Origin: Saccharolobus islandicus REY15A
Lineage (GTDB): Archaea; Thermoproteota; Thermoprotei_A; Sulfolobales; Sulfolobaceae
Length of the DNA: 64,000 nucleotides
Assembly: GCF_000189555.1 (NCBI RefSeq)
Contig: NC_017276.1
Reading direction: 5' to 3' (one strand)
The translations under genes were made by a program, and so were the position numbers. Shown one piece after another: positions 1-64,000 of this stretch; position 1 is the first letter of the stretch, and each line of letters begins with the position of its first letter. The notes under the pieces are model-generated. The model was given only the letters and a program-made list of their open reading frames with translations, ran no database searches and had not been told where the DNA came from.

Positions 1-175
1 AGAAGCGTTAAATTAAAAGTAAGTTTCACGTAGTTTCGATAAAATTGAAATAATTTATAAGGTAGAACCTAAATAGATAAGCCCTCCCCTCAATCACCAC
101 GTGGGTTGAAAGTGCCTACGTGGCAATGTTAGCTGAGACTGTGTTTCAAGTTTGATCGAAAGATTTATTACTTAG
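1..175 (+). mobile_element. IS110-family (ISC1190-like) 3' end remnant
   Basis: GAACCTAAATAG (EPK*) followed by ~100 bp similar to 4880-4985, which follows an IS110 transposase C-terminus; hairpin at 97-123. Confidence 0.55.
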
Positions 176-210
176 CTCCACAATCTGCTTTCAATTAAAT
201 ACAAATATTG

Positions 211-858
211 TTATATAAATGTCAAAGCAATCCTACCCAAAATAGTTTTTCTACACGTTTTAGGCCTAGTCTTTGTACACTCCAAAAATCCCTCCTCTTC
301 CATTTCACTAACTTGTTTTGAAATAGTTGATAAAGTTTTTTGAAGCCTATCAGCCATTATGCTAATCTCAATGGAGTTCTCGAACTTAAACAGTTTCAAG
401 ATCTCAGCCTCACTATCAGTTAGCCTTCTAGGAATTTCCACTGGCAATTCGTACTTTTTGGACATATCCTCTGTATAATTGAAAACCCTAACGTTTAGCC
501 CAAACCTTTTAGCTAGCATTGCGTAATAGTACAAGACGAAGTTAATTATCCTCATCCCACCAATCAAGTAAAACTCCAAGTTATTTTTACCAGATAATTC
601 ATTGGCAACTTCATGGAGGACTTCTGCGAAGTCCTTGTTAACGTCAACGTACTTCCACTTATACTTCACGTTTATAATATCTAAAAACTTCTTCACGTCA
701 TTTAATGCATTATCTGCTTGCTTCCTCCTAAAATCGTCAATGTTAAACACTCCAATGAGAACTACCTCATCAATGTTATCCCTTCCCCTTTCCGTTATAC
801 TTCTAACTATGTACTCTGAGGTAAAGCCTAATCCAAATACTAGTGTATTCCCTTCCAC
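211..858 (-). CDS. csa3: Csa3-like CARF + winged-HTH transcriptional regulator (no CRISPR locus in window)
   Basis: N-terminal GLGFTSEYIVR and IGGMRI CARF motifs; C-terminal LTDSEAEIL...TLSTISKQVSEMEEEG wHTH; GTG start. Confidence 0.8.
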   Translation of the reverse strand: MEGNTLVFGLGFTSEYIVRSITERGRDNIDEVVLIGVFNIDDFRRKQADNALNDVKKFLDIINVKYKWKYVDVNKDFAEVLHEVANELSGKNNLEFYLIGGMRIINFVLYYYAMLAKRFGLNVRVFNYTEDMSKKYELPVEIPRRLTDSEAEILKLFKFENSIEISIMADRLQKTLSTISKQVSEMEEEGFLECTKTRPKTCRKTILGRIALTFI

Positions 859-977
859 AGATATATTATTTTATAATAAGTTATAAGTTTGACGAAATGT
901 GAAAAATTAAGGCGTAGTATTTGCGCCATAAGTTCTCTCTTTTGATTGTATAAAGTCGTTACTGTTGTTATAGTCTG

Positions 978-1007
978 TAACACTTTTACGTAACTACTCG
1001 TTATTTT
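978..1007. repeat. 30-bp direct repeat, copy 1
   Basis: TAACACTTTTACGTAACTACTCGTTATTTT matches 1567-1596 at 27/30. Confidence 0.7.
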
Positions 1008-1112
1008 TAATCATTTCTAATCCCCTTAATGTTATTAAGTAAGCCGATGCCATATGCCTATTAAAACCCTTATCCTCTCCTTAATTCTCGCATCCTTCTC
1101 TTCCTCATAAGC

Positions 1113-1415
1113 TTGAACCAAATCTTGCATTGTTCAATTTGGAAATACCAGTCTATAAACTTTTCGGAAATATTAACGGTGCCCAGAAGTATTGGATGGG
1201 GATTATTGGTTACACTTCCTATAATTATGATAATCTACTGTTTTTATCCAGATCATTACTTGTTATATGATATCGTTCTAGACGGAATTTTAGTAGGCCC
1301 TTCTCACATGCTATTAGACGTATTCACAGAAAGGGAATTTATGTTAAGAGGAATGGGAAGTGGAAAAGATTCGCTCTAACACACTTCTCCTATGATAATC
1401 CTGCATTAAAAGAGG
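1113..1415 (+). pseudogene. Sulfolobus DUF1286-like membrane metal-dependent hydrolase fragment, frameshifted
   Basis: GPSHMLLDVFTE motif; a shifted frame continues KRNGKWKRFALTHFSYDNP; no proper N-terminus. Confidence 0.5.
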
Positions 1416-1566
1416 TTAGAGATCATGATCAAGATAATAAGTGAGACCACAAGAGAATATGATGCTAGAAGAGTTGCATTTAGCACAGAAATCCCTAGGA
1501 TATAAGAAAACGTAACCGCAGGACTTGCACTTAATGTAAGGAAGTTTTTCCTTCTTCATAAGACTA

Positions 1567-1596
1567 TAACGCTTCTACGTAACTACTAGTTATTTT
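1567..1596. repeat. 30-bp direct repeat, copy 2, containing palindrome TAACTA-C-TAGTTA
   Basis: TAACGCTTCTACGTAACTACTAGTTATTTT. Confidence 0.7.
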
Positions 1597-1780
1597 ATTA
1601 CAGTATTATTTATCATTTTAATAATTATTGAATTTTATCTTAATTTTAAAGTAAATATTTAACGGGAAATTCCACAGCTGTTAATTTAAACCATAACTAT
1701 CTATTAGGTTCATAAGAACCATATTACAACGCTATTAAGCTTTTTAACTGTAGTATCACCAGTTACTGTAGTGACTACAG

Positions 1781-2851
1781 TTGTTATTCGATCTTCACCC
1801 TAAGCAGAATAGAGAAGAATTATTCGGAAGGGACTATGAAATAGAATATGTTATAAACCAGATACTCTCGGGAAACTGGGTTATAATAGGCGGTCAAAGA
1901 GAAATAGGTAAAACTAGCCTAATGAAAGTTGTTATTAACGAGCTTAGAAAAAAGTATGGTTTTAAAGGGATTTATGTAAGTTTAAGGGGAGTTAGAAGCT
2001 TAAATTCTTTATTAAATTTAATAATTTTAGAATTAAACAAGAGTAAAACTCAGATAAATTTAAGAGTTAGTATTAATTTTGTAGTAGGTTCTGCGGGAAT
2101 TGAGTTAAAGAGAAACGCTAAGGCAGCTAATAGTCTAATAGAATTATTTAATTCTATTCAAGAAGACTTTGTTATAGGAATTGATGAGGTTCAAGAAATA
2201 TCTAAGGCTAGTAGGCAATTTTTGGATGTTTTAGGTAACGTTTTTTCAACAAACCCTAAAGTCAAGTTCATCTTTACTGGCTCTTATGTGGGTGTTACAA
2301 AGACTCTAATTAACCCATCTGCTTCATCTCCCCTTCATGGTAGGCCACCAACCTTACTTAACCTTAAACCTTTTAATGAAAAGTTATCTAAGGGCTTTTT
2401 AAGGAAGGGAATGGAGGAACTTAACGTTAGTTTCGATAAAGAAGATGAAGTTGTAAAAAAGCTAGATGGAATAGTAGGCTGGTTAACACTATTCGGTAAT
2501 TTTTATGCTATAAGAAGGATGGACTTTAAAGAAGCCTTAAACTTAACGCTAGAAGAGGGAAAGAAGATAATGATAGAAGAATTTAATCATTTCTTAGAGA
2601 GCAAAACAAATAAGCAACTTTATCTTACAGTCATGGAAACTCTCAAGTTTGTAAACAGATGGAAAGACATAAAGAGAGGCGTTGAAATAAAGATGGGAAA
2701 AGTAGATGATAAGGAATTAAGCTTAGCTTTAGATGCTTTAATTAATAGTAATTTCGTAACTAAAGGAGAAAGGAGAGAGTATACAATCACAGATCCTATA
2801 TTAAAGGAGATCGATTTCGAAAAGCTTTCATCTCGAAATACGTTTATTTAA
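1781..2851 (+). CDS. Archaeal AAA-type ATPase (ATPase_2 family) with C-terminal wHTH
   Basis: MLFDLHPK...LFGR N-terminus; Walker A GQREIGKTS; Walker B IGIDEVQE; C-terminal YTITDPIL. Confidence 0.9.
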   Translation: MLFDLHPKQNREELFGRDYEIEYVINQILSGNWVIIGGQREIGKTSLMKVVINELRKKYGFKGIYVSLRGVRSLNSLLNLIILELNKSKTQINLRVSINFVVGSAGIELKRNAKAANSLIELFNSIQEDFVIGIDEVQEISKASRQFLDVLGNVFSTNPKVKFIFTGSYVGVTKTLINPSASSPLHGRPPTLLNLKPFNEKLSKGFLRKGMEELNVSFDKEDEVVKKLDGIVGWLTLFGNFYAIRRMDFKEALNLTLEEGKKIMIEEFNHFLESKTNKQLYLTVMETLKFVNRWKDIKRGVEIKMGKVDDKELSLALDALINSNFVTKGERREYTITDPILKEIDFEKLSSRNTFI

Positions 2852-3166
2852 GTTAAGATGCGCTTAAACTCTATTTAGCTTATTTTTCTAAACTAGGGAC
2901 TACTTCAAAATAATGAAAGCCTTATCAATTCTAAGATTAACTCAGTTTTGTATAATCATAATGATAAAATCTCTTTTTATTGGTAATCTTAATAAAGTGT
3001 TTAGAAAACAATTATAACTTTAATAATGAAACTTGACACTTCTGATCAAAGAATAATCACGTTTTTGTCTTTCTCTAAATAGTAGTAAATCTGATAGTTT
3101 TCTAGCTTTTTAATGGTAGCGATTTTAAACGGAAAAAAGGCTAATGATTTTTCGAAAACACTAACG

Positions 3167-3403
3167 TTAAGTTACTGTAAAGTACCCTAAGACAGTCTGG
3201 TTGAAATAGTCAACAGCTTCTACAGTATAAACCCCAAGTTGAAAGAATGTAAACTTTCCCCCGGATAATGAACTAATAGAGTTTGTTATCCAATACCCGT
3301 TAAGAGAAGCTGAAATTTCAGCATTTAACGTTGCTTGTACTCTTCCGTTGTATATTAATTGTACTTGGTCGCTCAACGGTAATAACTTATTACTGACGTC
3401 CAA
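3167..3403 (-). pseudogene. C-terminal fragment of a secreted/surface beta-rich protein
   Basis: No signal peptide or ATG start; S/T/N/Y-rich ending GVYTVEAVDYFNQTVLGYFTVT. Confidence 0.4.
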
Positions 3404-3494
3404 TTTTTTGTAAGGGCTGGGTAGTTCACTAATACAAGTAATACTTAATATCTGCTAAAAATGATTTTTAAAGCTGGAACTGAATATTATAAAT

Positions 3495-4019
3495 ATGCCA
3501 ATTATAGTCAGGAAGGTTCATAAAAAGGCTGATGGTAGCACTATTTGGATAAGAGTAGGAGAATCACCCCCAGTAATAAAAGATGGAAATGTAATTGATG
3601 GTGGGTTTTTTATAAGAATCGGTGACGATAAAAGTGATAAAATAATTAGATTATCTGACCAAGAAGCTTTAGATATAGCATATAGGATAATAGAGGCTTA
3701 TAGGAGGCATGTTAGGATTTTCACCAAACTGGACGAGCTTTCATATGAACAGTATAAGAAAAGTAAGGAAGTTGTAAAAGATGAAGAAGAGGATGAAGAA
3801 GAAATTGAAAAGATAGAAGAGAAAAGGAATTTAACTCCGGACAAAATTGAGGCTGAATTGATAGATTATTTAACAGCTGCAGGAGGAGAAACAACCTTAG
3901 ATAAGGTTAGAGAAGATTTAGGAGAAGAATATGCTGCATACTTAAGAACGATGAAAAATAAGGGAATAATAATTGAGGGAACCAGAGTTAAATTAGGTAA
4001 AAACTTTAAAAATACTTAG
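3495..4019 (+). CDS. Hypothetical protein (beta-rich N-domain, acidic linker, C-terminal wHTH-like)
   Basis: 174-aa ORF with ATG and upstream AT-rich promoter; EEEDEEE linker. Confidence 0.75.
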   Translation: MPIIVRKVHKKADGSTIWIRVGESPPVIKDGNVIDGGFFIRIGDDKSDKIIRLSDQEALDIAYRIIEAYRRHVRIFTKLDELSYEQYKKSKEVVKDEEEDEEEIEKIEEKRNLTPDKIEAELIDYLTAAGGETTLDKVREDLGEEYAAYLRTMKNKGIIIEGTRVKLGKNFKNT

Positions 4020-4273
4020 ACGATGAGAGTTTCTTCTCATAAAGTCATCTTATTTTTGAAAAGTGTGTAATATATAAGATATTGACTATTGAATAAACAT
4101 TTATATGGAGAATTATAAAAATTTCATTTTGTCGATAGAAATTATTAAGCTATCTGTTATATGTTTGTTTATTACTTAGTGCTAGGGATCGCACTAGTAA
4201 TTCCATAAAGTTCTTATTCGTTTGGATATCATAAAATAAGAAGTAATAATACAAAAACTTACTGGAAGTACTA

Positions 4274-4342
4274 ATGGTTGTTTCACCCGTTAATCCTAAC
4301 GAGTCGCTACACTGCTCACTGAGGCATGTTAGGTTCAAGAGG
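4274..4342 (+). mobile_element. IS1-family ISC796-like transposase C-terminal fragment
   Basis: VVSPVNPNESLHCSLR...RFKR matches the recalled ISC796 C-terminus. Confidence 0.65.
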
Positions 4343-4995
4343 CACTACGTACACGCCTCTAATAGACCTGGGGGAATCGAGAATCTATGGATGTCAATCA
4401 TGTGTTTCTATATATTCTTTGTTGTCATAATACCTTGTTTTCTTTGCATAGTATTAAGTGTTTCGGCCCTAGGGTAATTTGGTTACAACCTCCTACACGG
4501 GGTTTGATCCCCTTAGAGCTTTTGGGCTTATGTTGTTTTTCCCCTTACTTGTTTATTTGTTTTTCTCTTGTAATACTTTGGCTTTTTCGTTCTCTAGTTT
4601 TGTGTGAATTCCCCGTAGGAGGAGAGCTCTACAACCTAGAATATACTCCCTTGGTAATTGAGGAGATCAAAATCTTGGCTAAAAACCTTCTGAGATTCAA
4701 GAGAGGTTAGGAGGATGATTGAGGGGCAAGTTCCTCAAGATCACGTTTTGTTAACGATACCAAGTGTTGGGAGGCTTGCAGCTGGTATTATTATTGGTAT
4801 TGTTGGTAATGTTAAGCGTTTTCCTAGGCCAGAGTCCAAGGATTGTTTGGAGTGTTTGGTATAATAATAGGCCTTATCAGCCTAAATAGGAGATCCCTCC
4901 CCCGAATCTCCACGTGGGTTGAAAGGACTCACGTGGCAATGTTAGCTAATATTATGCTTGAAGTTTGACCGAAAGGTTTATTATTGAACGCCCCC
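4343..4995 (+). mobile_element. Degenerate IS110-family (ISC1190-like) element with right end
   Basis: Fragments VLLTIPSVGRLAAGIIIGIVGNVKRFPRPES and SVWYNNRPYQPK*, then a 3' noncoding end with hairpin 4910-4936. Confidence 0.7.
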
Positions 4996-5624
4996 TTTTC
5001 TGTAATTCTATTGTAATCATCTTGTGGGATTATTGAAGTTATTATTTTAGCTCCTTATTCTTGAGTGTGGACAACAATTTCGTTCATTTGAAATTTAGTT
5101 AAAATTTCCTTAAAGTTGTATCACTTAAACTCTCTGATTCACGATAAAACTTTTGAACATGGTTAAAATTACAATATTATATGTTATTAACTAACAAATC
5201 TTGTGGTGAATTTAAAATAAATTTATACTTTATATAATTTATACTGAATTAAAAAATTGTTGTCCACACTCTTATTCTTTGAGGTTAAAACAGCAGCAAC
5301 GCTCATACTCTTCCTTCCTCCGGCTATATCCAAATAATCACCTCACTCAATTGTTTTTCGATAAATTCTCTAACTCCTTAAGTCATCCTCAGTGTAAATA
5401 TCTTCAATATCAAGTGGATGTTCACTAATTTCTACTTTAGGAAATTTGTCTTGAATACAACATACAAACATAAGTCTTAGCATTTTCCATGCCTTCTTTG
5501 CTTCTGCATTAGATGTAGTTACTACTCTCACTTCATCAACGTTCTCTCCCTTTCTTACTAGGTAAGGAAAAGACTCTATTGCTCTCCATGGTGATGTACC
5601 TAAAGTAGCTACTAGTTTAACCAT
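4996..5624 (-). pseudogene. crn1: CRISPR ring nuclease Crn1 (Sso2081-like CARF), frameshifted, MITE-interrupted, C-terminally truncated
   Basis: MVKLVATLGTSP...VVTTSNAE...MFVCCIQDKFPKVEISEHPLDIEDIY; shifted frames give DYLDIAGGRKSMSVAA and, past the MITE, KIITSIIPQDDYN. Confidence 0.85.
5063..5271. mobile_element. 209-bp MITE with 18-bp TIRs and 8-bp TSD
   Basis: GAGTGTGGACAACAATTT at 5063-5080 and its reverse complement at 5254-5271; TTATTCTT duplicated at 5055-5062 and 5272-5279. Confidence 0.9.
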
Positions 5625-5657
5625 GTTATGAATTAAAATTTAATTAAATATTTACTT

Positions 5658-6161
5658 TTACTGTTTTTTACCTCTACCTCTGAGGAATAGTACTAAACCA
5701 ACTAGCAACACGATTACACCGATAATAGCTAGAAAGAAACCAAGGCCAGTATATAATGCAACGTTTACCAATGAAGACGCTAATTCTTGACTTAAAACGT
5801 ATTTCACTGAAATCGGAGTAGTGAGGTTATTTACCATTATAGTATCGTATTTAGGACTTAATAACGCTATTACATATCCCTTTTCTGCAATTTGTGGTAC
5901 TGATTGGTTTGTCCCATTTATTTCTTGTAATATCTTTAACACTTGTCCAGAGCTCGTATTGTACAGCAATATAGACAACTTAGTGGGGACACCTAAATCT
6001 TGTGATGTCCCCGGTTGTAAAGTAGTTGGAGTTGCTGTACTTATTGAGTTAATCACTTTAATGAGTCCAGATGATGCTAAATATCCTCCAATAAAGAACA
6101 GTGCAATGCCAACTATTAGTATTATTACCCCTACTATCAGAACTGTTTTACCTATAGCCAT
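5658..6161 (-). CDS. Membrane protein (N- and C-terminal TM helices)
   Basis: 167 aa; hydrophobic termini around a soluble loop. Confidence 0.75.
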   Translation of the reverse strand: MAIGKTVLIVGVIILIVGIALFFIGGYLASSGLIKVINSISTATPTTLQPGTSQDLGVPTKLSILLYNTSSGQVLKILQEINGTNQSVPQIAEKGYVIALLSPKYDTIMVNNLTTPISVKYVLSQELASSLVNVALYTGLGFFLAIIGVIVLLVGLVLFLRGRGKKQ

Positions 6162-6202
6162 AATTTAAAAAGTTAAAGGAAACTATTAAGTCTTTTCAAA
6201 AG

Positions 6203-7132
6203 TTATATCACGTCTAAAGGATTAGTGGACACGAACTCGATATTCTTTATAACGTATTTGCTAGCACTTACACTACCGAAACTCTTTAGCTCCTTATGAA
6301 CCTCGAATATAACTATCGAAGGGTCACCTAATTGATATAAGCTACCAGGATTTATTGCAATAGTATCACCTATTTTATCCATTGAGGTACTTTCATGAAC
6401 GTGACCGTGGAGTGAAATAAGCGGTTTGAATTCGGTAATTAAATCAAGTACTGCTTTTGAACCAACATGAGATTTCCTTAAACCAACCTTTGCGTTATCC
6501 AATTTAGTGTTTAAAGGAGGCATGTGAAAGTTCATAATTAATCTTTCCTTATCAGCATCCTTAAGTAGTGATTTACCCTTTATGTATAATTCAGAGTCTG
6601 GGATTTCCCTATATGAATTTCCTATTGGAGAACCATAACCTAATGAGACTATCTGAATTTCCTCCAGATTTATTATGTTTTCATTGATCGGTTTACCCCC
6701 ATAATTCTTAAGAATAGACTCAAGTTGTAGAATATCACCATGTGCTGAAGACCAAAATACCCTTTCTAAACGAAACACTTCATCTGCTATTTTAACCCAT
6801 CTTGACATTTACTCAGTTACTTTTTCACTAATTACTTTCTCCAATTTACTCTTATCGCTCTTTATATCCTCAATTACCTCCTTCTTATCTATTACTATAT
6901 ATTTCCCAGACCTTAACGCATCTTCATTAAGGTTATTCAAATTAACCTTCTTCCCGTTTAGAAAATACTTTCCTCCAACGTCCTCTACAAACATTATCTC
7001 TTTAGCCATCAATCCCCCACTTACGATGAGAAAGTCGACCTTCCTAGCTTTTGCAATATTTAGTGACCTCTTAAATGAGTACTCTGACCCATGAACATCG
7101 GTAAGGAATCCTATCTTAAATTTAAAGACCAT
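6203..7132 (-). pseudogene. Calcineurin-like metallophosphoesterase split by an in-frame stop
   Basis: LTDVHG in the N-part, LHGHVHE and INPGS in the C-part; in-frame TAA at 6809-6811 directly before ATG 6808. Confidence 0.75.
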
Positions 7133-7261
7133 CTTATCTTAAATTTGCAATTACAAATTAAAAAATTAATTAGTCCTTTTTCTCCTTCTTTTCCATTACT
7201 TCCAGCAAGTAAACCCACGCCAAAAAACAAGGATCCACTTGCTGTTTTTTCTTTCCCTCAC

Positions 7262-8053
7262 TCACTTTGAAACCCTCCTTAGGAAGTTTTTAACTCTTTC
7301 CCATGCGTCTTCAGAGGCCTCTTTATTGTATGAACGTCCCCTATCGTTAAAGAACGCGTGATAAGCTCCGGGATAAATTTTGAGCTCTAAATCCTTCTTA
7401 TACTTTATTACAGCGGAAATTAGATCTGGTAACCCAGCATCTATGGGTGGATCCTCTCCAGCATATAGACCTAATATTGGCCCCTTTATTTTCTGAATTG
7501 TCTCCAATGGCTGGGGATTCCTGCCATAGAAAACTATTGTCCCATCTAATGGTACTTCAGTTGCTAACTGAAATGCTAAACCCCCACCCATACAGAAGCC
7601 CATACTAACTATCTTTTTAACACCTTGTGAGCTTACATACTCATAAGCCTTAATCGCGTCCTTTATCATCTGTTCCTCTGTTTTTTGTCTATTTAAAACC
7701 AACAACTCAGCTACTCTTTTGCCTTTTTCATCTAACGCTGACATTATTTGCTGATAAGAGTTTGGATCATTCCTCTTTTCTGGTGGTATGCTCCATACTT
7801 TCATCATTACGTTCTGGATGTTCTCCTGATTCAGAACGTCCTCATTCCTAGTGTATAATTGTGGAGCAAGTGCCATATAGCCCTCGTTTGCCAACCTTCT
7901 TGAAATGTCTTTTATATTGTCGTTAAGACCCCATATTTCATGTATTACTATCACTGCCAATTTAGGATTTTCTGGAGAAGCTAGGAAAGCCCTTATTTTA
8001 GCCCCCTCTGAATCGTAAAATATTTCCTTTTCCATATTTACCTTTACCGGCAA
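7262..8053 (-). CDS. Dienelactone hydrolase family protein
   Basis: IHEIWG, GFCMGG nucleophile motif, AYHAF. Confidence 0.92.
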   Translation of the reverse strand: MPVKVNMEKEIFYDSEGAKIRAFLASPENPKLAVIVIHEIWGLNDNIKDISRRLANEGYMALAPQLYTRNEDVLNQENIQNVMMKVWSIPPEKRNDPNSYQQIMSALDEKGKRVAELLVLNRQKTEEQMIKDAIKAYEYVSSQGVKKIVSMGFCMGGGLAFQLATEVPLDGTIVFYGRNPQPLETIQKIKGPILGLYAGEDPPIDAGLPDLISAVIKYKKDLELKIYPGAYHAFFNDRGRSYNKEASEDAWERVKNFLRRVSK

Positions 8054-8104
8054 ATGGTTTAAAAGTTAACTATCTATTTTTGTTAGATAAAAAAATAATT
8101 AACT

Positions 8105-9922
8105 TTAAATTAAGCCGGAATATAGCAACAAATCATAAACCATCGCATATGCATCATACGTTCCTGGACCAGTGACGTAGTTCCATCCATAATGGGCTGG
8201 GAATGGATTATTTCCACTAGTTATTGGTATCCAAGCTACCTTACCTACAAAATTACCTAGTGGAGATTCTATTATACCTTGATATGAAATGTGATACAAT
8301 GCAAAGTTGAGTGCACCTAATCTGGTACCCGCTAAGGAAACCATTGCAGCAGTCATAGGTGCTGCTCCACTAGTTCCATACCATACGAACAATTGACCGT
8401 TGAATACTAAAGGTAAACCGAAACCGAATTCTGGAATATTATAACCACCAGCAGATACGAATGCGATATCTGGATAAGTCCTAACTACAGTAGGAGTAAA
8501 TGGAATCAGTGAAGTTATCTCGTAACTTTGTGCTGGATAAACTACGCTATTACCTCCAGTACTATAATCCCAGCCACTTATTTCCACAATACTGCCATTA
8601 GGTGATGCATTAAGGAATACTCCACCAACTGACGTTACATAGGGATCTGACTCAGGGTACCATATAGTATTATATGTTCCTATATGGAAATTAGGAGGAG
8701 GATGATCACTTTCAAATCCCCAATCGCCAGAGGCCGCCAATACGGAAATTCCTTGCGCAGCAGCTTGCATCATTATATTATGAATCATATATAGCATTGC
8801 AGGGTAATAGGCTGCTAGGAAACTTTCTGGAACCGTTACAGAGATTGAAATAACATTAGGATTTATGTAGTTAACCATGTAATAGTACTCATAATAATAG
8901 TTTAGTAAATTGCCCACCAATTGAGGACCACCCACATAACCATTACTGAAGGCTATCGTAACGTTAGCTGCTGGTGCAAAGGCACCAGACCATTCTGCAT
9001 CTAACTCGTTTTCGCCAGATTGGCCTCCAGTTGTAACGTTACCGAAATATATAACGTTTAAATGACCAGTTCTAGGTATACCATAAAGTTGCCAGAACAG
9101 ATAGATATCTGATACATTTATAAAGGACTCAGGAACTCCCTCAATCGCGATATTACTACCGTTGCCGTTGTAACCGTGTTCATAGGCCATGGTAAAGTTG
9201 AAATACTTCCCTATTGTTATTGGTGAAATTATGGCCTTTGAAACTAGTCCACTTTGAGCTTTAACCATATCTAAATGCCACGCTTGTTTTATCACGTTAA
9301 CTACCTTGGGATCTAGACTATCTATCCCAACTACTCCTAATACGTATTTTCCAACGTTGTATGGTAATGAGGGAGTTACATTATTAGAGTAGTAGTAAAA
9401 TGGGCCAATATCCTTAATTCCTAGCAGACCAAACCAGTAGAGGTTCTTAAATGGATAGTAGTAGACGTTAATGTAAGTGTGAAATGCATTCTCTACGCTT
9501 CCCACGGTTCCATTAAATACTAGTATTAGACCATAATTGCCTAAAAATTCTAAGTTATAGGATTTTAGATAGCTTATTAGAGAATTCACATAGGATTTTG
9601 AAGGATAGTAGTACTCTCTAAACTGAGATGGGGTAAGCCATTTATGAAAGTGTGACGCTTGGAGGTAAGTTTCGTTAAGATATAATTGTAGAGAAGGTAA
9701 ACTAGTGAAATTTAAGAGAACTGCTATGTATAGTGGTTGGCTGGTGTTGAGAGGTTCTACAAATTCTGATCCTGGAACTATTGAGTATTGTGGAGAAGAT
9801 GTTTGTATATAGTAATATTGTTCTTGACTTTGCGCTATAGTTGCTAGGAAAGTCGTAGTACTTAGAACTAATATCAGAAGTAACATTAACAACCTTTTTA
9901 ACATTACATTTTCACTTTCCAT
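8105..9922 (-). CDS. Secreted S53 (sedolisin/kumamolisin-like) serine peptidase
   Basis: Signal peptide, pro-domain, ENELDAEW, AASGDWG, GTSGAAP. Confidence 0.9.
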   Translation of the reverse strand: MESENVMLKRLLMLLLILVLSTTTFLATIAQSQEQYYYIQTSSPQYSIVPGSEFVEPLNTSQPLYIAVLLNFTSLPSLQLYLNETYLQASHFHKWLTPSQFREYYYPSKSYVNSLISYLKSYNLEFLGNYGLILVFNGTVGSVENAFHTYINVYYYPFKNLYWFGLLGIKDIGPFYYYSNNVTPSLPYNVGKYVLGVVGIDSLDPKVVNVIKQAWHLDMVKAQSGLVSKAIISPITIGKYFNFTMAYEHGYNGNGSNIAIEGVPESFINVSDIYLFWQLYGIPRTGHLNVIYFGNVTTGGQSGENELDAEWSGAFAPAANVTIAFSNGYVGGPQLVGNLLNYYYEYYYMVNYINPNVISISVTVPESFLAAYYPAMLYMIHNIMMQAAAQGISVLAASGDWGFESDHPPPNFHIGTYNTIWYPESDPYVTSVGGVFLNASPNGSIVEISGWDYSTGGNSVVYPAQSYEITSLIPFTPTVVRTYPDIAFVSAGGYNIPEFGFGLPLVFNGQLFVWYGTSGAAPMTAAMVSLAGTRLGALNFALYHISYQGIIESPLGNFVGKVAWIPITSGNNPFPAHYGWNYVTGPGTYDAYAMVYDLLLYSGLI

Positions 9923-9968
9923 AATATGCTTTATCTATCATTTAATATAAACTTTATTCATATTTCAA

Positions 9969-10595
9969 TTATTGTTGATGAACAACATATATTGAATCCC
10001 AGAAGGACTTCTCGTAGTACTGAATAGTGTAAGCAATCCTTCTAAGTCTATCAACTTGGTAATCCTCAACTAATTTAACGATCCTATCCTCCAACTCCTT
10101 ATAAGAACCTCTGAATGCATCAAAGAATCCCGTCTCCCTAATCCCAAATCTCTCCTTTATCATATCCCCAAATCTAGTTACAACATTAGCCCATACTGGT
10201 AAATTCACAATTCCAGCAAATAGGAACTCTGAGGGTTTCGCGTAATTAGCTAACCAGGATAAATAGTGAGTGTAGCTTATAGCTTGAGGTGATACATTAT
10301 ATAGTAATGGGTCCTTTACCTCAATTCCCAACTCATTCATCAGTTTTACTAACTCCTTCAAAGCAGCATAATCTCCATCCACTAATATCTTAAATATATC
10401 GAGCTCCTCCATATTAGTACTCTTGGATAGACCTATTGCTAATGACCTTAAATCGTGGTTTACAATGTACCATTGGTTTATAACGAAACTATTAACTACC
10501 TCCTTTCTCAACACCTTCTCCTTTAATAAGGGGTGATTGATTATTTGCCCATTTAATCCTTCTAACTCTTTTCTTATCTGTTCTAGTATATTCAT
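9969..10595 (-). CDS. tenA: TenA/thiaminase II-like protein
   Basis: IINHP, FVINQWY, YYEKSFWD helical TenA pattern. Confidence 0.8.
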   Translation of the reverse strand: MNILEQIRKELEGLNGQIINHPLLKEKVLRKEVVNSFVINQWYIVNHDLRSLAIGLSKSTNMEELDIFKILVDGDYAALKELVKLMNELGIEVKDPLLYNVSPQAISYTHYLSWLANYAKPSEFLFAGIVNLPVWANVVTRFGDMIKERFGIRETGFFDAFRGSYKELEDRIVKLVEDYQVDRLRRIAYTIQYYEKSFWDSIYVVHQQ

Positions 10596-10716
10596 AACTA
10601 TAAATTACAAAGCTAGATTATAAATCATTTTATAAGTTGCTTATATCTAGCCATAATAAATTGCTCCTTCACAGCAGCTAGATAAATTTTTATGTTAGTT
10701 AGTTAACAAACAAGCA

Positions 10717-12813
10717 ATGAGAAGAATAGACGTATATGATCTATTAATAGGAAAGGGTAATTATGTAGATGATATATCATATAAGGGAAGATATGCAGTA
10801 TTTATCAGAAGTCCATACCCCCATGCGAGAATAGTTAATATCAATAAAGAAGATGCAGAAAGAAGAGGTGCACTAGTTCTAACTGGTAAAGATTTAGTAT
10901 CTAGAAGGGTTGAATCTGGCGAAAGAGAAGGAGCTAGTTTAACAATTCCATTGATGGCGATAAATAAGGCATTATACGTTGGTCAACCAGTAGCTTTAGT
11001 TATTGCAAACGATCCTTATGAAGCTACGGATTTAGCAGAATTAGTTCAAGTTGATTATGAACCGTTAGAAGGTATAGGAAGCATCGAAAAAGCACTACAG
11101 AACAAAGTAGTAGTATTCGAGGATTTGAAGACAAACGTAGTAAGAGAACAAACCTTTGAGTTTGGAAAGATTAATACGCAAGGTAGGCACTTAGAATTAG
11201 ATTTATATTGGTCTAGAAGTTCTGGAAATCCAATAGAACCTTATGGGGCAATTATAATTCCAACAGATGATGGATTGACCATAATTTCGAATCAGCAAGC
11301 AGGGAGCGTAGTATCCAATGAAATCCAGAAGGCATTAGGAGTTAAAGTAATCCATAAGAACGCTAGGCAAGGAGGAAGTTTTGGTGAGAAGTTCTCTCTA
11401 GTCAGATACTTAACAGTATTAGGCTTTGCAGCGTTAAAGTTTAATGTACCAATAAAGTGGATTGAAACTAGAACTGAGCATTTGATGGCATCAAACGGAA
11501 GTGGACCAGAAAGGAAATTCAAAATTCACGCCTATTATTCCTCTGATGGAAGAGTAAATAGTTTAGATATCCACATATGGGAAGATGTTGGTGCCTCTAG
11601 AGACGCTGGCCAACCCTTTAAACCTTTAGGGTTCTTAACGGGACCATATAAGATTGGAGGTATAAGATATACTGGAACCTTAGTTGCTACAAATAAGAAC
11701 CCAGCTGGGGCATTTAGAGGTGCTGGTACGCCGCCTCATACATGGGCACTGGAAAGAACAATGGATGCTATAGCTGATGATTTAGGTATTAGTAAGGCTG
11801 AAGTGAGAAAAATTAATGCAATAGATATCTTTCCCTATGATACTGGATTTGCGTACTACGATTCTGGAAATCCGAAAGGTTTACTAGATTTAGCATTATC
11901 AAGAAATGACATCTTTGCATTGAGGAATAAGAACACTGGAGTAGGCTTAGCATTATCAACTGATCCCAGTACGCCTTCTGGTAGTGAGAGAGTGAAAATT
12001 AAGGTTAAGAATAACAAAGTTGTAATCGGTTTGGGATTCGGTCCAGAGGGTCAAGGCAACGAGCATTCAGCAGTAGTAATGGCTTCAAGACTATTAGGAA
12101 TAAGCCCAGATGACGTTACATATGAGATTCTAGATAACACTGAATTACCAACATCCTTTGGACCTGGAGGAAGTAGAATGGCGATTTACACTTTTGGAGC
12201 AGTTTCTGGAGCGGTAGAAGAGTTAAAGGCTAGATTGAGGAGGAAGGCTGAAGTTATCCTAAACGATAAGGTCGTTGACTATAGGGATGGGTACTTTATA
12301 GGAGAAAATGGAGGAAAAGTTAGAATTACGTCACTTGAGGGAGAAGAGGTTGACTTCACTTACACATTGCAAGGTAAGTATAGATTCAATGCCTATCCAT
12401 TCGCCTGTGATTTGGCAGTAGTTAGAATTGAGGACGGTAAGATAAAGCCAATAAAACACGTGGTTTACATTGACCCTGGAACTCCAATAGATGAGGATTT
12501 AGTAAAGGAACAAGTAATAGGAGGTACTGCAATTGGAATTTCTCTCGCGCTATACGAACGTTACGCATACGATGATAACGCTAACTTATTAACAACCAAC
12601 TTAGCGGACTACGGAATGCCAACAGCTGCTGATTTACCAGAGATAGAGGTTAACATAGTTCCAACTCCTTCTCCCTCAACTCCTTATGGAGCTAAGGGAA
12701 TAGGGGAAATTCCGGTTGGAATAGCTGCAGCTGCAGTCACTAGCGCTATTGAAGACGTTATAAAGAGAAGGATAAATAGAGTTCCAGTAAGCCTAGAAGG
12801 CCTTTTTGAATAA
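10717..12813 (+). CDS. Xanthine dehydrogenase/CoxL-like molybdopterin-binding large subunit
   Basis: RSPYPHARI, GGSFGEK, AFRGAG, GPGGSR, GAKGIGE motifs. Confidence 0.9.
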   Translation: MRRIDVYDLLIGKGNYVDDISYKGRYAVFIRSPYPHARIVNINKEDAERRGALVLTGKDLVSRRVESGEREGASLTIPLMAINKALYVGQPVALVIANDPYEATDLAELVQVDYEPLEGIGSIEKALQNKVVVFEDLKTNVVREQTFEFGKINTQGRHLELDLYWSRSSGNPIEPYGAIIIPTDDGLTIISNQQAGSVVSNEIQKALGVKVIHKNARQGGSFGEKFSLVRYLTVLGFAALKFNVPIKWIETRTEHLMASNGSGPERKFKIHAYYSSDGRVNSLDIHIWEDVGASRDAGQPFKPLGFLTGPYKIGGIRYTGTLVATNKNPAGAFRGAGTPPHTWALERTMDAIADDLGISKAEVRKINAIDIFPYDTGFAYYDSGNPKGLLDLALSRNDIFALRNKNTGVGLALSTDPSTPSGSERVKIKVKNNKVVIGLGFGPEGQGNEHSAVVMASRLLGISPDDVTYEILDNTELPTSFGPGGSRMAIYTFGAVSGAVEELKARLRRKAEVILNDKVVDYRDGYFIGENGGKVRITSLEGEEVDFTYTLQGKYRFNAYPFACDLAVVRIEDGKIKPIKHVVYIDPGTPIDEDLVKEQVIGGTAIGISLALYERYAYDDNANLLTTNLADYGMPTAADLPEIEVNIVPTPSPSTPYGAKGIGEIPVGIAAAAVTSAIEDVIKRRINRVPVSLEGLFE

Positions 12814-12862
12814 GTGCTTTAATTCATTTAAATTTATTTTTGAAACACGAAGAGGTAAACCT

Positions 12863-13348
12863 ATGAATGTAATTTTCGATGTATTAAACGAGATCCATGG
12901 GTTTTTTGGTGCACTGTGGGCAGGAGCAGCACTACTTAACTTCTTAATTAGACCTCAGGAAAAGAGGCAATTTGAGAGGATAGGGAAATTCTTTCTGATA
13001 ACGTCAATTATTACAATAATAACTGGGATAGTAATTTTTGCCTATATTTACCTAGCCCCTTATCAAGGTAATCTATTCCTAGTCGCTGCAATTCTACGTT
13101 CAAGTTTAGATATTAGGATAAGGGTCTTCCTAAACTTAGTAGGAGGAGCTTTTGGGTTATTGGCGTTTGGGGCAGGGATTGTTATAAGCAATAGGATAAG
13201 ACTTATGATACGTTTTAAGGAGGGAGATGCCAGGGTATTGGAATTAAGAAAGAGCGTAAGCAACTTATCTAAAATAAGCTTGATCTTCTTACTCCTCTCA
13301 TTGGCAATGATGATACTAGCTGGTTCAATAGCACAAGTTATAACTTAG
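12863..13348 (+). CDS. Integral membrane protein (about 4 TM)
   Basis: Likely start ATG 12863 ([13 protein letters not shown]); hydrophobic helices. Confidence 0.75.
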
Positions 13349-13367
13349 AAAGGAAGAAATTCATATT

Positions 13368-15053
13368 ATGGCATTTGGTTATAGATTAGATAGGAACGGA
13401 GTAACCTTTAATTTATGGGCTCCCTATCAAAGAAACGTTAAGTTAAAGATACTAAATAAGGGAATTTATGAGATGGAAAGAGATGAGAAGGGATACTTCA
13501 CCATTACGTTAAATAACGTGAAAGTTGGTGATAGATATAAGTATATTTTAGATGACGGTAGTGAAGTGCCAGATCCGGCTTCAAGGTATCAGCCAGAGGG
13601 AGTTCATGGCCATTCTGAAATTATTTCACTAGATTTTAAAGGGGATGATGAGAACGGTGTAAAGGTAAAAAGGGAAGATCTTATAATTTATGAACTTCAT
13701 ACAAGTACATTTACATCAGAAGGTACTTTTGAAGGAGTGATAAAGAAGCTGGACTACTTAAAAGAACTTGGAGTAACTGCAATAGAAATAATGCCTATTG
13801 CACAGTTTCCAGGGAAAAAGGACTGGGGTTATGATGGAGTTTACTTGTACGCTGTACAGAACTCTTATGGAGGACCAATTGGGTTTAGAAATCTAGTAAA
13901 TGAGGCTCATAAACTCGGATTAGCGATAATATTAGACGTAGTTTATAACCACGTTGGGCCCGAAGGGAATTACATGGCCAAGTTAGGGCCCTATTTCTCA
14001 GAGAAATATAAAACACCTTGGGGTTTAGCATTTAATTTTGACGATGCTGGAAGTGATGAAGTTAGAAAGTTCATACTAGAAAATGTTGAATATTGGATAA
14101 ATGAGTTTCACGTTGATGGATTCAGACTTGATGCTGTTCACGCTATTATTGACAATTCTCCAAAACACATCTTAGAGGATATTGCTGATGTAGTCCACAA
14201 ATATGGCAAGATTGTAATAACTGAGAGTGATTTAAATGATCCTAGAGTTGTTAATCCTAAGGAGAAATGTGGATATAATACTGATGCCCAGTGGGTAGAT
14301 GATTTCCATCATGCAATCCATGCATTCTTAACTGGTGAGAGGCAAGGTTATTACAGTGATTTCGGTAGTCTAGATGACATAGTTAAATCATATAAAGAAG
14401 TCTTCGTATATGATGGAAAGTACTCGAATTTTAGAAGAAAAACTCACGGAAAACCGGTTGGTGATCTAGATGGTTGTAAGTTCGTAGTTTACATTCAAAA
14501 TCACGATCAAGTTGGCAATAGGGGTGGAGGAGAGAGATTAATTAAACTAGTTGATAAGGAGAGTTATAAGATTGCTGTAGCACTCTACATGCTTTCACCA
14601 TATATTCCGATGATCTTTATGGGAGAGGAATACGGTGAGGAAAATCCGTTTTACTACTTTTCCGACTTTTCTGATCCTAAACTAATACAAGGGGTCAGGG
14701 AGGGTAGAAAAAGAGATAATGGTCAAGAGACTGATCCACAGTCGGACTCCACATTTAATGCCTCTAAATTAAGCTGGAAGGTAAATGATGACATTCTTTC
14801 ATTTTACAAGACTTTAATAAAAATAAGGAGAGAATACGGACTAGCTTGTAATAGGAAATTGACCGTTGAAAATGGCAATCATTGGTTAACCGTGAAAGGA
14901 AATGGATATTTAGTAGTTTACGTGTTTTCCCAATCGATAATTGAAATGAAATATAGGGGGACTCTAGTTCTATCCTCCAATAACTCTTTCCCATCACAAA
15001 TTGCAGAGAATAAGTACGAATTAGAAAAGGGATTTGCTTTATATAAACTTTAG
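13368..15053 (+). CDS. treZ: Maltooligosyltrehalose trehalohydrolase (GH13)
   Basis: [29 protein letters not shown]. Confidence 0.97.
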
Positions 15054-15844
15054 GACAAGAGAGTTTAAAAATTCCTATAAATGATTATACTTTAGATGAT
15101 AGGTAAAAACAAAATTGATGAGGAAGAGAGAAGGAGAAGAGAAGAAGTTAAAAGGTTAGTAATACTCTTAGCAATGTTAAGATAAAGGTTTTTTAAACTC
15201 AAATAATAATAATAAATATCATTATGTCAGTATTCTTCAGAACTAGGGATAGACCTCTACGTCCTGGAGATCCATATCCATTAGGTTCAAATTGGATAGA
15301 AGATGAGGATGGAGTAAATTTTTCCTTATTCTCAGAGAATGCAGAAAAAGTTGAATTACTCCTTTATTCACAAACAAATCAAAAGTATCCAAAGGAGATA
15401 ATAGAGGTTAAAAACAGAACGGGAGATCTTTGGCATATATTAGTCCCAGGGCTGAGACCCGGGCAACTTTACGCATACAAGGTTTATGGTCCGTATAAAC
15501 CGGCGTTAGGATTGAGATTTAATCCTAATAAGGTTTTAACTTAATTAGGGGTTAAGGGGGCGAAAGTCCCCTTCCGTAAGGTAGGGGATGAATAGCCCCC
15601 TTATAGAAACCTTTTTATTGCAAAAAATAGATAATTCTTAGGCCTCGGCTGTAAGAGCTGGGCCGTACCCTTGGGACTGGGGGAACTTACGCCTGTGGAG
15701 AGCAACCCTCCGTAACCCCTCTTCCACACGGGGCATTACAGAACGGTTCCGTTCGATGGAACCTCCGCTGTGGGTGAAGGGGGATCGAGGTTGCTCTGAG
15801 AAGCAGGAAATCCCCATCGTGAGGTGGAGATGCCCTGTCCGTAA

Positions 15845-17065
15845 CGGTAGACCCAAAATCACCTCCTTAAAAATAAATCTATAGTATAAATAAGCGTTTC
15901 AATTACATTAAATGTAAAATTCTCTGGATTGAATAAATCAGGAAATAAAAGAATTAATAATAATCTAAACTCCTCTCTCCCCACCTCCCCCTTGAATATG
16001 GTATATAAGGAGTAGAGTACAAGGGCCAGCACGAAGATCAACGTGCGGAAAACAAACTTAGTAGAACTAGTAAATGGAAGAAAAGCCTTAATGTTCCTAT
16101 AAGAGGTCTCTATGGGACCTCTTACCTTATTGTACAAATCCAACACTTCCCTCTTGGATAGGTCTAGGTTAGTAGCCCTAGCGAAGTAAACAAGACTCTT
16201 CTTCTTTCTCCCCACTTTTTCCTTGCTGTACACGAGAAGCCTGAACTTGACCTGCTCATCCCTCCTACGCCTCTTACTATTAGTTGTGTAATCCCCGTCA
16301 AACTCCTCGTACACCTTCACGTCCCCAACCGGAACAGCAATTATGTACTTAAACTGTGAAATGAAGTTGAGCACGTCAACAGTATAGAAACCAGCGTCAA
16401 GAGTTATCAACCTTATCTTGAATCCCATTGCCATTACTTGTTCAACAAGAGCCTTCACTATCTCGTCCTTAGTCATACCGTTCACTTGCGGAATAAAGGC
16501 AAGTAAAAGCACTTTCCCCTTATACTTGGTTGTTGCAGTTGCGTAGTTCCACGAGTTTCCTTTTTCAGAGCTCCCGAGCCCTTTCACTGGTTTCCCATAC
16601 CACGTCTTGGTTGTCCAGTCTATTGAGAGATCTATCTCATTCACTCCCTTTAATATCTCCAAGGATATTTTCCTAGCTCTTTCCAATAGCTTTTCAGTCA
16701 CTTCCATCCCTTGTTTATCTACGTAATTCCTCACGGTCTGTGGGGATACGTCATACGCTCTGGACTTGTTCTCTACTGAATCGTTCCACAAACACGCGGA
16801 GATGAGAGTTTTCGCTACCTCCTCTACCTTTTCCCCTTGGAAGTTCAACATGGAAAGTAATTTATATCCTATTTGTTGAATATTATTTTGGTGAGGGAGA
16901 CTTGGTGTTACCATCTTCCTATGTCACGTGGTAATACTCCATCTCCCTCACCTTAAACCCTTTCTTCAATTGAATTCTTTATACTCTTATAAATTTCTTT
17001 ATCTTTTATAAATTCGATATTATCCTACCAGAAATATTTTTTCTAATATGATTTTGGGTCTACCG
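15845..17065 (-). mobile_element. ISH3-family IS (ISC1225/ISC1200-like), 1221 bp
   Basis: 17-bp TIRs CGGTAGACCCAAAATCA; GTAA TSD at 15841-15844 and 17066-17069. Confidence 0.92.
15859..16914 (-). CDS. ISH3-family DDE transposase, intact
   Basis: 351 aa; IDWT, TLDAGF and IETSYR catalytic motifs. Confidence 0.92.
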   Translation of the reverse strand: MVTPSLPHQNNIQQIGYKLLSMLNFQGEKVEEVAKTLISACLWNDSVENKSRAYDVSPQTVRNYVDKQGMEVTEKLLERARKISLEILKGVNEIDLSIDWTTKTWYGKPVKGLGSSEKGNSWNYATATTKYKGKVLLLAFIPQVNGMTKDEIVKALVEQVMAMGFKIRLITLDAGFYTVDVLNFISQFKYIIAVPVGDVKVYEEFDGDYTTNSKRRRRDEQVKFRLLVYSKEKVGRKKKSLVYFARATNLDLSKREVLDLYNKVRGPIETSYRNIKAFLPFTSSTKFVFRTLIFVLALVLYSLYTIFKGEVGREEFRLLLILLFPDLFNPENFTFNVIETLIYTIDLFLRR

Positions 17066-18922
17066 GTAAGGGCGGGGTAGTTCACTAGACCCTTACGCCA
17101 AAGCCATAAATGGTAATGTGATTTGGAACGATGGAGTATTTGGTTATAAGATAGGAGACCAAAATCAAGATTTAAGCTATGACGAAAGGGATTCCAGCGA
17201 ATATGTACCTAAAAGTGTTGTGATTAACCCATACTTTGAATGGGACGATGAGGATTTCATTAAGAGGAATAAGGTTCCATTAAAGGATACAGTAATTTAT
17301 GAAGTTCACGTAAAAGGATTTACAAAACTTAGATTGGATTTGCCAGAAAACATAAGGGGATCTTATGAAGGTTTAGCCTCAGAACAAATGATTAGCTATC
17401 TCAAAGATTTAGGGATTACTACTGTAGAATTAATGCCGGTTTTTCACTTCATTGATCAAAGATTTCTGATAGATAAGGGGCTAACAAATTACTGGGGATA
17501 TGACCCAATAAACTTCTTCTCCCCGGAATGTAGATATTCCAGTAGCGGCTGTTTAGGAGAACAAGTATTCAGTTTCAAGAAAATGGTAAACGAATTGCAT
17601 AATGCAGGAATCGAGGTTATAATTGATGTAGTTTATAATCATACTGCTGAGGGAAATCATTTAGGACCAACGTTAAGTTTCAGAGGTATTGATAATATAG
17701 CATATTATATGCTCCAACCAGACAATAAAAGATATTATTTAGACTTTACCGGAACTGGTAACACGTTAAATCTTAGCCATCCAAGAGTTATCCAGATGGT
17801 CCTAGATAGCTTAAGATATTGGGTTACGGATATGCACGTAGATGGTTTTAGATTTGACTTAGCAGCCGCTTTAGCTAGGGAATTGTACAGCGTTAATATG
17901 TTAAATACGTTCTTCATTGCATTACAGCAAGATCCAATATTGTCACGAGTAAAACTAATAGCTGAACCGTGGGATGTAGGACAAGGAGGATATCAAGTTG
18001 GGAATTTCCCACATCAATGGGCAGAATGGAATGGAAAATATAGGGATTCTATAAGGAGATTTTGGAGAGGAGAAGCGTTACCCTATAGCGAGATTGCTAA
18101 CAGGCTATTAGGTTCACCAGACATCTACTTAGGTAATAATAAAACGCCATTTGCCAGTATAAACTACGTAACTTCGCACGATGGTTTCACATTAGAAGAT
18201 TTAGTTAGTTATAATCAAAAACACAATGAGGCGAATGGATTTAACAATCAAGATGGAATGAACGAGAACTACAGTTGGAATTGTGGTGCAGAAGGAACTA
18301 TAAATGACCAAAACGTAATTATGTGCAGAGAGAAACAGAAAAGGAACTTCATGATAACGTTACTTATTAGCCAAGGAACTCCCATGATATTAGGAGGAGA
18401 TGAGTTAAGTAGGACACAAAGAGGAAATAATAACGCGTTTTGCCAAGACAATGAGATAACTTGGTTTGATTGGAATTTAGATGAGAGAAAATCAAAATTT
18501 TTAGAGTTTGTTAAAAAAATGATCCAATTTTATAAAGCGCATCCGGTATTCAGAAGGGAAAGATATTTTCAAGGAAAGAAATTATTCGGCATGCCATTAA
18601 AAGATGTAACATTTTACACTCCAGACGGTAAGGAGGTTGATGAGAAAACGTGGAATTCCCCAACGCAAACTGTTATCTTCGTGTTAGAGGGGAGCGTAAT
18701 GGATGAGATTAACATCTACGGAGAGAGAATTGCAGATGATTCATTCTTAATAATACTTAACGCAAATCCCAATAACGTAAAAGTGAAGTTTCAAAAAGGT
18801 AAATGGGAACTAGTTGTTTGTTCTTATTTAAGAGAGATAAAACCAGAAGAAAGAATTGTAGAAGGCGAGAAGGAATTAGAAATTGAGGGAAGAACTGCAT
18901 TAGTTTATAGGAGGATAGAACT

Positions 18923-21109
18923 ATGATAACAGGCACATATAGGCTGCAACTAAATAATGGATTCACTTTTTATGATGTAATAGAAAATTTGGATTACTTT
19001 AAGGAATTAGGAGTATCACACCTATACCTATCTCCAATACTTAAGGCTAGACCAAGGAGTACTCACGGTTACGATGTAGTAGATCATAGTGAAATTAATG
19101 AGGAATTAGGAGGAGAAGAGGGATATTTTAGACTAGTTAAGGAGGCTAAGAGTAGAGGTTTAGGAATTATACAAGATATAGTGCCAAATCACATGGCAGT
19201 ACATCATACTAATTGGAGGCTTATGGATCTGTTAAAGAGTTGGAAGAATAGTAAATATTATAACTATTTTGATCACTATGATGAAGATAAAATTGTCCTT
19301 CCAATTCTTGAGGACGAGTTAGATATCATTATAGATAAGGAATTGATAAAAGTACAGAAGGACAAAATAGAGTATAGAGGACTTATATTACCGATAAACG
19401 ATGAAGGAGTTGAGTTCTTGAAAAGAATTAATTGCTTTGACAATTTATGTTTAAAGAAAGAGGACATAAAGAGATTACTATTAATGCAATATTATCAGCT
19501 AACTTACTGGAAGAAAGGTTATCCAAATTATAGGAGATTTTTCGCAGTAAATGATTTGATAGCTGTTAGGGTAGAATTGGATGAAGTATTTAGAGAGTCC
19601 CATGAGATAATTGGCAAGCTACTTGTTGACGGTTTAAGAATTGACCACATAGATGGACTATATGACCCTAAAGAGTATTTGGATAAGCTAAGACAGTTAG
19701 TAGGAAATAACAAGATAATATACGTAGAGAAGATATTGTCAATCAACGAGAAATTAAGAGATGATTGGAAAGTAGATGGTACTACTGGATATGATTTCTT
19801 GAACTACGTTAATATGCTATTAGTAGATGGAAATAGTGAAGAGGAGTTAACTGAGTTTTATGAGAGTTTCATTGGAAGAGAAATCAATATAGATGAGTTG
19901 ATAACGCAAAGTAAAAGATTAGTCGCAAATCAGTTGTTTAAAGGCGACATTGAAAGGTTAAGCAAGTTACTAAACGTCGATTATGAATATCTGGTAGATT
20001 TTCTAGCATGTATAAAAAAGTATAGGACATATTTACCATATGAGGATATTAGCACGATAAAGCAATGCGATAAGGAGGGAAGGTTAAGGGATGAAAGGGG
20101 AATCATGAGACTCCAACAATACATGCCAGCAATCTTCGCTAAGGGCTATGAGGATACTACCCTCTTCATCTACAATAGGTTAATCTCACTAAACGAGGTG
20201 GGGAGTGACCTAAGAAGATTCAGTATAAGCATTGAAGACTTTCATAACTTTAACCTAAGCAGAGTAAATAGCATATCAATGAATACTCTTTCCACTCATG
20301 ATACTAAATTCAGTGAAGACGTTAGAGCTAGAATATCAGTACTATCTGAGATACCAAAGGAGTGGGAGGAGAGGGTAGTATATTGGCATGATTTGTTAAA
20401 ACCAAATATTGATAAAAACGATGAGTATAGATTTTATCAAACACTTGTGGGAAGTTATGAGGGATTTGACAATAAGGAGAGAATTAAGAACCACATCATT
20501 AAGGTCATAAGAGAAGCTAAGGTACATACAACATGGGAAAATCCAAATTCAGAGTATGAAAATAAAGTTTTGGACTTCATAGATGGTGCATTTGAGAGCA
20601 GTAGTTTTAGGAATGATTTTGAAAATTTTGAAAAGAGAATAGTTTATTTCGGTTATATGAAATCATTAGTTGCAACGACACTTAAGTTCCTTTCGCCAGG
20701 CATACCAGATATTTATCAAGGAACTGAAGTTTGGAGATTCTTACTTACAGACCCAGATAACAGAATGCCGGTGAATTTCAAGAAACTAAGGGAATTATTA
20801 AATAGTTTGACTGAAAAGAACTTAGAACTTTCAGATCCAAGAGTCAAAATGTTGTATGTTAAGAAACTGCTACAGCTTAGGAGAGAGTACTTACTAAACG
20901 ATTATAAACCATTACCCTTTGGCTTCCAAAGGGGAAAAGTAACTGTTCTTTTCTCACCAATAGTAACTAGGGAGATTAAAGAGAAGATTAATATAAGGCA
21001 AAAAAGCGTGGATTGGATCAGAAATGAGGAAATTAGTAGTGGAGAGTACAATTTGAGTGAGTTAATTGGGGAGCATAAAGTTGTTATATTAACTGAAAAA
21101 AGTGGTTAA
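18923..21109 (+). CDS. treY: Maltooligosyltrehalose synthase (GH13)
   Basis: TYRLQ, STHGYDV, DIVPNHM, GLRIDHIDG, STHDTK; ATG overlaps the treX stop. Confidence 0.97.
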   Translation: MITGTYRLQLNNGFTFYDVIENLDYFKELGVSHLYLSPILKARPRSTHGYDVVDHSEINEELGGEEGYFRLVKEAKSRGLGIIQDIVPNHMAVHHTNWRLMDLLKSWKNSKYYNYFDHYDEDKIVLPILEDELDIIIDKELIKVQKDKIEYRGLILPINDEGVEFLKRINCFDNLCLKKEDIKRLLLMQYYQLTYWKKGYPNYRRFFAVNDLIAVRVELDEVFRESHEIIGKLLVDGLRIDHIDGLYDPKEYLDKLRQLVGNNKIIYVEKILSINEKLRDDWKVDGTTGYDFLNYVNMLLVDGNSEEELTEFYESFIGREINIDELITQSKRLVANQLFKGDIERLSKLLNVDYEYLVDFLACIKKYRTYLPYEDISTIKQCDKEGRLRDERGIMRLQQYMPAIFAKGYEDTTLFIYNRLISLNEVGSDLRRFSISIEDFHNFNLSRVNSISMNTLSTHDTKFSEDVRARISVLSEIPKEWEERVVYWHDLLKPNIDKNDEYRFYQTLVGSYEGFDNKERIKNHIIKVIREAKVHTTWENPNSEYENKVLDFIDGAFESSSFRNDFENFEKRIVYFGYMKSLVATTLKFLSPGIPDIYQGTEVWRFLLTDPDNRMPVNFKKLRELLNSLTEKNLELSDPRVKMLYVKKLLQLRREYLLNDYKPLPFGFQRGKVTVLFSPIVTREIKEKINIRQKSVDWIRNEEISSGEYNLSELIGEHKVVILTEKSG

Positions 21110-24100
21110 AGTTGTTTTAATGCTAACTCTATTGCAATATCTAATTGTGTATCACTATTATTTGCATAATCCTCTGGCTTAATCTCAACAACTATGTCTG
21201 GATCTACTCCGTAATTCTCTATACCGAAACCTACATCCTCGAAGTTAACAGCAAACTCTGGTTGACTGATATAAGTCTTATCAACTAATCTATATCTGGG
21301 TCTTATACCAACAACACCTCCCCAAGTTCTTCTACCAATAAGTACTCCTAGCTTGTACTTCTTGAACAAGAATGAAAAGATATCACCATCAGACCCAGCA
21401 TGCTCATTAGTTATTCCCACTAAAACCTTAGAAGATGAGAAATATGGCATAGGTATTGGTTTTCCATTCCTAGGATGATCATAGCCAACCCTCTTTAAGA
21501 GTAGCTTCTCTAAGAGTAATCCTGAGATGAAACCACCCCTATTGAACCTAACGTCAACCACTAATCCTTCTCTGTGAAATTCGGACATGAACAATCTGTA
21601 AAACTCAGCGAACCCTTGATACATCATATCTGGTATGTGAATATACCCTAACCTACCCTTACTCTTCTCGTGAACATATTCCCTATTCTTCTCAACCCAG
21701 TATCTATATATTAGGAACCTTTCATCTTTTAACACTTTAACCGTAACGCGTTTATTCTTACCGTCATTAGTTATTACGTCAAGAATTACTTGATCCTTAT
21801 TTACTAGATGAGAGTAAATGTTGCCGTTAGCCTCTTCCCCATCAATAGCCTTTATACAATCTCCGACGTTCAATTGAACACCAGGATCCCTTAATGGGCT
21901 CCTCTCATTCTCATTAGTGGAGTCCCCAACGTAAATTTTTGTAATCTTGTAACATTTATTGTTCTCGTTATATTCAAACTCTCCACCTAAACCACCAACT
22001 GATAACGGTTCTGGAGTATCGTAGTCGTAAGCTGTTTCATAGGAATGGGAAGTCCTAGTCTCACCTTGCATCTCTTGAATTATATCAGATAACTCGAACC
22101 TAGTACTTACCCTATCTAAAAGCCTCTCGTATTTGGGTAAGACGGAATCCCAATTCTTTAATCTCTCCTCATTCCAATAATTCTGCTTCATCAACTTCCA
22201 CGTTTCCTTAAGCATTTGTCTCCATTCCTTTTCTGGCTCCACATAAACCTTGACTCTAGATAAATCTATTACCCCACCTTTCCTTCCAGCTGAGTTAAAA
22301 TCTGGTTTAGCATTAACGTCAAATAATCTTAGATTATCCTTGAGCATTAAAAGTATTTTACTTTTATCGCCTGACAAGGAGAAGCTTGACACATTGTCTG
22401 CGTATAATTCCTTTGCCTTATTCTCTAGGTCATAAACTTCTAACCTACCAAATACATCTCCAGTCTGTGTCCTCAGCCCCCTTATTGGATAAGAGAATAG
22501 GAAGATCTTGTTGTTCTTAGCTCCAGCTATTTGAACGTAATTTTCCTCTTCAATCGGGAACGGAATTACTCTATCTTCAATTCCCTCGATTACGACGTTT
22601 TTATCGTTACTACTAGACTCATCTAATGGCTGGTTAAATGGGGAATAATAATTTCCTAGAACTACTAGGTATGGCTTAACAACCCTCTGGAAACTTAAAT
22701 TAAATATTACCTTATCGTTAGTTGGGTCTAAATGCCTTGCAGCCAAGAAATATAAATATCTACCATCTGGGTCAAATGACGGTGAAAAGTCATACCCATA
22801 GGGAGTTGTTATCCTAACAATCTTCCCGTCAATGCGGGCAAGCTTTATTGATTGAGTGTAATAGCCTTCTGGAAAAGCGTAAGCAAACCACTCACCATTT
22901 GGATGCCAATCAAATTCTAAAATTAAGTCATATTCGCTCTTATCTATTAATCTGGCGTTATCACTATCAATCTCGTAAACCCATAACTCAAGCTTATTGT
23001 TAGATAATAATACCTTCTTACCATCTGGAGAAACCTTGACTCTCTCTATCCTAGCAAAATCCCTATTTATTACCTTCTCATTTCCATCCTTACCTAAAAT
23101 CACCAATTTATCATCATCGTTTACTCCTATCACATCACCATTAGGCAAAGCTTGAATCTGCCTATATTTTACACCTTGTTTCTTGCCCAACTGAACTGCG
23201 GGGCCATCCCACGGCCTCATTAAAAATGCCTTACCCCTACTTGTTAGTGCTATATAATTACCATTTACAACAGCCTCATTCATGTATTCTATCACACTAA
23301 CGAATTTCGGTTGCCTCTTCTTCCTATCAGTAGGTAAGTCAATATCCAGTTTAGATAAGCTGTCCTTTTCTGGATCGTACAAATATATATCACCAGCGTT
23401 TTGAAAAACAATCCTCTTACCATCGCTATTTGCATTCCTACAATAGAAATCGGTGAAGTTGGTATGCCTCCTTAAATCCTTACCGTTCAAATCAACTGAA
23501 TAAAGATTACCAACCCCTTCGTGATCGGATAGAAAGTAAACCCTTTCTTTAACTATCATGGGCCAACTAACGTTACCATCTAAACTAACAAACTTCTCGA
23601 AGGTTTTACCACCATCACGGGAAATCCATAATTCACCCTTAGTTCCACCCTTATACCCTTTCCAATTTGGTAAATCTTGATAACCCCTTGCAATTACTAT
23701 TACATTATCCCATTTTACAATATTGGATAACATGCCGAAAGGCAATTTCTCTGTCTCTCCGTTATTCACATCTACCTTATACGCCTCATTCCATTGACCA
23801 AAAGGAGTGTGAAAGTCAGTTATTACAATAATCTCGTCCTCTGAAAGCCAATTAGCAACCCTACTATTCCTACTACCAAAATAAGTAACCCTCCTAGCTT
23901 GCCCATCTTCAACAACGTAAATATCTCCACCTTGCTTACCACTCTTAAGCCAAACAACAGTAAACGCAACTTTTCTACCACTTGGACTTATTTTAGGCCT
24001 TATGGAAACTCCTAAACCACTTGTTATCCTAAGCGGCTTCATGTCTTTTAAAGAAAGAAGCCAAACGTCATCGTCTGAAGTAAATGATATTAGATCCCCT

Positions 24101-24132
24101 CTAATGTCGGGATACATATAGTACGCTTTCAT
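21106..24132 (-). CDS. tri: Tricorn protease (S41) with beta-propellers, PDZ and catalytic domains
   Basis: YKGGTKGELW, GYIHIPDM, DVRFNRGG, AGSDGD, RTWGGVVGI. Confidence 0.95.
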   Translation of the reverse strand: MKAYYMYPDIRGDLISFTSDDDVWLLSLKDMKPLRITSGLGVSIRPKISPSGRKVAFTVVWLKSGKQGGDIYVVEDGQARRVTYFGSRNSRVANWLSEDEIIVITDFHTPFGQWNEAYKVDVNNGETEKLPFGMLSNIVKWDNVIVIARGYQDLPNWKGYKGGTKGELWISRDGGKTFEKFVSLDGNVSWPMIVKERVYFLSDHEGVGNLYSVDLNGKDLRRHTNFTDFYCRNANSDGKRIVFQNAGDIYLYDPEKDSLSKLDIDLPTDRKKRQPKFVSVIEYMNEAVVNGNYIALTSRGKAFLMRPWDGPAVQLGKKQGVKYRQIQALPNGDVIGVNDDDKLVILGKDGNEKVINRDFARIERVKVSPDGKKVLLSNNKLELWVYEIDSDNARLIDKSEYDLILEFDWHPNGEWFAYAFPEGYYTQSIKLARIDGKIVRITTPYGYDFSPSFDPDGRYLYFLAARHLDPTNDKVIFNLSFQRVVKPYLVVLGNYYSPFNQPLDESSSNDKNVVIEGIEDRVIPFPIEEENYVQIAGAKNNKIFLFSYPIRGLRTQTGDVFGRLEVYDLENKAKELYADNVSSFSLSGDKSKILLMLKDNLRLFDVNAKPDFNSAGRKGGVIDLSRVKVYVEPEKEWRQMLKETWKLMKQNYWNEERLKNWDSVLPKYERLLDRVSTRFELSDIIQEMQGETRTSHSYETAYDYDTPEPLSVGGLGGEFEYNENNKCYKITKIYVGDSTNENERSPLRDPGVQLNVGDCIKAIDGEEANGNIYSHLVNKDQVILDVITNDGKNKRVTVKVLKDERFLIYRYWVEKNREYVHEKSKGRLGYIHIPDMMYQGFAEFYRLFMSEFHREGLVVDVRFNRGGFISGLLLEKLLLKRVGYDHPRNGKPIPMPYFSSSKVLVGITNEHAGSDGDIFSFLFKKYKLGVLIGRRTWGGVVGIRPRYRLVDKTYISQPEFAVNFEDVGFGIENYGVDPDIVVEIKPEDYANNSDTQLDIAIELALKQL

Positions 24133-24341
24133 ATGATAATGTATAACTTTAAGTATATAGTGTTTTCCACTGTTTAGTTAAATCTTTCAATTTCTTTAGA
24201 TATTGAACTCATTAAATTTTTCTGGAATTCAGAATCTATCGTTGTATTAAAGATAAGTTTTACATATCTAGATAAAAATTGAATCTATCCATAAAGCAGT
24301 TTTCCACAAAACTCTTTTACCCCAATTAGATCCTTTAGATT

Positions 24342-24977
24342 ATGAGACCTTATGTAATAATATTTAGCACGTTATCAATAGATGGTAGACTCGCAACGAA
24401 AACTGGTTATAGCGAATTAAGTTGCCCTTATGATAAGCAGAGACAACATGAGATAAGAAGTGAGGTTGATGCAGTAATGGTAGGAGCTAATACGGTAAGA
24501 GTAGACAACCCATCATTAACTGTAAAGTATAGTAAAAATAGGAGAAACCCCATTAGAGTAGTGGTGACTAGAAGTTTCAATCTAGACCCTTCATATAAGA
24601 TATTCACCACACCACCCTCAACAATAGTCTATACTTCTAATTACGAAAGTGAAAAAGTTGAGGAATTTAATAGGAAAGGAGTAATTGTTAGGAAATTTCT
24701 TCATTTAGATGACCTTTTAGAGGACTTATACAACAGCTTCAACGTTAAAAGACTAATGGTTGAAGGAGGTGGACATTTAATATGGTGGTTTATAAGAGAC
24801 AATCTTTATGACGAAATTAGAATAACAATTTCTCCTAGAATTTTTGGAAATGGAGTCAGTTTTGCACAAGGAGATGGGTTTATTGGTGAGGATTCGCCTA
24901 GGCTCACGTTAATTGATGCCAAAATTTGCGAATGTAGGAACGAAGTTCATCTTACGTACCAGAAATACATGGCATAA
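24342..24977 (+). CDS. ribD: RibD C-terminal/pyrimidine nucleotide reductase
   Basis: [27 protein letters not shown]. Confidence 0.9.
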
Positions 24978-25129
24978 AAATATTTAGATCATATTATTAG
25001 CGATTATTCGAAAGTTTTCTCCTAATGTATGTTGAATACTCAATAGAACATAAATATTTTAGTGAAAAATATTGCAAAATTCTTTGATTAGAATTAATAG
25101 CTACATTTCTACAAACAATATAGGAGGTT

Positions 25130-25548
25130 CTTATTCAATATCAGTGCTAAGCTTAGGCATAGGATTCACCAATGGAGTGTTGTTAAATTCGTGGAAATGT
25201 TAAAGGCTCAAGCAATAGACCTTGTTGAGTTTTCTGAGGCTTACACTTCCTCCATTAATCCCCTTAGATGATAAGAAGTTGAAGAAGGGTAAGCAGTTCA
25301 ATTAGATGGTAGTCAAGGTTTTTAACCCCTACTTGATGACGGACATTGCTCACGAGAGTGGGGGTATTAAAGTATTCGAGGTAACTGCTAGATATTTGGA
25401 GAGTGATGAAGTTTTGTTAGAAAGGGATTCAATTGCTCCCCTTAATCTTGTAAAGAAGGTGGATGGGAGGGTAGTCGTGTTTCCCTCGACTAGCCCCAAG
25501 GAATTAAGAGTGAAGGTTTATTATCCCTTAAGGGGGCGTTCTATATAG
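25130..25548 (+). pseudogene. tnpB: Degenerate TnpB-related C-terminal fragment
   Basis: HRIHQWSVVKF...EFSEAYTSSINP, an internal stop, then LERDSIAPLNL (RuvC-III-like). Confidence 0.55.
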
Positions 25549-25655
25549 GTGCTCGTGGTGGAATTAGAAGTAATTAAAAGTAAGGAGAAGTTACGCCACG
25601 GGTGAATACCTATTCATAGTTTAGTTTATATACTATTATTTCATAGTATATCTTA

Positions 25656-25943
25656 ATGAAGTTACAAGTTAATGGTAATTACATTTACATAACACTTTGG
25701 GATAAACAAGCAAAGAAGCCTAGGAGATTTTATCTTGGGAGAAAAGAGGATTTTAAAAAATTGGAAGAATTGTTTCGAGTAGCTAGAGAATATAGAATAA
25801 CTAAGCAAGAAATTACTGATTATTTAGAATATTATTTTGACAAGAGGATAAATCTAACTAAGATAGAATATGTCATTCTCTCCTTGAGTCTGGGTGTAGA
25901 GCTTTGGAAATTGAATGGAAATATAAGAATGCGTTTAGAATAG
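25656..25943 (+). CDS. Small putative DNA-binding protein, upstream partner of a nucleotidyltransferase
   Basis: YIYITLWDKQAKKPRRFYLGR beta-sheet motif; overlaps the next ORF. Confidence 0.65.
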   Translation: MKLQVNGNYIYITLWDKQAKKPRRFYLGRKEDFKKLEELFRVAREYRITKQEITDYLEYYFDKRINLTKIEYVILSLSLGVELWKLNGNIRMRLE

Positions 25944-26452
25944 CAATTAAAGAGATAAGAAGGTTTTATCCAGAATTTGCTATAATAGGAAGATTTGCAA
26001 GAAACTTTTACGCTAATCCTGAAACTACCCTCGATATAGATTTTATAGCGAATTTAGATGATGTCGAAAGATTGGCAGAATTCATAGAACATATATCATC
26101 TCATTATGAAATATTTCCTAATGACGTAGGACATTGGCAATATAAGATAATTATTAAAGGTGTAAGGGTTGATCTTGTAAAACCACCTCAATATAAGTTC
26201 GATGACGAGGTAATATCGAGGAGAAGAATAGTAAGAATTGAAGGAGTGGGCGAGGTTCCAATATTATCTCCGGAAGATTTAGTAACTCTTTATGTAGTAG
26301 CGTCTATAAATAGGGGAGTTAAAGATCTGATTAAGGCTAAAGATATAATTATCTATTCTTTAGCAAGACACGACTTTAATGAAGATTATTTCCTGAGGAA
26401 ATGTGAAGAAAATAGCGTAAAGGCGTTATGTTTGACTCTCCTCTCTAACTAA
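25904..26452 (+). CDS. Nucleotidyltransferase (AbiEii/DUF6036-like)
   Basis: IIGRFA...Y..PETTLDIDF, VDLV, LSPEDLV motifs. Confidence 0.75.
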   Translation: MEIEWKYKNAFRIAIKEIRRFYPEFAIIGRFARNFYANPETTLDIDFIANLDDVERLAEFIEHISSHYEIFPNDVGHWQYKIIIKGVRVDLVKPPQYKFDDEVISRRRIVRIEGVGEVPILSPEDLVTLYVVASINRGVKDLIKAKDIIIYSLARHDFNEDYFLRKCEENSVKALCLTLLSN

Positions 26453-26865
26453 TTACGGACTTACATTACATTTAAACTGCTGACGAGATTATGGTATAGT
26501 CACTGAGCTACAAATTAATTAAGCTAACTAGACTTCATAAAGTGAAGCTATTAAAATTGATACTCTTATATACGTTTGGAAGATTAGGAAAACAATTTAC
26601 AGCTTAACGGTTAGAATATGAGATATCTATCAAATTTTATCTTTTAGCTACGTTAAACTTATTCTTAGTTATTCGGTTTGGAATTTAAGAAACTTAATAT
26701 CATGGCATCTGAGAAAATTAAAGTATTTAGTAGGATATTTCGATTCTTAAATCATAAAATGATTAAAGTATTTTTCCTAGTCCAAGAAACATATTATATC
26801 TCATTGACTATACTACCAACTTCCTCATGAGTCACTTATTTTTACCCTAAAATTAAACTGTAACT

Positions 26866-27672
26866 ATGGAATCAAGTATTCAAGCTTTAAAAAACATCAA
26901 AACAGGTTCACTATATTACTTTTTAGCAATAATTATAGCTTTGGTAACAGAAGTAGTTATATTTAGAGAAAAATCACTGGCTAATAGCTTTTTCGTCTTA
27001 ATATTTGAGTTAGTCGCATATGGCATATTGCTAATAGGATTTTCAAGAATGAGAACTGGATTTTTCCAGTTATCGAAAACGATAAATACATACATAGGCA
27101 CAACTGGAGTTAACATATTTATTATCGGCATAGTAGCATTGCTATTCGGTGCTATTCTACCGATTTTAATTTATATAGGAGGTTCCCTAGTATTTATAGG
27201 TGACGTAATGATAGGTTATACTATATATAAGATAGGACAGAGATTTCAAGTAAATACAGAGAAAATTGCAGGAATTCTGGTAATGATATCTATAACCTCT
27301 TTCATAGGTTACATAATTTCCTACTTTGCTTCTGATGAAGTTATGAGAAAAATGCTTCAAGCCCCTAGGGAAGAAAAGCTACTAATAGTTCCTAGCGATA
27401 AGAGTATAGGTTACGGAATTTTAAAAAGCAACGGAGATGCAAATGTAGTCGTTTATTCTAAAGAGTCCTCTGAAATAATCTCAGCCCAAATTATGGGCTA
27501 CAATTTCCAGACATTACAAATCAATCCCAAAACAGTTATGGCGGGAGAAAATAGAATATATATAAAATTTGCTCTATCTGGAGTAATGTTTGTTCCGGGA
27601 AATATTTATAATTTAGAGATATTACTTGCTAATAATGAAAAATTATTAGCCTCCTTAGTTTATGAATTATAA
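26866..27672 (+). CDS. DUF973-like membrane protein
   Basis: TM domain plus C-terminal GYGILKSNG...IISAQI domain, paralogous to 60611-61504. Confidence 0.75.
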   Translation: MESSIQALKNIKTGSLYYFLAIIIALVTEVVIFREKSLANSFFVLIFELVAYGILLIGFSRMRTGFFQLSKTINTYIGTTGVNIFIIGIVALLFGAILPILIYIGGSLVFIGDVMIGYTIYKIGQRFQVNTEKIAGILVMISITSFIGYIISYFASDEVMRKMLQAPREEKLLIVPSDKSIGYGILKSNGDANVVVYSKESSEIISAQIMGYNFQTLQINPKTVMAGENRIYIKFALSGVMFVPGNIYNLEILLANNEKLLASLVYEL

Positions 27673-27834
27673 TTGGATATATACACTATAAGATACTCCC
27701 GCCCAATTAGAATTAATTAATGTATAATAAATTTGTTGTGCACCTAATTGACTTGCAGAGATGGCACCGGTAGGCGTTGCCAACATTAGTAACGCTAGGG
27801 ATAGGGTTAGAAGGGCTAGAAGGGACTTCCTCAT
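27667..27834 (-). pseudogene. Truncated secreted protein with A291-type signal peptide (55 aa)
   Basis: MRKSLLALLTLSLALLMLATPTGA...NSNWAGVSYS; below the ORF-track cutoff; runs into the DUF973 stop. Confidence 0.75.
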
Positions 27835-27875
27835 TGTAAACGAAAAAGGAAAGTGTAACTTTATAAAGGGCCTAA
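27787..27875 (-). repeat. Promoter + signal-peptide module, copy A
   Basis: About 89 bp similar to 29545-29635, with 33 bp identical; contains TAGGCCCTTTATAAAG. Confidence 0.9.
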
Positions 27876-28204
27876 GAAGTTAAGTAGAAAAAGATAATGC
27901 CTAATATAAGTATACATACTATAAGGATAGTTATTATTGCAAAAGGCAATAAGCCCATCCACTTATATTTACTGATTTTTAGATAATCGAATAACTTAGT
28001 AAACCAATAAACTCCACTTAATAATAATAACTTCTCACCGGTTAAGGTTATCAGAACGTCTAAGAAACTTGTGTTAGATCCTATGAAAACATTGCGATCC
28101 ATATAAAGCACTCCAAGATAGGAAAAAAGAAGTGTTGCACCATAATCAAATAAGTTACCTAAAATGAAGATGAGCCATAAGACCTTTAGCCTATCCATCA
28201 ACAT
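27872..28204 (-). CDS. Small membrane protein, SSV-like context (ATG probably 28198)
   Basis: GNLFDYGATL motif and 3 TM segments; lies between a B129-like ORF and a toxin-type promoter. Confidence 0.7.
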   Translation of the reverse strand: MLMDRLKVLWLIFILGNLFDYGATLLFSYLGVLYMDRNVFIGSNTSFLDVLITLTGEKLLLLSGVYWFTKLFDYLKISKYKWMGLLPFAIITILIVCILILGIIFFYLTS

Positions 28205-28207
28205 TAC

Positions 28208-28393
28208 CTAACTAACGCAGATATTGTGTTTTTTGCAAACATGGTCTAGGGTTGAATCAGTGTTTCTAAACTCTTTCCCGCACACCGGGCAAGTCTTTGC
28301 GTGTTCCGTATAACGGATGTGTTGTTTCAGACTAACTGAAGAGCTGAAAGGAGTTAAACAGAGGGGGCAGACGTAAGGACCTATAATTCCCAC
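28208..28393 (-). pseudogene. SSV1 B129-like tandem C2H2 zinc fingers, C-terminal half only
   Basis: VCPLCLTPFSSSVSLKQHIRYTEH..CPVCGKEF...DHVCKKHNICVS is nearly the recalled B129 C-terminus. Confidence 0.85.
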
Positions 28394-28434
28394 TTCATTA
28401 AGCGATAAAAAACTGTATAAGTTTATAAAGGGCC

Positions 28435-28635
28435 TTAGTCTATTAAACGCAACAGTAAGTCTATTACTGCCTTACGAAATTTGGGGCTTAAGTACATTGC
28501 AATCCCTAAAGAGGCTAAGAAGATTGCCAAAGCAATTTCCGAGGCGTATTGAACATACCATGGGGGGGAAGGTGGGCATGCATAGATACTTGTTATTGCC
28601 GGAACTCCTATACTACTGTTATAAACGTGACACAT
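28435..28635 (-). CDS. C124-like small membrane protein (candidate immunity)
   Basis: PSPPWY followed by a TM helix and basic tail; own TTTATAAG promoter. Confidence 0.6.
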   Translation of the reverse strand: MCHVYNSSIGVPAITSIYACPPSPPWYVQYASEIALAIFLASLGIAMYLSPKFRKAVIDLLLRLID

Positions 28636-28668
28636 GGGTATACTAAAAAGAAATTAACTTATAAAAAA

Positions 28669-29592
28669 TTATGCATAATAATTTGTTGGGAATAGTGGGG
28701 TTTCGCTATATGCTAGTTGTACAGTTCCGGTAATTTGTGCACCACTACTTGATGTATAAGCGTTTGCTGAATAGGAGTTCCCATTACTTAACCAATGAAA
28801 TCCATAATATTGATTAGTGGTTTTTGTAATTGCAGTAAGTATTGTGGAACTTAAGTTATAACTATATGTAAAGACTTCTGCAGAAGTAGATGGAGTTCCA
28901 ATCACATTAAATTGTATATTACTAAACGTTTCATTAGGCACTGGATAGAAAAATACGTAGTATGTTTTAGTTAATTGCACATTTAAAGGAATCTCGCCTA
29001 TTATTAGTGCACTATAAGGCACAAAAACGTATTGTGAATCTATCACAGACTGTGAAAATCCGTTATTAGGATCGTAGAACTGTGCGGTGAGTCCGTTACT
29101 ATAACATAATGATATCTGTATCATAGTACCTGCAAATTTGCTAAGAGGAAATGTTTTGTTATAGAATGTTGCACCAAGTCCGCTTTGTACGAAACATACT
29201 GCAAGATTAAGATATTGCCCACTTGTATTTGCAATTAGAACAATAGCTGCTTGTACAAAATAGTTACCAGAATAATTACTTGCAGGATATGGTGAGAGAG
29301 CTACCCATATTGCATACTTATCGACATTACCGCCAATGAGACTTGTATTAAAGTATGAGGGAAGACTTGATGGGATAGGAATATTTATTTGGGCATACGT
29401 AAGTGGTTGTGGCTGATTGTTATTTTCAAAACCAAAAACATAGCCTTGAAAATTTAATGTAGTAGTAGAGCCTACGCTATTTATCGGTATCGGTGATGAT
29501 GGCGGTATTATTACTCTTGCAATTGTTGGAGTTATTAAAAACGATAGTAACGCTAGGGATAGGGTTAGAAGGGCTAGTAGGTACTTCCTCAT
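28669..29592 (-). CDS. Secreted SSV A291/B310-like toxin, intact (307 aa)
   Basis: MRKYLLALLTLSLALLSFLITP signal peptide; LSPYP, FAGT, NGFSQSV, FVPYSALIIG motifs shared with recalled SSV1 A291. Confidence 0.8.
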   Translation of the reverse strand: MRKYLLALLTLSLALLSFLITPTIARVIIPPSSPIPINSVGSTTTLNFQGYVFGFENNNQPQPLTYAQINIPIPSSLPSYFNTSLIGGNVDKYAIWVALSPYPASNYSGNYFVQAAIVLIANTSGQYLNLAVCFVQSGLGATFYNKTFPLSKFAGTMIQISLCYSNGLTAQFYDPNNGFSQSVIDSQYVFVPYSALIIGEIPLNVQLTKTYYVFFYPVPNETFSNIQFNVIGTPSTSAEVFTYSYNLSSTILTAITKTTNQYYGFHWLSNGNSYSANAYTSSSGAQITGTVQLAYSETPLFPTNYYA

Positions 29593-29635
29593 TGTAAGCA
29601 ATAAAAAGGAAAGTGCAACTTTATAAAGGGCCTAA
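29545..29635 (-). repeat. Promoter + signal-peptide module, copy B
   Basis: Near-identical to 27787-27875. Confidence 0.9.
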
Positions 29636-29823
29636 TCTATTTTCGTCTAATGAGAAGGAAGATTGTTAGTGCTAATAATGCAACACTGACGGCTAATATT
29701 TCAGGCCATAGGTTTGCATAGGAAGGCGGTGGGATATAACTGGTTTCGGTAATATTGCCCGCAAAAATAGGGCCTAGAAATGGTATCACAGAATTGTTTG
29801 TCTGTATTGCAGACATATTTGAT

Positions 29824-31113
29824 GTTGCAAATAAAGGGGGTTAAGGGGGCGGAAAGCCTCGCCAGCGGGGATGGATAGCCCACTTATATTTAAATACTTC
29901 TTTGCCAATTTTCTGTCGATGGCTAGAAGGGTTAAAGCGATCAGAGCTAGTGTTTCTATGAAGATCGCTCTATCTGAACCCCTCCTAGTCCTCGTTAATA
30001 ACTATGTAAAGGCACTCCGTTTCACCCTATTTTGGTTAAAGGAAAATGTCCCGAACCCAGACGAGAAGGGAGTGCTAGGAAAAGTCCACGAGGAGTTGTA
30101 TGAGAAGTTAAGGGAGGAGTATAATCTACCATCAAAGGTTGCCGAGGATTGTTATAGGGATGCCCTCTCAGTGTACAAGGGATGGTATAATAATCCTAGA
30201 AGAGGGCGTTTTCCTAGAGTATACAAACCCACTGTATGGCTAACTCCTAAGGCTAGCTATAATGTGGACTTTGAAGCAATGACTGTTAGGATTGCAAGTG
30301 TTGGTGAACTTCAAATTCTAGGTTATCCGCGAAATTTGAAGGAATACATGAGTTGGAGGATGAAGGAGGCTAGGTTAGTGGTTAAGGATGGGAAGGCTTT
30401 TCTAAAAGTGGTTTTTGAGAAACCGTTGGAGAATGTTGAGCCAAAGGAAAGTGTTGCTGTTGATATTAATATGAGTGAGATTGTTGTAGGAAAGGATGAT
30501 ATTAACTACGTTAGGATCTCAACTCGTTTGCATGAGGTTCATCATTGGAAGTCTTTAGCTGAAAGCCTACAAAAGAAGTATCCTAGAAGGTGGGGGAGAA
30601 TAAGAGGATCTTGTATAGGATTCGTTTTTTCAATCAAAGGGCTAGGAGGATTTTGCTAGGAAGGTTGGGAGGTGGGTTGTTGAAATTGCTGGGGATTTTG
30701 GTGCTAATGTTGTTAAGTTGGAGAGTCTCAAGAATCTTGTTAAGAATGTTGATAGACTGCCAAGAGAGTTTAGGGATAAATTCTACTTGATGCAGTATCG
30801 TAGGATTCAATATTGGATTGTTTGGCAGGCTAAGAAGCATGGTATTCTAGTTGAGTTTGTTAACCCTAGTTATTCTTCTGTTTCGTGTCCTAAGTGTGGT
30901 AAAAGGATGGAAGAAAAAGGATATCGTTGGTTTAGGTGTTCATGTGGTTATGAGAATGATAGGGATGTTATTGCAGTTATGAATTTAAATAGGAGGGGTC
31001 TCTGACCCTCTCGTCTGCCCACCATATGAGAGATGTAGTCCCGAATCGATGGTGGGAACGATGATCCCTCTGGAAGGGAAACCATCGCCCTTTCAGGGCG
31101 GTGAGAAAGTCAG
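29824..31113 (+). mobile_element. IS200/IS605-family tnpB-only element, 1290 bp
   Basis: Follows TTGAT; left-end GGGGGCGGAAAG...GGATAGCCC hairpin; right end GGGCGGTGAGAAAGTCAG. Confidence 0.85.
29919..31005 (+). pseudogene. tnpB: TnpB, frameshifted near 30590-30650
   Basis: VAVDIN; later [10 protein letters not shown]...[14 protein letters not shown] in another frame. Confidence 0.88.
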
Positions 31114-31323
31114 TGTATACGGAAACTTAGTTACTATAACCGTTGCGGAGTGGTCTATTGAGTGCAGATAAAACGATATGCCGAGAAGAACTAGGACTAT
31201 TATTAATGTAGCCACAATTAATTTCTTCATTAAAGGAAAAAGAAAGGTTACCTTTAAAAAGTTATTCACCAGTAGTACATGACTCCTTGAGCACCATTAC
31301 CGCTAAACGTCCCTATAAAGGGC

Positions 31324-31659
31324 TTAATTTTTGGGTCTAATCATTGGAATTATAAGTATACTTAAGCCTATTGCGATTATGAATGGCCATAAGTTAGCGT
31401 ACCATGGTGGGGGAACATGTATAGTAGGTGACGGGCCATAATAAAGCCCTTCTGGCGATCCTTCATATGGTTGTGCTATATATGTTGGATGGCCGATGGA
31501 ATAGAGCCATAAACCTATTCCCGCAAGGGCTATTGATAAAAATATGGTCGATAGGCTTCTTTTATTTGGTTTTACCCTTCCAAAATCCGGTGAGAAATAA
31601 AGAGTTAAGAAAGCCACGATTATTCCGGCAACGAAAATTAGAAGTGAAAGGAATTCCAT
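31324..31659 (-). CDS. C124-like membrane protein, intact (candidate immunity)
   Basis: GIGLWLYSI and PPPWYANLWP+TM, matching recalled SSV1 C124 GIWLKSI and PPWYANLWP. Confidence 0.78.
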   Translation of the reverse strand: MEFLSLLIFVAGIIVAFLTLYFSPDFGRVKPNKRSLSTIFLSIALAGIGLWLYSIGHPTYIAQPYEGSPEGLYYGPSPTIHVPPPWYANLWPFIIAIGLSILIIPMIRPKN

Positions 31660-31690
31660 GTTAAAAAAAAGTAGGTTAACTTAAAATATC

Positions 31691-31987
31691 TTATGGTGAG
31701 ATCCAATACAAAGCGTAATTTAGACCGTTTATTGTATTATAACTCTGGCCTTCAGATAGCTGAACATAGTTTAATCCATGAGCGCTATAATCTTGTGGAG
31801 TCCCTATACTGAAATACCATGCATACGGGTTATACCAATAGTTTATGAACACGTTATGGAATAATGTTAAACCGGATTCTGCATAATATGACGGTATAGG
31901 TGCCGTACCGCCTAAGTAGTCGGTTGCCGAAGACTGCCCCGCAACTGCATTTATAGGTTCCGGAGCTACATTAATCCACACTCCATC
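31691..31987 (-). pseudogene. C-terminal fragment of a secreted toxin-like protein
   Basis: Y/N/S-rich, no start or signal peptide; its stop is followed directly by the next SSV-type promoter. Confidence 0.6.
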
Positions 31988-32050
31988 CCAGAGACTAAAG
32001 GTAAAAGTTTAGAGGAAGCATCAAGAGAGGCAGAGTTAACAAAAGTTTAA
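31988..32050 (+). pseudogene. Orphan C-terminal tail of a sugar-porter MFS gene
   Basis: PETKGKSLEEASREAELTKV*; PETKG is the sugar-porter C-terminal motif. Confidence 0.65.
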
Positions 32051-32278
32051 CTTTAAGAAGAGTGTTTTTTTTAATTTTTGTGTTTCTATTGGACTTTTTT
32101 ATAATTCCCTTCAAAATTGTAATTAATACTAGCTAAACGCTCATAAATTATCAATCCACTAAACCAAGAGCTATTGTTAATAACAAAACGCTATTGCATT
32201 TCTAGAATCAGTCTCATAAAAGATTATTTTCAACTAATTCGAACGCATCTTTAATTACTTTTTTAGCTAATACTTACT

Positions 32279-32716
32279 GTGATTATCTTGAAAGGTAACA
32301 AAATCGATTATCTATTTCTCCTCTTTGGTCTCTTAGGATTAAGCACAATGATCTACTCTTACCTATCCTTTGGCTTAGACGTGATAAGTAGGAACAGTTG
32401 TACCATAAATTCCGTGATAAGTTGCTCATCAGTGGAAAACAGTATATACTCAACGTTTCTAGGGATAAAATTGTACTACTACGGAATGGCCTACTTTTCA
32501 GCCATAATAGTACTCTCATTACTTGTCGTAAAGGGGACAGTAAAGAACATAATTGGTTACGTAATTTCCCTACTGAGTATTATAGCCTCCATCATATCGG
32601 TTTATTTAATATATACTGAAATATTCTTGTTAGGACACATATGTATAGTATGTACTTTAGCACATGTCTCAATTTTCAGCGTTCTAATCCTCTCCGTGAT
32701 TAAGTTCAAGGTATGA
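32279..32716 (+). CDS. Vitamin K epoxide reductase (VKOR) family protein
   Basis: CTINSVISCSSV loop cysteines and the CIVC active site. Confidence 0.88.
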   Translation: MIILKGNKIDYLFLLFGLLGLSTMIYSYLSFGLDVISRNSCTINSVISCSSVENSIYSTFLGIKLYYYGMAYFSAIIVLSLLVVKGTVKNIIGYVISLLSIIASIISVYLIYTEIFLLGHICIVCTLAHVSIFSVLILSVIKFKV

Positions 32717-33472
32717 CTACTTTCAAAAGCGTTCACTTAGCCCTAATACCGCAACTTGAGGAGAGATTGAGTAAAATTGGAGACGTTAAAGTAATGAATG
32801 AAGTTAAAAAGCTTAAGTCGGCCCTACCAAATAACGTAGTTCTAGTTACAATGGATAAAAACCTGGCTTCAAACATTTCGTTAAACTTGAAAACAATAAC
32901 GCTAGAGAGTTACGAATAAACAATACGATACGGGTGAGTTCTTACATTGCTTAAGCTATTACCCTCAATACAGTTTCAATAAGGGTTTTAGAAAGGTCTT
33001 ATACCTGGAATTTGAGGGAAAAGACGTAGGTAAGATCAGTTATAACACTGAGGATTTACTAACAGTAAACGTGGAGACGTTAGATAGTGAACTACCCCGC
33101 CCTTACGGACAGGGCATCTCCACCTCACGATGGGGATTTCCTGCTTCTCAGAGCAACCTCGATCCCCCTTCACCCACAGCGGAGGTTCCATCGAACGGAA
33201 CCGTTCTGTAATGCCCCGTGTGGAAGAGGGGTTACGGAGGGTTGCTCTCCACAGGCGTAAGTTCCCCCAGTCCCAAGGGTACGGCCCAGCTCTTACAGCC
33301 GAGGCCTAAGAATTATCTATTTTTTGCAATAAAAAGGTTTCTATAAGGGGGCTATTCATCCCCTACCTTACGGAAGGGGACTTTCGCCCCCTTAACCCCT
33401 AATTAAGTTAAATACAATTACGCCAAAGTTTTAGAGGCTAAAAAGCATCATAAAACCCTCTTCATGAACTAG
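32713..33472 (+). pseudogene. Hypothetical gene, frameshifted near 32915 and interrupted by SMN1
   Basis: Frame VETLD-I-KYNYAK is restored on removing 33087-33407. Confidence 0.5.
33087..33407 (-). mobile_element. SMN1-type MITE, intact, 321 bp
   Basis: Minus strand: TTTAA target (33408-33412), CTTAATTAGGGG start, TAGTTCAC end. Confidence 0.95.
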
Positions 33473-33479
33473 CTTTCTT

Positions 33480-33890
33480 CACCAATTGACCTCTCGTGAG
33501 TCCCTCACCATTTTCTTATCCTCGTAAAAGGCCTTAACCTTCTATTTCGACTTTTTACCATTAAAAACCTCAATTAGAGTTGCCCTCTTTAATTTTCTTC
33601 CAATACTAATGGGCATTAAGTGCTTAACATCTACGTGATATCTCACAGTAGTCTTCCGTTTGCCCCTACACTTTCATTTCACTCATTTTATCTTCAATCA
33701 TGATCGAGTATAGGGACTTAGCCCTCAACCACCTTTTAGGTGGGTCATGGGACTCCTTCGAGCCCAACGGCACGGGGCTCACATCTCCGTAATCACTCTC
33801 ACCCTTTTGGGCATAGCCCACATCGGCGTGAGAGGTCATCCTTATATTAATTTTTTGTTATAAATAGATATAAAAAGATTTCTATTAACA
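33480..33890 (-). mobile_element. IS110-family (ISC1229-like) left end plus decayed transposase start
   Basis: GC-rich ~200-nt structured leader, then a frameshifted MKCRGKRKTT-like start at 33677. Confidence 0.6.
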
Positions 33891-33901
33891 TGAAAAAGGA
33901 T

Positions 33902-34070
33902 TCAGCCCTTTTCCAAATACTTTTGAGCTAGCTCAAGGTCCACGTTTTCCATAAAGGCAATCATCAAGGGAGTTGATAAAACGTTAACGTTACCACTTCC
34001 AACTACAACTGATGAATGTTCTTGCCTAATTAGAAAGACCTTTTCCAAACTCTCCCCAACCTTAATGAGA
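33902..34070 (-). pseudogene. Thioesterase (FlK-like) N-terminal fragment
   Basis: VGSGNVNVLSTPLMIAFMEN motif followed by an early TGA. Confidence 0.6.
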
Positions 34071-34124
34071 GAAGAGAGGGAAAATGAAAAATAAAGTTAA
34101 TAGTCTAAGCGTTAAAGAGATAGT

Positions 34125-34754
34125 ATGACAGTCCTCTTGTTTGGCTTCGAACCCTTTTTGGAATACAAGGAAAATCCATCTCAGTTAATTGTTGAAGCCT
34201 TAAATGGAAGTACCATATTAAAGGAAGAGGTCAAAGGTGTGATATTGCCAGTTGAGTATGAGAAGATAGAGGATTTAATAGTTACGAAAATTAGAGAGAT
34301 GAAACCAATATTAACTTTAGGAATTGGTGTAGCCCCGGGTAGGGCGAAGATAACTCCAGAGAAGATAGCCATAAACTACAAGTACTCAAGGGAAGGAGAT
34401 AACGCTGGGAAGAAGTACAAGGGAGAGAAGATTGACCCCCTAGGGCAAGACGGTATCTTTACGAATATACCAGTTGAGGACCTCGTAGACTTATTGAATG
34501 AAAACGGAATACCAGCTGAATTGAGCTTAAGTGCTGGTAGCTATCTGTGTAATAACGCAATGTACATCATAATTAGGGAAGCTAGAAAGTACAATAGCTT
34601 AGGTGGTTTCATTCACGTTCCCTTACACGAGTCATATGCCGCGAGAATACAACGACCTATTCCATCTATGAGTTTAGATACTATGATAAGGGGAATAAGG
34701 TTATCAATGGAATTTATATTAACAAATAAAAAAGAGAATCTTACCTTCTCCTAG
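34125..34754 (+). CDS. pcp: Pyrrolidone-carboxylate peptidase
   Basis: [30 protein letters not shown]. Confidence 0.96.
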
Positions 34755-34844
34755 TTGTCGTTGTCAACAGTTTACAGTAAATTGTGAAGTTTGTGTTATT
34801 TTTGACTATTGAAATACCCTTATGAAGGTTTTGAAAAGTCTAGA

Positions 34845-35753
34845 TCATTTTATTATGTGAGAAGCTATAATTTCTACCCCTTCCTCTTCAAGCTTCTTCT
34901 TTACCTTTTTGTCTACATAGTTTGCTACAAGGAATATTTTTATCTTCTTATCCTTATACTTAGTATAGAACAACTTTTTCCTTATGATAATTTGATCGTA
35001 AGCCCCTTTGTCTGCTAAATTCTTTATTTCAAATACGTAAACGTAATCATTGGTTTCGTAAAAGTCAACCTCAAACACCTTGCCTTTCTCTATCACTCCC
35101 TCTTCATCTTTTATCATACCATGTACTACTCTCTTAGGATCAACTCCGTGTAGCTCTAAAGCCTTTTTATAAAGTTTTAGCATTGTCCTTTCCATTCCTT
35201 TTCCCGCCCTATTAGTGAAACTTCCCACTTCTACTGAAAGTTTCATAACGGCTCTTTGTAATTTGCGTACTGCCTTCTGCAGACCTTCGATTGCCTCTCC
35301 TTGCTTTTTGACAGCTTCTTGAAGTGATGTTATTGCTTCCGTATGCTTATTCACCGTCTCTTGTAATGACTTTACTGCTTCTTGGAGAGATTGAATTGCC
35401 TCTCCTTGCTTTTTGACAGCTTCTTGAAGTGATGTTATTGCTTCCGTATGCTTATTCACCGTCTCTTGTAATGACTTTACTGCTTCTTGGAGAGATTGAA
35501 TTGCCTCTCCTTGCTTTTTGACAGCTTCTTGAAGTGATGTTATTGCTTCCGTATGCTTATTCACCGTGTTCTGTAACGAAGATATTGCTTCTCCTTGTCT
35601 CTTAACTTCCTCTTGTAAGGCTTTTACGTTAGCAATCGTTTCTTCTAATTTCTTTATAACTATTTCATCCTTAAGCTTGCCATATATTTTATCAGCTAAG
35701 GCTGAAAGTAATTGTGGATTGTTAAGGATCTCATCGGCAATCTTTCCACTCAT
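34845..35753 (-). CDS. Coiled-coil heptad-repeat protein with C-terminal PD-(D/E)xK nuclease-like domain
   Basis: 35-aa repeats; EVDFYE...VFEIKN motif. Confidence 0.8.
   Translation of the reverse strand: MSGKIADEILNNPQLLSALADKIYGKLKDEIVIKKLEETIANVKALQEEVKRQGEAISSLQNTVNKHTEAITSLQEAVKKQGEAIQSLQEAVKSLQETVNKHTEAITSLQEAVKKQGEAIQSLQEAVKSLQETVNKHTEAITSLQEAVKKQGEAIEGLQKAVRKLQRAVMKLSVEVGSFTNRAGKGMERTMLKLYKKALELHGVDPKRVVHGMIKDEEGVIEKGKVFEVDFYETNDYVYVFEIKNLADKGAYDQIIIRKKLFYTKYKDKKIKIFLVANYVDKKVKKKLEEEGVEIIASHIIK
35291..35567. repeat. 105-bp in-frame tandem repeat, about 2.6 units
   Basis: Units start at 35291, 35396 and 35501. Confidence 0.95.
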
Positions 35754-36036
35754 ATTTAATCGTTTCGTTTAAAGGCTTATAAATAATGTGGAGGTAGATA
35801 AAGCTAAACCCAGTGGATGTTAAGTACGCTGGAGTGAGGTAGGGTAGCTTCTTGTGTGCGAAGCATAATTCTGGATCTTATCTCATAATATTGAATAGGA
35901 AGGATTGTAATGTAGTGGGGTTTTTTAGTGAGAGTCATGTTTATGGTGTCGTAGTCTTGGCTGAAATGTATATATCTTCTAAATATACTTTCATTTTTTT
36001 ACCACAGATTATAATCATACCATAGGGATAAAAAGT

Positions 36037-36609
36037 TTGAGAAAAATTTCCATTGAATGGGACGGTAAGATTTTGGTGCTATCTGACATTCATTATCCGT
36101 ATTGCGATATCGATGAGATAAATAAAATAATGCTGTCTGAGAGACCCTCACTAACAGTTCTTTTAGGGGATATAATTGTCTCTAAAAGTGAGGATTATAG
36201 GAACTTTATTGACAAGTTAAAAATTAGAAAGAATATAATCTACGTTAAAGGCGACGAGGACAAGTTTAGAGGAGATTTTGATTTGATTAAGATTAAGAAT
36301 AATGGTAAGCGTTTCATTCTACTTCATGGTCATCAATACTTTAACGAAAATAATGAATATAGTCTAGCTAAAGTGTTAAAGAAAATGGACGATAATATTC
36401 CACCTTTACTCTTCTGTATATTTTTTAGAATTGTGCTTAGAAATTTCAAAGACACGATTATATTAGGTCACTCTCATGCATTAAGATTTTTTAAGACGAT
36501 TAATTGCGTAAATGCAGGTACTTTGTCTAATGTAATCAATTTATACAATGATAGGGGCTACGTTGTATTAGATAATGGTAACGTTAAATTAGTTCAGAGT
36601 AAAATTTAA
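36037..36609 (+). CDS. Metallophosphoesterase
   Basis: LSDIHYP, LLGDI, LHGH, LGHSH. Confidence 0.85.
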   Translation: MRKISIEWDGKILVLSDIHYPYCDIDEINKIMLSERPSLTVLLGDIIVSKSEDYRNFIDKLKIRKNIIYVKGDEDKFRGDFDLIKIKNNGKRFILLHGHQYFNENNEYSLAKVLKKMDDNIPPLLFCIFFRIVLRNFKDTIILGHSHALRFFKTINCVNAGTLSNVINLYNDRGYVVLDNGNVKLVQSKI

Positions 36610-37352
36610 AAAATGATATAGGGTTCAATATCAACTATAAAATGTTCAGAATATGGATGAATCAAGCTTAAAATGAATTATCAAAAGATAGGAGTTTACC
36701 CGTGCCGTAACTTCTCCTTACTTTTAATTACTTTCAATTCCGCCACGGCCACCCCTTAAGGGATCATAGAGTCTGACATTAAGATATAAATTTCCTTTCT
36801 AATATTCCAAACGTATATAAGTATGTCAGTTTAACGTCTTCTCTTTATGAAGATCCGTTAATCTAATTAATTTGTAGGTCAGTGATGGCAGTATGTATAA
36901 TTTGAGCAATTATATTCATTTAAAATTTAGTTTAAATTCCTCTGAAATATTTCTCTTTAATGTTTTATTTCATATAAAATTTAAAAAATTATAACATTCT
37001 CTCTTTTGCAATGAGTAAATTTTATCACAAATGTCAACTGAATTAATACTTTGTATGATTTATACTGGAGTAGCAAAATTATTGTTAACACTAATAATAT
37101 TGTGATAAACTACAAATAATACTTTCACGAATTAGCGTAATCTTTAGCGTAAAGAACTATAATCCATACATTTTTACATGAAAATAATTTTTGCCTCAAA
37201 AATGCCGCTATCAAATTTCCCAATGATGATATGTTTGCCTAAAGTTTCAAAATTTTATCAAATTTCATATATTACTACGATTTTTATACTCTGCTCGTTA
37301 GACAATTTCTTCAGGATTAAAAAAGTCTTCATTGTTATACTGATAAAAATCA

Positions 37353-38222
37353 CTACTTTTTGTTAATGTGTTTTACGAACCTAAGATAAGGTTTTAATAC
37401 GTGATCCCAGAACAGAGCTCCAAGTATGCCCCCTATGAAATCTGGAATACCGTAAACGTAGAAGTACTCTCCCCTAAAGTTAAATGCACCAGTTCTATAA
37501 CCGAATAGATATAAAGCAAGCATAGGTCCCCAACTTCTAGCCTCATTTATCATCCCTCCCGTTAACTGAGCTTCGAAAAGTAAGAAGGGCATTACATATC
37601 CAATACCTATTGCCCACGGAGCTAATGACTGGCTATAGAAGGGTGAATCTGGATCCGTAACTGCTATTACTATCAACAGTAACAAAAAGGTCATTAATGC
37701 CTCAGCAAAGGCTCCCTTCCATAAGGGAAATATTTGATTTACTTGAGAGTATAAAATACCTGCGCTACTAACGTTAGGTAAATAGCTTTTAGGCCAATAT
37801 TGAGGCCAAAAACCGGGTTCAGGATATTGAGTAAAGAAAGCTGCTCCTATATTAGCGTATAGAAAAGGTGGAGGATCTATTCTGGTTATTACACCTCCCC
37901 ACCATATCAATAACACTCCTGCAGCTGCGGCAGCTCCTAAAATCTGGAAAACGATGTAAGGAATTACATCAATCCACTTAATACGCTTAGTTACAGCAAA
38001 CGCTAACGTTACATTAGGGTTTATATGAGCTCCACTAATTGGTCCAACAGCGTAAATCGCCAACACTACTCCAAACCCCCAGCTTACCATAATAAATCCG
38101 AAACTGGGTTGGCCAGTCAGTGTCGAGGCTACTACAGCACCGTCCCCGAATAGTATTAGTATGAAAGTTCCTACAAATTCAGCGAAATACCTCCATAAAG
38201 AGTCCTTCAGAACTACAGACAT
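37353..38222 (-). CDS. glpF: MIP-family glycerol uptake facilitator
   Basis: AEFVGT, SGAHINPN, INEARSWGP; directly downstream of glpK. Confidence 0.88.
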   Translation of the reverse strand: MSVVLKDSLWRYFAEFVGTFILILFGDGAVVASTLTGQPSFGFIMVSWGFGVVLAIYAVGPISGAHINPNVTLAFAVTKRIKWIDVIPYIVFQILGAAAAAGVLLIWWGGVITRIDPPPFLYANIGAAFFTQYPEPGFWPQYWPKSYLPNVSSAGILYSQVNQIFPLWKGAFAEALMTFLLLLIVIAVTDPDSPFYSQSLAPWAIGIGYVMPFLLFEAQLTGGMINEARSWGPMLALYLFGYRTGAFNFRGEYFYVYGIPDFIGGILGALFWDHVLKPYLRFVKHINKK

Positions 38223-39728
38223 TTAAACCTGATCTCCTACAACTTTAGCCCATCCCATAGCTCTCTTTACAGCCTCCTTCCATCCAGAGTACAATGCCCT
38301 CCTTTTCTCCTCACTCATACTTGGAATGAACTCCTTATCAACCTTCCATATGCTCCTTAACTCCTCTAAAGAGTTCCATAAGCCTACACCTAAACCGGCT
38401 AACATCGCAACTCCCATAGAAGTGGTTTCCATAACTTTAGGTCTGATTACCTTAATACCTAATATATCAGCCTGGAATTGCATTAAAAGGTTATCCTTAG
38501 CTGCACCTCCATCAACCTTAAGCGAATTTATACTAATGCCAGATTCCTTTTGCATCACCTCAATCACATCTCTAGTTTGATATGCTATTGATTCTAAAAT
38601 AGCCCTAGCTATATGAGCTTTAGTAGTTCCTCTAGTTATGCCTATTATGAGACCTCTAGCATAAGGATCCCAGTAAGGAGCTCCCAATCCAACAAAAGCT
38701 GGAACGAAATAAACACCACCGTTATCTTCCACACTTGAGGCTAAAGGTTCAATCTCATCTGAAACGTCTATTGCCCTTAAGCCGTCCCTAAACCATTGGA
38801 CAGCTGCACCAGTTATGAATATACTCCCCTCTAATGCATACGTTACCTTATTCTTTTCAAGACCCCAGGCTATTGTAGTTAAGAGGTTTTCTGATCGTAT
38901 TGGGTTATTGCCTATATTCATTAAAATGAAACTACCGGTACCATAAGTAGCTTTTATCTCACCTACGTTAAACGCTACCTGACCGAATAAAGCTGCTTGT
39001 TGGTCTCCTGCATCCCCAGATATAGGTATTAAGTTTCCTAACGCCTCACTATAACCGTAAATTTCACTTGATGGTTTAACCTCTGGCAATATAGATTCGG
39101 GTATTTTTAGAAGTTCTAAGATTTCTCTATCCCATTCCAATTTATTTATATTAAAAAGCATTGTTCTAGAAGCGTTAGAGTAATCAGTTACATGAGCTTT
39201 TCCGTTCGTAAGCCTCCAGATCAAATAAGTATCTATAGTCCCGAACTTAATTTCTCCTCTTTCTGCTTTCTCCCTAACATTGGGCACATTATCAAGTATC
39301 CACTTTATCTTAGATGCACTAAAGTAAGGGTCTGGAACTAACCCAGTTTTGTCCTTTATCATTTTAAAGTAATTTGCTTTTAGCCAGTCCGTTATTGGAG
39401 AAGTTCTTCTATCCTGCCATACAATTGCATTGTAAACCGGTTTACCGCTTTTAGCATCCCATAATATCGTTGTCTCCCTTTGGTTTGTTATCCCTATTGC
39501 TACTATTTGTTTAGCATCTATTTTACTTATAGCCTTCTTTATGGCTAACATTTGAGCTTCCCATATTTCCTCTGGATTATGTTCCACATAGCCAGGTTGA
39601 GGATAGTGCTGCGGGAATTCATATTGCCCTATGTTTACTATGTTTAAGTCACTATCGAAGAGTATAGCCCTAGCACTTGTAGTACCCTCATCTAGGGCTA
39701 GAACAAACTTATGTGACATAGTATTCAT
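38223..39728 (-). CDS. glpK: Glycerol kinase
   Basis: [38 protein letters not shown]. Confidence 0.97.
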
Positions 39729-39846
39729 TATTTATGTATACATATATTTAAATTTTAATATTTAATTGTGAAGTTAGGTTTATAAAGATGACACAATGCA
39801 TTCTCCATAAATAAAATTTAGGATAACGTTTAATAAATATCAGTCA

Positions 39847-40184
39847 GATCTGACTAATATGTTTTATATAAGGAGTTAGAGAATTACGAAGTAGAAGGTA
39901 GGAATTTCAAGGCAATCTTTAAGCTTGACGTATCTCAGCTTGGAATCCCGCATATTTCAACATTAACTGCTAGTATTAATTCTATAATTATGGATGAGGG
40001 TAATAAAATTGAAGTAGTAGGCAATGGGAGGTCTACCAGCGTAGGAATAAAAATTAGCATCCTAATGGAATTAATTGAAACTAGAGCAACAGTTAAGGTA
40101 TCATGTAACGCTATAATAGACTACTTAGGTATGCTAATGAGGTTAATTGGCGACAGAGTTTCTCGAATGCAAATAATTCAATAA
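39847..40184 (+). pseudogene. CoxG/SRPBCC-like remnant
   Basis: Open frame from 39870 (ELENYEVEGRNFKAIFKL...) with a broken N-terminus. Confidence 0.45.
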
Positions 40185-40527
40185 ATGTAATGCGGTAGAA
40201 ATAACATATAATAACATATTGTGAGTAAAAGCCAATTTCATGTTTGAATATAAGAGAAGATTCGTATTTTATTGTAATACAAAATAATAGGTTATAGAGA
40301 AAAATTGAATTTTAAACATAGTCTGCATCTTTCGTAAGGATTTCATACCCTCAATTCCCTATAGGTATCACTCAAGCTCCACTTAAAGTTAAAATTCAAA
40401 ATTTCCCAAGGTCTTACGTTTTCTTTTGAATGATTATCTATAGACTTATACATAGATTTATTCAATTATTTGTAGTCCTGGCAATTCTCTTAACAATGTT
40501 TTTAAAAGATTTAACTATCTTTTATTT

Positions 40528-41319
40528 ATGGATGAGATTGATAGGAAGATACTCTTCTATTTGCTTAAAGATGGTAGAATTTCGCAGAATAAGCTTGCCA
40601 AGCTCCTTAATATTTCTTCACCTAGTATTAATGCTAGGTTCAGAAGATTGCTTGAAGAAGGAATAATAAGGAGTTTCAAATTATTTGTGAATCCAAATAT
40701 TTGTGGAAAATATTTTATGTATGTTGCATTTCCGAATTTGAGAGATATAGAGGATGATAGGATATTCGTCAAATTTAGATGTCTAGAAAACTTTAACGTC
40801 TATGGAATAGAGGCTGAGAATCTATCTGAAATAGATAGAGTAATTGAAGATTTTTCTCTGACGTTAGGAAGTCCTATAATGAAATATGCCCCTAGGCAAA
40901 ATCTTATTATTATGAAAAAAAATATAGCTAAAATTTTGTCTGTTCTTTCTGAGAATCCAAGGGCTGAAATTAGGGAAATTGCACTAAAAACTAGTTATAA
41001 AGCAGAAAAAATAAGAAGAACATTATTGAAATTAAAGGAAATTGTTAGGATAGTCCCCGAGGTTGATCTAATAAAAGCTGACTCGTTGCTTTTAGGTATA
41101 TTTACCAAGAAACTTGAGGAAATTAAGCGTTTTACTGTTCACTGTTCAGTGATTACCATAGATAATACAGAGGGTGAAGGTGTTGAAATATGCTTTACTG
41201 GTGGTATTAAAGAGTCTAAAAACATTGTTGATCTAGTTAGAAGAATTGATCCATATGCTCAAGTAATGCTAGTTTACGACTACTTAATTAGAGGTATAAA
41301 AGCTTTTTCTAACTGTTGA
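40528..41319 (+). CDS. Lrp/AsnC-type regulator with duplicated HTH
   Basis: MDEIDRKIL...ISSPSINARFRRL; second HTH NPRAEIREIA. Confidence 0.85.
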   Translation: MDEIDRKILFYLLKDGRISQNKLAKLLNISSPSINARFRRLLEEGIIRSFKLFVNPNICGKYFMYVAFPNLRDIEDDRIFVKFRCLENFNVYGIEAENLSEIDRVIEDFSLTLGSPIMKYAPRQNLIIMKKNIAKILSVLSENPRAEIREIALKTSYKAEKIRRTLLKLKEIVRIVPEVDLIKADSLLLGIFTKKLEEIKRFTVHCSVITIDNTEGEGVEICFTGGIKESKNIVDLVRRIDPYAQVMLVYDYLIRGIKAFSNC

Positions 41320-41358
41320 CTAGAAAGCTCTTTTCATATAACTATTGCTCTATATCTT

Positions 41359-43485
41359 ATGACTTGGAATAGTATAATCAAAAGAAGTAGGCTGATAATA
41401 ATAATCTGGATAGTAGTCCTTTTCTTGATGGTAATCCCAGCATTAAATTATAATAAATTTATAACTTATAATCAGCATAATCCAGCTCTCCAAAACAGTG
41501 AAAGCTATATTGCAGATAAAATATTATCACCTATAAATAACGACACTTTAATTTTGATAATTAAACAAAATCCTTATAATACATCTGCTAGCAATGTTTT
41601 ACAGTTTCAACGAGAAATTGAAAAACTACCTTATGTATCGAAAGTCGAATCTCCTTTTTCGGATTATATAAATTTTCTATCGGATATATTCCATAATAAT
41701 TCCCTAGCGTCTCAATACGTTGAAAAGAATGGTTTAAAAAGCATTCCAGCTTTCATTAAAGATAAATATATAAGTAATGATAATTCTACTTTTCTCATAT
41801 TTATTGTATTTAACACATCCAGTAATTATTACCTACCTAATGGAGAAATAGCCTCTCAACACGATTATCCACAAATAGAGAAAATAGCCTCTAACTACTT
41901 TAATTCTTTTTATATAACTGGAAATGGTGCAGTATTATATGATACTCAACGTTTAACATCACAAAGCGGATTCGCCTTTGGTTTGATTTTTATAGTGTTA
42001 GCAATAGCTGTGGGAATAACCTTGTATAGTTACAAGGCTTCGTTATTAACAATACTTTTCGTCTCTATATCTACATTAATAGGATATTTGGGAATAGTAA
42101 TAGCAGGGCTATTAATAGGTTCCGTAGATTATATAGTGAATTATACTCTAACTGCTGTATTGACAGGGATTACGACGGATTATTTAGTATTTATACTAAG
42201 TATGTATAAGAGTGAGCTTTCAGCAGGCAAATCGAATAAAGCATCTAGTTTAGAAACTGCTAATAGAGCTGTAAAAACGGTATTAATTAGCGGATTCACT
42301 GTAGGATTTAGTTTGTTAACATTCTCATTAATTCCAGGTTTCTTATCTTGGGGGATAGTACTAGTAATTTCAGTCTTAATTACTGTAATATTTATAGTAA
42401 CATTTCTTCCTTCATTAATCTCTTTATTAGGAAAGAAAATTTTGGGTAATGTGAAAACTAAGGAAAATAAACCAATTGAGAGATCTTTTTTCTATAAGAC
42501 GGCTAAATCTTCAGTTGAACATAAGTTTCTAGTTATAGGAATTATTCTAATCCTTGCTATTCCCTCTATCTTGTTTTTCATAAATCTACCTACTACATAT
42601 AACATTCAAGCTGGTTTATCCAATAGGCTACTGAGTATTCAAGGGTTAAATTATCTTGAGAACAAATTCGGTTCTAATTTCATTTTTCCAATATTTATAA
42701 TTACCAATAATACTAGCGAGCTGAAGAACATATCTAACTACCTTCTAACCATTAAGGGAATAACTGATGGATTCGGTCCATTCTTACAAGGGAACTCGAT
42801 TGTGAATAATAATATTTCTGATTTTAGAATTGGTAGTTATTATTATTATGTACTTTATTCGAATTACTCTCCTTACTCCGATAACGCTATAAATCTAGTT
42901 AGGCATTTGAGGGAGAATGGTGATATAATAGTAGGAGGGTTAACATCCAGTATAATAGATCAGCAGAGAATAAATGGAGTTTATTATCCTCTTCTAGAAA
43001 TTCTTATAACCATTGTTGCAGCTTTAGTTATAGGAATATCGTTTAAATCTATAAAATATGCATTAATTTCAATTTCTGGCGTTATAATAGGCATTAGCTG
43101 GTCTACCGTATTGCTTTATCTTATTTCCACAATACTACTACATCAACAGTTAATATATTTAATTCCTGTCATATTATTTGTTATATTAATGTCACTAGGA
43201 AGCGATTACAGTATATTCATTATTTCTGCTGTCGAAGATGAATCTTCTACTAGGGATGTTAGAGAGGCAATTCCTAAGGCTTTTTCTAAGACCGGTAAAA
43301 TAGTGACTTCGTTAGGAATAATTTTAGCAATATCTCTAGGAGTTTTAGCATTAATACCAGTAGGTTTTTTGGAGCAACTAGGAATAGCTTTTATAATAGC
43401 TATAGTACTAGATACATCAGTAATTAGAAATTTCTATTTTCCTGCTATGATAGCGATATTGAAAAATCTTAAAAAGATTCAATAA
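41359..43485 (+). CDS. MMPL/RND-family transporter
   Basis: GITTDY and SLGSDY repeats; two TM bundles. Confidence 0.88.
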   Translation: MTWNSIIKRSRLIIIIWIVVLFLMVIPALNYNKFITYNQHNPALQNSESYIADKILSPINNDTLILIIKQNPYNTSASNVLQFQREIEKLPYVSKVESPFSDYINFLSDIFHNNSLASQYVEKNGLKSIPAFIKDKYISNDNSTFLIFIVFNTSSNYYLPNGEIASQHDYPQIEKIASNYFNSFYITGNGAVLYDTQRLTSQSGFAFGLIFIVLAIAVGITLYSYKASLLTILFVSISTLIGYLGIVIAGLLIGSVDYIVNYTLTAVLTGITTDYLVFILSMYKSELSAGKSNKASSLETANRAVKTVLISGFTVGFSLLTFSLIPGFLSWGIVLVISVLITVIFIVTFLPSLISLLGKKILGNVKTKENKPIERSFFYKTAKSSVEHKFLVIGIILILAIPSILFFINLPTTYNIQAGLSNRLLSIQGLNYLENKFGSNFIFPIFIITNNTSELKNISNYLLTIKGITDGFGPFLQGNSIVNNNISDFRIGSYYYYVLYSNYSPYSDNAINLVRHLRENGDIIVGGLTSSIIDQQRINGVYYPLLEILITIVAALVIGISFKSIKYALISISGVIIGISWSTVLLYLISTILLHQQLIYLIPVILFVILMSLGSDYSIFIISAVEDESSTRDVREAIPKAFSKTGKIVTSLGIILAISLGVLALIPVGFLEQLGIAFIIAIVLDTSVIRNFYFPAMIAILKNLKKIQ

Positions 43486-43689
43486 TTATAAGTTTTAGGC
43501 TTTACCTCTATTTTTCAATAATATTGCAATAAATTTAAAAAGATTAGTATTTCTTTAACTATTAAGACATGTTCGTAAGCTTAGAGGAGCTGGGAGTTCC
43601 CATGCAATGATCTTATTCAATATTGAGAAGTAAAATTATATCAGTATGTCTCTAATATACTGTACTCTCTTCAAGTAAGCCTCCTTCAA

Positions 43690-44137
43690 GGGAGAAGACT
43701 ACCTTGAACAAGGTACATGACGTTCAACAAGACTATAATCAACAATCCTCTCACCCTATTGACCTTAGTGTCCCTAGCTAATATAGCAAAGTGGGACCTA
43801 CAATAAGAATTATAACTCTCGATAGCGTATTTCTTACTCGCAACACGATTATCAAGAACTTGATAAACAGAGTAATCATCAGTGTAATTAACCTCACTCT
43901 TAGGGAGAGAATTCCGGAGGAAGCGGAAAGTCTATCAATTCTTCAAAATCAATTAAGGAATTTTACTGCAAAATTTATTGCTCTTGGCGAGAGTTAGACT
44001 TACGTTAGGCACTGTCCTAAGAGGGAAAACTTTTGGATGTGGAACGCCTTAACTGATGGTACGCCTTTCTTCACTACTGGTAAAGTGGATTACTAATATT
44101 ACAAATTTATTTTTAAGAAGTAATTTTTGGGTCTACC
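43690..44137 (+). mobile_element. Degenerate ISH3-family remnant with right TIR
   Basis: IRIITLDS resembles IRLITLDA; end TTATTTTTAAGAAGTAATTTTTGGGTCTACC resembles the copy-1 right end. Confidence 0.7.
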
Positions 44138-44157
44138 ATGAGGGTGAGGTAATTCAC
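44138..44157 (+). mobile_element. IS200/IS605 right-end stub
   Basis: ATGAGGGTGAGGTAATTCAC aligns with SMN1 end GTAAGGGCGGGGTAGTTCAC. Confidence 0.6.
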
Positions 44158-44207
44158 ATTCCTAAAGTACTATACGCTTATAAGTTGTATAAGAATAAAT
44201 ATAGACT

Positions 44208-45848
44208 ATGAGTAAGGGTAATAGTCCTTTCTCATATATATCTAGTGCGTATGGCAAAAATCATTTTAATATTGATAAACCATTACAAAAGATTTTGGAA
44301 TATTTTGATGTGAAAGCAGACTTCTCAAAATTAGGTGAGTTTGCAGGGGGAGAATTATATGAAATTGCGGAACATGTAGATAAGAGAGCTAGACCCATAC
44401 ACGTAATGTGGAGCGTAAATGGGGAGAGAGTAGATGAAGTATGGATTGATCCTTCTCTAAGGGCAGCTATTAAAAGGCTAATCAAAGATTTCGATATTAA
44501 TAAATTTCCATATAAAGAGGAAAATTGGCATAAGCACTACGCTTCAATATATCTAGTTTCTGATCCAGGTATAGCATGCATACTTACAATTACCAATCAG
44601 ACCGCATACGCTCTCTATAAATACGGTAGCGAGGAACTAAAGAAATACGTTCCCTATCTAATAGGAGATTCAGATGAGTTGCTTTTCGGAGCTACGTGGT
44701 TCACTGAGATTCAAGGTGGAAGTGACTTAGGATCTAATTTAGTGGAGGCTGAATTTAACGGTAAGTATTGGCTATTAAAAGGAAATACTAAATATTTCGC
44801 TAGCGGTGTCGGGTTGGCTGATTTAGCGTTAGTAAGTGCTAGACCTATGGGAAGTAAGAGTGGGGCTAAAGGCCTTTCCCTATTCCTAGTTCCTAAAAAG
44901 AACAATAAAGGTGAAAAGAATTTTTTTATAAGAAGACTTAAGAGGAAAAGTGGAACAAATAGTGTGCCAACTGGAGAGGTGGAGTTTAACAGTTCAGAGG
45001 CTTATCTTATAGGAGAAAAGGAATATGGGATATATTACATAACTGAGGATCTTATGGTATCAAGATTATCCAATGCTGTAGGGGCTTTAGGTATAGCGAG
45101 GAAGTCTTTTCTCGAATCCTATTATTATTCGCAATCCAGAAAAGCTTTTGGTAAGGCATTAATTGAACATCCCCTAATTCAGAAAGATTTACTTGAAATG
45201 GAGCTCATGATTGAAGGAGGTATGGTAGTAACTTTTAAGGCAATAGATCAGTTCCAAAAATCTTGGAAAGCTATGCCACCTTTCTACAATGAGCAGTACC
45301 ATTATGCGCGTCTATTGACTCATATTTCTAAGCATATTACAGCTGAAATAGCATCTCAAGTATCAAGAATGGCAATGGAGATTCATGGAGGAATTGGATT
45401 TCTCGAAGAGTTTCCTATAGAAAGACTTCACAGAGAAGCGCTTATAACTCCAATTTGGGAAGGGACTGGAAACATTCAGGCTTTAGAGATGCTCGAAGCC
45501 ATGGTGAAGAAGGAAGCACATAGACAATTAATAAGGGACTTGGAAGGGATTGTAAATGAAGCAAAGGATGAGATAGCTTCCAAAACGCTTGATTTCATCA
45601 AAGATAAGACCACCACGCTCCTAACTTACAGAGAATATGAGATGCAGTTTTACTCAAAAGATTTACTATTAACTTTAGGGCACGGTATTTCCGTGATATT
45701 ACTATCCCATATGGGCCGTAAGTTGGGTATTGAGCGATTCACAATGTTGTCGAAGATCTACTATGAGAGATTTCTAATGGGTAGAAGCATTATACGAGAT
45801 TATATATCTGAGATACGTGAGCTCATAAATATAGAAGAGATGAAATAG
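44208..45848 (+). CDS. Acyl-CoA dehydrogenase (AidB-like)
   Basis: TWFTEIQGGSDLG, KYFAS, SGTNSVPTGEV, IWEGTGNI. Confidence 0.92.
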   Translation: MSKGNSPFSYISSAYGKNHFNIDKPLQKILEYFDVKADFSKLGEFAGGELYEIAEHVDKRARPIHVMWSVNGERVDEVWIDPSLRAAIKRLIKDFDINKFPYKEENWHKHYASIYLVSDPGIACILTITNQTAYALYKYGSEELKKYVPYLIGDSDELLFGATWFTEIQGGSDLGSNLVEAEFNGKYWLLKGNTKYFASGVGLADLALVSARPMGSKSGAKGLSLFLVPKKNNKGEKNFFIRRLKRKSGTNSVPTGEVEFNSSEAYLIGEKEYGIYYITEDLMVSRLSNAVGALGIARKSFLESYYYSQSRKAFGKALIEHPLIQKDLLEMELMIEGGMVVTFKAIDQFQKSWKAMPPFYNEQYHYARLLTHISKHITAEIASQVSRMAMEIHGGIGFLEEFPIERLHREALITPIWEGTGNIQALEMLEAMVKKEAHRQLIRDLEGIVNEAKDEIASKTLDFIKDKTTTLLTYREYEMQFYSKDLLLTLGHGISVILLSHMGRKLGIERFTMLSKIYYERFLMGRSIIRDYISEIRELINIEEMK

Positions 45849-45853
45849 AGGTT

Positions 45854-47401
45854 TTGGAAATGCAAGAGGGTTTTACCGTATTCTCGCTTCTTAAAAGGGC
45901 TGTAACTATAGCGCCAGATAAGGAAATAGTAGATCCTTTTCGCAATGTTAGACAGTCATATAAGGAGACTTATGGAAGAGTAATAGGTATATCTAACTCA
46001 ATGCTATCGATTGGAATATCTAAGGGAAGTATAATAGGGGTTGCAGATTATAACACCCTTAAATTCGTTGAGCTATTATTCGCCTCTAGTTTAATAGGTA
46101 CAATAATATATCCAGTTAATGTCAAACTACCCTATGATCAATTACTTTATACAATTAAGCACGCTAGGGTAGAATGGCTATTTGCTTCAAAAGATTTCAT
46201 ATCCTTATTTAAGGACTTCACTAAGGAGAAAATTATTAGTATAGATTCCAATGATACTAAGATAACTTACGATGATTTGGTAAGTAGAAAACTAGTTAAA
46301 GAACCCGAAATTTACGTTAAAGGAAGTGATCCATACTCTATCTTATTTACGTCAGGTACAACAGGATTACCTAAAGCGGTTATGTATACTAATGAGAAAA
46401 CGGTTCATGGAGCAATAGGTATGGTGCACCAGCTATCACTTTACAATAGCCCTTCTTCGTTGAAGAATAACGATATCATATTAGGTCTTATACCATTTTA
46501 TCATTTATGGTCATGGGGTTCACTATTTCATGCTTCTTACCTAGGCGCTAAATACGTCACAAGTGGAAAATTTGAGCCAATAAAAACATTGGAAATAATA
46601 GAAAAGGAAAAGGTAACCTGGCTTAACGCTGTCCCCACAATGATGTATATGTTACTAAGTGCAGCCAAACAAGGGCAACTAAATGGCTTAAAAACTTTGA
46701 TAGGCGGTTCTCCAATATCATCTAATCTGGCTAAGAAGTTAAAAGAAAGTGGAGTATCTTTTGCATCAATATATGGTGGAACAGATATGTTAGCAATTTC
46801 GATTACTATCATTCCCGCAAATACCAATATACAAAGCATCGAAGATTACTCGAGAGTATATACTCATCCTCTTCCTTTCGTGGAATTGAAAGTAGTTAAG
46901 CCAGACGGTAAAGAGGCTAAAGTAGGAGAGATTGGACATTTATGGGTTAAAACCCCTTGGCTACCTGGTGAATATCTTAACGATTTAGACAATACTAAAT
47001 CTTCCTACGAGGATGGTTGGTTCAAAACTGGAGATATAGCTATGATTATAGATGACTACCATACTATAAGAATCTTGGATAGGGAGAAGGACTTAATAAA
47101 GAGTGGAGGAGAGTGGATAATACCTAGTATAATTGAGTCAATAATATCTGAAGTAAATGGAGTAGATCTCGTTGCTGTAATAGGTAGAATAGATGAAAAA
47201 TGGGGAGAAAGACCTATAGCATTAGTCAAAGGTAAGGGATCAAATTTAAAAGAAAACATAATCAGCCATTTAAGAAGTGCTTCAACTCAAGGTTTGATAC
47301 CAAAATGGTGGATTCCAGATGATATAGTTATTGTAGATGATTTACCCCTAACCAGCACTGGAAAGGTTAACAAAAAAGTTTTAAAAGAGAGAACTAAATG
47401 A
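45854..47401 (+). CDS. Medium-chain acyl-CoA synthetase (AlkK-like)
   Basis: FTSGTTGLPK, YGGTD, FKTGD, KSGGEWI, TGKVNK. Confidence 0.92.
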   Translation: MEMQEGFTVFSLLKRAVTIAPDKEIVDPFRNVRQSYKETYGRVIGISNSMLSIGISKGSIIGVADYNTLKFVELLFASSLIGTIIYPVNVKLPYDQLLYTIKHARVEWLFASKDFISLFKDFTKEKIISIDSNDTKITYDDLVSRKLVKEPEIYVKGSDPYSILFTSGTTGLPKAVMYTNEKTVHGAIGMVHQLSLYNSPSSLKNNDIILGLIPFYHLWSWGSLFHASYLGAKYVTSGKFEPIKTLEIIEKEKVTWLNAVPTMMYMLLSAAKQGQLNGLKTLIGGSPISSNLAKKLKESGVSFASIYGGTDMLAISITIIPANTNIQSIEDYSRVYTHPLPFVELKVVKPDGKEAKVGEIGHLWVKTPWLPGEYLNDLDNTKSSYEDGWFKTGDIAMIIDDYHTIRILDREKDLIKSGGEWIIPSIIESIISEVNGVDLVAVIGRIDEKWGERPIALVKGKGSNLKENIISHLRSASTQGLIPKWWIPDDIVIVDDLPLTSTGKVNKKVLKERTK

Positions 47402-47588
47402 TGATAATAGGATGTAATTTCATGAAAATACTATAACTTATAAATGGTGGTGAAAAGACGATTTTTGAAAACATCTTTCAGATAGAAACATCGTACCATC
47501 TATATTAGGGCGGAGCCTATTTACATAAGAACCTTTCTATTATTATTTTTGATTTCTAGTATAATAAATTAATAAGTAAAAAGAAAAA

Positions 47589-49016
47589 TTATTTCTTCTT
47601 CCTCTGGTCAACAAACACTTGCAACTTGTAGCCTGTCCATATTGTATTTCCAGGCTTTACCCACTCTATCTCAACGTCATCTGGATTAATCCCAATCCTG
47701 CTCGCTAATATCTCTCTGGCTTGCTTATCGTAAGTAGAATTAACCTGTTCCCTCCTTGTCTCTATTCTAATCTTCAATTTATCCATACTATTATCGTAAA
47801 TAAAAATGTTAAACATTCCAGTAGTGTCTGGAATTTCATTCACAGCGTCCTCAACGTAAATTGGCAATAATAGTTTCCCTTTAACGAAGAACATCCACTC
47901 AACCCTACCTGGTATTGGCTCAGCAAATCTCATGTGAGTTATACCATACTTAGGATCCGGATCGGTCAGGAAGTCATTCTTAACGTAATCTCCTAAACTA
48001 TAGCGTATTAAAGGCATGGTAAAGTGATTTAACAAGGTCGCTATCAGTTCACCTCTTTCTCCCCCAGATACTGGTTCATCAGTCTTAGGGTCTACAATAT
48101 CAAATATCTCCATGTCCTCCCAAACTACTAATTGTCCTTCTAAGCTTGGAACTTCAATAGCCATATGTCCATCAGTGGTTCCCCAAACACTTATAGCCAA
48201 TTCAGCATTTGGATGAACCTTGAATAATTTCTTTTTAGTGTTTTCAGCAGCTGCACCACCGTGAAGTAGCAAAACCTTGAAGGGAGTTTCCCAACCCTCA
48301 ATTTTAGCCTCCTCTCCTACTAATCTATGTAGCCAAGGAGTTGTGGCAAATACGTCAACTTTCCATAGTTTGAAGATCAAGTTGTGTCTATTCTTCCATG
48401 AGAAGTAAGTCTCACCACCTCCAGCTATGACAGTTGCCCCACATCTCCACATTGCGGTCTCAACAACCGGAGGCCCCCAACTATAAAAGCCACTCATGTT
48501 TAGGTAGTTCGCGTAAACCTTAGTTGGCTTAACTTCAGCAAAAGTCCACAAGTACCTTGCCTGGGCTTCTTGGAAGTAGTCCATTTCCAAAGCCCCCCAT
48601 CCTTGGAAAGTAGGTAATCCAGTTGAGCCAGAAGTCGCTCCAACAAATCTTATGTGATTAGCCAATTCTGGATGGAAAATTGTACCAAATGGAGGATTTT
48701 GCTGTAGGTCTTTCCTAATTTCATCTTTTCTCAATATCGGTATTTTAGCGATATCCCTCCAGTCCTTTATCATGTCTGGTTCGAAGTTTTTAGACTTCCA
48801 AAACCTTCTATAGAACTCGATGTTTTCCCATGCCCACCTTATAATCCTTCTTAGTCTAAACGTCTTTAACTTATCGATTTCCTCTCTTTTCATTGTCATT
48901 ATCTTCTTATTCCATAACACTTCAGATGGATTTGGGGGATAATCAGTTCTAATAAAACCTTGTTCTCGCAATTCCCTATGAATTGCATCGTATTCGTTTT
49001 TAACTGAAGACATCAA
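47589..49016 (-). CDS. Phenylacetate-CoA ligase-like adenylate-forming enzyme
   Basis: [30 protein letters not shown]. Confidence 0.88.
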
Positions 49017-49189
49017 TCTTCTAATGTTTAAAGAGTTTAAAAAATTATAAATTCGTCTTCAAGGGAAACTCACTTCGAGTAGTCATAGCTACAAGTTCGA
49101 TTTTTAATTTTGTTAAAAACAGTCAAAAAAGCCCTCTATAGTTGTTTCAACCTAAATTAATTTAAAGATTGATAATAAACCTTTGATTA

Positions 49190-49732
49190 ATGGAGCCAAA
49201 AATTGTTAGGTTTAATCTTGGAAAAGAGTACATAATTTTAACTTCAGCTTTATATCCAGAAGGAATAATTAGAGTTAACCAAATTTGTAGTATTTTCGTT
49301 GATAAAAGTTATTGTAGTGGTAACCCTTGGGGAGATGTAATTAACTGGTGTCCCTCTAAATCTGCCATAATGTTCATGACTGCTGCAAAGAATTACACTT
49401 TTAAAGAAACTGATTGGGGTAAATTTTTCATCAGTGCTGGAATTGGGAGAAGCGGTGAGGATGCAGGTTGTACTATTAATATTGGGGTGTTTGTTGATAA
49501 AGGGTTAAACATTAATGGATTAGTTGACTTAATAAGAACAGTAACAGAGGCTAAGGCTGGAGCTTTAAGGGATTTGGGATATAAGTTTACGGGTACTGTA
49601 AGTGATGCAATTGCAGTTGGCTCTTTACCTGGAAACGAATATTTCATAGGCCCAGGTACTGAATTAGGCAAAAAGATAGCCTACGATATTAGAAACACTA
49701 TTGTTGAATTATTATTTAAAGGAGACGATTAG
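49190..49732 (+). CDS. cbiZ: Adenosylcobinamide amidohydrolase
   Basis: GCTINI, TVTEAKA, FTGTVSDAIAV. Confidence 0.8.
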   Translation: MEPKIVRFNLGKEYIILTSALYPEGIIRVNQICSIFVDKSYCSGNPWGDVINWCPSKSAIMFMTAAKNYTFKETDWGKFFISAGIGRSGEDAGCTINIGVFVDKGLNINGLVDLIRTVTEAKAGALRDLGYKFTGTVSDAIAVGSLPGNEYFIGPGTELGKKIAYDIRNTIVELLFKGDD

Positions 49733-49868
49733 GTTTTTATATTTCGTTGAAGAGGAATGAGTGGGCAAAACTTGAGAGGTGAAGAGTGGTCTCAGGGCTG
49801 ATTTGGTGATGGTCTATTAAAAATTCAAAATAAGTGACTTTATAAGTTACTAATTATCATTTTTACAT

Positions 49869-51176
49869 ATGGAGAAGACTATTGAGAGATTAATCGATAC
49901 GGCAAAGTGGACTTCAATACATTCGCTAATGTTTGCCTCACTTGCAATAGGTTACTTCATGTGGGGAGTAATTGCTTCTATTGCTCCCTTAATTTATCCT
50001 AATATAAATAGTGTATTATTCCTACTAACCCCAACATTTGCAACACTAGCAGGTAACTTAATACTTTCATTATTTTCAGATAAGAAATTGGGTAGGAAGA
50101 CTACCTTCTTCATTACAATGTCACTATATTCTGTTGGAACCATATTACTAGTTTTAGCGTCAGTCTTAGCTGGTTTCAGTACAGATAATCTAGCAAAATT
50201 TCCTTCATTAATTCTAATAATCTTAGGAATAGTTTTAGGAATATTTGGAGTTGAGGGTGAAGTCCCAGTAATGCTATCATATACTGCAGAGATGATGCCT
50301 CTCAAATACAGAGATATGATGTTAGTATTGGCTCCAAATTTCGACAATATTGGAGCAATGGTAGCTGCTCTAGTTGGGTATTTAACGTATAGCCTTTCAA
50401 ACTCTTTCATAATAGAACTTTTAGCCCTTTCCGTTGTCGCAATATTGGGCATTGTTACGGCAGTGATAATAAGACTATTGTTACCAGAATCTGTAAGATG
50501 GCTGGCAACTAAAGGAGATATAAATAAGGCAAAAATTGAGGCTAGCAAGGTTGTAAAAGACGGTACAACAGAAGTAAAAGAAGTTAATGTGAACAAAAAG
50601 CTAAGTTTAGGTTCTAGATACGCATTTCTAGCTATAATAGGACTTTCTCAATATTTAACCTATGGCTTAATGGCATTTGTGGTCGCAGACTATTATTTTT
50701 CCTCGTCACAAACCCCTTTCATTATCTTCATAGCAAATTTAGGGGCTTCAATTTCTGGTTTTATAGCAGCGTATATTGCGAACAAGATAAGGACCAGAAT
50801 CTTCGCGTTAATATCATATGTGGGAGGTAGTCTTAGTATGATTCCAATTCTATACCTAACCACTAACTTCAACTTCGCAATGTTTTACTCATTACTAATT
50901 GTCAATATGTTGTTTAGCGAATTTGGCTGGGCAATTAGGACGATATACGAACCTGTATTAATGCCAAAGAAGTTGAGGGCGTTCATGATAGGACTAATTA
51001 GGCTCGTTCCAATTACCGCATATGCGATCTCAACTTATGTTACTCAATCCTTTAATTTAACTAATTACATATTGTATAACACGATACTGTGGCTAATTGG
51101 AGGTATTGCTACAATAATATGGTACTTTAAAGGTATAGATACGAATTACGTATCCTTAGAGGAGGTTGAACGATAA
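49869..51176 (+). CDS. MFS transporter
   Basis: SDKKLGRK loop, LPESVRW, 12 TM. Confidence 0.9.
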   Translation: MEKTIERLIDTAKWTSIHSLMFASLAIGYFMWGVIASIAPLIYPNINSVLFLLTPTFATLAGNLILSLFSDKKLGRKTTFFITMSLYSVGTILLVLASVLAGFSTDNLAKFPSLILIILGIVLGIFGVEGEVPVMLSYTAEMMPLKYRDMMLVLAPNFDNIGAMVAALVGYLTYSLSNSFIIELLALSVVAILGIVTAVIIRLLLPESVRWLATKGDINKAKIEASKVVKDGTTEVKEVNVNKKLSLGSRYAFLAIIGLSQYLTYGLMAFVVADYYFSSSQTPFIIFIANLGASISGFIAAYIANKIRTRIFALISYVGGSLSMIPILYLTTNFNFAMFYSLLIVNMLFSEFGWAIRTIYEPVLMPKKLRAFMIGLIRLVPITAYAISTYVTQSFNLTNYILYNTILWLIGGIATIIWYFKGIDTNYVSLEEVER

Positions 51177-51654
51177 TATTTTCCCAAAGACCTAACCATA
51201 ACTAAACAAATTAATCCAATACTGAAGAAAATAAACTCAAATGTCAATATTCCGAGGTACTTCTCGAATGGTACTAGAAAGTCCACGAAACCCATTGGAA
51301 AAGCCACTAAGATCAATCTTTTTCTCCCCGTAATAACGCTTAATACTGAGAGATATCCCCATGATGAATGAATTAGAAGTGACGAGAACCTTTCAAGTAT
51401 GCTGAGCCCGATGAGTGGTAGTGCTTGTGTAACTGGATATTCGAGTTGTGAGGGAGTAGATAGTATTAACGGAAAGAAGTAATAGGCTATGTATATAAAG
51501 AGCGTGGGTATTGATATTAATACTCCGTTTTCCCACATTGCTAAAGACACTCCATAACCCCAACCATTCTTTAACTTCCCCAATAGTGCAAAGACGTAGG
51601 CTAGACCGACTTCAAATATGGAAGTTTGCAACCCATAATGTGAACTACCACGCC

Positions 51655-52860
51655 CTAACGGACGTGGCTTCCTGCTTCACAGCCGAGGCTTGCCAAAGGT
51701 AGAGGTCTCAGCTCCACAGGCACTAAGGGTCGTTCCGACCCCGATCTACTCAGAATATTAAGAGAAGCATTATAATCACGGTCTACAGTCCAACCGCAGG
51801 AAGGACAGACAAACACACGATCAGCCAAAGCCAAGTCCTTCTTAACGTAACCACACCTAGCACAAATCATTGAAGTAAAAGCAGGATTAACAAAACGAAT
51901 CTCCTTACCATACTTCCCAACTTGATACTCCATAATACTCCTAAGCTCATGAAAAGCAACATCGTGTAACCTCATCCTCAGCCTTCTGAGAGACTTACCA
52001 ACAATTTGCTTAACATGAATATCCTCCATTACGAGAACATCATAATGCCCAGCAAAATACTTCCCCAGTTTCATGTACATATCCATCCTCAGGTTCTTCA
52101 AGTGCTCATAAGCCCTTGCAAGCTTAATCTTCGCCTTAAACCAGTTGTGTGACAAGAACTTCTTCCTTGAAAGAGCTTTATGAAGTCTCTTCATCTTGTT
52201 GAGTGCCTTCTCGTAAGGCCTCATGTTTGGCACGTATTCCCCGTCAGAGGTAGTGAGAAGTTTCTCTACACCAACGTCCACAGCAACAACTTTGTTTGTC
52301 TTGGGGAGTTGAGGATACACTTGATCCACAACGAAAGTGATGTACAATCTGCCTGAAGGTGCCAGCTTGACTACTACCCTCTCCACTTTTTCCAGTTGGA
52401 AATCCCTATGAACAACGACGTTGAAGATACCTAGGTTTGAAAGCTGAAGCGTCATTACCTTCTTCTTGTTCTTCTTGCTTTTCGTCCTTATTTCTCTCAC
52501 CTTCATGACTTTCCAACCTGACTGAGGGTAGACTAGTGAGTACCACTTGTGTGCTTTCTTTTCCTTGGGGAAGTGTGCTAACCCTTCGAAGAACCTCTGT
52601 CTAGCGTCGTAGAATCTGTCTGCGATCTGTTGTAGTGTTTGGGAATATAGATGTTGATATTGTTTATCCTGTTTTCTTAGATCGAGAGCTAGTTGTCTCA
52701 ACTCCGTCTTAGTGAGTCCTTTTCCGTCTCTCTCATGAAAATAGATGTCTGCCCAACGTAGGGTGTTGTACACTTCACACGCTAACCTCAATTGGGCTTT
52801 TAACGCCCTCAATGTTTGTTCGTCAGCGTAAGCTCTAAAGCGTAACCCTACGTCAGACAT
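51655..52860 (-). CDS. tnpB: TnpB RNA-guided nuclease, intact
   Basis: AVDVG, VMEDI, CARC..CPSC zinc finger, [10 protein letters not shown]. Confidence 0.93.
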
Positions 52861-52921
52861 TAATAGAATATTTGAAAAAGAATTATTTAAATATAAGGGG
52901 GCTATCCATCCACTCCCTCAC

Positions 52922-54209
52922 CGGTAGACCCAAAATCACCTCCTCAAAAATAAATCTATAGTGTAAATAAGCGTTTCAATTACATTAAATGTAAAATTCT
53001 CTGGATTGAATAAATCAGGAAATAAAAGAATTAATAATAATCTAAACTCCTCTCTCCCCACCTCCCCCTTGAATATGGTATATAAGGAGTAGAGTACAAG
53101 GGCCAGCACGAAGATCAACGTGCGGAAAACAAACTTAGTAGAACTAGTAAATGGAAGAAAAGCCTTAATGTTCCTATAAGAGGTCTCTATGGGACCTCTT
53201 ACCTTATTGTACAAATCCAACACTTCCCTCTTGGATAGGTCTAGGTTAGTAGCCCTAGCAAAATAAACAAGACTCTTCTTCTTTCTCCCCACTTTTTCCT
53301 TGCTGTACACGAGAAGCCTGAACTTGACCTGCTCATCCCTCCTATGCCTCTTACTATTAGTTGTGTAATCCCCGTCAAACTCCTCGTACACCTTCACGTC
53401 CCCAACCGGAACAGCAATTATGTACTTAAACTGTGAAATGAAGTTGAGCACTAGTAGTTATTGGAAATTCTTAGCTGATTCTTTTGCAGAATCAAGATGT
53501 TAGCAAGCTACGAACTTATTGGACTTACTAACGTCAACAGTATAGAAACCAGCGTTAAGAGTTATCAACCTTATCTTGAATCCCATTACTTGTTCAACAA
53601 GAGCCTTCACTATCTCGTCCTTAGTCATACCGTTCACTTGCGGCAAGTAAAATCACTTTCCCCTTATACTTGGTTGTTGCAGTTGCGTAGTTCCACGAGT
53701 TTCCTTTTTCAGAGCTCCCGAGCCCTTTCACTGGTTTCCCGTACCATGTCTTGGTTGTCCAGTCTATTGAAAGATCTATCTCATTCACTCCCTTTAATAT
53801 CTCCAAGGATATTTTCCTAGCTCTTTCCAATAGCTTTTCAGTAACTTCCATCCCTTGTTTCTCTACGTAATTCCTCACGGTCTGTGGGGATACGTCATAC
53901 GCTCTGGACTTGTTCTCTACTGAATCGTTCCACAAACACGCGGAGATGAGAGTTTTCGCTACCTCCTCTACCTTTTCCCCTTGGAAGTTTAGCATGGAAA
54001 GTAATTTATATCCTATTTGTTGAATGTTATTTTGGTGAGGGAGACTTGGTGTTACCATCTTGGTTATTCACGTGGTAATACGCCATCTCCCTCACCTTAA
54101 ACCCTTTCTTCAATTGAATTCTTTATACTCTTATAAATTTCTTTATCTTTTATAAATTCGATATTATCCTACCAGAAATATTTTTTCTAATATGATTTTG
54201 GGTCTACCG
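52922..54209 (-). mobile_element. ISH3-family IS, inactivated copy (1288 bp)
   Basis: Same 17-bp TIRs as copy 1; 6- and 8-bp deletions and an 81-bp insertion break the transposase. Confidence 0.92.
53451..53531. other. 81-bp foreign insertion inside the ISH3 transposase
   Basis: Absent from copy 1 (GAGCA|CGTCAAC); ends TAGTAG...TTACTA. Confidence 0.8.
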
Positions 54210-54462
54210 GTGAGGGAGGGGATGGATAGCCCCCTTTGAACCCCTTGTTAATATAAACCTAAAATTGCTAAACTATTAATTGATGCTAAATAACCTAAGG
54301 TAAAAATTGTACTAAAACCTTTAATACGATAGCTATGAAATAAGCTAGTGCAGAAAACATTAATACTTTGATAGACTTAACTAGCTTATATACGATTCCG
54401 AAAGAGAATACCATCACTATTATGGGAGTCAGGAAATATATTGGATCAAAGCTCATCTTCCA

Positions 54463-55506
54463 TCACTTGACAAGGATTATTGTAGTTATTACAGCAAAAA
54501 CTATGGCTATGATAATCAAAATTGAAATTCCATGACCGAAATTTAATGTGTAACCTAAACCATTTCTTCTTGGAACCCATATTCTCGGGTCTTTTGGGTT
54601 AACATATATTATTCCTCCCTTCCAATATTTATCGTCATTAAGTAAGTTATCATTAGCTATCACATCTCTTAGATATCTAGCACCTTCAATACCAGTTCTA
54701 AGCACGTAAACTATGATAACTGTGAAGAATATAGATATGAGAAAGGTTATAAAAACTTCAAGTTCGCTTAAGTTTATTATTGTCCATATGAAGAGCGATA
54801 TTGTAGTATATACTGAACTTATAAAGACTCCAACAATCCCTGCAATAATTCCTACTCCTTCCTTAAATTTAAGAAATGCGTAATAGCTTCTATCTGGATA
54901 TGCTGGGTTAATTACATTAGTAGTTCTTGTAATGAAGACTCCCATCACTGTTAATAACCCTAAAACGGCAGCATTAATTATTTCGACCTTATAAAAGTTT
55001 AATGGAGTCTTAACGAGAAAAGTTGTACCAGTAGGACCAACGTGAGTAGGAAGTAATTTAGGTGCAGAGGAGTATACTAGGGACCCAAAAACCAATGTAA
55101 ATATCAAGATCCCCCACGCTACTATGAAAGTAATTATCCACTTTCTACTTTCCTTCTTTTTGGTGTCAATTACAGCATATCTGGAAGAAGCCACCGGTAG
55201 ACTCCCCCTACGTCTTATCACAATCCTCCTCCAATAAACAACGTTTAATAAAAGGAGAATATAGTAAATGAAAACTGAAATAAAGCTTACGAAATAATAA
55301 AGCAAAAGGGATAGCAACGTTAAACCAATTAGGGATAATCTATACTTATTAACTATATCCTTGCCCTTATTCTTTTTAAACTCCGTAGTTACCCTGGCCC
55401 CAAGGAGGATATCTGGAGGTTGTAAGTTAGGTAATAGGAATAAATTGATAAAGATAAATGTGAACTCCACGTAAATGATTATATCTAAAAGTGTCATGTT
55501 TTTCAC
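54463..55506 (-). CDS. DUF1648/DUF5808-like membrane protein
   Basis: LPTHVG; C-terminal DDKYWKGGIIYVNPKDPRIWVPRRNGLGYTLNFG. Confidence 0.85.
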   Translation of the reverse strand: MKNMTLLDIIIYVEFTFIFINLFLLPNLQPPDILLGARVTTEFKKNKGKDIVNKYRLSLIGLTLLSLLLYYFVSFISVFIYYILLLLNVVYWRRIVIRRRGSLPVASSRYAVIDTKKKESRKWIITFIVAWGILIFTLVFGSLVYSSAPKLLPTHVGPTGTTFLVKTPLNFYKVEIINAAVLGLLTVMGVFITRTTNVINPAYPDRSYYAFLKFKEGVGIIAGIVGVFISSVYTTISLFIWTIINLSELEVFITFLISIFFTVIIVYVLRTGIEGARYLRDVIANDNLLNDDKYWKGGIIYVNPKDPRIWVPRRNGLGYTLNFGHGISILIIIAIVFAVITTIILVK

Positions 55507-55856
55507 CTCAACAAAGCTGATATAAAGAAGAGAATCTCATCCCTTTTAGCGCCTCCAGCCAAAGCCCTATAAACGGCTTCTTTCATCAATTCCTTCCACT
55601 TCTCATCCCTTATATCAGTCTTGACTACGAATCTCCTCTTGTAAACGGTTACAAATCCTTCACCTTCCAGATATTTGTATGCCTTCTCCACGGTTAACAT
55701 ATTCACACTTAACATTGCAGCCATTTCCCTAACTGAGGGTAAAGGATCTCCACGATTTAATACTCCCTTAGCTATTAGTTCAATTATTTGATTAGCTATC
55801 TGTTCGTAGATCTGCTTTTTGGAGTTGAGGTCTATTCGAATTGTTATATTTGTCAT
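55503..55856 (-). CDS. GntR (YtrA-subfamily) transcriptional regulator
   Basis: IYEQIA...GDPLPSVREMA..VNMLTVEKAY. Confidence 0.92.
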   Translation of the reverse strand: MTNITIRIDLNSKKQIYEQIANQIIELIAKGVLNRGDPLPSVREMAAMLSVNMLTVEKAYKYLEGEGFVTVYKRRFVVKTDIRDEKWKELMKEAVYRALAGGAKRDEILFFISALLR

Positions 55857-55981
55857 ATAACAACTATATCAGAATGAGTTTAAAAGTTTAACTTGAAACT
55901 ATTTGAGTGTGTTCATAGTGTCGTCATTATGTTATAAATTTAGGGATAGCCCTATCTCACAATACTAGGACTAGTGAGTAC

Positions 55982-56399
55982 TTAAACATCACTAAACTCC
56001 CACTTATAAAAAGCCCTAGTATTCGTAAACAAGTAAGCCCACATCTCAACTACAATCTTTCCAGTACTTCTACCTTTGACCAACTCCTTAGCCTTACTCC
56101 ATAACTGGACTAACTTCTTATACCTTTTTCTACCATGATGCTTAATCAAAGTGAACACAGTATCCAAGGGAACGTTTAAAGCGGAAATAGCCCTCATACT
56201 CATACCGTTAGCATCCTCAAATTCTCCTCCCTAGGCTTTTCATGATAATGATGATTAGAAGTATCACCCACCAAGAAGTACCTACCGCAATCTCTACACA
56301 AATATCTCTGCCTACCCAAAGGCCTACCACACTTAACTACATGATGAGAACCACAAGAGGGGCAAGAAATATCCTGCTAATTACGGGTTTCCTATCCAT
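55982..56399 (-). mobile_element. ISC796-like (IS1 family) transposase pseudogene
   Basis: CPSCGSHHVVKCGRPLGRQRYLCRDCG; ANGMSMRAIS; AKELVKG; frameshifted. Confidence 0.85.
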
Positions 56400-56704
56400 A
56401 AGTAATACTCAATATATAAATATAAATAGCTTAATGATGACACTTTCGATACACTCAACTATTTTCGTTATCTCTTCTCTTTATATGCGCTTCCGATTCG
56501 GTATATGTGAACTCTTGGATAGTTTAATGTTACTACGTTATAATGACTTCTAGTCAACTTCCCCTTAGTGAACTACATATGGTTTACGTTAAAACTTGAA
56601 GTATTGCAGTATTTTTCTGATGTTTTACACATTCTTATTGCGTAAGGACATCCGTTAGCCTTATTGAGATAAAAAATAAAAGTTGTTGCTATTGTACCTA
56701 TAAA

Positions 56705-57616
56705 GTGGATATATTTCAGCTTCAAGGCCTATTTCTAGTGTTGTCAGCAATTTTAGGGTATTTCCTTCACAATAGGTTATCCGTGAGAATAGTAAGTTTT
56801 GTAAACAACTGGATAAACTTACCTTTGATATTTCTCGTCACATATCTTCAGAGGGGTTTTGAGGTAAGTGACGCTAAGATTTTCCTAACCTCTGTAATTT
56901 ATAATTTCTTAATGTTTGCGATAGTTTTATACTTAACCAGAGAAATCGAACCATTTATTAGAGGGGCTGTTTTAATAAACTCGATCTTCATGAATACAAT
57001 TAATTTACCTTTCTCAATACTCCTAGCGTTTAGGGGGAATTATGAAATCTCTGCAACGGTTGCAGTGGCGATGGCTACATTAAGGCTACCGATAGCGATG
57101 ATAATTTTTACGTATTTAAACAAGGGTATAAGCGTGATACACAATACTACAAATAATTCAATAATAAGAACAAATCTTTCAAGATATCTCCCTGTAATAA
57201 CTTTTCTAATAGGTGGTAGTTTACATTATATTGTAGGCTCAGTTATAAACTTTGACGTCATTAATGCAATAAATTTGATTCTCATCTTAATAGTACTTTA
57301 TGAATTCGGTTATCAAATAAGAAGAGTAATTGGTGAAATGAGGATTAAAGATGTTACGTCAAAGCCTTACATGATAATTTATATATCAAGAATTCTTATT
57401 AGCCCAATCCTAATATTTCTTATCTTAATTTCTCTAGGTATCACTTCCAAGATAATTATCGAGCAAGTTATGGTAACAGCGATTATGGCTCCAGCAATAA
57501 CAAACGTGGTTTGGGCTAGAGTTTATGGTTTTGGCACAGAAATCATAGTGAAATCCACCTTAATATTAACACCTATTAGTACAATAATTGCTATAATATT
57601 TCTTATACTATATTAA
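56705..57616 (+). CDS. AEC-family (malate permease-like) transporter
   Basis: FMNTINLP, RILISP, MAPAITN; about 10 TM. Confidence 0.8.
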   Translation: MDIFQLQGLFLVLSAILGYFLHNRLSVRIVSFVNNWINLPLIFLVTYLQRGFEVSDAKIFLTSVIYNFLMFAIVLYLTREIEPFIRGAVLINSIFMNTINLPFSILLAFRGNYEISATVAVAMATLRLPIAMIIFTYLNKGISVIHNTTNNSIIRTNLSRYLPVITFLIGGSLHYIVGSVINFDVINAINLILILIVLYEFGYQIRRVIGEMRIKDVTSKPYMIIYISRILISPILIFLILISLGITSKIIIEQVMVTAIMAPAITNVVWARVYGFGTEIIVKSTLILTPISTIIAIIFLILY

Positions 57617-57796
57617 TTTAGAAATCATAGTATTTGAGATCGGTAGAAATGTATAAATTCCTAACAATATATATATCTACCTATCGAAAAAGACTCTATA
57701 GCCTATCGATAAACTTTCTATAAAAATTAAAAATAAGTCGAAAACTAAACTGGAAAAGATTTAAATAGACATACTAAAGAGTTGTAATGAGTATGA

Positions 57797-58648
57797 ATGT
57801 ACAGCACAGAATTGGTATTAAATTCTCCTATTTGGATCGTGAGAAAATTCCTTATGGATCCTCTATTTATTAGTGGGGTTAGTGGACATATTTCCATTTT
57901 AAAATTTAAGGATAAACAAAAGAACGAGTATATCATGGGAGATAGAATTAGGGAATTATCAGCACCCACAGACGAGTTCATAGCTCTGTACATATTATTG
58001 AGAACCAACAAAGACTTCAAATACGCTGAGGGGATTTTCAATGGGCCGAAAGTTACTATGGAAAGCATAAAATATTCTGGTATGTCTGATGATGGAAAAT
58101 TGGAGTTTACAATAGAATTTATGCCAAAAAGTTTAGGAGATACTCAGACAAGGCTATACGTTGCGACGAACGTAAAGTATAACGATTCACTATTAGATAA
58201 AATGTTAGGAAGATCCGCCGTTGATTTCGCAAAGCATATAGTAGAAGACCATTTCGCAACTTACGCAAGAGTATATTTCCCATCATTATATGGAGACATT
58301 ATTAGGAGTTTAACTAATAAAGAAACTGATAAAGAAAAAACAGCACAAGGAATATCGCTAACACCGTTATTTGAGTTCAGTGGAGATGCTACTAGTATAT
58401 TAAGTAAGATTAACGAGATGGTATCTCAGCTAGATTTAGGTCTCATTAAGATAAACTTTAGTAAAGTAAATTGTAACATTATAGTTCAAAATAAGGACAT
58501 GAGAAGGGCGATTTGCAGATCTGATGGTAATGTAAAAGCGGGTTTTGAGGCATTATCTCTGATAATTTCCGCGAAAGGACAAGGTAAGATGGAAGTGTAT
58601 TCAGTGAAGATGGAGGATCTAATTGATACCTTGTATACATTAGCTTAA
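57797..58648 (+). CDS. Hypothetical protein, possibly SRPBCC/START-like N-domain
   Basis: 283-aa ORF with ATG and typical codon usage. Confidence 0.7.
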   Translation: MYSTELVLNSPIWIVRKFLMDPLFISGVSGHISILKFKDKQKNEYIMGDRIRELSAPTDEFIALYILLRTNKDFKYAEGIFNGPKVTMESIKYSGMSDDGKLEFTIEFMPKSLGDTQTRLYVATNVKYNDSLLDKMLGRSAVDFAKHIVEDHFATYARVYFPSLYGDIIRSLTNKETDKEKTAQGISLTPLFEFSGDATSILSKINEMVSQLDLGLIKINFSKVNCNIIVQNKDMRRAICRSDGNVKAGFEALSLIISAKGQGKMEVYSVKMEDLIDTLYTLA

Positions 58649-58654
58649 TGCTTT

Positions 58655-58943
58655 ACAAAAATTGGAGGTTAGGGGGCGGAAAACCTCACCAGCGGGGATG
58701 GATAACCCCCTTATATTCAAATAATCCTTTTTTCTGAAATTCTTTTAGTGATGTTAATGATGCTCCTCCCCAGCTCGATTGAGGGCTTAATGGGACTGTG
58801 GGAGGAGCATCTAGTATCTCCTCCCTTTAAGGGACTAGACGTTATGGATGAAAGTCCCCTATTCGAATGGGAGTGGATCTCTGATCCACTCGACTGCCCA
58901 CCAGATGAGAGATGTAATCCCAAATCTTTAAATACGATCCAAA
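58655..58943 (+). mobile_element. Internally deleted IS200/IS605 relic without a right end
   Basis: Left-end GGGGGCGGAAAACCTCACCAGCGGGGATGGATAACCCCC; CTGCCCACCAGATGAGAGATGTA resembles 31015-31040. Confidence 0.7.
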
Positions 58944-58983
58944 TCTGTTATGACTAAAATTCATAATAAATAGGAAATAAAAA

Positions 58984-60483
58984 TTATCTTCTTCTTAATG
59001 CTAATATCGCTACAACTACTATAAATACTATCGCAATAATTATGGGAAGAAGTAGATTACTGGAGATACTAAATGACTGAGAAGATGGTTGATATCCATA
59101 TACTATGTAATAAGTCATTGAAGGATCGTCAAACACCACAATCTTTCCGTTATAGATAAAATAATTATTTGGATTCAATTCAACCATTCCATTACTACCT
59201 TGTTTAAAAACGGCAAACGTCTCATTCTTTGCCATACTAACGTTAAATATCACGTAATTTGAACTATTGTTAATGTTAACGATCTGTGTAGTATAGGTTT
59301 TTCCTCCTAAAGTAATATTTGAAACTGTAACACTAGGCTCTACTTGGCTTACATACTCGTAAGATCCATTAGGGAATATGGTAATATATGCTCCACTGGA
59401 TGTAGTATTAACGTAAATTAGGGTTGTTGGGCCAAATACCATAACCTTGTGGTATAAGTTAACAGTTGCAGTACTCTCTACTCCTTGATCAGTAATAACT
59501 ACAACTGCAGGATTTCCGTTGACTAAGACAGTAGTAGCTACTGAGGCTTTAGCGTACTCTGCATTTGGATTAATAACAATTTTTATTCTAGAATTTAAAC
59601 TATTATACGTTATGTTTAATATAAAACCTTGATGAGTAAAGTAGATTGAGGAGAAAGTATTATCCAGAGATCCTACAACACTGCCATTTACACCAAAGAA
59701 TTCAATATCAGTGAACTCCACAATACCTTGTAAATTCGTAAGCTCAGTAGCCAAAAGTCCACTGGCTTTACTACTCCATATCATTGCGGGAACGTAGGTC
59801 CCATTATAATAGGCTATTGAAGTATTGTAAGGTGCTTGAGCCCTTATCCCTTCATAATTGAACTCCATCTTACTATACCTCTGCGGTTGTGTTCCTTGTA
59901 TAGTTAAAGTAAGCTGATATTCTCCAGTCATCGTTAAGTTAACCTTATGTAATAATAGCGTTAACGCCTTTTGATACGTTGTTTGAGTGTGTGATATTGT
60001 AAATGTTATATTGGCGAAATTACTACCATTTAGGAACTGTAATACTAGAGTTGCAGTATTGTTAAAATACGTCAGTCCCTTCACCGTGGTTGTAGTATTT
60101 GTAAAACCAGCCCATACTACTTCTTCTATTAACCCTGGTTCAATTAGTAACACTCTAGCTAATTGCGGTATTTGTGATGTAACACTTATACTGAACGGGC
60201 TTACATTTACGCTTACTTTTCCCGTATAATTAGTTAAGGGACCTACATTTACATTAAATGAGTTACTATTGTATTTTATTATCCTCTCGTCATTGGTTGA
60301 GGACATTGTAGTGTTATAAAAACTTGACGAGTATTTGTACGTTATATGAGATGAGGTAATCTGGAGTGTTGATGAATATTGTTGATACATTACTAGGAGT
60401 GAGGGTGATGAAGAGTTAGCAGCAAGAGCCAGTGTTGGTAGGGAAAGGAGTATAGGAATTAAGAGTAACATTTTAGGTCTCAT
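58984..60483 (-). CDS. Secreted cell-surface glycoprotein with C-terminal TM anchor
   Basis: Signal peptide, many NxS/T sites, C-terminal hydrophobic helix + RRR. Confidence 0.85.
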   Translation of the reverse strand: MRPKMLLLIPILLSLPTLALAANSSSPSLLVMYQQYSSTLQITSSHITYKYSSSFYNTTMSSTNDERIIKYNSNSFNVNVGPLTNYTGKVSVNVSPFSISVTSQIPQLARVLLIEPGLIEEVVWAGFTNTTTTVKGLTYFNNTATLVLQFLNGSNFANITFTISHTQTTYQKALTLLLHKVNLTMTGEYQLTLTIQGTQPQRYSKMEFNYEGIRAQAPYNTSIAYYNGTYVPAMIWSSKASGLLATELTNLQGIVEFTDIEFFGVNGSVVGSLDNTFSSIYFTHQGFILNITYNSLNSRIKIVINPNAEYAKASVATTVLVNGNPAVVVITDQGVESTATVNLYHKVMVFGPTTLIYVNTTSSGAYITIFPNGSYEYVSQVEPSVTVSNITLGGKTYTTQIVNINNSSNYVIFNVSMAKNETFAVFKQGSNGMVELNPNNYFIYNGKIVVFDDPSMTYYIVYGYQPSSQSFSISSNLLLPIIIAIVFIVVVAILALRRR

Positions 60484-60610
60484 GGCTATAACAATTTCAT
60501 GTGCTGATTTAATAAGCTTTATCCAAATATCATATTGAAAGAGATTGGCTAAAGGGATTTATATCAGAAATTCATTATGTAAAAAGTAAAAATTTCACTT
60601 ATTTATTAAA

Positions 60611-61504
60611 TTATGGTTGATAAATGGCTGTTGTAGATATGTTAATTATATTCCCTCCAATGTTTATCGTTAGTGTTATAATATAAGTAATATTTGGAGC
60701 TAATGATTGAACATTTCCAAAGAATATTGTTACCTCATTATTACCGATTTGCAATACAGTAGGATTTATTGCACTTGATATAATATTCGCACCCTCAATT
60801 TTCGCAGATATAATGCTAGCTGGGGTTGATGAGTATAATGTAATATAAGCATAGCCATTATTCCTTATAGTCCCTTGACCAACTTGATAAACTTGGGGAA
60901 CTAAAGGTTGCTGTGCAACAGTTGGTAACGGTCTTACTTTACCTAGACCTACATATGCCAAAATAAAGCCGACGAAATTAATAAGATCTATGGGTATTAC
61001 TATTAATATCCCACCAATCTTAACTAATCCCTCATTATATATTTCACCAACCTTGTAAAACCCTATACCAATTAATATCCCACCAATCAGCGCTATTATT
61101 TCTCCTAAAATCAATATTGGGAATCCTATCAATACAATTGTAAGCAATGCTCCAATAATGATAATAATTAGTCCCACTAGATAGAGGGTAGTTCCAATTT
61201 CACCTATTCCTACGTCTCTACCTAGGCTTTTCAAAATACCGAAACCACTCCTTATTCTCAATATACCTATTAGCCCTATAATAGCGCCAATTAGTATTAC
61301 TATAGCAATTCCTACTAAAAGGCCAATACCACTGGCGATTACTCCGCTAACGTTACCGCTCGCAGCGGAAAACATACCACCGAGCATACCTGCAGATATA
61401 ATTACTAGAATTCCTATTGCGGCAAGTAACACGGCAAGTATCATAAAGAGGGAGCCGCTCCTTAATTTTCCTATTCCTTGCAATTCCGCATTCTGTTGTG
61501 ACAT
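60611..61504 (-). CDS. DUF973-family membrane protein
   Basis: GIGKLRSG, RSGFGIL, IGIGFYKVG, GQGTIRNNG. Confidence 0.85.
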   Translation of the reverse strand: MSQQNAELQGIGKLRSGSLFMILAVLLAAIGILVIISAGMLGGMFSAASGNVSGVIASGIGLLVGIAIVILIGAIIGLIGILRIRSGFGILKSLGRDVGIGEIGTTLYLVGLIIIIIGALLTIVLIGFPILILGEIIALIGGILIGIGFYKVGEIYNEGLVKIGGILIVIPIDLINFVGFILAYVGLGKVRPLPTVAQQPLVPQVYQVGQGTIRNNGYAYITLYSSTPASIISAKIEGANIISSAINPTVLQIGNNEVTIFFGNVQSLAPNITYIITLTINIGGNIINISTTAIYQP

Positions 61505-61526
61505 ATAAGATATTCTAATTACTAAT

Positions 61527-63413
61527 TTAAAAACTTTTACTTTCTCTATTTTTCAGAATAGTTACAACATTAACAATTTCAACATTGTCACAAGCATCGA
61601 CACACCTAGCACATCCAATACAACTTATCCTATTAGAATAACCTTTTTTCAAAATATCGTTACTAATAGGTATCTTAACTGGGCAAGAAGTATCACATTC
61701 CTTACTAACGCATTCTTTGCAAGTGTTAACGTCTTTGGCCCTAATCTTAAACAACACCTTGTTAAATATTCCATTGAAAGTGCCGAAACCACACCAGCCT
61801 TGCCTAGCACATGAATATATTCCAAAAATTGGAGTTAAAAAGTAAAAGAACCACCATATGTAGTTTAACGTAAACATACCGTAAAAGTCTAAGGGATTAA
61901 TAGGAAGCTTAATTTTCCCTAAGCCCATCATCACGAAAAGGTAAAATGCGATGATCAATGGCACGAGAAAAATCCACCTCAAGTAGTCCCAAAACTTACT
62001 GTTTTTCTTAGCTGAAAATTGTTCATAGAACACATTAGACCACATGTGAGCGGACATACAAACAAGGTTACAATAAACACCCCTGCCAAATAATGTTGAA
62101 AATAATGCAATAACGACTAGGGAAATTACGAAAGGTGCTAAAGTCACGGGAAATATCATACCACTCATTCCGAAAATGTAATAGTTTGTATAGTAAGGGA
62201 TCAAAACTACGAATATTGGTATCCCTGCTAGAATACCTAAAGTCCACGCCTTTAAATATCTTGTCTTAACCTTCTTAAACCTCTCATAAACTAAATAACT
62301 CATCTCAGTGCCCATCATTATTACGTAAAATGGGGCCATGGTAGTTGTCATTATAGTCATGAATGGTACCATCACTAGTTTACCAAGTAAATTGTACTTC
62401 ATTATTGTCATAGTAATCATTGTTAAAGGATTAATTGGGAATAACCACCAAAACGGATTATTGAAAGGCGATCTCATCATATGTGAACCTATCATCATCT
62501 CGCAGTTCATCGTATTAACGAAGAGTGAGTTAGTCAGATTAAACCCTAATACACTCTCTCCAAAACCCATTGCCAATTCTGTTAAGTTTACTAATACAAG
62601 GAAGAGGAAAGGTTTAGGTGAGATTTTCTTAGCAGGAACATTGTAAAATATCAAAAAGAAGTACCAAACCATTGACGCAATCATAGATAGGGTAAGGAAA
62701 TATAAGTTGCTAAGTGAAGCAAAAAAGGTTAAACCGAGCATCATTAGGAGATTGAACAAGGATAGAGAGATCGCAACTAATTGTCCTTGAAATGTTAACA
62801 TTCTCATTTCTGTTAAGTATAACAACACGATGTTTACTATCATAAAAAGTGAGGTCAAAATTGACATTATGAACTCAAGCATTCTATCCATCAAATAAAG
62901 GGAGGGCATGAAAGCCATGGAAATGGCAAATGTGGTTACGGCGAACTCCATAATGCTTCTTCTCCTCAATATATAGAGGAAGAAAATCGCATCACCTAAC
63001 ATCATGGCACCATAGGCTGGATTATTAACCGCGGTAAGTAAAGGATTAGGTAAGGGACTGAAGTAATTACCATAAAGATAACCCATTGCTAACTCATCGA
63101 AAACTATAACCGATGATAATAATAACCCATATTTCCAATTTCTATTAACGTTAATACTATGGTCCTTTATTAGGAATGATATAAACAGAGGTATCAATAC
63201 TAGAAGCATTCCAGATATGAAAAGTAATACATTAAGCTGAGCTAACGCTAAACTTTCCAAACCCATTATCAATACTATCGAAAGAATTATTAACAAACCC
63301 TTAACCCTTACGTATTCTCTTCTTAAAATCAAACCAAATATCCAAAAATCAATTGTCATCATTATAATAATGTAAACAAGAGAGAACAACTTGAGTATAG
63401 TCTCATATTCCAT
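61527..63413 (-). CDS. Membrane protein with C-terminal 4Fe-4S (NapH/NosR-like) domain
   Basis: CNLVC, GWCGFG, CKEC..CDTSCP and CIGCARCVDAC. Confidence 0.85.
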   Translation of the reverse strand: MEYETILKLFSLVYIIIMMTIDFWIFGLILRREYVRVKGLLIILSIVLIMGLESLALAQLNVLLFISGMLLVLIPLFISFLIKDHSINVNRNWKYGLLLSSVIVFDELAMGYLYGNYFSPLPNPLLTAVNNPAYGAMMLGDAIFFLYILRRRSIMEFAVTTFAISMAFMPSLYLMDRMLEFIMSILTSLFMIVNIVLLYLTEMRMLTFQGQLVAISLSLFNLLMMLGLTFFASLSNLYFLTLSMIASMVWYFFLIFYNVPAKKISPKPFLFLVLVNLTELAMGFGESVLGFNLTNSLFVNTMNCEMMIGSHMMRSPFNNPFWWLFPINPLTMITMTIMKYNLLGKLVMVPFMTIMTTTMAPFYVIMMGTEMSYLVYERFKKVKTRYLKAWTLGILAGIPIFVVLIPYYTNYYIFGMSGMIFPVTLAPFVISLVVIALFSTLFGRGVYCNLVCMSAHMWSNVFYEQFSAKKNSKFWDYLRWIFLVPLIIAFYLFVMMGLGKIKLPINPLDFYGMFTLNYIWWFFYFLTPIFGIYSCARQGWCGFGTFNGIFNKVLFKIRAKDVNTCKECVSKECDTSCPVKIPISNDILKKGYSNRISCIGCARCVDACDNVEIVNVVTILKNRESKSF

Positions 63414-63709
63414 ATGGTCTATTCAAGTTTCAAAAATTTAAATTTTACTTGAAATAACATTGGAAAAATAATATTATAGTACTATTTTTCACTTTTAAGC
63501 AATTTAGCATCAAAATAAATCTAATGTATGAATTAAATTTCCTACATTAATGACGTCTGATCAATTTAATCTTTTATGTGAAATTTAATTTATATGGATA
63601 ATTCAATTTTTTAAGAATTTTCGATCTAATGGTCTTATTTAATTATTGTAATTATCGTTTTTCTCATTTTTTCTAAGAATTTTTAAGTATGAACTACGAT
63701 AGTAACATA

Positions 63710-64000
63710 ATGGTAGAAAATAAAGGTCTTAGACTGAATAGAAGGGACTTCTTGAAAGCTTCTGCTGCAGCCGGTCTTGTCATGGGGCTTGGTTATTTTG
63801 CATCAAAATATAATTTTAACATATTCGTCACACGGGATGCCGTAAATGATGAAGAGTTACAACCGGGTTGGCAGTATTCCTATGTACCCAGTATATGCGC
63901 GTTTTGTTCGTCAACTTGTGACATTTTAGTGGAAACTGAATATAAAAATGGTTATATGAGAGCTCTCGAAATCGATGGTAATCCCCTTTCACCTCTAAAT
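63710..64000 (+). CDS. Tat-exported molybdopterin oxidoreductase catalytic subunit (SreA/TtrA-like), partial
   Basis: NRRDFLK twin-arginine signal, CAFCSSTC Fe-S motif, DGNPLSPLN; runs off the window (alternative ATG 63689). Confidence 0.85.
   Translation, partial: MVENKGLRLNRRDFLKASAAAGLVMGLGYFASKYNFNIFVTRDAVNDEELQPGWQYSYVPSICAFCSSTCDILVETEYKNGYMRALEIDGNPLSPLN

Follow-up and report, generated by a model that had tools for sequence, protein, structure and literature searches.

Recurrent insertion of an ISH3-family element into subterminal palindromes of IS200/IS605 elements in Sulfolobus islandicus REY15A

Several insertion sequences (ISs) home to palindromic DNA or to the ends of other mobile elements. 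IS1397 and ISKpn1 of the IS3 family as well as ISPa11, ISPpu9 and ISPpu10 of the IS110 family home to REP/BIME palindromes, and REPs are related to the ends of IS200/IS605 elements via RAYT (REP-associated TnpA-like) proteins. IS4321 and IS5075 insert in the terminal repeats of Tn21 and Tn501, and members of the IS1111-attC group in hairpin-forming attC sites. For IS231A (IS4 family) the target is GGG-N5-CCC with the best site in the terminal repeat of Tn4430, while IS10 prefers NGCTNAGCN. Like the REP/BIME-targeting ISs, the element described here finds a safe landing in short, abundant GC-rich intergenic palindromes. However, those ISs are bacterial and belong to other transposase families, and the palindromes occupied here function as the ends of intact mobile elements and their MITEs, with a spacer that becomes the duplication. 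That a mobile element can home to the ends of a different one has a precedent in IS4321/IS5075 and the IS1111-attC group (IS110/IS1111 family), but their enzymes are DEDD-type and recombinase-like and insert in one orientation without duplication, whereas a DDE transposase, a duplication of 4-5 bp and both orientations are found here. IS231A and Tn10/IS10 likewise possess DDE transposases preferring a short symmetric consensus read on duplex DNA, although their consensus is a different and shorter one, their duplication comprises 9-12 bp and they are bacterial.

The published definition of the ISH3 family comprises ends starting with CRGT and direct repeats of 4-5 bp, which are described as flanked by A and T, while no target preference is mentioned (PMC2266710). 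In the window, which is the whole analysed stretch of 64,000 nucleotides from Sulfolobus islandicus REY15A, copy A (15845-17065, minus strand, 1221 bp) is intact and carries terminal inverted repeats of 17 bp, CGGTAGACCCAAAATCA, on either side, which begin according to the CRGT rule. Its size is at the lower edge of the family range (1225-1500 bp, one transposase ORF), and the duplications of 4-5 bp recur across the clean loci. The sole ORF (15859-16914, minus strand) encodes a transposase of 351 amino acids with the Pfam domains DUF4322 and DDE_Tnp_1, which scores 302.8 bits with the NCBIfam model NF033541 (transpos_ISH3, cut-off 225). Its named relatives are ISC1225 of S. solfataricus and ISSto14 of S. 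tokodaii, which share 75-82% transposase identity, the same ends (CGGTAGACCCAAAATC) and a duplication of 4-5 bp; in sequence, the 1221-bp element of REY15A is a variant distinct from both. The ISC1225/ISSto14 copies examined occupy the same type of target, one of them a right-end hairpin (L135) and one a left-end-like sequence (L143). With the ends CGGT...ACCG, the REY15A element is assigned to the ISH3 family of DDE transposons as a member of the ISC1225/ISSto14 type.

Copy A is located within SMN1, a 320-bp MITE of S. islandicus which is mobilised by an ISC1733-type (IS200/IS605) transposase (PMC3718332). SMN1 contains no ORF and shows the subterminal imperfect palindromes of IS200/IS605 elements, alike at both ends and without terminal inverted repeats; homologues of these ends are present at many loci. 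The left part of the interrupted copy (15535-15844, plus strand) aligns over 313 nt with the intact copy (33100-33412) at a reported identity of 100%, and comprises the left end with its hairpin CCCCTTCC-GTAA-GGTAGGGG (15568-15587), the body, the right-end inner arm CCCTGTCC and the GTAA loop. GTAA flanks copy A on both sides (15841-15844 and 17066-17069), the right duplicate leading into the SMN1 right end with its outer arm and tip, GGGCGGGGTAGTTCACTA (17066-17087, plus strand). Since an uninterrupted, 100% identical SMN1 exists at 33085-33412 (minus strand, loop GTAA at 33103-33106), reading ...GATGCCCTGTCC GTAA GGGCGGGGTAGTTCACTA, the empty site and the 4-bp loop duplication are directly demonstrated. 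The empty site is the right-end hairpin CCCTGTCC-GTAA-GGGCGGGG, located 8-10 nt from the right tip. This identical copy bears out the preliminary description, which had placed copy A inside the SMN1 right-end hairpin with its GTAA loop duplicated.

The second insertion affects an ISC1316-like tnpB element (51640-52921, minus strand), comprising a right-end tip, a hairpin, tnpB, a TATA box and the inner arm of the left end. The tnpB gene (51655-52860, minus strand) shows the Pfam domains OrfB_IS605 and Cas12f1-like_TNB and 254.5 bits with the NCBIfam model guided_TnpB. Copy B (52922-54209, minus strand, 1288 bp), a pseudogene in the same orientation as copy A, has decayed by an 81-bp insertion (about 53449-53529), deletions of 6 and 8 bp and about 22 substitutions. 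Its insertion point is the midpoint of the left-end palindrome, between ...GGGGGCTATCCATCCACTCCCTCAC and GTGAGGGAGGGGATGGATAGCCCCC..., and the TATA box and tnpB start follow immediately downstream. The promoter-side arm occupies 52895-52921 and the outer part of this end, for which L152 served as a sister copy for comparison, 54210-54252 (minus strand). The first 26 nt of this outer part (54210-54235) are a near-perfect complement of 52896-52921. Copy B does lie at the apex of the left-end hairpin beside GTGA as initially described, with the correction that its flanks TCAC and GTGA are inverted and a direct duplication is absent.

A relic of a related ISH3 element, of which about 42 nt of the transposase-distal end (...TTTTTAAGAAGTAATTTTTGGGTCTACCA) are left at 44097-44138 (plus strand), adjoins an IS200/IS605-type right-end tip, TGA-GGGTGAGG-TAATTCAC (44139-44157, plus strand), with nothing else left of the host element. 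Homology of this stretch, TGAGGGTGAGGTAATTCAC, to the SMN1 right-end tip GTAAGGGCGGGGTAGTTCAC confirmed the initial observation that the relic inverted repeat abuts such a tip, 1 nt from the register of copy A. Another solo right-end tip, GTAA-GGGCTGGG-TAGTTCAC-TAA (3410-3432, plus strand), starts exactly at the loop and lacks inner arm and element body.

A position weight matrix trained solely on flanks outside the window was used to scan 61,455 positions of the restored window. The SMN1 right-end loop obtained the ranks 1-2 and the copy B site rank 6, and the ten top-scoring positions were all within IS200/IS605-derived elements. The insertions in the window at these palindromes are not due to chance. 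The top predicted unoccupied target is the loop of the intact SMN1 copy. The third-best predicted site belongs to the unoccupied right end of a degenerate tnpB element (29830-31113, plus strand) with the hairpin CATCGCCC-TTTCA-GGGCGGTG (31084-31104) and the tip GAGAAAGTCAG, and rank 7 to the unoccupied right-end hairpin of the ISC1316-like element, CCACGCCC-TAAC-GGACGTGG (51648-51667).

Altogether, REY15A contains four ISH3 copies and one relic, all in IS200/IS605-type end palindromes. Apart from copies A and B, L152 lies in a sister tnpB element, within its left end, with a clean TCAC duplication, and L146 has an SMN1 left-end arm on one side and a right-end tip on the other. In S. islandicus L.S.2.15, three copies (L138-140) occupy the loop GATGCCCCGTCC-GTTA-GGGCGGGG of TnpA+TnpB elements. 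OrfB_IS605 together with Y1_Tnp adjoins the insertion in L138-140, and OrfB_IS605 in L152, so that with the tnpB of the window the hosts encode TnpB (OrfB) with or without the Y1 TnpA. ISC1225 of S. solfataricus, with a transposase 75% identical to that of REY15A and the same ends, is present as two tandem copies in CTCCCTCC-TTTA-GGAGGGGG-TAGCTCAC with three copies of TTTA.

The three composite elements of L.S.2.15 are alike in position, duplication and orientation, and flanking arms plus IS ends form long inverted repeats. Both features would be expected if a few old insertions had been multiplied by the transposing IS200/IS605 host, the inverted repeats of the IS bringing the arms together on single-stranded DNA. 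However, the IS copies show 0 differences over 1213 bp, while their hosts differ by 10-17 SNPs over about 1486 bp, which is the opposite of joint copying. Since the IS is identical while the hosts differ, these copies represent independent, recent insertions into the same loop. Furthermore, different genomes carry the IS in either orientation in the same loop, copy B and L152 have opposite orientations in sister elements, and host families, loops and outside flanks vary widely. Multiplication by the host is thereby largely refuted and appears extremely improbable.

Beyond these strains, other genomes and hot-spring metagenomes contributed about 138 distinct flanks with the same target. The consensus of 118 flank clusters reads C C Y C S C C C T at positions -12 to -4 (7.4 bits) with A at -1, giving the target 5'-CCYCSCCC-(T)NNA-GGGSGRGG-3' with a spacer that turns into the duplication of 4-5 bp. 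In a leave-one-out analysis of 138 clusters (the 118 and loci added later), 68% reached a half-site score of at least 6 bits compared to 0.34% of the window positions. Duplications of 4 bp were GTAA (copy A), TCAC (L152), TAAC (three times, L138-140), TTTA (L014 and L135), TAGA (L001), TAAA (L142), TTCA (L143) and TATA (L154), those of 5 bp TTGAT (L141) and TATCT (L136). The orientation of the insertions was unbiased (16:12 in right-end tips, 6:7 in left-end arms). Based on signatures, 45 of the 138 clusters were strictly classified as IS200/IS605 ends, a share which rises to about 60% by manual reading of the inner arms; TnpB ORFs adjoin only a minority of the metagenome flanks. Similar palindromes are also occupied in the transposase gene of another IS, in the 5' part of tnpB ORFs and in the IS itself. 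In draft or metagenome assemblies, the flanks of many complete copies are mismatched and lack a duplication, and IS-IS recombination and misassembly are indistinguishable there. In line with the flank enrichment that the preliminary description proposed to test, consensus and IS200/IS605-end palindromes recur in dozens of independent flanks elsewhere, and a strong and recurrent preference of the ISC1225/ISSto14 group for these subterminal palindromes is supported.

A more or less random insertion with persistence of only the harmless copies, for example those in mobile elements, would be in line with the tolerance of IS-rich regions for insertions and with the fact that mobile or repetitive sequence harbours most of the surviving copies; uninterrupted paralogs exist for 58 of 138 flank clusters in the small data set. 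Nevertheless, this explanation is disfavoured because selection cannot account for single-nucleotide precision: in SMN1 (roughly 330 bp) and its ISC1733-type relatives, every insertion is in one of two 4-nt loops. The recurrence of a 9-position consensus in unrelated contexts including coding DNA, and the ranks of the window sites (1-2 and 6 of 61,455), also argue against it, and survivorship is considered very improbable.

As to whether sequence or structure is read, a transposase recognising an extruded hairpin or cruciform, or a single-stranded hairpin at the replication fork as TnpA does, with joining at the stem-loop junctions, is consistent with six of 11 clean sites, in which the duplication is the exact 4-nt loop of an 8-9 bp hairpin (duplication and loop coincide in copy A, L152, L138-140, L135, L014 and L075). 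It would also fit the use of left- and right-end hairpins despite different sequences, and the occurrence of both orientations. Such recognition should use any similar stable hairpin and leave non-folding sites unused, and neither was found. The flank arms contain at least five C in 96 of the 138 clusters and at least five G in 0, although C-first and G-first hairpins are structurally equivalent, and the G-first hairpin GGGGGCG-AAAG-YCCCC, just 11-13 nt from the hot spot in the same left ends, was never used. For five of the 11 clean empty sites, folding gave no hairpin with the duplication at its centre (ΔG -1 to -5 kcal/mol, z about 0), and one-arm sites with clean duplications occur (L141 with TTGAT, L154 with TATA). 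In general, reverse gyrase keeps the DNA of Sulfolobales relaxed to positively supercoiled, a state unfavourable to cruciform extrusion, and duplex DNA is the normal target of DDE strand transfer; both speak against a structure being read. Two arms matching one consensus automatically form a palindrome, and for this reason natural sites cannot fully separate sequence from structure. Recognition of the structure itself is regarded as unlikely, while recognition looks sequence-based, with two inverted C-rich half-sites rather than a hairpin. Of the claim that the lineage targets TnpA-recognition hairpins, the preference for IS200/IS605 end palindromes holds across genomes, while the reading of a hairpin is not supported. 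The two-half-site GC-rich consensus, which the preliminary description had itself named as the counter-case, explains the sites at least as well. Its comparison with REP-targeting ISs is apt.

Considering the observed sites, their consensus, the duplication and the independent, recurrent events, the best explanation, to which we assign a probability of about 75%, is an ISH3-type IS with a strong, sequence-read preference for palindromic targets that accumulates in IS200/IS605 ends. The transposase would make a staggered cut of 4-5 bp in a preferred target of roughly 20 bp, a GC-rich imperfect palindrome, with cuts flanking the 4-nt spacer and thereby creating the target-site duplication. A two-fold symmetric transposase complex probably reads the two inverted C-rich half-sites on duplex DNA, making an extruded hairpin unnecessary. 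Because this motif appears almost confined in AT-rich Sulfolobales genomes to the subterminal palindromes of IS200/IS605 elements, left and right, the IS would accumulate there in either orientation. Among such hosts are TnpA+TnpB elements, ISC1316-like elements with tnpB only, SMN1 MITEs and derivatives that are shorter still. As in IS608 and ISDra2, TnpA would bind these palindromes and cleave at fixed distances, and the host elements would insert 3' of a conserved tetra- or pentanucleotide. Insertion of the IS splits this presumed TnpA-binding hairpin, so the host element may be parasitised and immobilised, as the preliminary description proposed, and is probably crippled; no sign of movement was seen for composite elements. 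A later decay of occupied ends is suggested by the arm homogenisation at copy B, by the mixed flanks of L146 and L069, which join a left-end arm with a right-end tip, and by the solo tips at 44139 and 3410.

A farther-reaching version, which seems quite doubtful, would regard ISC1225/ISSto14 as a dedicated transposon of transposons, whose transposase evolved to read the TnpA-binding hairpin by structure and sequence, perhaps on single-stranded DNA, splitting it and so inactivating IS200/IS605/TnpB elements before eroding them via IS-IS recombination and palindrome homogenisation. If this were true, the lineage would shape the TnpB-element load in Sulfolobales genomes.

In the literature searched, no earlier description of such targeting was found, and we rate the finding as a new target specificity within a known IS family. 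For an archaeal DDE transposon, it provides a defined and predictable landing site of about 15 bits, which is rare in this class and of use for annotation: broken ends of SMN1, ISC1316 and ISC1733 and solo right-end tips are now readable as footprints of an ISH3-type IS. Since REY15A is a genetic model strain, the question of sequence versus structure is directly accessible, and tool builders may take an interest in a DDE enzyme that strongly prefers palindromic targets at 75-80 °C. For the biology of the two transposon families, the functional ends of one serve as a safe haven for the other, while elements carrying TnpB/ωRNA likely lose mobility and gain deletions and arm homogenisation.

The window contains one intact copy (copy A, 15845-17065) and one decayed copy (copy B, 52922-54209) of an ISH3-family element of the ISC1225/ISSto14 group with the ends CGGTAGACCCAAAATC, as well as a relic (44097-44138) that comprises approximately the last 42 nt of the transposase-distal end. 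Copy A is bracketed by GTAA on both sides. A second, uninterrupted copy of its host, the MITE SMN1, is located at 33085-33412 (313-nt match to the interrupted SMN1, reported as 100%) and reads CCCTGTCC-GTAA-GGGCGGGGTAGTTCACTA across the site. Based on the GTAA brackets and the intact SMN1, copy A was inserted into the right-end hairpin, within its 4-nt loop, which became duplicated, as proposed in the preliminary description. Copy B has decayed to a pseudogene, which differs by an 81-bp insertion, two deletions and approximately 22 substitutions. It occupies the middle of a near-perfect palindrome of 26 nt, immediately upstream of the tnpB TATA box. Its previously assigned location at the apex of the left-end hairpin holds true, but a direct duplication is absent, with TCAC and GTGA as flanks. 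Directly after the relic stands a right-end tip with homology to the SMN1 tip, the register being shifted by 1 nt, in agreement with the near-identical register noted before.

In total, five right-end tips of the SMN1-like type were found in the window, two of them intact (33087 and 51640), one with copy A, one with the relic and one solo (3410-3432). The solo tip, GTAA-GGGCTGGG-TAGTTCAC, begins exactly at the hairpin loop and comprises no inner arm, element body or IS; an old deletion associated with ISH3 may have left it as a footprint. The 81-bp insertion of copy B relative to copy A (53449-53529, ACTAGTAGTTATTGG...CTTATTGGACTTACTA) could represent a MITE of about 79 bp plus a 2-bp duplication (AC), which corresponds in size to the Sulfolobus SM1 MITEs. 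Apart from these elements, a 105-nt unit is repeated three times in tandem (83-100% identity) at 35256-35592 within a minus-strand ORF (34845-35753). Three pairs of inverted repeats, 54-66 nt long and 79-86% complementary, connect 25548-26607 with 36688-36885 over a distance of about 10-11 kb and may either border a larger segment that was rearranged or belong to intergenic regions that are paralogous.

The IS belongs to the ISH3 family, since every defining feature that is testable here was found. The family has been defined by CRGT ends and direct repeats of 4-5 bp (PMC2266710), with which the CGGT... ends, the duplication of 4-5 bp and the size of the IS all agree. The transposase of copy A, for which the REY15A chromosome (CP002425.1) comprises one exact coding copy, passed the NCBIfam ISH3-family model with 302.8 bits (cut-off 225) and contains the Pfam domains DUF4322 and DDE_Tnp_1. 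Its closest named relatives are ISSto14 of S. tokodaii (82%) and ISC1225 of S. solfataricus (75% identity). Concerning the hosts, SMN1 is a 320-bp S. islandicus MITE moved by an ISC1733-type IS200/IS605 transposase (PMC3718332), and copy B resides in a tnpB-only element of about 1.3 kb with OrfB_IS605, Cas12f1-like_TNB and guided_TnpB matches. The suspicion that the structured body of SMN1 is a known RNA was dropped, since an Rfam scan of the whole window yielded no family at the gathering threshold.

Further copies were collected by a protein-guided scan with one genome per species (10 loci in Stygiolobus, Metallosphaera, Acidianus and a Sulfolobaceae genome), by terminal-repeat scans (3 loci in a viral collection and at least 120 metagenome loci) and by exact-protein look-ups in the finished genomes of S. 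islandicus REY15A, L.S.2.15, Y.G.57.14 and Y.N.15.51, S. solfataricus, S. shibatae and S. tokodaii. Merging of near-identical flanks resulted in 138 distinct flank clusters among the matches listed. Three classes of flanks recurred, namely the left-end motif GGGGTTAAGGGGGCGGAAAG-CCTCGCCC-TTCA directly at the IS, the inner arms of right ends (e.g. ...GGAAGCCCCGTCC-GTCA or ...AACCCTCGCCC-TTTA), and the right-end tip, GTGAACTACCCCGCCC-TTAC or CTGACYTCCTCCCCGCCC-TGAA. Since the DNA beyond these tips is unrelated, each of them represents a separate insertion. With strict signatures, a left-end arm or right-end tip was determined in 45 of the 138 clusters, and once inner arms are counted about 60% lie at IS200/IS605-type ends (manual estimate), both among the matches listed. 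In finished genomes, 14 of the 19 copies examined showed at least one flank in such an end region. For 58 of the 138 flanks an uninterrupted paralog was present within this small data set and among the matches listed, which indicates that the targets are mostly repeated DNA. ORFs adjoining the flanks are heterogeneous, and an iterative HMM search detected just 13 TnpB ORF fragments in about 135 loci among the matches listed. Since the targeted palindromes of the metagenomes lie mostly in MITE-like or mini elements, TnpB adjacency is no general test. Many complete copies from drafts and metagenomes carry mismatched flanks, which either recombination or misassembly may explain. At one viral locus (L014, IMGVR_UViG_3300027932_000001), a CRISPR-like array at positions 690-1750, with a repeat ending in ...GCTTATGTGCA, lies beside a left-end-like motif, and an ISH3 insertion with a clean TTTA duplication is located about 1.2 kb away.

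In REY15A, all four copies and the relic are located in IS200/IS605-type end palindromes. The two copies outside the window are L152, which interrupts a sister tnpB element at its left end with a clean TCAC duplication and an orientation opposite to copy B, and L146, which has an SMN1 left-end arm on one side and a right-end tip on the other. In S. islandicus L.S.2.15, three chromosomal loci each contain a TnpA+TnpB element with one copy in GATGCCCCGTCC-GTTA-GGGCGGGGTAGTTCAC. Over the 1213 bp of the IS the three copies show no difference, whereas the adjoining host parts of about 1486 bp differ at 10-17 positions. If a composite had been copied as a unit, differences would be distributed evenly, with about 8-12 expected in the IS part. 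Accordingly, three recent, separate insertions into older, already diverged host copies took place, and this comparison of IS and host gave no sign of joint transposition of IS-host composites. In S. solfataricus (L135, LT549890.1, 2682779-2686873), two ISC1225 copies stand in direct tandem at locus positions 156-2609 with TTTA alone between them. The pair lies inside one right-end hairpin with TTTA present three times, and either insertion of a second copy into the duplicated loop beside the first or formation of an IS dimer would lead to this arrangement.

The alignment of 118 flank clusters among the matches listed revealed an A at -1 and, with 7.4 bits, CCYCSCCCT at positions -12 to -4. 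Since the consensus is alike on both sides, the full target is 5'-CCYCSCCC-(T)NNA-GGGSGRGG-3', of which the spacer is duplicated. A matrix trained without the flanks of the window was applied to the 61,455 positions of the restored window. It ranked the SMN1 right-end loop first and second (occupied and intact copies) and the site of copy B sixth. All of the ten best positions are within IS200/IS605-derived elements, comprising SMN1 (right end, left end and other sites in its body) and the right ends of two tnpB elements, namely a degenerate one (31092) and the host of copy B (51656). A half-site score of 6 bits was reached by 68% of the flank clusters (leave-one-out, among the matches listed) compared to 0.34% of the window positions. 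Among the matches listed, the IS shows no orientation bias, with ratios of 16:12 for right-end tips and 6:7 for left-end arms, which is consistent with a symmetric target. A partial match at 31329-31341 lies inside an ORF without target-like flanks and was taken as chance.

At a distance of about 150 nt from its transposase-distal end, the IS itself contains one very strong half-site of its own target, CACCTCCCCCTTGA (15979-15992, 14.5 bits). This half-site is kept in the copies of REY15A, L.S.2.15 (L138) and Stygiolobus (also L001), and on a metagenome contig (L023) a nested IS copy is inserted exactly at this position. As CACCTCCCCCTTGA lacks a symmetric partner and does not occur in ISC1225 or ISSto14, the idea that the target mimics the IS's own binding site was rejected as an explanation of general validity.

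The interpretation of the preliminary description is supported in part. Targeting of IS200/IS605 end palindromes by this ISH3 lineage is real and extends well beyond the window, whereas a reading of the hairpin structure by the transposase is not favoured. Folding of the empty DNA sites reconstructed from clean insertions showed stems of 8-9 bp with a 4-nt loop exactly matching the duplication in 6 of 11 cases, as expected for structure recognition. The remaining five sites (L001, L136, L141, L142 and L143) form no hairpin centred on the duplication (z-scores of about 0), and in L001 and L143 the arms are C-rich and G-rich as the consensus demands, yet not complementary in register. A single consensus arm is present in L141 (TTGAT) and L154 (TATA), both with clean duplications. 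Furthermore, in 96 flank clusters among the matches listed the arm adjacent to the IS has five or more C, and no cluster has five or more G there, even though a hairpin with the C-rich arm first is equivalent in structure to one with the G-rich arm first. The G-first hairpin GGGGGCG-AAAG-YCCCC, present in every left end 11-13 nt from the hot spot, was never hit among the matches listed. Motifs of this type are also hit outside IS200/IS605 ends, in the 5' part of tnpB ORFs, at the internal half-site CACCTCCCCCTTGA of the IS (L023) and at CTCCTC-GTTCTG-GAGGAG in the 3'-terminal part of a different IS4/ISH3-like transposase gene (...WEIEELHRDVKALGLEDSSF...). On metagenome contigs (L073, L049, L102, L118 and L126), this gene is repeatedly broken there by the ISC1225-like IS in two registers 3 nt apart. 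Altogether, the arm polarity, the unused G-first hairpin, the non-folding and one-arm sites and the hits outside IS200/IS605 ends favour two C-rich half-sites on duplex DNA as the recognised feature, and a symmetric transposase complex would read both in inverted orientation. Natural sites separate the two models incompletely, since two arms matching one consensus are complementary by construction. The hairpin-like appearance of most sites can be explained by the fact that the best consensus matches in AT-rich genomes are probably the IS200/IS605 palindromes.

The expected state after insertion is displayed by L152, ...GGGGGCGAAAGACCCCTTCC-GTGA-IS-GTGA-GGGAGGGGATGGATAGCCCCC. Compared to this sister, GCGAAAGACCCCTTCC-GTGA is replaced at copy B by GCTATCCATCCCCTCCC-TCAC, the exact complement of the opposite arm. 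At this locus, GCGAAAGACCCCTTCCGTGA was converted into this complement, and about 19 nt of left-end sequence plus the duplication were overwritten. Together with the IS ends, the complementary arms form a 63-nt inverted repeat (52895-52957 and 54174-54236). Judged from this comparison, template switching or intramolecular gene conversion involving both inverted arms has presumably homogenised the palindrome.

In L146, L069, L075 and L001, a left-end arm is joined to a right-end tip across the IS. An origin of all such structures by deletion between two IS copies was rejected, since a natural, uninterrupted mini-element at position 3596 of L021 has the same layout; therefore, some represent simple insertions (L075, perhaps L001), while L146 and L069 are ambiguous between a plain insertion and a deletion between two IS copies in one host. 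Very short natural elements consisting of left-end motif, hairpin and right-end tip (e.g. GGGGGCGTAAAG-CCTCGCCC-TTCA-GGGCGAGG-AGGAAGTCAG) were observed at this position of L021 and at positions 767 and 3361 of L012 (minus strand). These short elements in Sulfolobales are REP-like derivatives of IS200/IS605 ends.

Comparable preferences are known from ISs targeting REP or BIME sequences (IS1397, ISKpn1, ISPa11, ISPpu9/10), from ISs homing to the ends of other transposons or attC hairpins (IS4321/IS5075, the IS1111-attC group) and from DDE transposases with symmetric consensus targets, e.g. IS231A in Tn4430 ends and IS10. To our knowledge, all of these precedents lie outside the archaea and the ISH3 family, and IS200/IS605 ends play a part in none of them. 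No description of this target preference was found in the open full-text literature searched, and terms for it are absent from a broad archaeal IS survey; early Sulfolobus IS papers in subscription journals may contain a prior mention. While the ISH3 membership itself is known, the target specificity appears to be the new part and is of moderate to high interest for the mobile DNA field.

In the host element, an insertion places 1.2 kb of DNA between the arms of the palindrome to which TnpA presumably binds, and a loss of mobility of the host element is plausible. Since left-end insertions lie upstream of the TATA box, tnpB may remain transcribed.

Follow-up and report, generated by a model that had tools for sequence, protein, structure and literature searches.

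Fusellovirus toxin-module cassettes, including one intact toxin candidate, at a fixed chromosomal site of Saccharolobus islandicus REY15A

Structure and gene content of the island

The window, i.e. the whole 64-kb stretch of DNA analysed here, is 100% identical to the chromosome of S. islandicus REY15A (CP002425), and its positions 27667-32005 consist of fusellovirus (SSV) DNA on the minus strand, protein-level viral similarity reaching approximately position 32005. Indeed, every ORF of the island matches a viral family (PHROGs, Pfam, tblastn), in agreement with a previous sequence-only reading, which had described a fusellovirus-derived island and proposed comparison of each ORF with the Fuselloviridae. 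The eight ORFs or fragments announced by that reading are co-oriented, but nine minus-strand pieces were counted, of which two, the ORFs of 58 aa and 59 aa, represent halves of a single split gene. The island is composed of three partial copies of a ~1.9-kb unit and of an IS200/IS605 insertion (Table 1), and its viral source is confined to the segment running from the zinc-finger gene (ZnF, B129 type) through B111, the T3 promoter, the toxin gene and small membrane-protein genes to the start of VP4. Only one of the three toxin copies is complete, that of unit 2; the other two are incomplete or interrupted, as are gene 3 and the zinc-finger gene. At the DNA level (blastn), positions 27826-28378 and 31314-31990 are 91-97% identical to SSV14 and SSVK1 (=SSV9).

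When the ORFs of four SSV genomes (all those of 50 aa or more) were compared with the window by tblastn, 29 matches were obtained, all within 27600-32000; hence, as had been claimed, no integrase, replication or capsid gene is present elsewhere in the window, and only T3-module genes were detected. Neither a tRNA (ARAGORN) nor an Rfam match was found in the 64-kb window, and the locus (SiRe_0496-0502, ~458-463 kb) is absent from the lists of integration sites and atypical-gene clusters of REY15A.

Table 1. Features of the island and of its chromosomal flanks (positions in the window)
Feature	Position	Strand	Basis
DUF973 membrane protein gene (SiRe_0495), left chromosomal flank	26866-27672	+	Pfam PF06157, E 7e-74
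Unit 3, 5' remnant of a third toxin allele, 55 codons	27667-27834	-	phrog_11028 positions 1-52 of 301, E 4.5e-22
Unit 3, second T3-type promoter copy, TATA 27860-27867	27835-27875	-	91% to SSV1 7813-7899
Unit 3, B111 (SSV9) homologue, membrane protein, 110 aa (SiRe_0498)	27872-28204	-	phrog_8567, E 8.5e-45
Unit 3, B129-type C2H2 zinc-finger gene, C-terminal half, 61 aa, two fingers	28208-28393	-	PF22034 B129_C2H2-zf, E 9e-16
Unit 2 end, VP4 (T4) promoter plus the initial 10 nt of VP4 (ATGAAGTGGG), joined to the zinc-finger gene at its middle	28383-28433	-	junction shared by strains
Unit 2, gene 2', 66 aa, one transmembrane segment	28435-28635	-	phrog_20661, E 5e-26
Unit 2, intact 307-aa A291-family secreted toxin candidate	28669-29592	-	tblastn, HMM searches, signal peptide, AF2
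Unit 2, T3-type promoter (TTAGGCCCTTTATAAAGTT), TATA 29620-29627	29593-29635	-	alignment to mapped SSV1 T3
Unit 1, gene 3, 3' half, inside 59-aa ORF 29637-29816	29637-29826	-	C124 similarity; phrog_9637 positions 77-107
IS200/IS605-family element, tnpB only, 1287 bp, inserted in gene 3	29827-31113	+	absent from M.16.4, M.14.25
Unit 1, 5' half of gene 3, which encodes a small C124-like membrane protein	31114-31260	-	M.16.4/M.14.25 orthologues; weak phrog_9637 match
Unit 1, gene 2, C108 (SSV9) homologue, 111 aa (SiRe_0501)	31324-31659	-	phrog_9637 full-length, E 2.7e-60
Unit 1, B310-type toxin gene, 3' remnant with the final ~96-106 codons	31691-32005	-	blastx, blastn, phrog_15623
VKOR-family gene (SiRe_0503), right chromosomal flank	32279-32716	+	bordering protein common to strains

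The toxin remnant of unit 1 shares 91.5% identity with SSV14 p32 (aa 149-254) and 90% with SSV9 B310 (aa 208-310) by blastx, covers positions 216-310 of 310 of phrog_15623 and lies in a region 96.8% identical to SSV14 9574-10256 (blastn). It contains a 96-aa ORF (31691-31981, minus strand) with a GTG start, no T3 promoter was found upstream, and its viral breakpoint is common to all strains compared. Gene 2 encodes three hydrophobic segments, with 97% aa identity to the 111-aa gene of SSV14 and SSV13 and 79% to SSVK1 C108; a TATA-like ATATTTTAAG lies ~21 nt upstream. Both this gene and SiRe_0498 are annotated as 'conserved proviral protein'. Gene 3 is collinear with that of M.16.4 and has intact orthologues of 115-118 aa in M.16.4 and M.14.25; in REY15A its 5' half lies in the 58-aa ORF (31093-31269), with a TTTTTAAA box of its own at 31253-31260 and a probable start, MKKL, at 31230. 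The 3' half comprises a transmembrane segment and a C-terminal PPPSYANLWP motif (47% to SSV1 C124 aa 90-121, 32 aa, E 1.5e-6). The intervening element corresponds to slot positions 1166-2452, its tnpB is in two pieces (29871-30659; 30718-31005), and it shares ~74% nt identity with an annotated IS605 OrfB of Acidianus two-tailed virus. The neighbouring genes had been likened to SSV1 C124 and B129: B129 and B111 types are indeed present, but the 111-aa gene is a C108 homologue, and only the split gene is weakly C124-like.

In unit 3, the zinc-finger ORF (phrog_9259 positions 72-129 of 129; 83% to SSV1 B129 aa 72-129) has a GTG start 4 nt past the VP4 ATG and is thereby placed behind the VP4 promoter. 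The junction between the VP4 start and the middle of the zinc-finger gene carries the linker AATTATAGG. The B111 homologue shares 97% identity with SSV9 B111 (108 aa if begun at the second Met). The third toxin allele retains its signal peptide plus ...NSNWAGVSYSVY and is ended by a ~330-bp deletion, located between short TATAT repeats and adjoining the DUF973 stop codon; its HVE10/4 counterpart has ~100 codons left and is frameshifted.

Three near-identical promoter modules (GGCCCTTTATAAA) are located 22-27 nt ahead of a start codon, at 29620-29627, 28422-28429 (the VP4 promoter TATA) and 27860-27867, and weaker TATA-like boxes lie upstream of gene 3 and gene 2, consistent with the statement that most pieces have their own TATA module. 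The T3-type promoter of unit 2 aligns with the mapped box A and transcript start of SSV1 T3 and with SSV13, SSVK1 and M.04.0.13 SSV, and its position 27 nt ahead of the toxin ATG implies a leaderless transcript. The copy at 29545-29635 and that of unit 3 share 92% identity.

The intact toxin candidate

The 307-aa ORF (alternatively 310 aa, 28669-29601) is free of stop codons and frameshifts and encodes a protein with a predicted signal peptide (residues 1-25) and a predicted mature part of 282 aa (30.9 kDa). It shares 34-36% identity with SSV1 A-291 (tblastn: 36%, 98% coverage, E 2e-14) and ~50% with five Kamchatka SSVs (tblastn, E ~1e-45); for M.04.0.13 SSV and SSV12 the value is ~50%. Its sequence thus supports membership of the A291 clade of SSV toxin candidates. 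The sequence-only reading had placed it in one family with A291 and B310: the A291 part held, but no sequence similarity to B310 was detectable. The reported match of the signal peptide to A291 was confirmed, 22 of 25 residues being identical and the cleavage position aligned. A mutation of this region in A291 (A25L/L26A) abolishes activity, and A291 is needed for growth inhibition by SSV1 (PMC13431529). With a best viral match of ~50%, the gene is, by sequence, a new allele, carried by no sequenced SSV according to tblastn and HMM searches; an allele with 47% identity occupies the usual place on a fusellovirus contig of metagenomic origin. The dN/dS values relative to its relatives are 0.24-0.52, in the same range as a virus-virus comparison, and change on the chromosomal branch is not separable from change in the viruses. 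The C-terminal two thirds of the adjacent gene 2' resemble the 72-aa gene located downstream of the toxin in M.04.0.13 SSV (95% to gene 2 aa 30-72), and the region is 91% identical to L003 9586-9769 (blastn).

The protein had no match in Pfam or NCBIfam and no sequence match in the PDB. Its AF2 model (pLDDT 73, pTM 0.73) predicts a beta-sandwich hydrolase-like fold, with glutamic peptidase 2ifw (E 4e-6, TM 0.50 normalised to target) and GH16 glucanase 3axd as best Foldseek matches. The glucanase is the one reported for A291, B310 and SSV10 ORF299; the glutamic peptidase matches slightly better, so that the modelled protein most resembles the G1 (eqolisin) glutamic peptidases, e.g. scytalidoglutamic peptidase. 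Relatives are named 'Peptidase A4 family' or 'Thermopsin' in database sources. Gln114 (F-V-Q-A-A) and Glu200 (I-I-G-E), which may correspond to the catalytic Gln and Glu motifs of G1 peptidases, are kept in most family members, whereas SSV1 A291 has Glu and Ser at these positions.

Public RNA-seq tables suggest low to moderate expression of the island, not the high level typical of T3: in one REY15A data set the DESeq2 standard errors are large, which implies low counts, and in E233S the island genes lie at ~2-40 FPKM (~2-4 FPKM for the B111 homologue), far from highly expressed genes, the 307-aa gene being assigned to SiRe_0500 or SIRE_RS02555/02560 by gene order only. As for the proposed 'immunity' function, no cognate immunity gene was identified in the island, and this part of the earlier interpretation was not upheld; C108 alone gave no protection in published work, in which B310 expression was itself protective (PMC8628083). 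In the same work, B310 expression alone led to secretion, inhibition and self-protection, intracellular expression shielded cells from exogenous B310 in an apparently allele-specific manner, and uninfected cells showed no halo with SSV13 p30, a member of a different allele class, so that some alleles do not kill naive cells (PMC8628083). From its sequence features, REY15A plausibly has one functional toxin in the array.

The chromosomal slot in other strains

The interval between the DUF973 and VKOR genes carries SSV cassettes in all nine S. islandicus genomes surveyed (Iceland, Kamchatka, North America) and in all three S. solfataricus genomes read, with variable content. An identical 145-aa VKOR-family protein borders the slot in the nine S. 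islandicus genomes and a 99%-identical one in S. solfataricus, the DUF973 flank shows 98-100% nt identity between strains, and the slots of S. solfataricus and L.S.2.15 share 98.7% identity. In S. shibatae-type genomes, GDPD and M20-peptidase genes adjoin the VKOR gene and the SSV module is absent. The breakpoints and linker of the VP4-zinc-finger junction are identical in REY15A, M.14.25, M.16.4 and L.S.2.15; the junction also occurs in L.D.8.5, as judged by coordinates, and as inverted copies in other strains, and it is common to all arrays keeping that part. One novel junction shared by the arrays indicates an old capture. The module was therefore not captured by REY15A itself, as the capture by the host put forward earlier would imply; sequence comparison shows that a ~1.9-kb SSV segment was captured once, before the sampled lineages of S. 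islandicus and S. solfataricus diverged.

Three strains have a different full-length allele apiece, complete with promoter and signal peptide: REY15A (307 aa), M.14.25 (304 aa, 98.7% aa identity to M.04.0.13 SSV) and M.16.4 (290 aa, 81% aa identity to SSV1 A291). The slot has no intact toxin in four of the nine S. islandicus genomes (HVE10/4, CP046616, L.S.2.15, L.D.8.5) or in any of the three S. solfataricus genomes, so the locus is not under uniform toxin selection; in L.D.8.5 the conserved C-terminal fragment contains a stop codon.

The comparisons also show that cassette sequences track particular SSVs and not host relatedness. Indeed, in the segment comprising the toxin C-terminal remnant and C108, REY15A is 97.6% identical to SSV14 and 93.4% to HVE10/4, although the flanks of the latter are 100% and 99.5% identical; likewise, M.14.25 shares 98.0% with SSVK1, M.16.4 98.5% with SSV14, and the two strains only 94.2% with each other. 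Identity between REY15A and HVE10/4 falls from 98-100% to 57% at one point within C108, a sharp recombination breakpoint past which REY15A is 99% SSV14-like. These patterns suggest that, since capture, the slot content has turned over by recombination with SSVs. Some 'integrated SSV' references were assembled from host reads chosen by SSV similarity (PMC6452263) and could include reads from this slot; key comparisons were accordingly based on the virus-preparation genomes SSV1, SSVK1, SSV12, SSV13 and SSV14.

Possible role and comparison with known systems

The explanation that we consider best, with about an even chance of being right, is that the REY15A island is one version of a fixed-site, recombining array of fusellovirus T3-module cassettes with one plausibly active toxin. 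The captured segment comprised the 3' half of a B129-type zinc-finger gene, B111, the T3 promoter, a toxin gene, one or two small membrane-protein genes, the VP4 promoter and 10 nt of VP4, and later on units were added, replaced, inverted, deleted or interrupted by the IS. This turnover probably proceeded by homologous recombination, the partners being infecting SSVs or other strains, with the GGCCCTTTATAAA promoter core common to T3 and T4, the signal-peptide codons and the 3' ends of gene 2 and of the zinc-finger gene possibly serving as crossover blocks around the hypervariable toxin. By homology, its T3-type promoter would drive leaderless transcription of the 307-aa gene, and the product would be exported by Sec and cleaved after Ala25. 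Once released, this ~31-kDa beta-sandwich protein, hydrolase-like and perhaps an enzyme of the glutamic-peptidase type adapted to pH 3, would retard growth in Sulfolobus cells not making the same allele, and the producer may be protected by its own expression, by analogy with SSV9 B310. If so, REY15A would derive from an SSV toxin both a competitive advantage and self-protection while carrying no virus, though apparently at modest expression.

The island could also be inert debris, a decaying SSV fossil sometimes overwritten by chance viral recombination, in which the 307-aa ORF is intact through recent arrival and of no benefit to the host. The truncated pieces, the IS, the deletion at the DUF973 edge, the strains without an intact toxin, the L.D.8.5 stop codon and the expression level all fit this, as does the 96% nt-identical copy lacking promoter and signal peptide in DRR326940. 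Decay is harder to reconcile with a locus kept at one site across two species between flanks still 98-100% identical, with three full-length alleles equipped for expression and export, with an open 307-aa frame whose dN/dS is below 1, and with a gene family active with host machinery only (PMC8628083); we regard it as a doubtful but serious contender. A purely defensive role, in which a low-level full-length allele and/or the small membrane proteins would make the host insensitive to the toxins of SSV carriers without killing neighbours, is improbable. Allele-specific protection by intracellular B310, allele differences between strains and modest expression, which suits protection better than killing, agree with it; C108, however, is not protective alone, and export of a protein whose signal peptide is intact would expose neighbouring cells to it as well. 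The M.16.4 slot carries a B310 C-terminal fragment (94% identical) and a C108-type gene (98% identical), and RJW002 and RJW004 are presumably derivatives of this lineage. Both are inhibited by B310 despite such slot content (PMC8628083). Finally, SSV remnants at tRNA-Thr[GGT] (SiRe_2413-2417) are fixed in all S. islandicus strains as a degenerate SSV-like provirus (Jaubert et al. 2013, PMC3718332), but it is very unlikely that the island is likewise an ordinary remnant of a site-specifically integrated provirus, given the lack of tRNA, Rfam match, integrase fragment and SSV genes beyond the T3 module, the position outside listed integration sites, and a structure made up of several incomplete, permuted copies of a single 1.9-kb segment, unlike a collinear genome remnant.

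The fixed-site toxin array is closest to the fusellovirus T3 toxins, namely SSV1 A291 (Abshier et al. 2026, PMC13431529), SSV9 B310 and SSV11 p29 (DeWerff et al. 2021, PMC8628083). The 307-aa gene shares with them A291 homology, the T3 promoter, the signal peptide, a length of ~300 aa, a small transmembrane gene on its 3' side followed by the VP4 promoter and, according to the model, the same fold. Unlike them, it is host-chromosomal without a virus and a new allele without detectable B310 similarity, and island expression is apparently far below that of T3 in carriers. Like the tRNA-Thr[GGT] provirus, the island is SSV-derived and species-wide, has mosaic affinities and lacks a working integrase; unlike that uniformly decayed element, it lies at another locus without tRNA or int fragments, consists of the toxin module only in multiple permuted units, and has recent virus-like tracts and intact toxin genes.

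In bacteria, CDI cdiA-CT/cdiI and Rhs orphans form tandem truncated toxin fragments with small adjacent genes and strain-variable content, and polymorphic toxin orphans have conserved blocks beside the hypervariable toxin part, where the N-terminal constant domain could serve as a handle. The island is similarly composed, and its conserved blocks could by analogy act as recombination handles; here, however, the source is a virus module and not a cellular secretion system, the handles would be the promoter core, signal-peptide codons and gene ends, and the small genes are neither identified as cognate immunity genes nor protective in published tests. An analogy has also been drawn with the yeast virus and satellite killer toxins, which have chromosomal homologues and preprotoxin-mediated self-immunity (PMC8628083). 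Although the Sulfolobus case involves unrelated proteins and another domain of life, in both a secreted toxin of viral origin may favour its carriers and the precursor itself may confer immunity, the copies being, in REY15A, on the host chromosome.

Composition of the island between the DUF973 and VKOR genes

The island (window 27667-32005, minus strand) consists of DNA of the fusellovirus (SSV) T3 module. Nine ORFs or ORF pieces were found in it, all on the minus strand (27667-31981) and all matching archaeal-virus protein families (PHROGs), and two of its DNA stretches are 91-97% identical to SSV14 and to SSVK1/SSV9. The sequence-only reading had counted eight co-oriented ORFs or fragments; the shared orientation stands and the count becomes nine. 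Its TATA modules and its B129- and C124-type neighbours were recovered: GGCCCTTTATAAA occurs at three sites, weaker TATA-like boxes lie ahead of two more genes (the 111-aa gene and the split gene), a 61-aa ORF matches the Pfam B129 C2H2 zinc-finger model (E 9e-16), and a split C124-like gene is present. It had also noted that integrase, replication and capsid genes are missing. Indeed, when all ORFs of 50 aa or more in four SSV genomes were used as tblastn queries, the 29 matches all fell within 27600-32000 and none of these three kinds of gene was found in the window.

Read on the viral plus strand, which is the minus strand of the window, from VKOR towards DUF973, the island is made of three permuted partial copies (Units 1-3) of one roughly 1.9-kb viral segment, and is therefore not a collinear provirus remnant. 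The last 43 residues encoded by the 66-aa gene of Unit 2 are 95% identical to those of the toxin-following gene of M.04.0.13 SSV, and the B111 homologue of Unit 3 shares 97% amino acid identity with SSV9 B111. A deletion of ~330 bp relative to strain HVE10/4 places the end of Unit 3 against the DUF973 stop codon.

Positions of the island components, of their flanks and of other features (in the window unless another sequence is named)
Feature	Position	Strand	Description
Window	about 452-477 kb of REY15A chromosome CP002425 (100% identity over 20.4 kb)		
DUF973 gene (SiRe_0495)	26866-27672		left flank
SiRe_0496-0502			seven genes between DUF973 and VKOR, two of the seven labelled 'conserved proviral protein' in the original annotation (supplementary tables)
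VKOR gene (SiRe_0503)	32279-32716		right flank
Unit 1, toxin remnant		-	last ~100 codons, B310-type, without promoter; about 90% aa identity to SSV9 B310 aa 208-310
Unit 1, 111-aa gene		-	intact, three-transmembrane; 97% identical to SSV14/SSV13 C108-type gene
Unit 1, C124-like gene (gene 3)		-	own promoter; interrupted by the IS element
IS200/IS605 element	29827-31113		1287 bp, tnpB only
tnpB of the IS element	29871-31005	+	two frames, 262 aa and 95 aa
Unit 2		-	begins 9 nt past the stop of the split gene; T3 promoter, 307-aa gene, 66-aa gene, VP4 promoter and first 10 nt of VP4
307-aa gene	28669-29592	-	sole intact toxin candidate of the island
Unit 3		-	joined to Unit 2 through a 9-nt linker; C-terminal half of B129-type zinc-finger gene, B111 homologue, second T3 promoter, 55 codons of a third toxin allele
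Zinc-finger remnant, start	28383-28397		GTG start 4 nt past the VP4 ATG, immediately following the VP4 promoter
GGCCCTTTATAAA boxes	29620-29627, 28422-28429, 27860-27867		22-27 nt ahead of start codon
310-bp element, two copies	15535-15844, 33103-33412		inverted, 100% identical
SiRe_0508	34845-35753	-	302-aa coiled-coil protein
SiRe_0508 DNA repeats	35268-35592		105 nt, 93% identity
M.16.4 290-aa gene	7720-8592 of L017 (retrieved CP001402 sequence)	-	A291 homologue

The chimera of VP4 promoter and zinc-finger remnant is kept in every strain that retains the junction. Given this conserved arrangement, the viral late promoter may drive expression of a B129-type protein with two fingers.

The IS element within gene 3 shares about 74% nucleotide identity with annotated IS605 OrfB genes (RefSeq name, TnpB-related), and its insertion is clean by comparison with gene 3 of strain M.16.4, with no target duplication. 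Its tnpB is probably inactive, since it is broken into two frames; tnpB still shows ~27 FPKM in strain E233S. Another repeat in the window, the 310-bp element, has 52% GC in a genome of ~35% GC, TTAC at its start, a predicted fold of -116.8 kcal/mol and no Rfam match, and looks like a MITE or an IS200/IS605-derived element; its right-hand copy occupies the place of an intact FlK-like thioesterase gene of other strains. SiRe_0508 encodes near-perfect tandem 35-residue repeats, and its orthologue has 267 or 302 aa depending on the strain, so that the repeat number varies.

The slot in other genomes and its exchange with SSVs

The distribution of the slot, i.e. the interval between the DUF973 and VKOR genes, was established by exact-protein look-ups of the VKOR protein, which yielded nine S. 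islandicus chromosomes (REY15A, HVE10/4, CP046616, M.14.25, M.16.4, two draft Kamchatka genomes, L.S.2.15 and L.D.8.5), and through a 99%-identical VKOR, which yielded three of S. solfataricus. SSV T3-module genes lie between DUF973 and VKOR in 9/9 and 3/3 of these chromosomes, respectively, with a slot length of 1.5-5.1 kb; the survey across strains suggested by the sequence-only reading thus gives a slot filled with T3-module genes in all 12 genomes. A291- and B310-type sequences, named after the toxins of SSV1 and SSV9, are chromosomal in all the S. islandicus and S. solfataricus genomes studied, at one fixed non-tRNA site. In genomes with a 90%-identical VKOR (S. shibatae type), GDPD and M20-peptidase genes adjoin the VKOR gene and SSV-like sequence is absent beside it. 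No published description of the slot was found in literature searched by gene names and locus tags, and the locus is absent from the lists of integration sites and atypical gene clusters of Jaubert et al. 2013 (PMC3718332).

The VKOR-proximal viral DNA starts at SSV14 position 9574 in all genomes compared. Furthermore, the junction of VP4 ATGAAGTGGG, linker AATTATAGG and CCTTACGTCTG of the zinc-finger gene has identical breakpoints and linker in REY15A, M.14.25, M.16.4 and L.S.2.15; judged by coordinates it also occurs in L.D.8.5, and inverted copies are found in several strains. An illegitimate junction shared at a shared place in the chromosome argues for a single capture in an ancestor. The S. 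solfataricus slot (LT549890, CP160827, CP050869) is 98.7% identical to that of L.S.2.15 over its whole length (3.4 kb). L.S.2.15 is a North American S. islandicus, and the S. solfataricus slot is nearer to it than most S. islandicus slots are to each other.

The slot arrays carry strain-specific intact alleles and virus-like recombination tracts. Regarding the former, M.14.25 has a 304-aa toxin gene whose product is 98.7% identical to that of M.04.0.13 SSV, and M.16.4 (CP001402) has an intact 290-aa gene sharing 81% amino acid and 84.5% nucleotide identity with SSV1 A291, T3 promoter included, with a C124-like gene downstream; the slots of HVE10/4, CP046616, L.S.2.15, L.D.8.5 and S. solfataricus hold no full-length toxin gene. 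Regarding the latter, the segment common to all, a toxin 3' remnant followed by a C108-type gene (small membrane gene), is at odds with host relatedness. Indeed, in this segment REY15A shares 97.6% identity with SSV14 and 97.1% with M.16.4 but only 93.4% with HVE10/4, to which its slot flanks are 100% and 99.5% identical; similarly, identity reaches 98.0% between M.14.25 and SSVK1 and 98.5% between M.16.4 and SSV14, but only 94.2% between M.14.25 and M.16.4, both from Mutnovsky. A sliding comparison of REY15A with HVE10/4 gave 98-100% identity over the first 500 aligned bases and 57% in the next 100, past which REY15A is 99% SSV14-like; on this alignment, a sharp recombination breakpoint is located inside the REY15A C108 gene.

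The unit boundaries fall on blocks conserved among otherwise divergent SSVs, namely the core common to the T3 and T4 promoters, the codons of the signal peptide, the VP4 promoter together with the end of gene 2 (small membrane gene; 3' end), and the zinc-finger gene in its 3' half. From this coincidence we infer that recombination with infecting SSVs, or with other strains' DNA, would cross over in the conserved blocks. Several 'integrated SSV' references (MK054209-MK054235) were built from host reads that had been grouped for their resemblance to known SSVs (PMC6452263), and their toxin regions could include reads that came from the slot; the virus comparisons made here rest on virus-preparation genomes (SSV1, SSVK1, SSV12, SSV13 and SSV14).

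The 307-aa toxin candidate

The product of the 307-aa gene had been assigned to the toxin family of both SSV1 A291 and SSV9 B310. The first half of this assignment is confirmed (36% identity over 98% of the length, tblastn E 2e-14; phmmer E 1.4e-25) and the second is withdrawn, B310 giving no tblastn match and an hhalign probability of 2%; indeed, A291-type and B310-type alleles have no sequence similarity detectable by hhalign beyond the signal peptide. Matches to five Kamchatka SSVs were at about 50% identity (E about 1e-45). The family is tiny: searches gave six 90%-identity clusters in a set of 5.8 billion proteins and, in one of 1.84 billion, eleven 50%-identity representatives. Its members include the M.14.25/M.04.0.13-SSV allele (51%), an allele from a metagenomic fusellovirus (47%) and A291 (34%). 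The metagenomic allele is in the normal position on its contig, followed by VP4, C166, VP1/VP3, VP2 and B277. The REY15A allele was found in no sequenced virus. A 941-nt Logan contig (DRR326940) bears a copy of the gene, 93% identical in protein and 96% in nucleotide sequence, without promoter and signal peptide. The contig represents a shortened copy belonging to another strain or virus, or else a chimera of the assembly; none of the sequences compared matches its initial 80 nt.

In the cassette, the T3 promoter is followed by the 307-aa gene, the 66-aa transmembrane gene, and the promoter and start of VP4; next comes a unit of truncated zinc-finger gene, B111 homologue and T3 promoter. This context fits the position class of the fusellovirus T3 toxin candidates (A291, B310 and p29), whose genes are located between those for the B129-type zinc finger and B111 and that for VP4, with one or two small transmembrane genes after them. 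The motif TTAGGCCCTTTATAAAGTT stands 27 nt ahead of its ATG, and the promoter aligns with the mapped box A and T3 start of SSV1 and with four other SSVs, so that the gene appears to have a T3-type promoter of the leaderless-transcript type. The first 25 residues are identical to those of A291 at 22 positions, residues 1-31 include a hydrophobic segment, and Ala25|Arg26 falls opposite A25|L26 of A291 in the alignment, a site at which an exchange abolishes growth inhibition (Abshier et al. 2026, PMC13431529). The predicted mature product has 282 aa, 30.9 kDa and six N-glycosylation sequons.

The AlphaFold2 model (pLDDT 73, pTM 0.73) is all-beta. In Foldseek searches against the PDB the best match was scytalidoglutamic peptidase 2ifw (E 4.4e-6, TM 0.50 to target), followed by the Fibrobacter GH16 glucanase 3axd (E 1.9e-5), with modest TM-scores overall (0.37-0.51). 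The same glucanase match was reported for A291, B310 and SSV10 ORF299 (PMC13431529), and the model shows the beta-sandwich, 'hydrolase-like' fold predicted for the T3 toxin candidates.

A peptidase function is, on this model, a lead and not a result. Database sources name relatives of the protein 'Peptidase A4 family' or 'Thermopsin', and Gln114 (F-V/L-Q-A-G/A) and Glu200 (A-L-I-I-G-E), conserved in most family members, lie in motifs that appear reminiscent of those around the catalytic Gln and Glu in G1 peptidases. However, A291 has Glu and Ser at these two positions, and neither the 307-aa protein nor five relatives matched Pfam or NCBIfam at E up to 1, the Peptidase_A4 profile of the G1 glutamic peptidases included; no PDB sequence match was found. 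A search with SSV13 p30 for a peptidase-family link returned two matches without Pfam domains.

Possible activity and comparison with known systems

In published work, a toxin gene alone, with host machinery only, gave a secreted ~34-kDa activity that inhibited non-carriers, the producer being protected; the downstream small gene alone gave neither inhibition nor protection, C108 did not protect, and small transmembrane genes are linked to toxin alleles (DeWerff et al. 2021, PMC8628083, Fig. 3 text for the latter). By analogy, we infer that the REY15A 307-aa gene would act likewise, with secretion, inhibition of non-carriers and protection of the producer. It has an intact ORF, a conserved viral promoter and export signal, homology to a toxin with genetic support and the right cassette context; the chances that it has some activity are put at about even. 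Hypothetically, the island could make REY15A a killer or a resistant strain. The structural and evolutionary statements on the island are well supported.

The main rival explanation is that the island is inert viral debris, occasionally overwritten. The locus persists, and recombination with SSV-like sequences is seen in it. Expression appears modest, which counts against a strong effect. In the carrier state, T3 toxin genes rank with those of the highest transcription; the island genes show low counts in one REY15A data set (DESeq2 standard errors 0.63-1.17, compared with 0.35 for DUF973) or about 2-40 FPKM in E233S (B111-type gene 2-4, toxin 3' remnant 1-7, C108-type gene 26-39, hypothetical SIRE_RS02555 31-39), where the flanking genes have about 32 (DUF973) and about 27 (VKOR). 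In these tables the row for the 307-aa gene is assigned by gene order only. The dN/dS of the 307-aa gene against its relatives (0.24-0.52) is in the range of the virus-virus comparison (0.48), so that constraint on the chromosomal copy is not demonstrable in this way; over all comparisons it was 0.13-0.55, with small counts for the 96-codon fragment. As a domestication test dN/dS was set aside, these values being unable to separate chromosomal from viral constraint, and Logan contig ends were discarded as transcript evidence because they fall on repeats or IS and are ambiguous. A role in resistance only is less likely. The strains inhibited by B310 in published tests presumably descend from the M.16.4 lineage, and the M.16.4 slot holds a B310 3' remnant and a C108-type gene. 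Derivatives of this lineage are inhibited by B310 nonetheless (PMC8628083), which indicates that those remnants give no immunity. An explanation of the insensitivity of RJW002 to SSV13 p30 by the 72-aa gene 2 of M.16.4 was dropped, since the p30 allele differs from the M.04.0.13/SSV12 type.

An ordinary provirus remnant at a tRNA gene is also less likely, because its defining features fail. A separate SSV remnant of this kind does occur throughout the species, at tRNA-Thr (SiRe_2413-2417; PMC3718332), but this remnant and the listed atypical gene clusters are ruled out as the identity of the island by differing coordinates and locus tags. The window contains no tRNA gene (ARAGORN), no Rfam family, no integrase-like sequence and no SSV gene outside the T3 module, and an ordinary SSV provirus was rejected on these grounds; furthermore, DUF973 and VKOR border the island in each of the strains, and instead of a collinear VP1/VP3, VP4, B251 remainder there are three permuted T3-module copies with 10 nt of VP4 left.

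A broader reading, tentative and rather improbable as it stands, is that the slot would be a chromosomal cassette bank swapping toxin alleles in both directions with circulating fuselloviruses, recombination taking place at the core of the promoters, in the codons of the signal peptide and in the blocks at gene ends. Against carriers of banked alleles a host would then be protected, depending on expression, and would at times be able to kill them; viruses would draw new alleles from hosts.

The viruses concerned infect thermoacidophilic archaea only. SSV toxins have been described only recently (2020-2026) and treated as virus-borne, and A291 was reported to have no clear homologues in NCBI (PMC13431529). 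M.16.4 is the reference host genome of the published SSV toxin work; as it carries an intact 290-aa A291 homologue, tester and expression backgrounds may not be toxin-free. If the intact copies are active, antagonism and resistance between strains of Sulfolobus populations would be encoded in part by the hosts, arguments for virus-host mutualism would have to cover hosts that keep the weapon without the virus, and published toxin assays would have been run in backgrounds with such genes (the 81%-identical A291 homologue of the M.16.4 lineage, the remnants of S. solfataricus). The slot also lends itself well to measurements of virus-chromosome recombination in archaea.

Like orphan toxin/immunity arrays, the slot combines tandem truncated toxin fragments, strain-variable content and a fixed locus. 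If the cassette-bank reading is true, the laboratory strains REY15A/E233S and M.16.4 with its derivatives are not toxin-free backgrounds, and the slot would be an archaeal, virus-derived counterpart of the bacterial orphan toxin/immunity arrays.

Follow-up and report, generated by a model that had tools for sequence, protein, structure and literature searches.

Three fusellovirus gene 2 paralogues in a strain-variable chromosomal island of Saccharolobus islandicus REY15A, probably relics of toxin cassette turnover

In fuselloviruses, gene 2 lies directly 3′ of the gene for a secreted jelly-roll toxin of the A291/B310 class. The SSV9 toxin B310 is by itself secreted, active and able to protect its producer, while expression of the SSV9 gene 2 product C108 (pOE-C108; protein not verified) gave no protection against the cognate B310 (PMC8628083). 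For SSV toxins, DeWerff et al. favour a self-immunity of the toxin precursor, as in killer-yeast K28 and halocin C8 (PMC8628083). This model accounts both for protection by B310 alone and for a dispensable gene 2, and gives gene 2 no role. In SSV1, gene 2 (c124) is transcribed from a promoter of its own, Tx, with expression during the carrier state. Its deletion or disruption, with a291 intact, left the phenotype unchanged (PMC13431529). An antisense RNA, T3E, was proposed in a 2026 preprint as an alternative candidate antitoxin.

Our window, a 64 kb stretch of the REY15A chromosome (NC_017276.1), holds three gene 2 copies inside a 4.3 kb virus-derived island between the host genes DUF973 and VKOR (Table 1). 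We found no published description of this island in the literature searched. The three copies are present where a preliminary description had placed three C124-like open reading frames, all on the minus strand, the second running from 31230 to 29637 and broken by a 1.29 kb IS. They have in common the C-terminal module claimed for them, PPPxY-x-x-(L/Y)(W/A)(P/S) with a membrane helix behind it. In a six-frame translation of the window, the pattern PP.Y[AV][NQ][LY][WA][PS] matched exactly three times (at 31410, 29729 and 28566), each time on the minus strand and shortly before a hydrophobic helix and the end of the reading frame, and it had no match in 200 shuffles. The combination of motif, transmembrane helix and basic tail occurs in all three genes and nowhere else in the window. 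Furthermore, the 111-aa protein and the split gene do share the N-terminal segment attributed to two of the genes, G-I-x-(L/F)-(W/Y)-L-x-S-I-(G/D)-H.

Table 1. Features of the DUF973-VKOR island and its borders, in window coordinates
Feature	Position	Strand	Description
Host flank, DUF973 membrane protein	26866..27672	+	Right border; Pfam DUF973, E 7e-74
Toxin stub N	27679..27834 (ORF 27667-27834)	-	Signal peptide and ~30 mature residues, SSV2-type
T3-type promoter core, copy 1 of 4	27862..27871	-	GCCCTTTATA
SSV9 B111 homologue	27872..28204	-	Multi-pass membrane protein; 97% identical; PHROG 8567, E 8.5e-45
B129/B158-type C2H2 zinc-finger gene, C-terminal half	28208..28378	-	One side of deletion scar
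T4-type promoter (core 28424-28433) and first 5 VP4 codons	28381..28433	-	Other side of deletion scar
Gene 2 copy 3	28435..28635	-	66 aa, single-pass, N-terminus out (predicted); PPSPPWYVQYAS, TM helix and basic tail
Intact toxin	28669..29592	-	307 aa from ATG; signal peptide; A291 family; beta-sandwich fold (predicted)
T3-type promoter core, copy 3 of 4	29622..29631	-	Putative promoter of intact toxin
Gene 2 copy 2, 3′ part	29637..29826	-	PPPSYANLWPE, TM helix and RRK; PHROG 9637, E 1.5e-7
IS200/IS605-family tnpB-only element	29827..31113	+	Inserted in gene 2 copy 2
Gene 2 copy 2, 5′ part	31114..31230	-	Starts MKKLIVATLIIVLVLLGISFYLHSIDH...; own TTTTTAAA box in front
Truncated T4-type promoter core, copy 4 of 4	31314..31323	-	SSV14 homology stops here
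Gene 2 copy 1	31324..31659	-	111 aa, three TM helices; orphan adjoining toxin stub
Toxin stub C	31691..32005	-	Last ~100 codons, B310-type; without signal peptide or promoter
Host flank, VKOR-family protein	32279..32716	+	Left border; Pfam VKOR, E 4e-21

Copy 1 is 97% identical to the 111-aa protein of SSV13, SSV14 and SSV17 and 80% identical to SSV9 C108. With these proteins (‘Gene 2/3’, DeWerff et al. 2021, PMC8628083) it shares the three-helix layout and the place after a B310-type toxin sequence. In contrast to its viral counterparts, copy 1 lies in the chromosome without a surrounding virus, the toxin upstream is a stub of 100 codons, and the next gene is another gene 2 instead of VP4. 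Likeness to SSV1 C124 is seen in an N-terminal helix with G-L-G-I-W-L-K-S-I-D, in a C-terminal PPWYANLWPE with membrane helix and basic tail, and in the place after an A291-family toxin. However, the ectodomains are unrelated in sequence, the split copy is disrupted by an IS, and the toxin-adjacent 66-aa copy is a short single-pass protein, not of the C124 hairpin type.

The orphan toxin-immunity modules known from polymorphic toxin loci, CDI (cdiA-CT/cdiI) and Rhs, resemble the island in having toxin fragments beside small intact downstream genes, repeated homology handles that permit exchange of cassettes, and a fixed locus that varies among strains. The island differs from them in that tests for immunity in relatives were negative, that the whole toxin varies and not its C-terminal tip, that the handles are promoters and signal peptides, and that the cassettes come from an infecting virus. 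Another point of reference is the SSV-like remnant that every S. islandicus genome carries, in degenerate form, at tRNA-Thr[GGT] (Jaubert et al. 2013, PMC3718332). Both are ancient, decayed fusellovirus fragments, common to strains and of mosaic affinities, but the remnant lies at another locus, the window has no tRNA or integrase fragment, and the island covers the toxin-cassette neighbourhood only.

As judged from their sequences, the three genes are paralogues within the fusellovirus gene 2 family, which comprises SSV1 C124, SSV9 C108 and the 72-aa type. PHROG 9637 covers the entire 111-aa protein (E 2.7e-60) and is also matched, less strongly, by the C-terminal piece of the split gene (Table 1). 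The 66-aa protein matches another group, PHROG 20661 (E 5.3e-26). In a profile-profile comparison (hhalign), the two groups align over the PPPWY..P and membrane helix module (91% probability, E 1e-6), and the 66-aa gene is thus related to the other two solely through this module. Matches to SSV proteins by blastp and tblastn also support the family assignment, and neither Pfam nor NCBIfam gave a match for the three gene 2 proteins or the intact toxin. The family is small and restricted to Sulfolobales, with 52 clusters and 40 representatives among 1.84e9 proteins.

The conserved anchor consists of PPPxY-x-x-(L/Y)(W/A)P, one helix and a basic tail predicted to be cytoplasmic. The N-terminus or loop is predicted to face outward, as a short, fast-evolving ectodomain often with N-glycosylation sequons. 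Two other roles for the anchor were considered. It looks like a C-terminal sorting signal of the PEF-CTERM or PGF-CTERM kind, yet scores against sorting-domain models (PEF-CTERM, PGF-CTERM, LPXTG) stay under the curated cut-off; the best, 13.2 bits for PEF-CTERM against a cut-off of 23, was obtained for the split gene only and covers only helix and tail. PPWY or PPSY could also recall the PPxY late-budding domain of viruses, but here it is predicted to lie outside the cell, just ahead of the last helix, a placement deduced from the charge distribution by the positive-inside rule.

The individual copies have different affinities. In copy 2, the 5′ part is 71% identical to residues 1-35 of the 106-aa gene 2 of ASV1, and the 3′ part is 47% identical to the C-terminus of SSV1 C124 and colinear with the intact 102-aa gene of M.16.4. 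The gene had been described as split, and this is borne out by M.16.4 and M.14.25, in which it is intact (102 codons). Comparison with these two strains, both missing the insert, set the boundaries of the IS, and because this 1,287 bp element interrupts it, copy 2 is a pseudogene. The tnpB of the element is itself frameshifted (29871-30659 and 30718-31005), matches the Pfam Cas12f1-like TNB domain (E 1e-18), and the element has 73-74% DNA identity to IS605 OrfB elements of two-tailed viruses. Copy 3 is chimeric by tblastn, as its N-terminus is unrelated to the viral 72-aa protein, to which its last 43 residues are 95% identical. Each copy has an A/T-rich TATA-like box, a candidate promoter, 25-30 nt upstream of its ATG, and this box can be aligned with the intergenic regions of SSV1 and SSV9.

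The toxin count of the preliminary description, a single intact gene, holds. This toxin is 36% identical to SSV1 A291 (E 2e-14), 50% to the MK054215 group and 54% to the metagenomic tox315, and its AF2 model (pLDDT 74, pTM 0.74) gave jelly-roll matches. Besides it, the island holds two toxin stubs. Stub C corresponds to positions 216-310 of PHROG 15623 (E 1.5e-59) and is 90-95% identical to the C-termini of the SSV9 and SSV14 toxins. Stub N covers positions 1-52 of the 301 in PHROG 11028 (E 4.5e-22) and is 94% identical to residues 1-52 of the SSV2 toxin.

The position of the copies recalls that of gene 2 in viruses. Two of them come immediately after a toxin sequence, the 111-aa gene behind a stub and the 66-aa gene behind the intact toxin; the split gene follows another gene 2, like the second copies in SSV13 and SSVRH. 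In viruses, gene 2 trails the toxin in three different genome layouts, and remains next to it even where the cassette relocates. Across 10 toxin clusters, gene 2 type and toxin type map nearly one to one. Exceptions are the identical 111-aa protein found with unrelated toxins in SSV13 and in SSV14/17, contig L039, and the recombinant MK054219. Such covariation could be produced by physical linkage alone. At a finer scale, covariation between a variable toxin patch and the ectodomain of the 72-aa protein links six of seven genomes, but MK054219 is recombinant and so small a sample makes no case for contact. The tight association between toxin and gene 2 resembles that of toxin-immunity pairs, an observation that counts against seeing the copies as relics.

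The borders of the island are stable and its content is not. The DUF973 gene borders it in eight S. islandicus genomes and an identical VKOR protein likewise in eight, while the cassettes differ among M.14.25, M.16.4, L.S.2.15, L.D.8.5 and CP046616. All SSV-like sequence in the window derives from the viral neighbourhood between the zinc-finger gene and VP4. B111, for example, lies upstream of the toxin in SSV9, SSV13 and SSV14. The zinc-finger remnant (Pfam B129_C2H2-zf, E 9e-16; 90-91% identical to residues 68-125 of the SSV13/14 protein) has DNA homology beginning at 28378. It abuts the start of the VP4 end-filament gene (ATGAAGTGGGAATTATAG, 28398-28381), which together with the T4 promoter is 91% identical to MK054215. 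The VP4/zinc-finger junction, ‘LNEVGIIGPYVCPLC’, recurs in M.14.25, M.16.4, L.S.2.15 and L.D.8.5, and thus in five strains including that of the window. The T3 and T4 promoters are near-identical, and their core GCCCTTTATA occurs four times against 0.19 expected. At the intact toxin, the T3 promoter and signal-peptide region are 85-88% identical to SSV1 and MK054215. In the mosaic map, homology breakpoints fall at the promoters.

A fusellovirus provirus integrated in a tRNA gene does not fit these data, with no tRNA in the 64 kb window, no integrase in the island, and only about 4.3 kb of SSV-like sequence. Rfam scans of the region and of the G+C-rich stretch 33036-33350 gave nothing above threshold. 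A single simple insertion also fails to explain the island ends, because the outer toxin stubs differ (B310-type and SSV2-type); because of the same unlike stubs we rejected, as stated, an origin from a single circular SSV linearised within the toxin gene.

Decay is visible in the alleles. The IS-split copy is present here and in LAL14/1 (P0016), and a frameshifted 92-95 aa allele of copy 1 is found in many strains, S. solfataricus P2 among them. When chromosomal alleles are compared with viral ones, the gene 2 copies do not have a lower pN/pS than the dead toxin stub, and the changes are too few for this ratio to separate selection from neutrality. It is also uninformative because a non-functional stub scores as equally ‘constrained’. 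With IS-split and frameshifted alleles, and pN/pS at the level of the dead stub, we found no sign that host selection maintains the orphan copies.

Taken together, we lean towards the three copies being a by-product of cassette turnover and decay, and not a selected stockpile. An old SSV insertion may have lost about 13 kb, leaving the VP4/zinc-finger scar common to all strains. Later SSVs would then have recombined with this relic at the near-identical repeats, T3/T4 promoter plus signal peptide, that flank each cassette of toxin and gene 2. This recombination scenario is suggested by the homology breakpoints. Cassettes would have been gained or swapped, with old gene 2 copies and toxin stubs left over. 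The outcome would be the present state, with copy 2 killed by the IS, copy 1 orphaned next to a toxin stub, and the chimeric copy 3 next to the intact toxin. Tentatively, we take viral gene 2 to encode an accessory surface protein linked to the toxin, and it seems to be neither necessary nor sufficient for self-protection.

A different possibility, which we consider unlikely but the least so of the alternatives, is that gene 2 is a functional accessory of the toxin with a chromosomal back-up. It would act on the producer side, in toxin handling, tethering or partial self-protection. The strong conservation of the anchor across alpha- and betafuselloviruses, with unrelated ectodomains, would agree with this, as would the constancy with which gene 2 stays by the toxin when the cassette moves. 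If the anchor carries the activity, paralogues in M.16.4, REY15A and S. solfataricus would complement viral knock-outs and mask their phenotypes, and chromosomal homologues are indeed present in all published test hosts (three in M.16.4; in S. solfataricus, P0022, on 65 contigs). Against such an accessory role stand the viruses that carry only the toxin and the competence of the toxin by itself.

The preliminary description was right that these are C124-like membrane proteins, orphan or extra with respect to one intact toxin. Its further proposal, immunity genes stockpiled against several SSV toxin types, fared worse, and we regard it as improbable. On this view each protein would bind or neutralise its cognate toxin at the cell surface. 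In its favour are the match between gene 2 type and toxin type (also noted in PMC8628083), a variable ectodomain carried by a conserved anchor, and the TATA-like box retained by every copy. Extra gene 2 copies also stand behind one toxin in SSV13, SSVRH and S. ohwakuensis, and the surroundings of copy 1, a toxin stub and homology handles, are like those in orphan toxin-immunity modules. Orphans beside toxin stubs are what retention for immunity predicts, which counts against the view of the copies as relics.

However, published tests on relatives, the expression of SSV9 C108 and the disruption of SSV1 c124, were negative for immunity, and comparative evidence points the same way. M.16.4, the parent of the toxin-sensitive testers, has three intact gene 2 copies on its chromosome, yet is killed or outcompeted. 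One of these copies differs from SSV17 gene 2 at only 2 of 111 residues, and M.16.4 is still outcompeted by SSV17 carriers. Lawns infected with SSV13 or SSV14, which carry an identical 111-aa protein, are still killed by B310. Nor does every toxin carrier have an immunity gene of this kind, given that in at least five viral contigs (L038, L074, L075, L079 and L113) VP4 comes straight after the toxin and gene 2 is absent. Moreover, many strains have frameshifted or IS-split chromosomal alleles, and the C124/C109 ectodomain is far more diverged than the partner toxin (81% identical). An immunity role for these genes is therefore unlikely, but we keep it in consideration because the negative tests were made without verified expression and in hosts with chromosomal paralogues. 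On the same subject, production and membrane insertion of C108 were not verified, and paralogues in all test hosts could mask phenotypes, which also speaks against a relic origin.

Equally improbable, in our estimate, is that the island is an arsenal kept by the host and fed by viruses, in which an A291-family toxin has been domesticated and orphan gene 2 copies cross-protect or complement viral gene 2. If so, complementation by the orphans would explain the blank results of knock-out and over-expression in M.16.4 and S. solfataricus, as well as the differences between strains in toxin sensitivity. Lastly, we give slightly less credence to superinfection exclusion or surface masking, by which a carrier-state surface protein blocks entry of related viruses and is linked to the toxin through a common recombining region upstream of the receptor-binding filament VP4: the small size, membrane location and carrier-state expression of the protein, its fast-evolving ectodomain and the usual place of its gene directly upstream of VP4 would suit this, but the same VP4 N-terminus occurs with three gene 2 types (SSV14, SSV13 and MK054215), and in ASV1 cassette 1 and contig L039 gene 2 follows the toxin, not VP4.

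Gene 2 is the obvious candidate for the self-protection of fusellovirus-toxin carriers, and two laboratories saw no effect. If the copies are relics, the island is mainly a caution against inferring immunity from gene pairing. The gene 2 family and intact A291-family toxins are found in this strain-variable chromosomal island in REY15A, M.16.4 and M.14.25, laboratory strains in wide use, and the published negative tests therefore used hosts that carry paralogues. The island alleles offer a natural panel, and island deletions clean backgrounds.

The DNA related to spindle-shaped viruses (SSVs) is confined to 27679-32005, an island flanked by a DUF973 gene and a VKOR gene, and the best explanation for its three small membrane-protein genes is that they were left over as cassettes were repeatedly exchanged within a decaying piece of viral DNA. 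In a PHROG profile search, all ORFs of the region fell into fusellovirus families. Six-frame translation of the 64 kb window yielded the pattern PP.Y[AV][NQ][LY][WA][PS] at exactly three sites, one per gene, whereas 0/200 shuffled sequences held a match. The 111-aa and the split protein also share the segment GI(G/S)(L/F)(W/Y)L(Y/H)SI(G/D)H after the first long helix. The C-terminal motif common to three genes and the N-terminal segment common to two, both noticed in the preliminary description, are thus upheld, as is its count of one intact toxin, the 307-aa protein; other toxin sequences are stubs.

Features of the island in minus-strand reading order, followed by its mosaic segments, promoter copies and toxin genes of the same island in two other strains (L-numbers label surveyed loci)
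Feature	Position	Strand	Match or content
96-codon ORF	31981-31691	minus	last third of PHROG 15623 (310-aa protein)
111-aa membrane protein	31659-31324	minus	PHROG 9637, E 2.7e-60
Split gene, N-terminal part	from ATG at 31230	minus	
Element inserted between the halves	29827-31113	plus (tnpB)	
Split gene, C-terminal part	to 29637	minus	PHROG 9637, E 1.5e-7
307/310-aa signal-peptide protein	29592/29601-28669	minus	full-length A291-family toxin
66-aa membrane protein	28635-28435	minus	PHROG 20661, E 5.3e-26
61-aa zinc-finger fragment		minus	3' of 66-aa gene
110-aa membrane protein		minus	after zinc-finger fragment
55-aa ORF with signal peptide		minus	last in order; first 52 positions of PHROG 11028 (301-aa protein)
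Mosaic segment	31990-31314		97% identity to SSV14; toxin C-terminal third, 111-aa gene; match stops inside T4 promoter
Mosaic segment	29635-29479		T3 promoter, signal peptide
Mosaic segment	28566-28383		91% identity to MK054215; C-terminal half of 72-aa gene, T4 promoter, first five VP4 codons
Mosaic segment	from 28378 onward		94% identity to SSV9/13/14; zinc-finger C-terminal half, B111, T3 promoter, toxin N-terminus
Promoter core copies	27862-27871, 28424-28433, 29622-29631, 31314-31323	minus	all same orientation
S. islandicus M.16.4 toxin gene (L024, CP001402.1)	5720-6592	minus	full-length, signal peptide, A291 family; 290 aa, 81% identity to A291
M.14.25 toxin gene (L017)	5086-6000	minus	full-length, signal peptide, A291 family; 304 aa

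DNA and protein searches of phage records gave the SSV gene order as zinc finger (B129/B158), optional B111, T3 promoter, toxin (SSV1 A291, SSV9 B310), one or two small membrane genes, T4 promoter and the end filament VP4. The small membrane genes at this post-toxin position are SSV1 C124, SSV9 C108, a 72-aa type and an 89-aa type. The 111-aa protein is 97% identical to a protein common to SSV13, SSV14 and SSV17, and 80% to SSV9 C108. In the split gene, the C-terminus shares 47% identity with that of SSV1 C124, and the N-terminus 71% with a 106-aa gene 3' of a toxin in the betafusellovirus ASV1. Over its last 43 residues, the 66-aa protein matches the 72-aa post-toxin protein of the MK054215 group at 95% identity. 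Since profile-profile comparison joins the C124/C108 group to the short 72-aa group via a PPPWY..P plus helix module (91%, E 1e-6), the earlier label "C124-like" is right in a broad sense, equivalent to the "Gene 2" class of DeWerff et al. 2021 (PMC8628083).

The 307-aa toxin shows 36% identity to A291 (E 2e-14), 50% to the MK054215 group and 54% to a metagenomic 315-aa toxin. Its AF2 model (pLDDT 74, pTM 0.74) is a beta-sandwich matching glutamic peptidases, 1,3-1,4-glucanase and galectins, at the fold level only. Acid-active glutamic peptidases (2ifr, 1s2b, neprosin) rank first and the glucanase reported for A291 below them, with TM values of 0.33-0.47 that again speak to fold only. Alignment of six toxins contains no invariant Glu; Q171, D174 and Q292 are among the invariant polar residues. 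In four viral records (MK054213, MK054219, SSV12 and MK054210; L124-L127) the toxin gene is annotated as two or three short CDSs, and the sequences read through as a single 302-aa toxin carrying a signal peptide; these records therefore under-annotate it.

How the three genes came together is suggested by the mosaic structure of the island. Between 31314 and 29651 no viral DNA match was found except the inserted element. The start of VP4 abuts the C-terminal half of the zinc-finger gene. At this junction, judging from the sequence map, about 13 kb of viral genome was probably lost; as the junction peptide also occurs in M.14.25, M.16.4, L.S.2.15 and L.D.8.5, the strains would share this old loss. 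Four copies of the promoter core GCCCTTTATA were counted in the window, always on the minus strand in the island region, against 0.19 expected. In the viruses, T3 (toxin) and T4 (VP4) are nearly one sequence of about 45 nt (TTAGGCCCTTTATAAAGT...TCGCTT..AATGA), and therefore direct repeats bracket each toxin-gene 2 cassette. Such a pair is a ready substrate for excision and exchange. Infecting SSVs would recombine with the relic at promoter and signal-peptide repeats, leaving cassettes behind. The split copy is dead, the 111-aa copy an orphan next to a toxin stub, and the 66-aa copy a chimera next to the single intact toxin. An SSV remnant is known from a tRNA-Thr (Jaubert et al. 2013, PMC3718332); the two loci are different, and the window holds neither tRNA nor integrase.

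Decay is evident in several strains. A tnpB-only IS of 1,287 bp (TNB domain, E 1e-18) separates the halves of the split gene, and its own tnpB is frameshifted (ORFs of 262 and 95 aa). The 31090 end of this element bears a terminal hairpin (CGCCCTTTCAGGGCG), and elements about 74% similar carry the annotation IS605 OrfB in two-tailed viruses of Acidianus. LAL14/1 has the same split (P0016), and M.16.4 and M.14.25 have an intact counterpart of 102 codons. A frameshift cuts the first gene of the array to 92-95 aa, removing the motif and the last helix, in L.S.2.15, L.D.8.5, Y.N.15.51, Y.G.57.14, HVE10/4 and S. solfataricus P2. The pN/pS ratios were uninformative, with few changes and a dead toxin stub as "constrained" as the gene-2 copies. 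Outside the island, in a genome otherwise rich in A+T, a G+C-rich stretch at 33036-33350 whose two strands carry several overlapping ORFs resembles a structured RNA gene; Rfam gave no family at threshold (best RAGATH-18, 23.7 bits vs 44.9).

The left border of the island is the same in all strains compared, and the content varies. A 72-aa gene accompanies the M.14.25 toxin, after B111, and a 109-aa C124-type gene that of M.16.4; L.S.2.15 and L.D.8.5 lack an intact toxin, and CP046616 has lost most of the island. The toxin of M.14.25 scarcely differs from that of the virus MK054215. M.16.4 and L.S.2.15 (L020) carry an extra ~2 kb adjoining DUF973 (island positions about 2840-3075 and 3744-4783) in which a B310-type toxin C-terminus (73% identity) and the 72-aa-gene/T4/VP4-zinc-finger junction (89-91% identity) recur in inverted orientation, and therefore the island also went through inverted duplication. 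The same kind of relic was seen in Sulfurisphaera ohwakuensis (CP045484.1; L122, 8344-10369), with a B111-like gene, a frameshifted SSV2/13-type toxin (164 + 118 aa) and two intact tandem gene-2 paralogues (86 and 122 aa). A second locus (L120, 7013-15390) holds more gene-2 copies and a fused 273-aa ORF with two anchor motifs. Multi-cassette arrays exist in free viruses too, since ASV1 (L037, 5028-8356) has two tandem toxin-gene 2 cassettes with a zinc-finger gene between and a third secreted protein after them.

What gene 2 does in the virus can be approached from its family, surveyed in 13 IMG/VR, 77 metagenome and 3 genome loci plus phage records. The profile search of the motif family suggested earlier returned 52 clusters among 5.8e9 proteins and 40 representatives among 1.84e9; the family is small, restricted to Sulfolobales, and none of these entries is named. 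Directly 5' of gene 2 there is always a signal-peptide toxin of 280-370 aa, an order kept in the canonical layout, in the tandem cassettes of ASV1 and in a contig with the cassette downstream of VP4 (L039). Gene-2 type follows toxin cluster. Alpha- and betafuselloviruses share a conserved anchor but not the ectodomain, which is often rich in N-x-S/T sequons. For example, the M.16.4 chromosomal toxin and SSV1 A291 are 81% identical, and the gene 2 after each 47% overall, nearly all of it confined to two anchors. Judged by charge distribution, the basic tail lies inside the cell, and the variable segment and the PPPxY motif face outward. An anchor conserved on the outer face, an ectodomain that is hypervariable and probably glycosylated, and a position that is always post-toxin together point to a putative surface accessory role linked to the toxin. 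Superinfection exclusion is a less favoured alternative, since VP4 does not predict the type of gene 2.

Stand-alone cognate immunity is quite unlikely. The preliminary description had seen orphan immunity genes stockpiled against several SSV toxin types; its observation and family assignment stand, but this reading is not supported. The arrangement does resemble orphan toxin-immunity modules, and gene 2 tracks the toxin. However, B310 still inhibited cells expressing C108 alone (C108 production being presumed), B310 expressed alone protected cells, and lawns infected with SSV13 or SSV14, which both encode the 111-aa protein of the window, were still inhibited by B310 (DeWerff et al. 2021, PMC8628083). 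In SSV1, an a291 and c124 double deletion behaved like the a291 single deletion, and insertion into c124 with a291 intact left halo formation unchanged (2026 SSV1 study, PMC13431529). M.16.4, the parent of the "uninfected" testers in the published toxin papers, carries three intact chromosomal gene-2 copies, one with just two conservative differences from SSV17 gene 2; even so, B310 and SSV11 p29 kill M.16.4 derivatives, and SSV17 carriers outcompete them. Furthermore, in at least five viral contigs the toxin is followed directly by VP4, without gene 2. The intact copies in the tester parent and these toxin-then-VP4 contigs are new in this analysis.

Each chromosomal gene-2 copy retains a TATA-like box, SSV1 c124 has its own constitutive transcript, Tx, and an S. 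solfataricus gene-2 paralogue is present on 65 contigs. Chromosomal paralogues, present in all test hosts, could mask loss-of-function phenotypes. The useful new points are the anchor motif, the gene-2-bearing chromosomal island in laboratory strains, and the confound that this island creates for the published negative tests.
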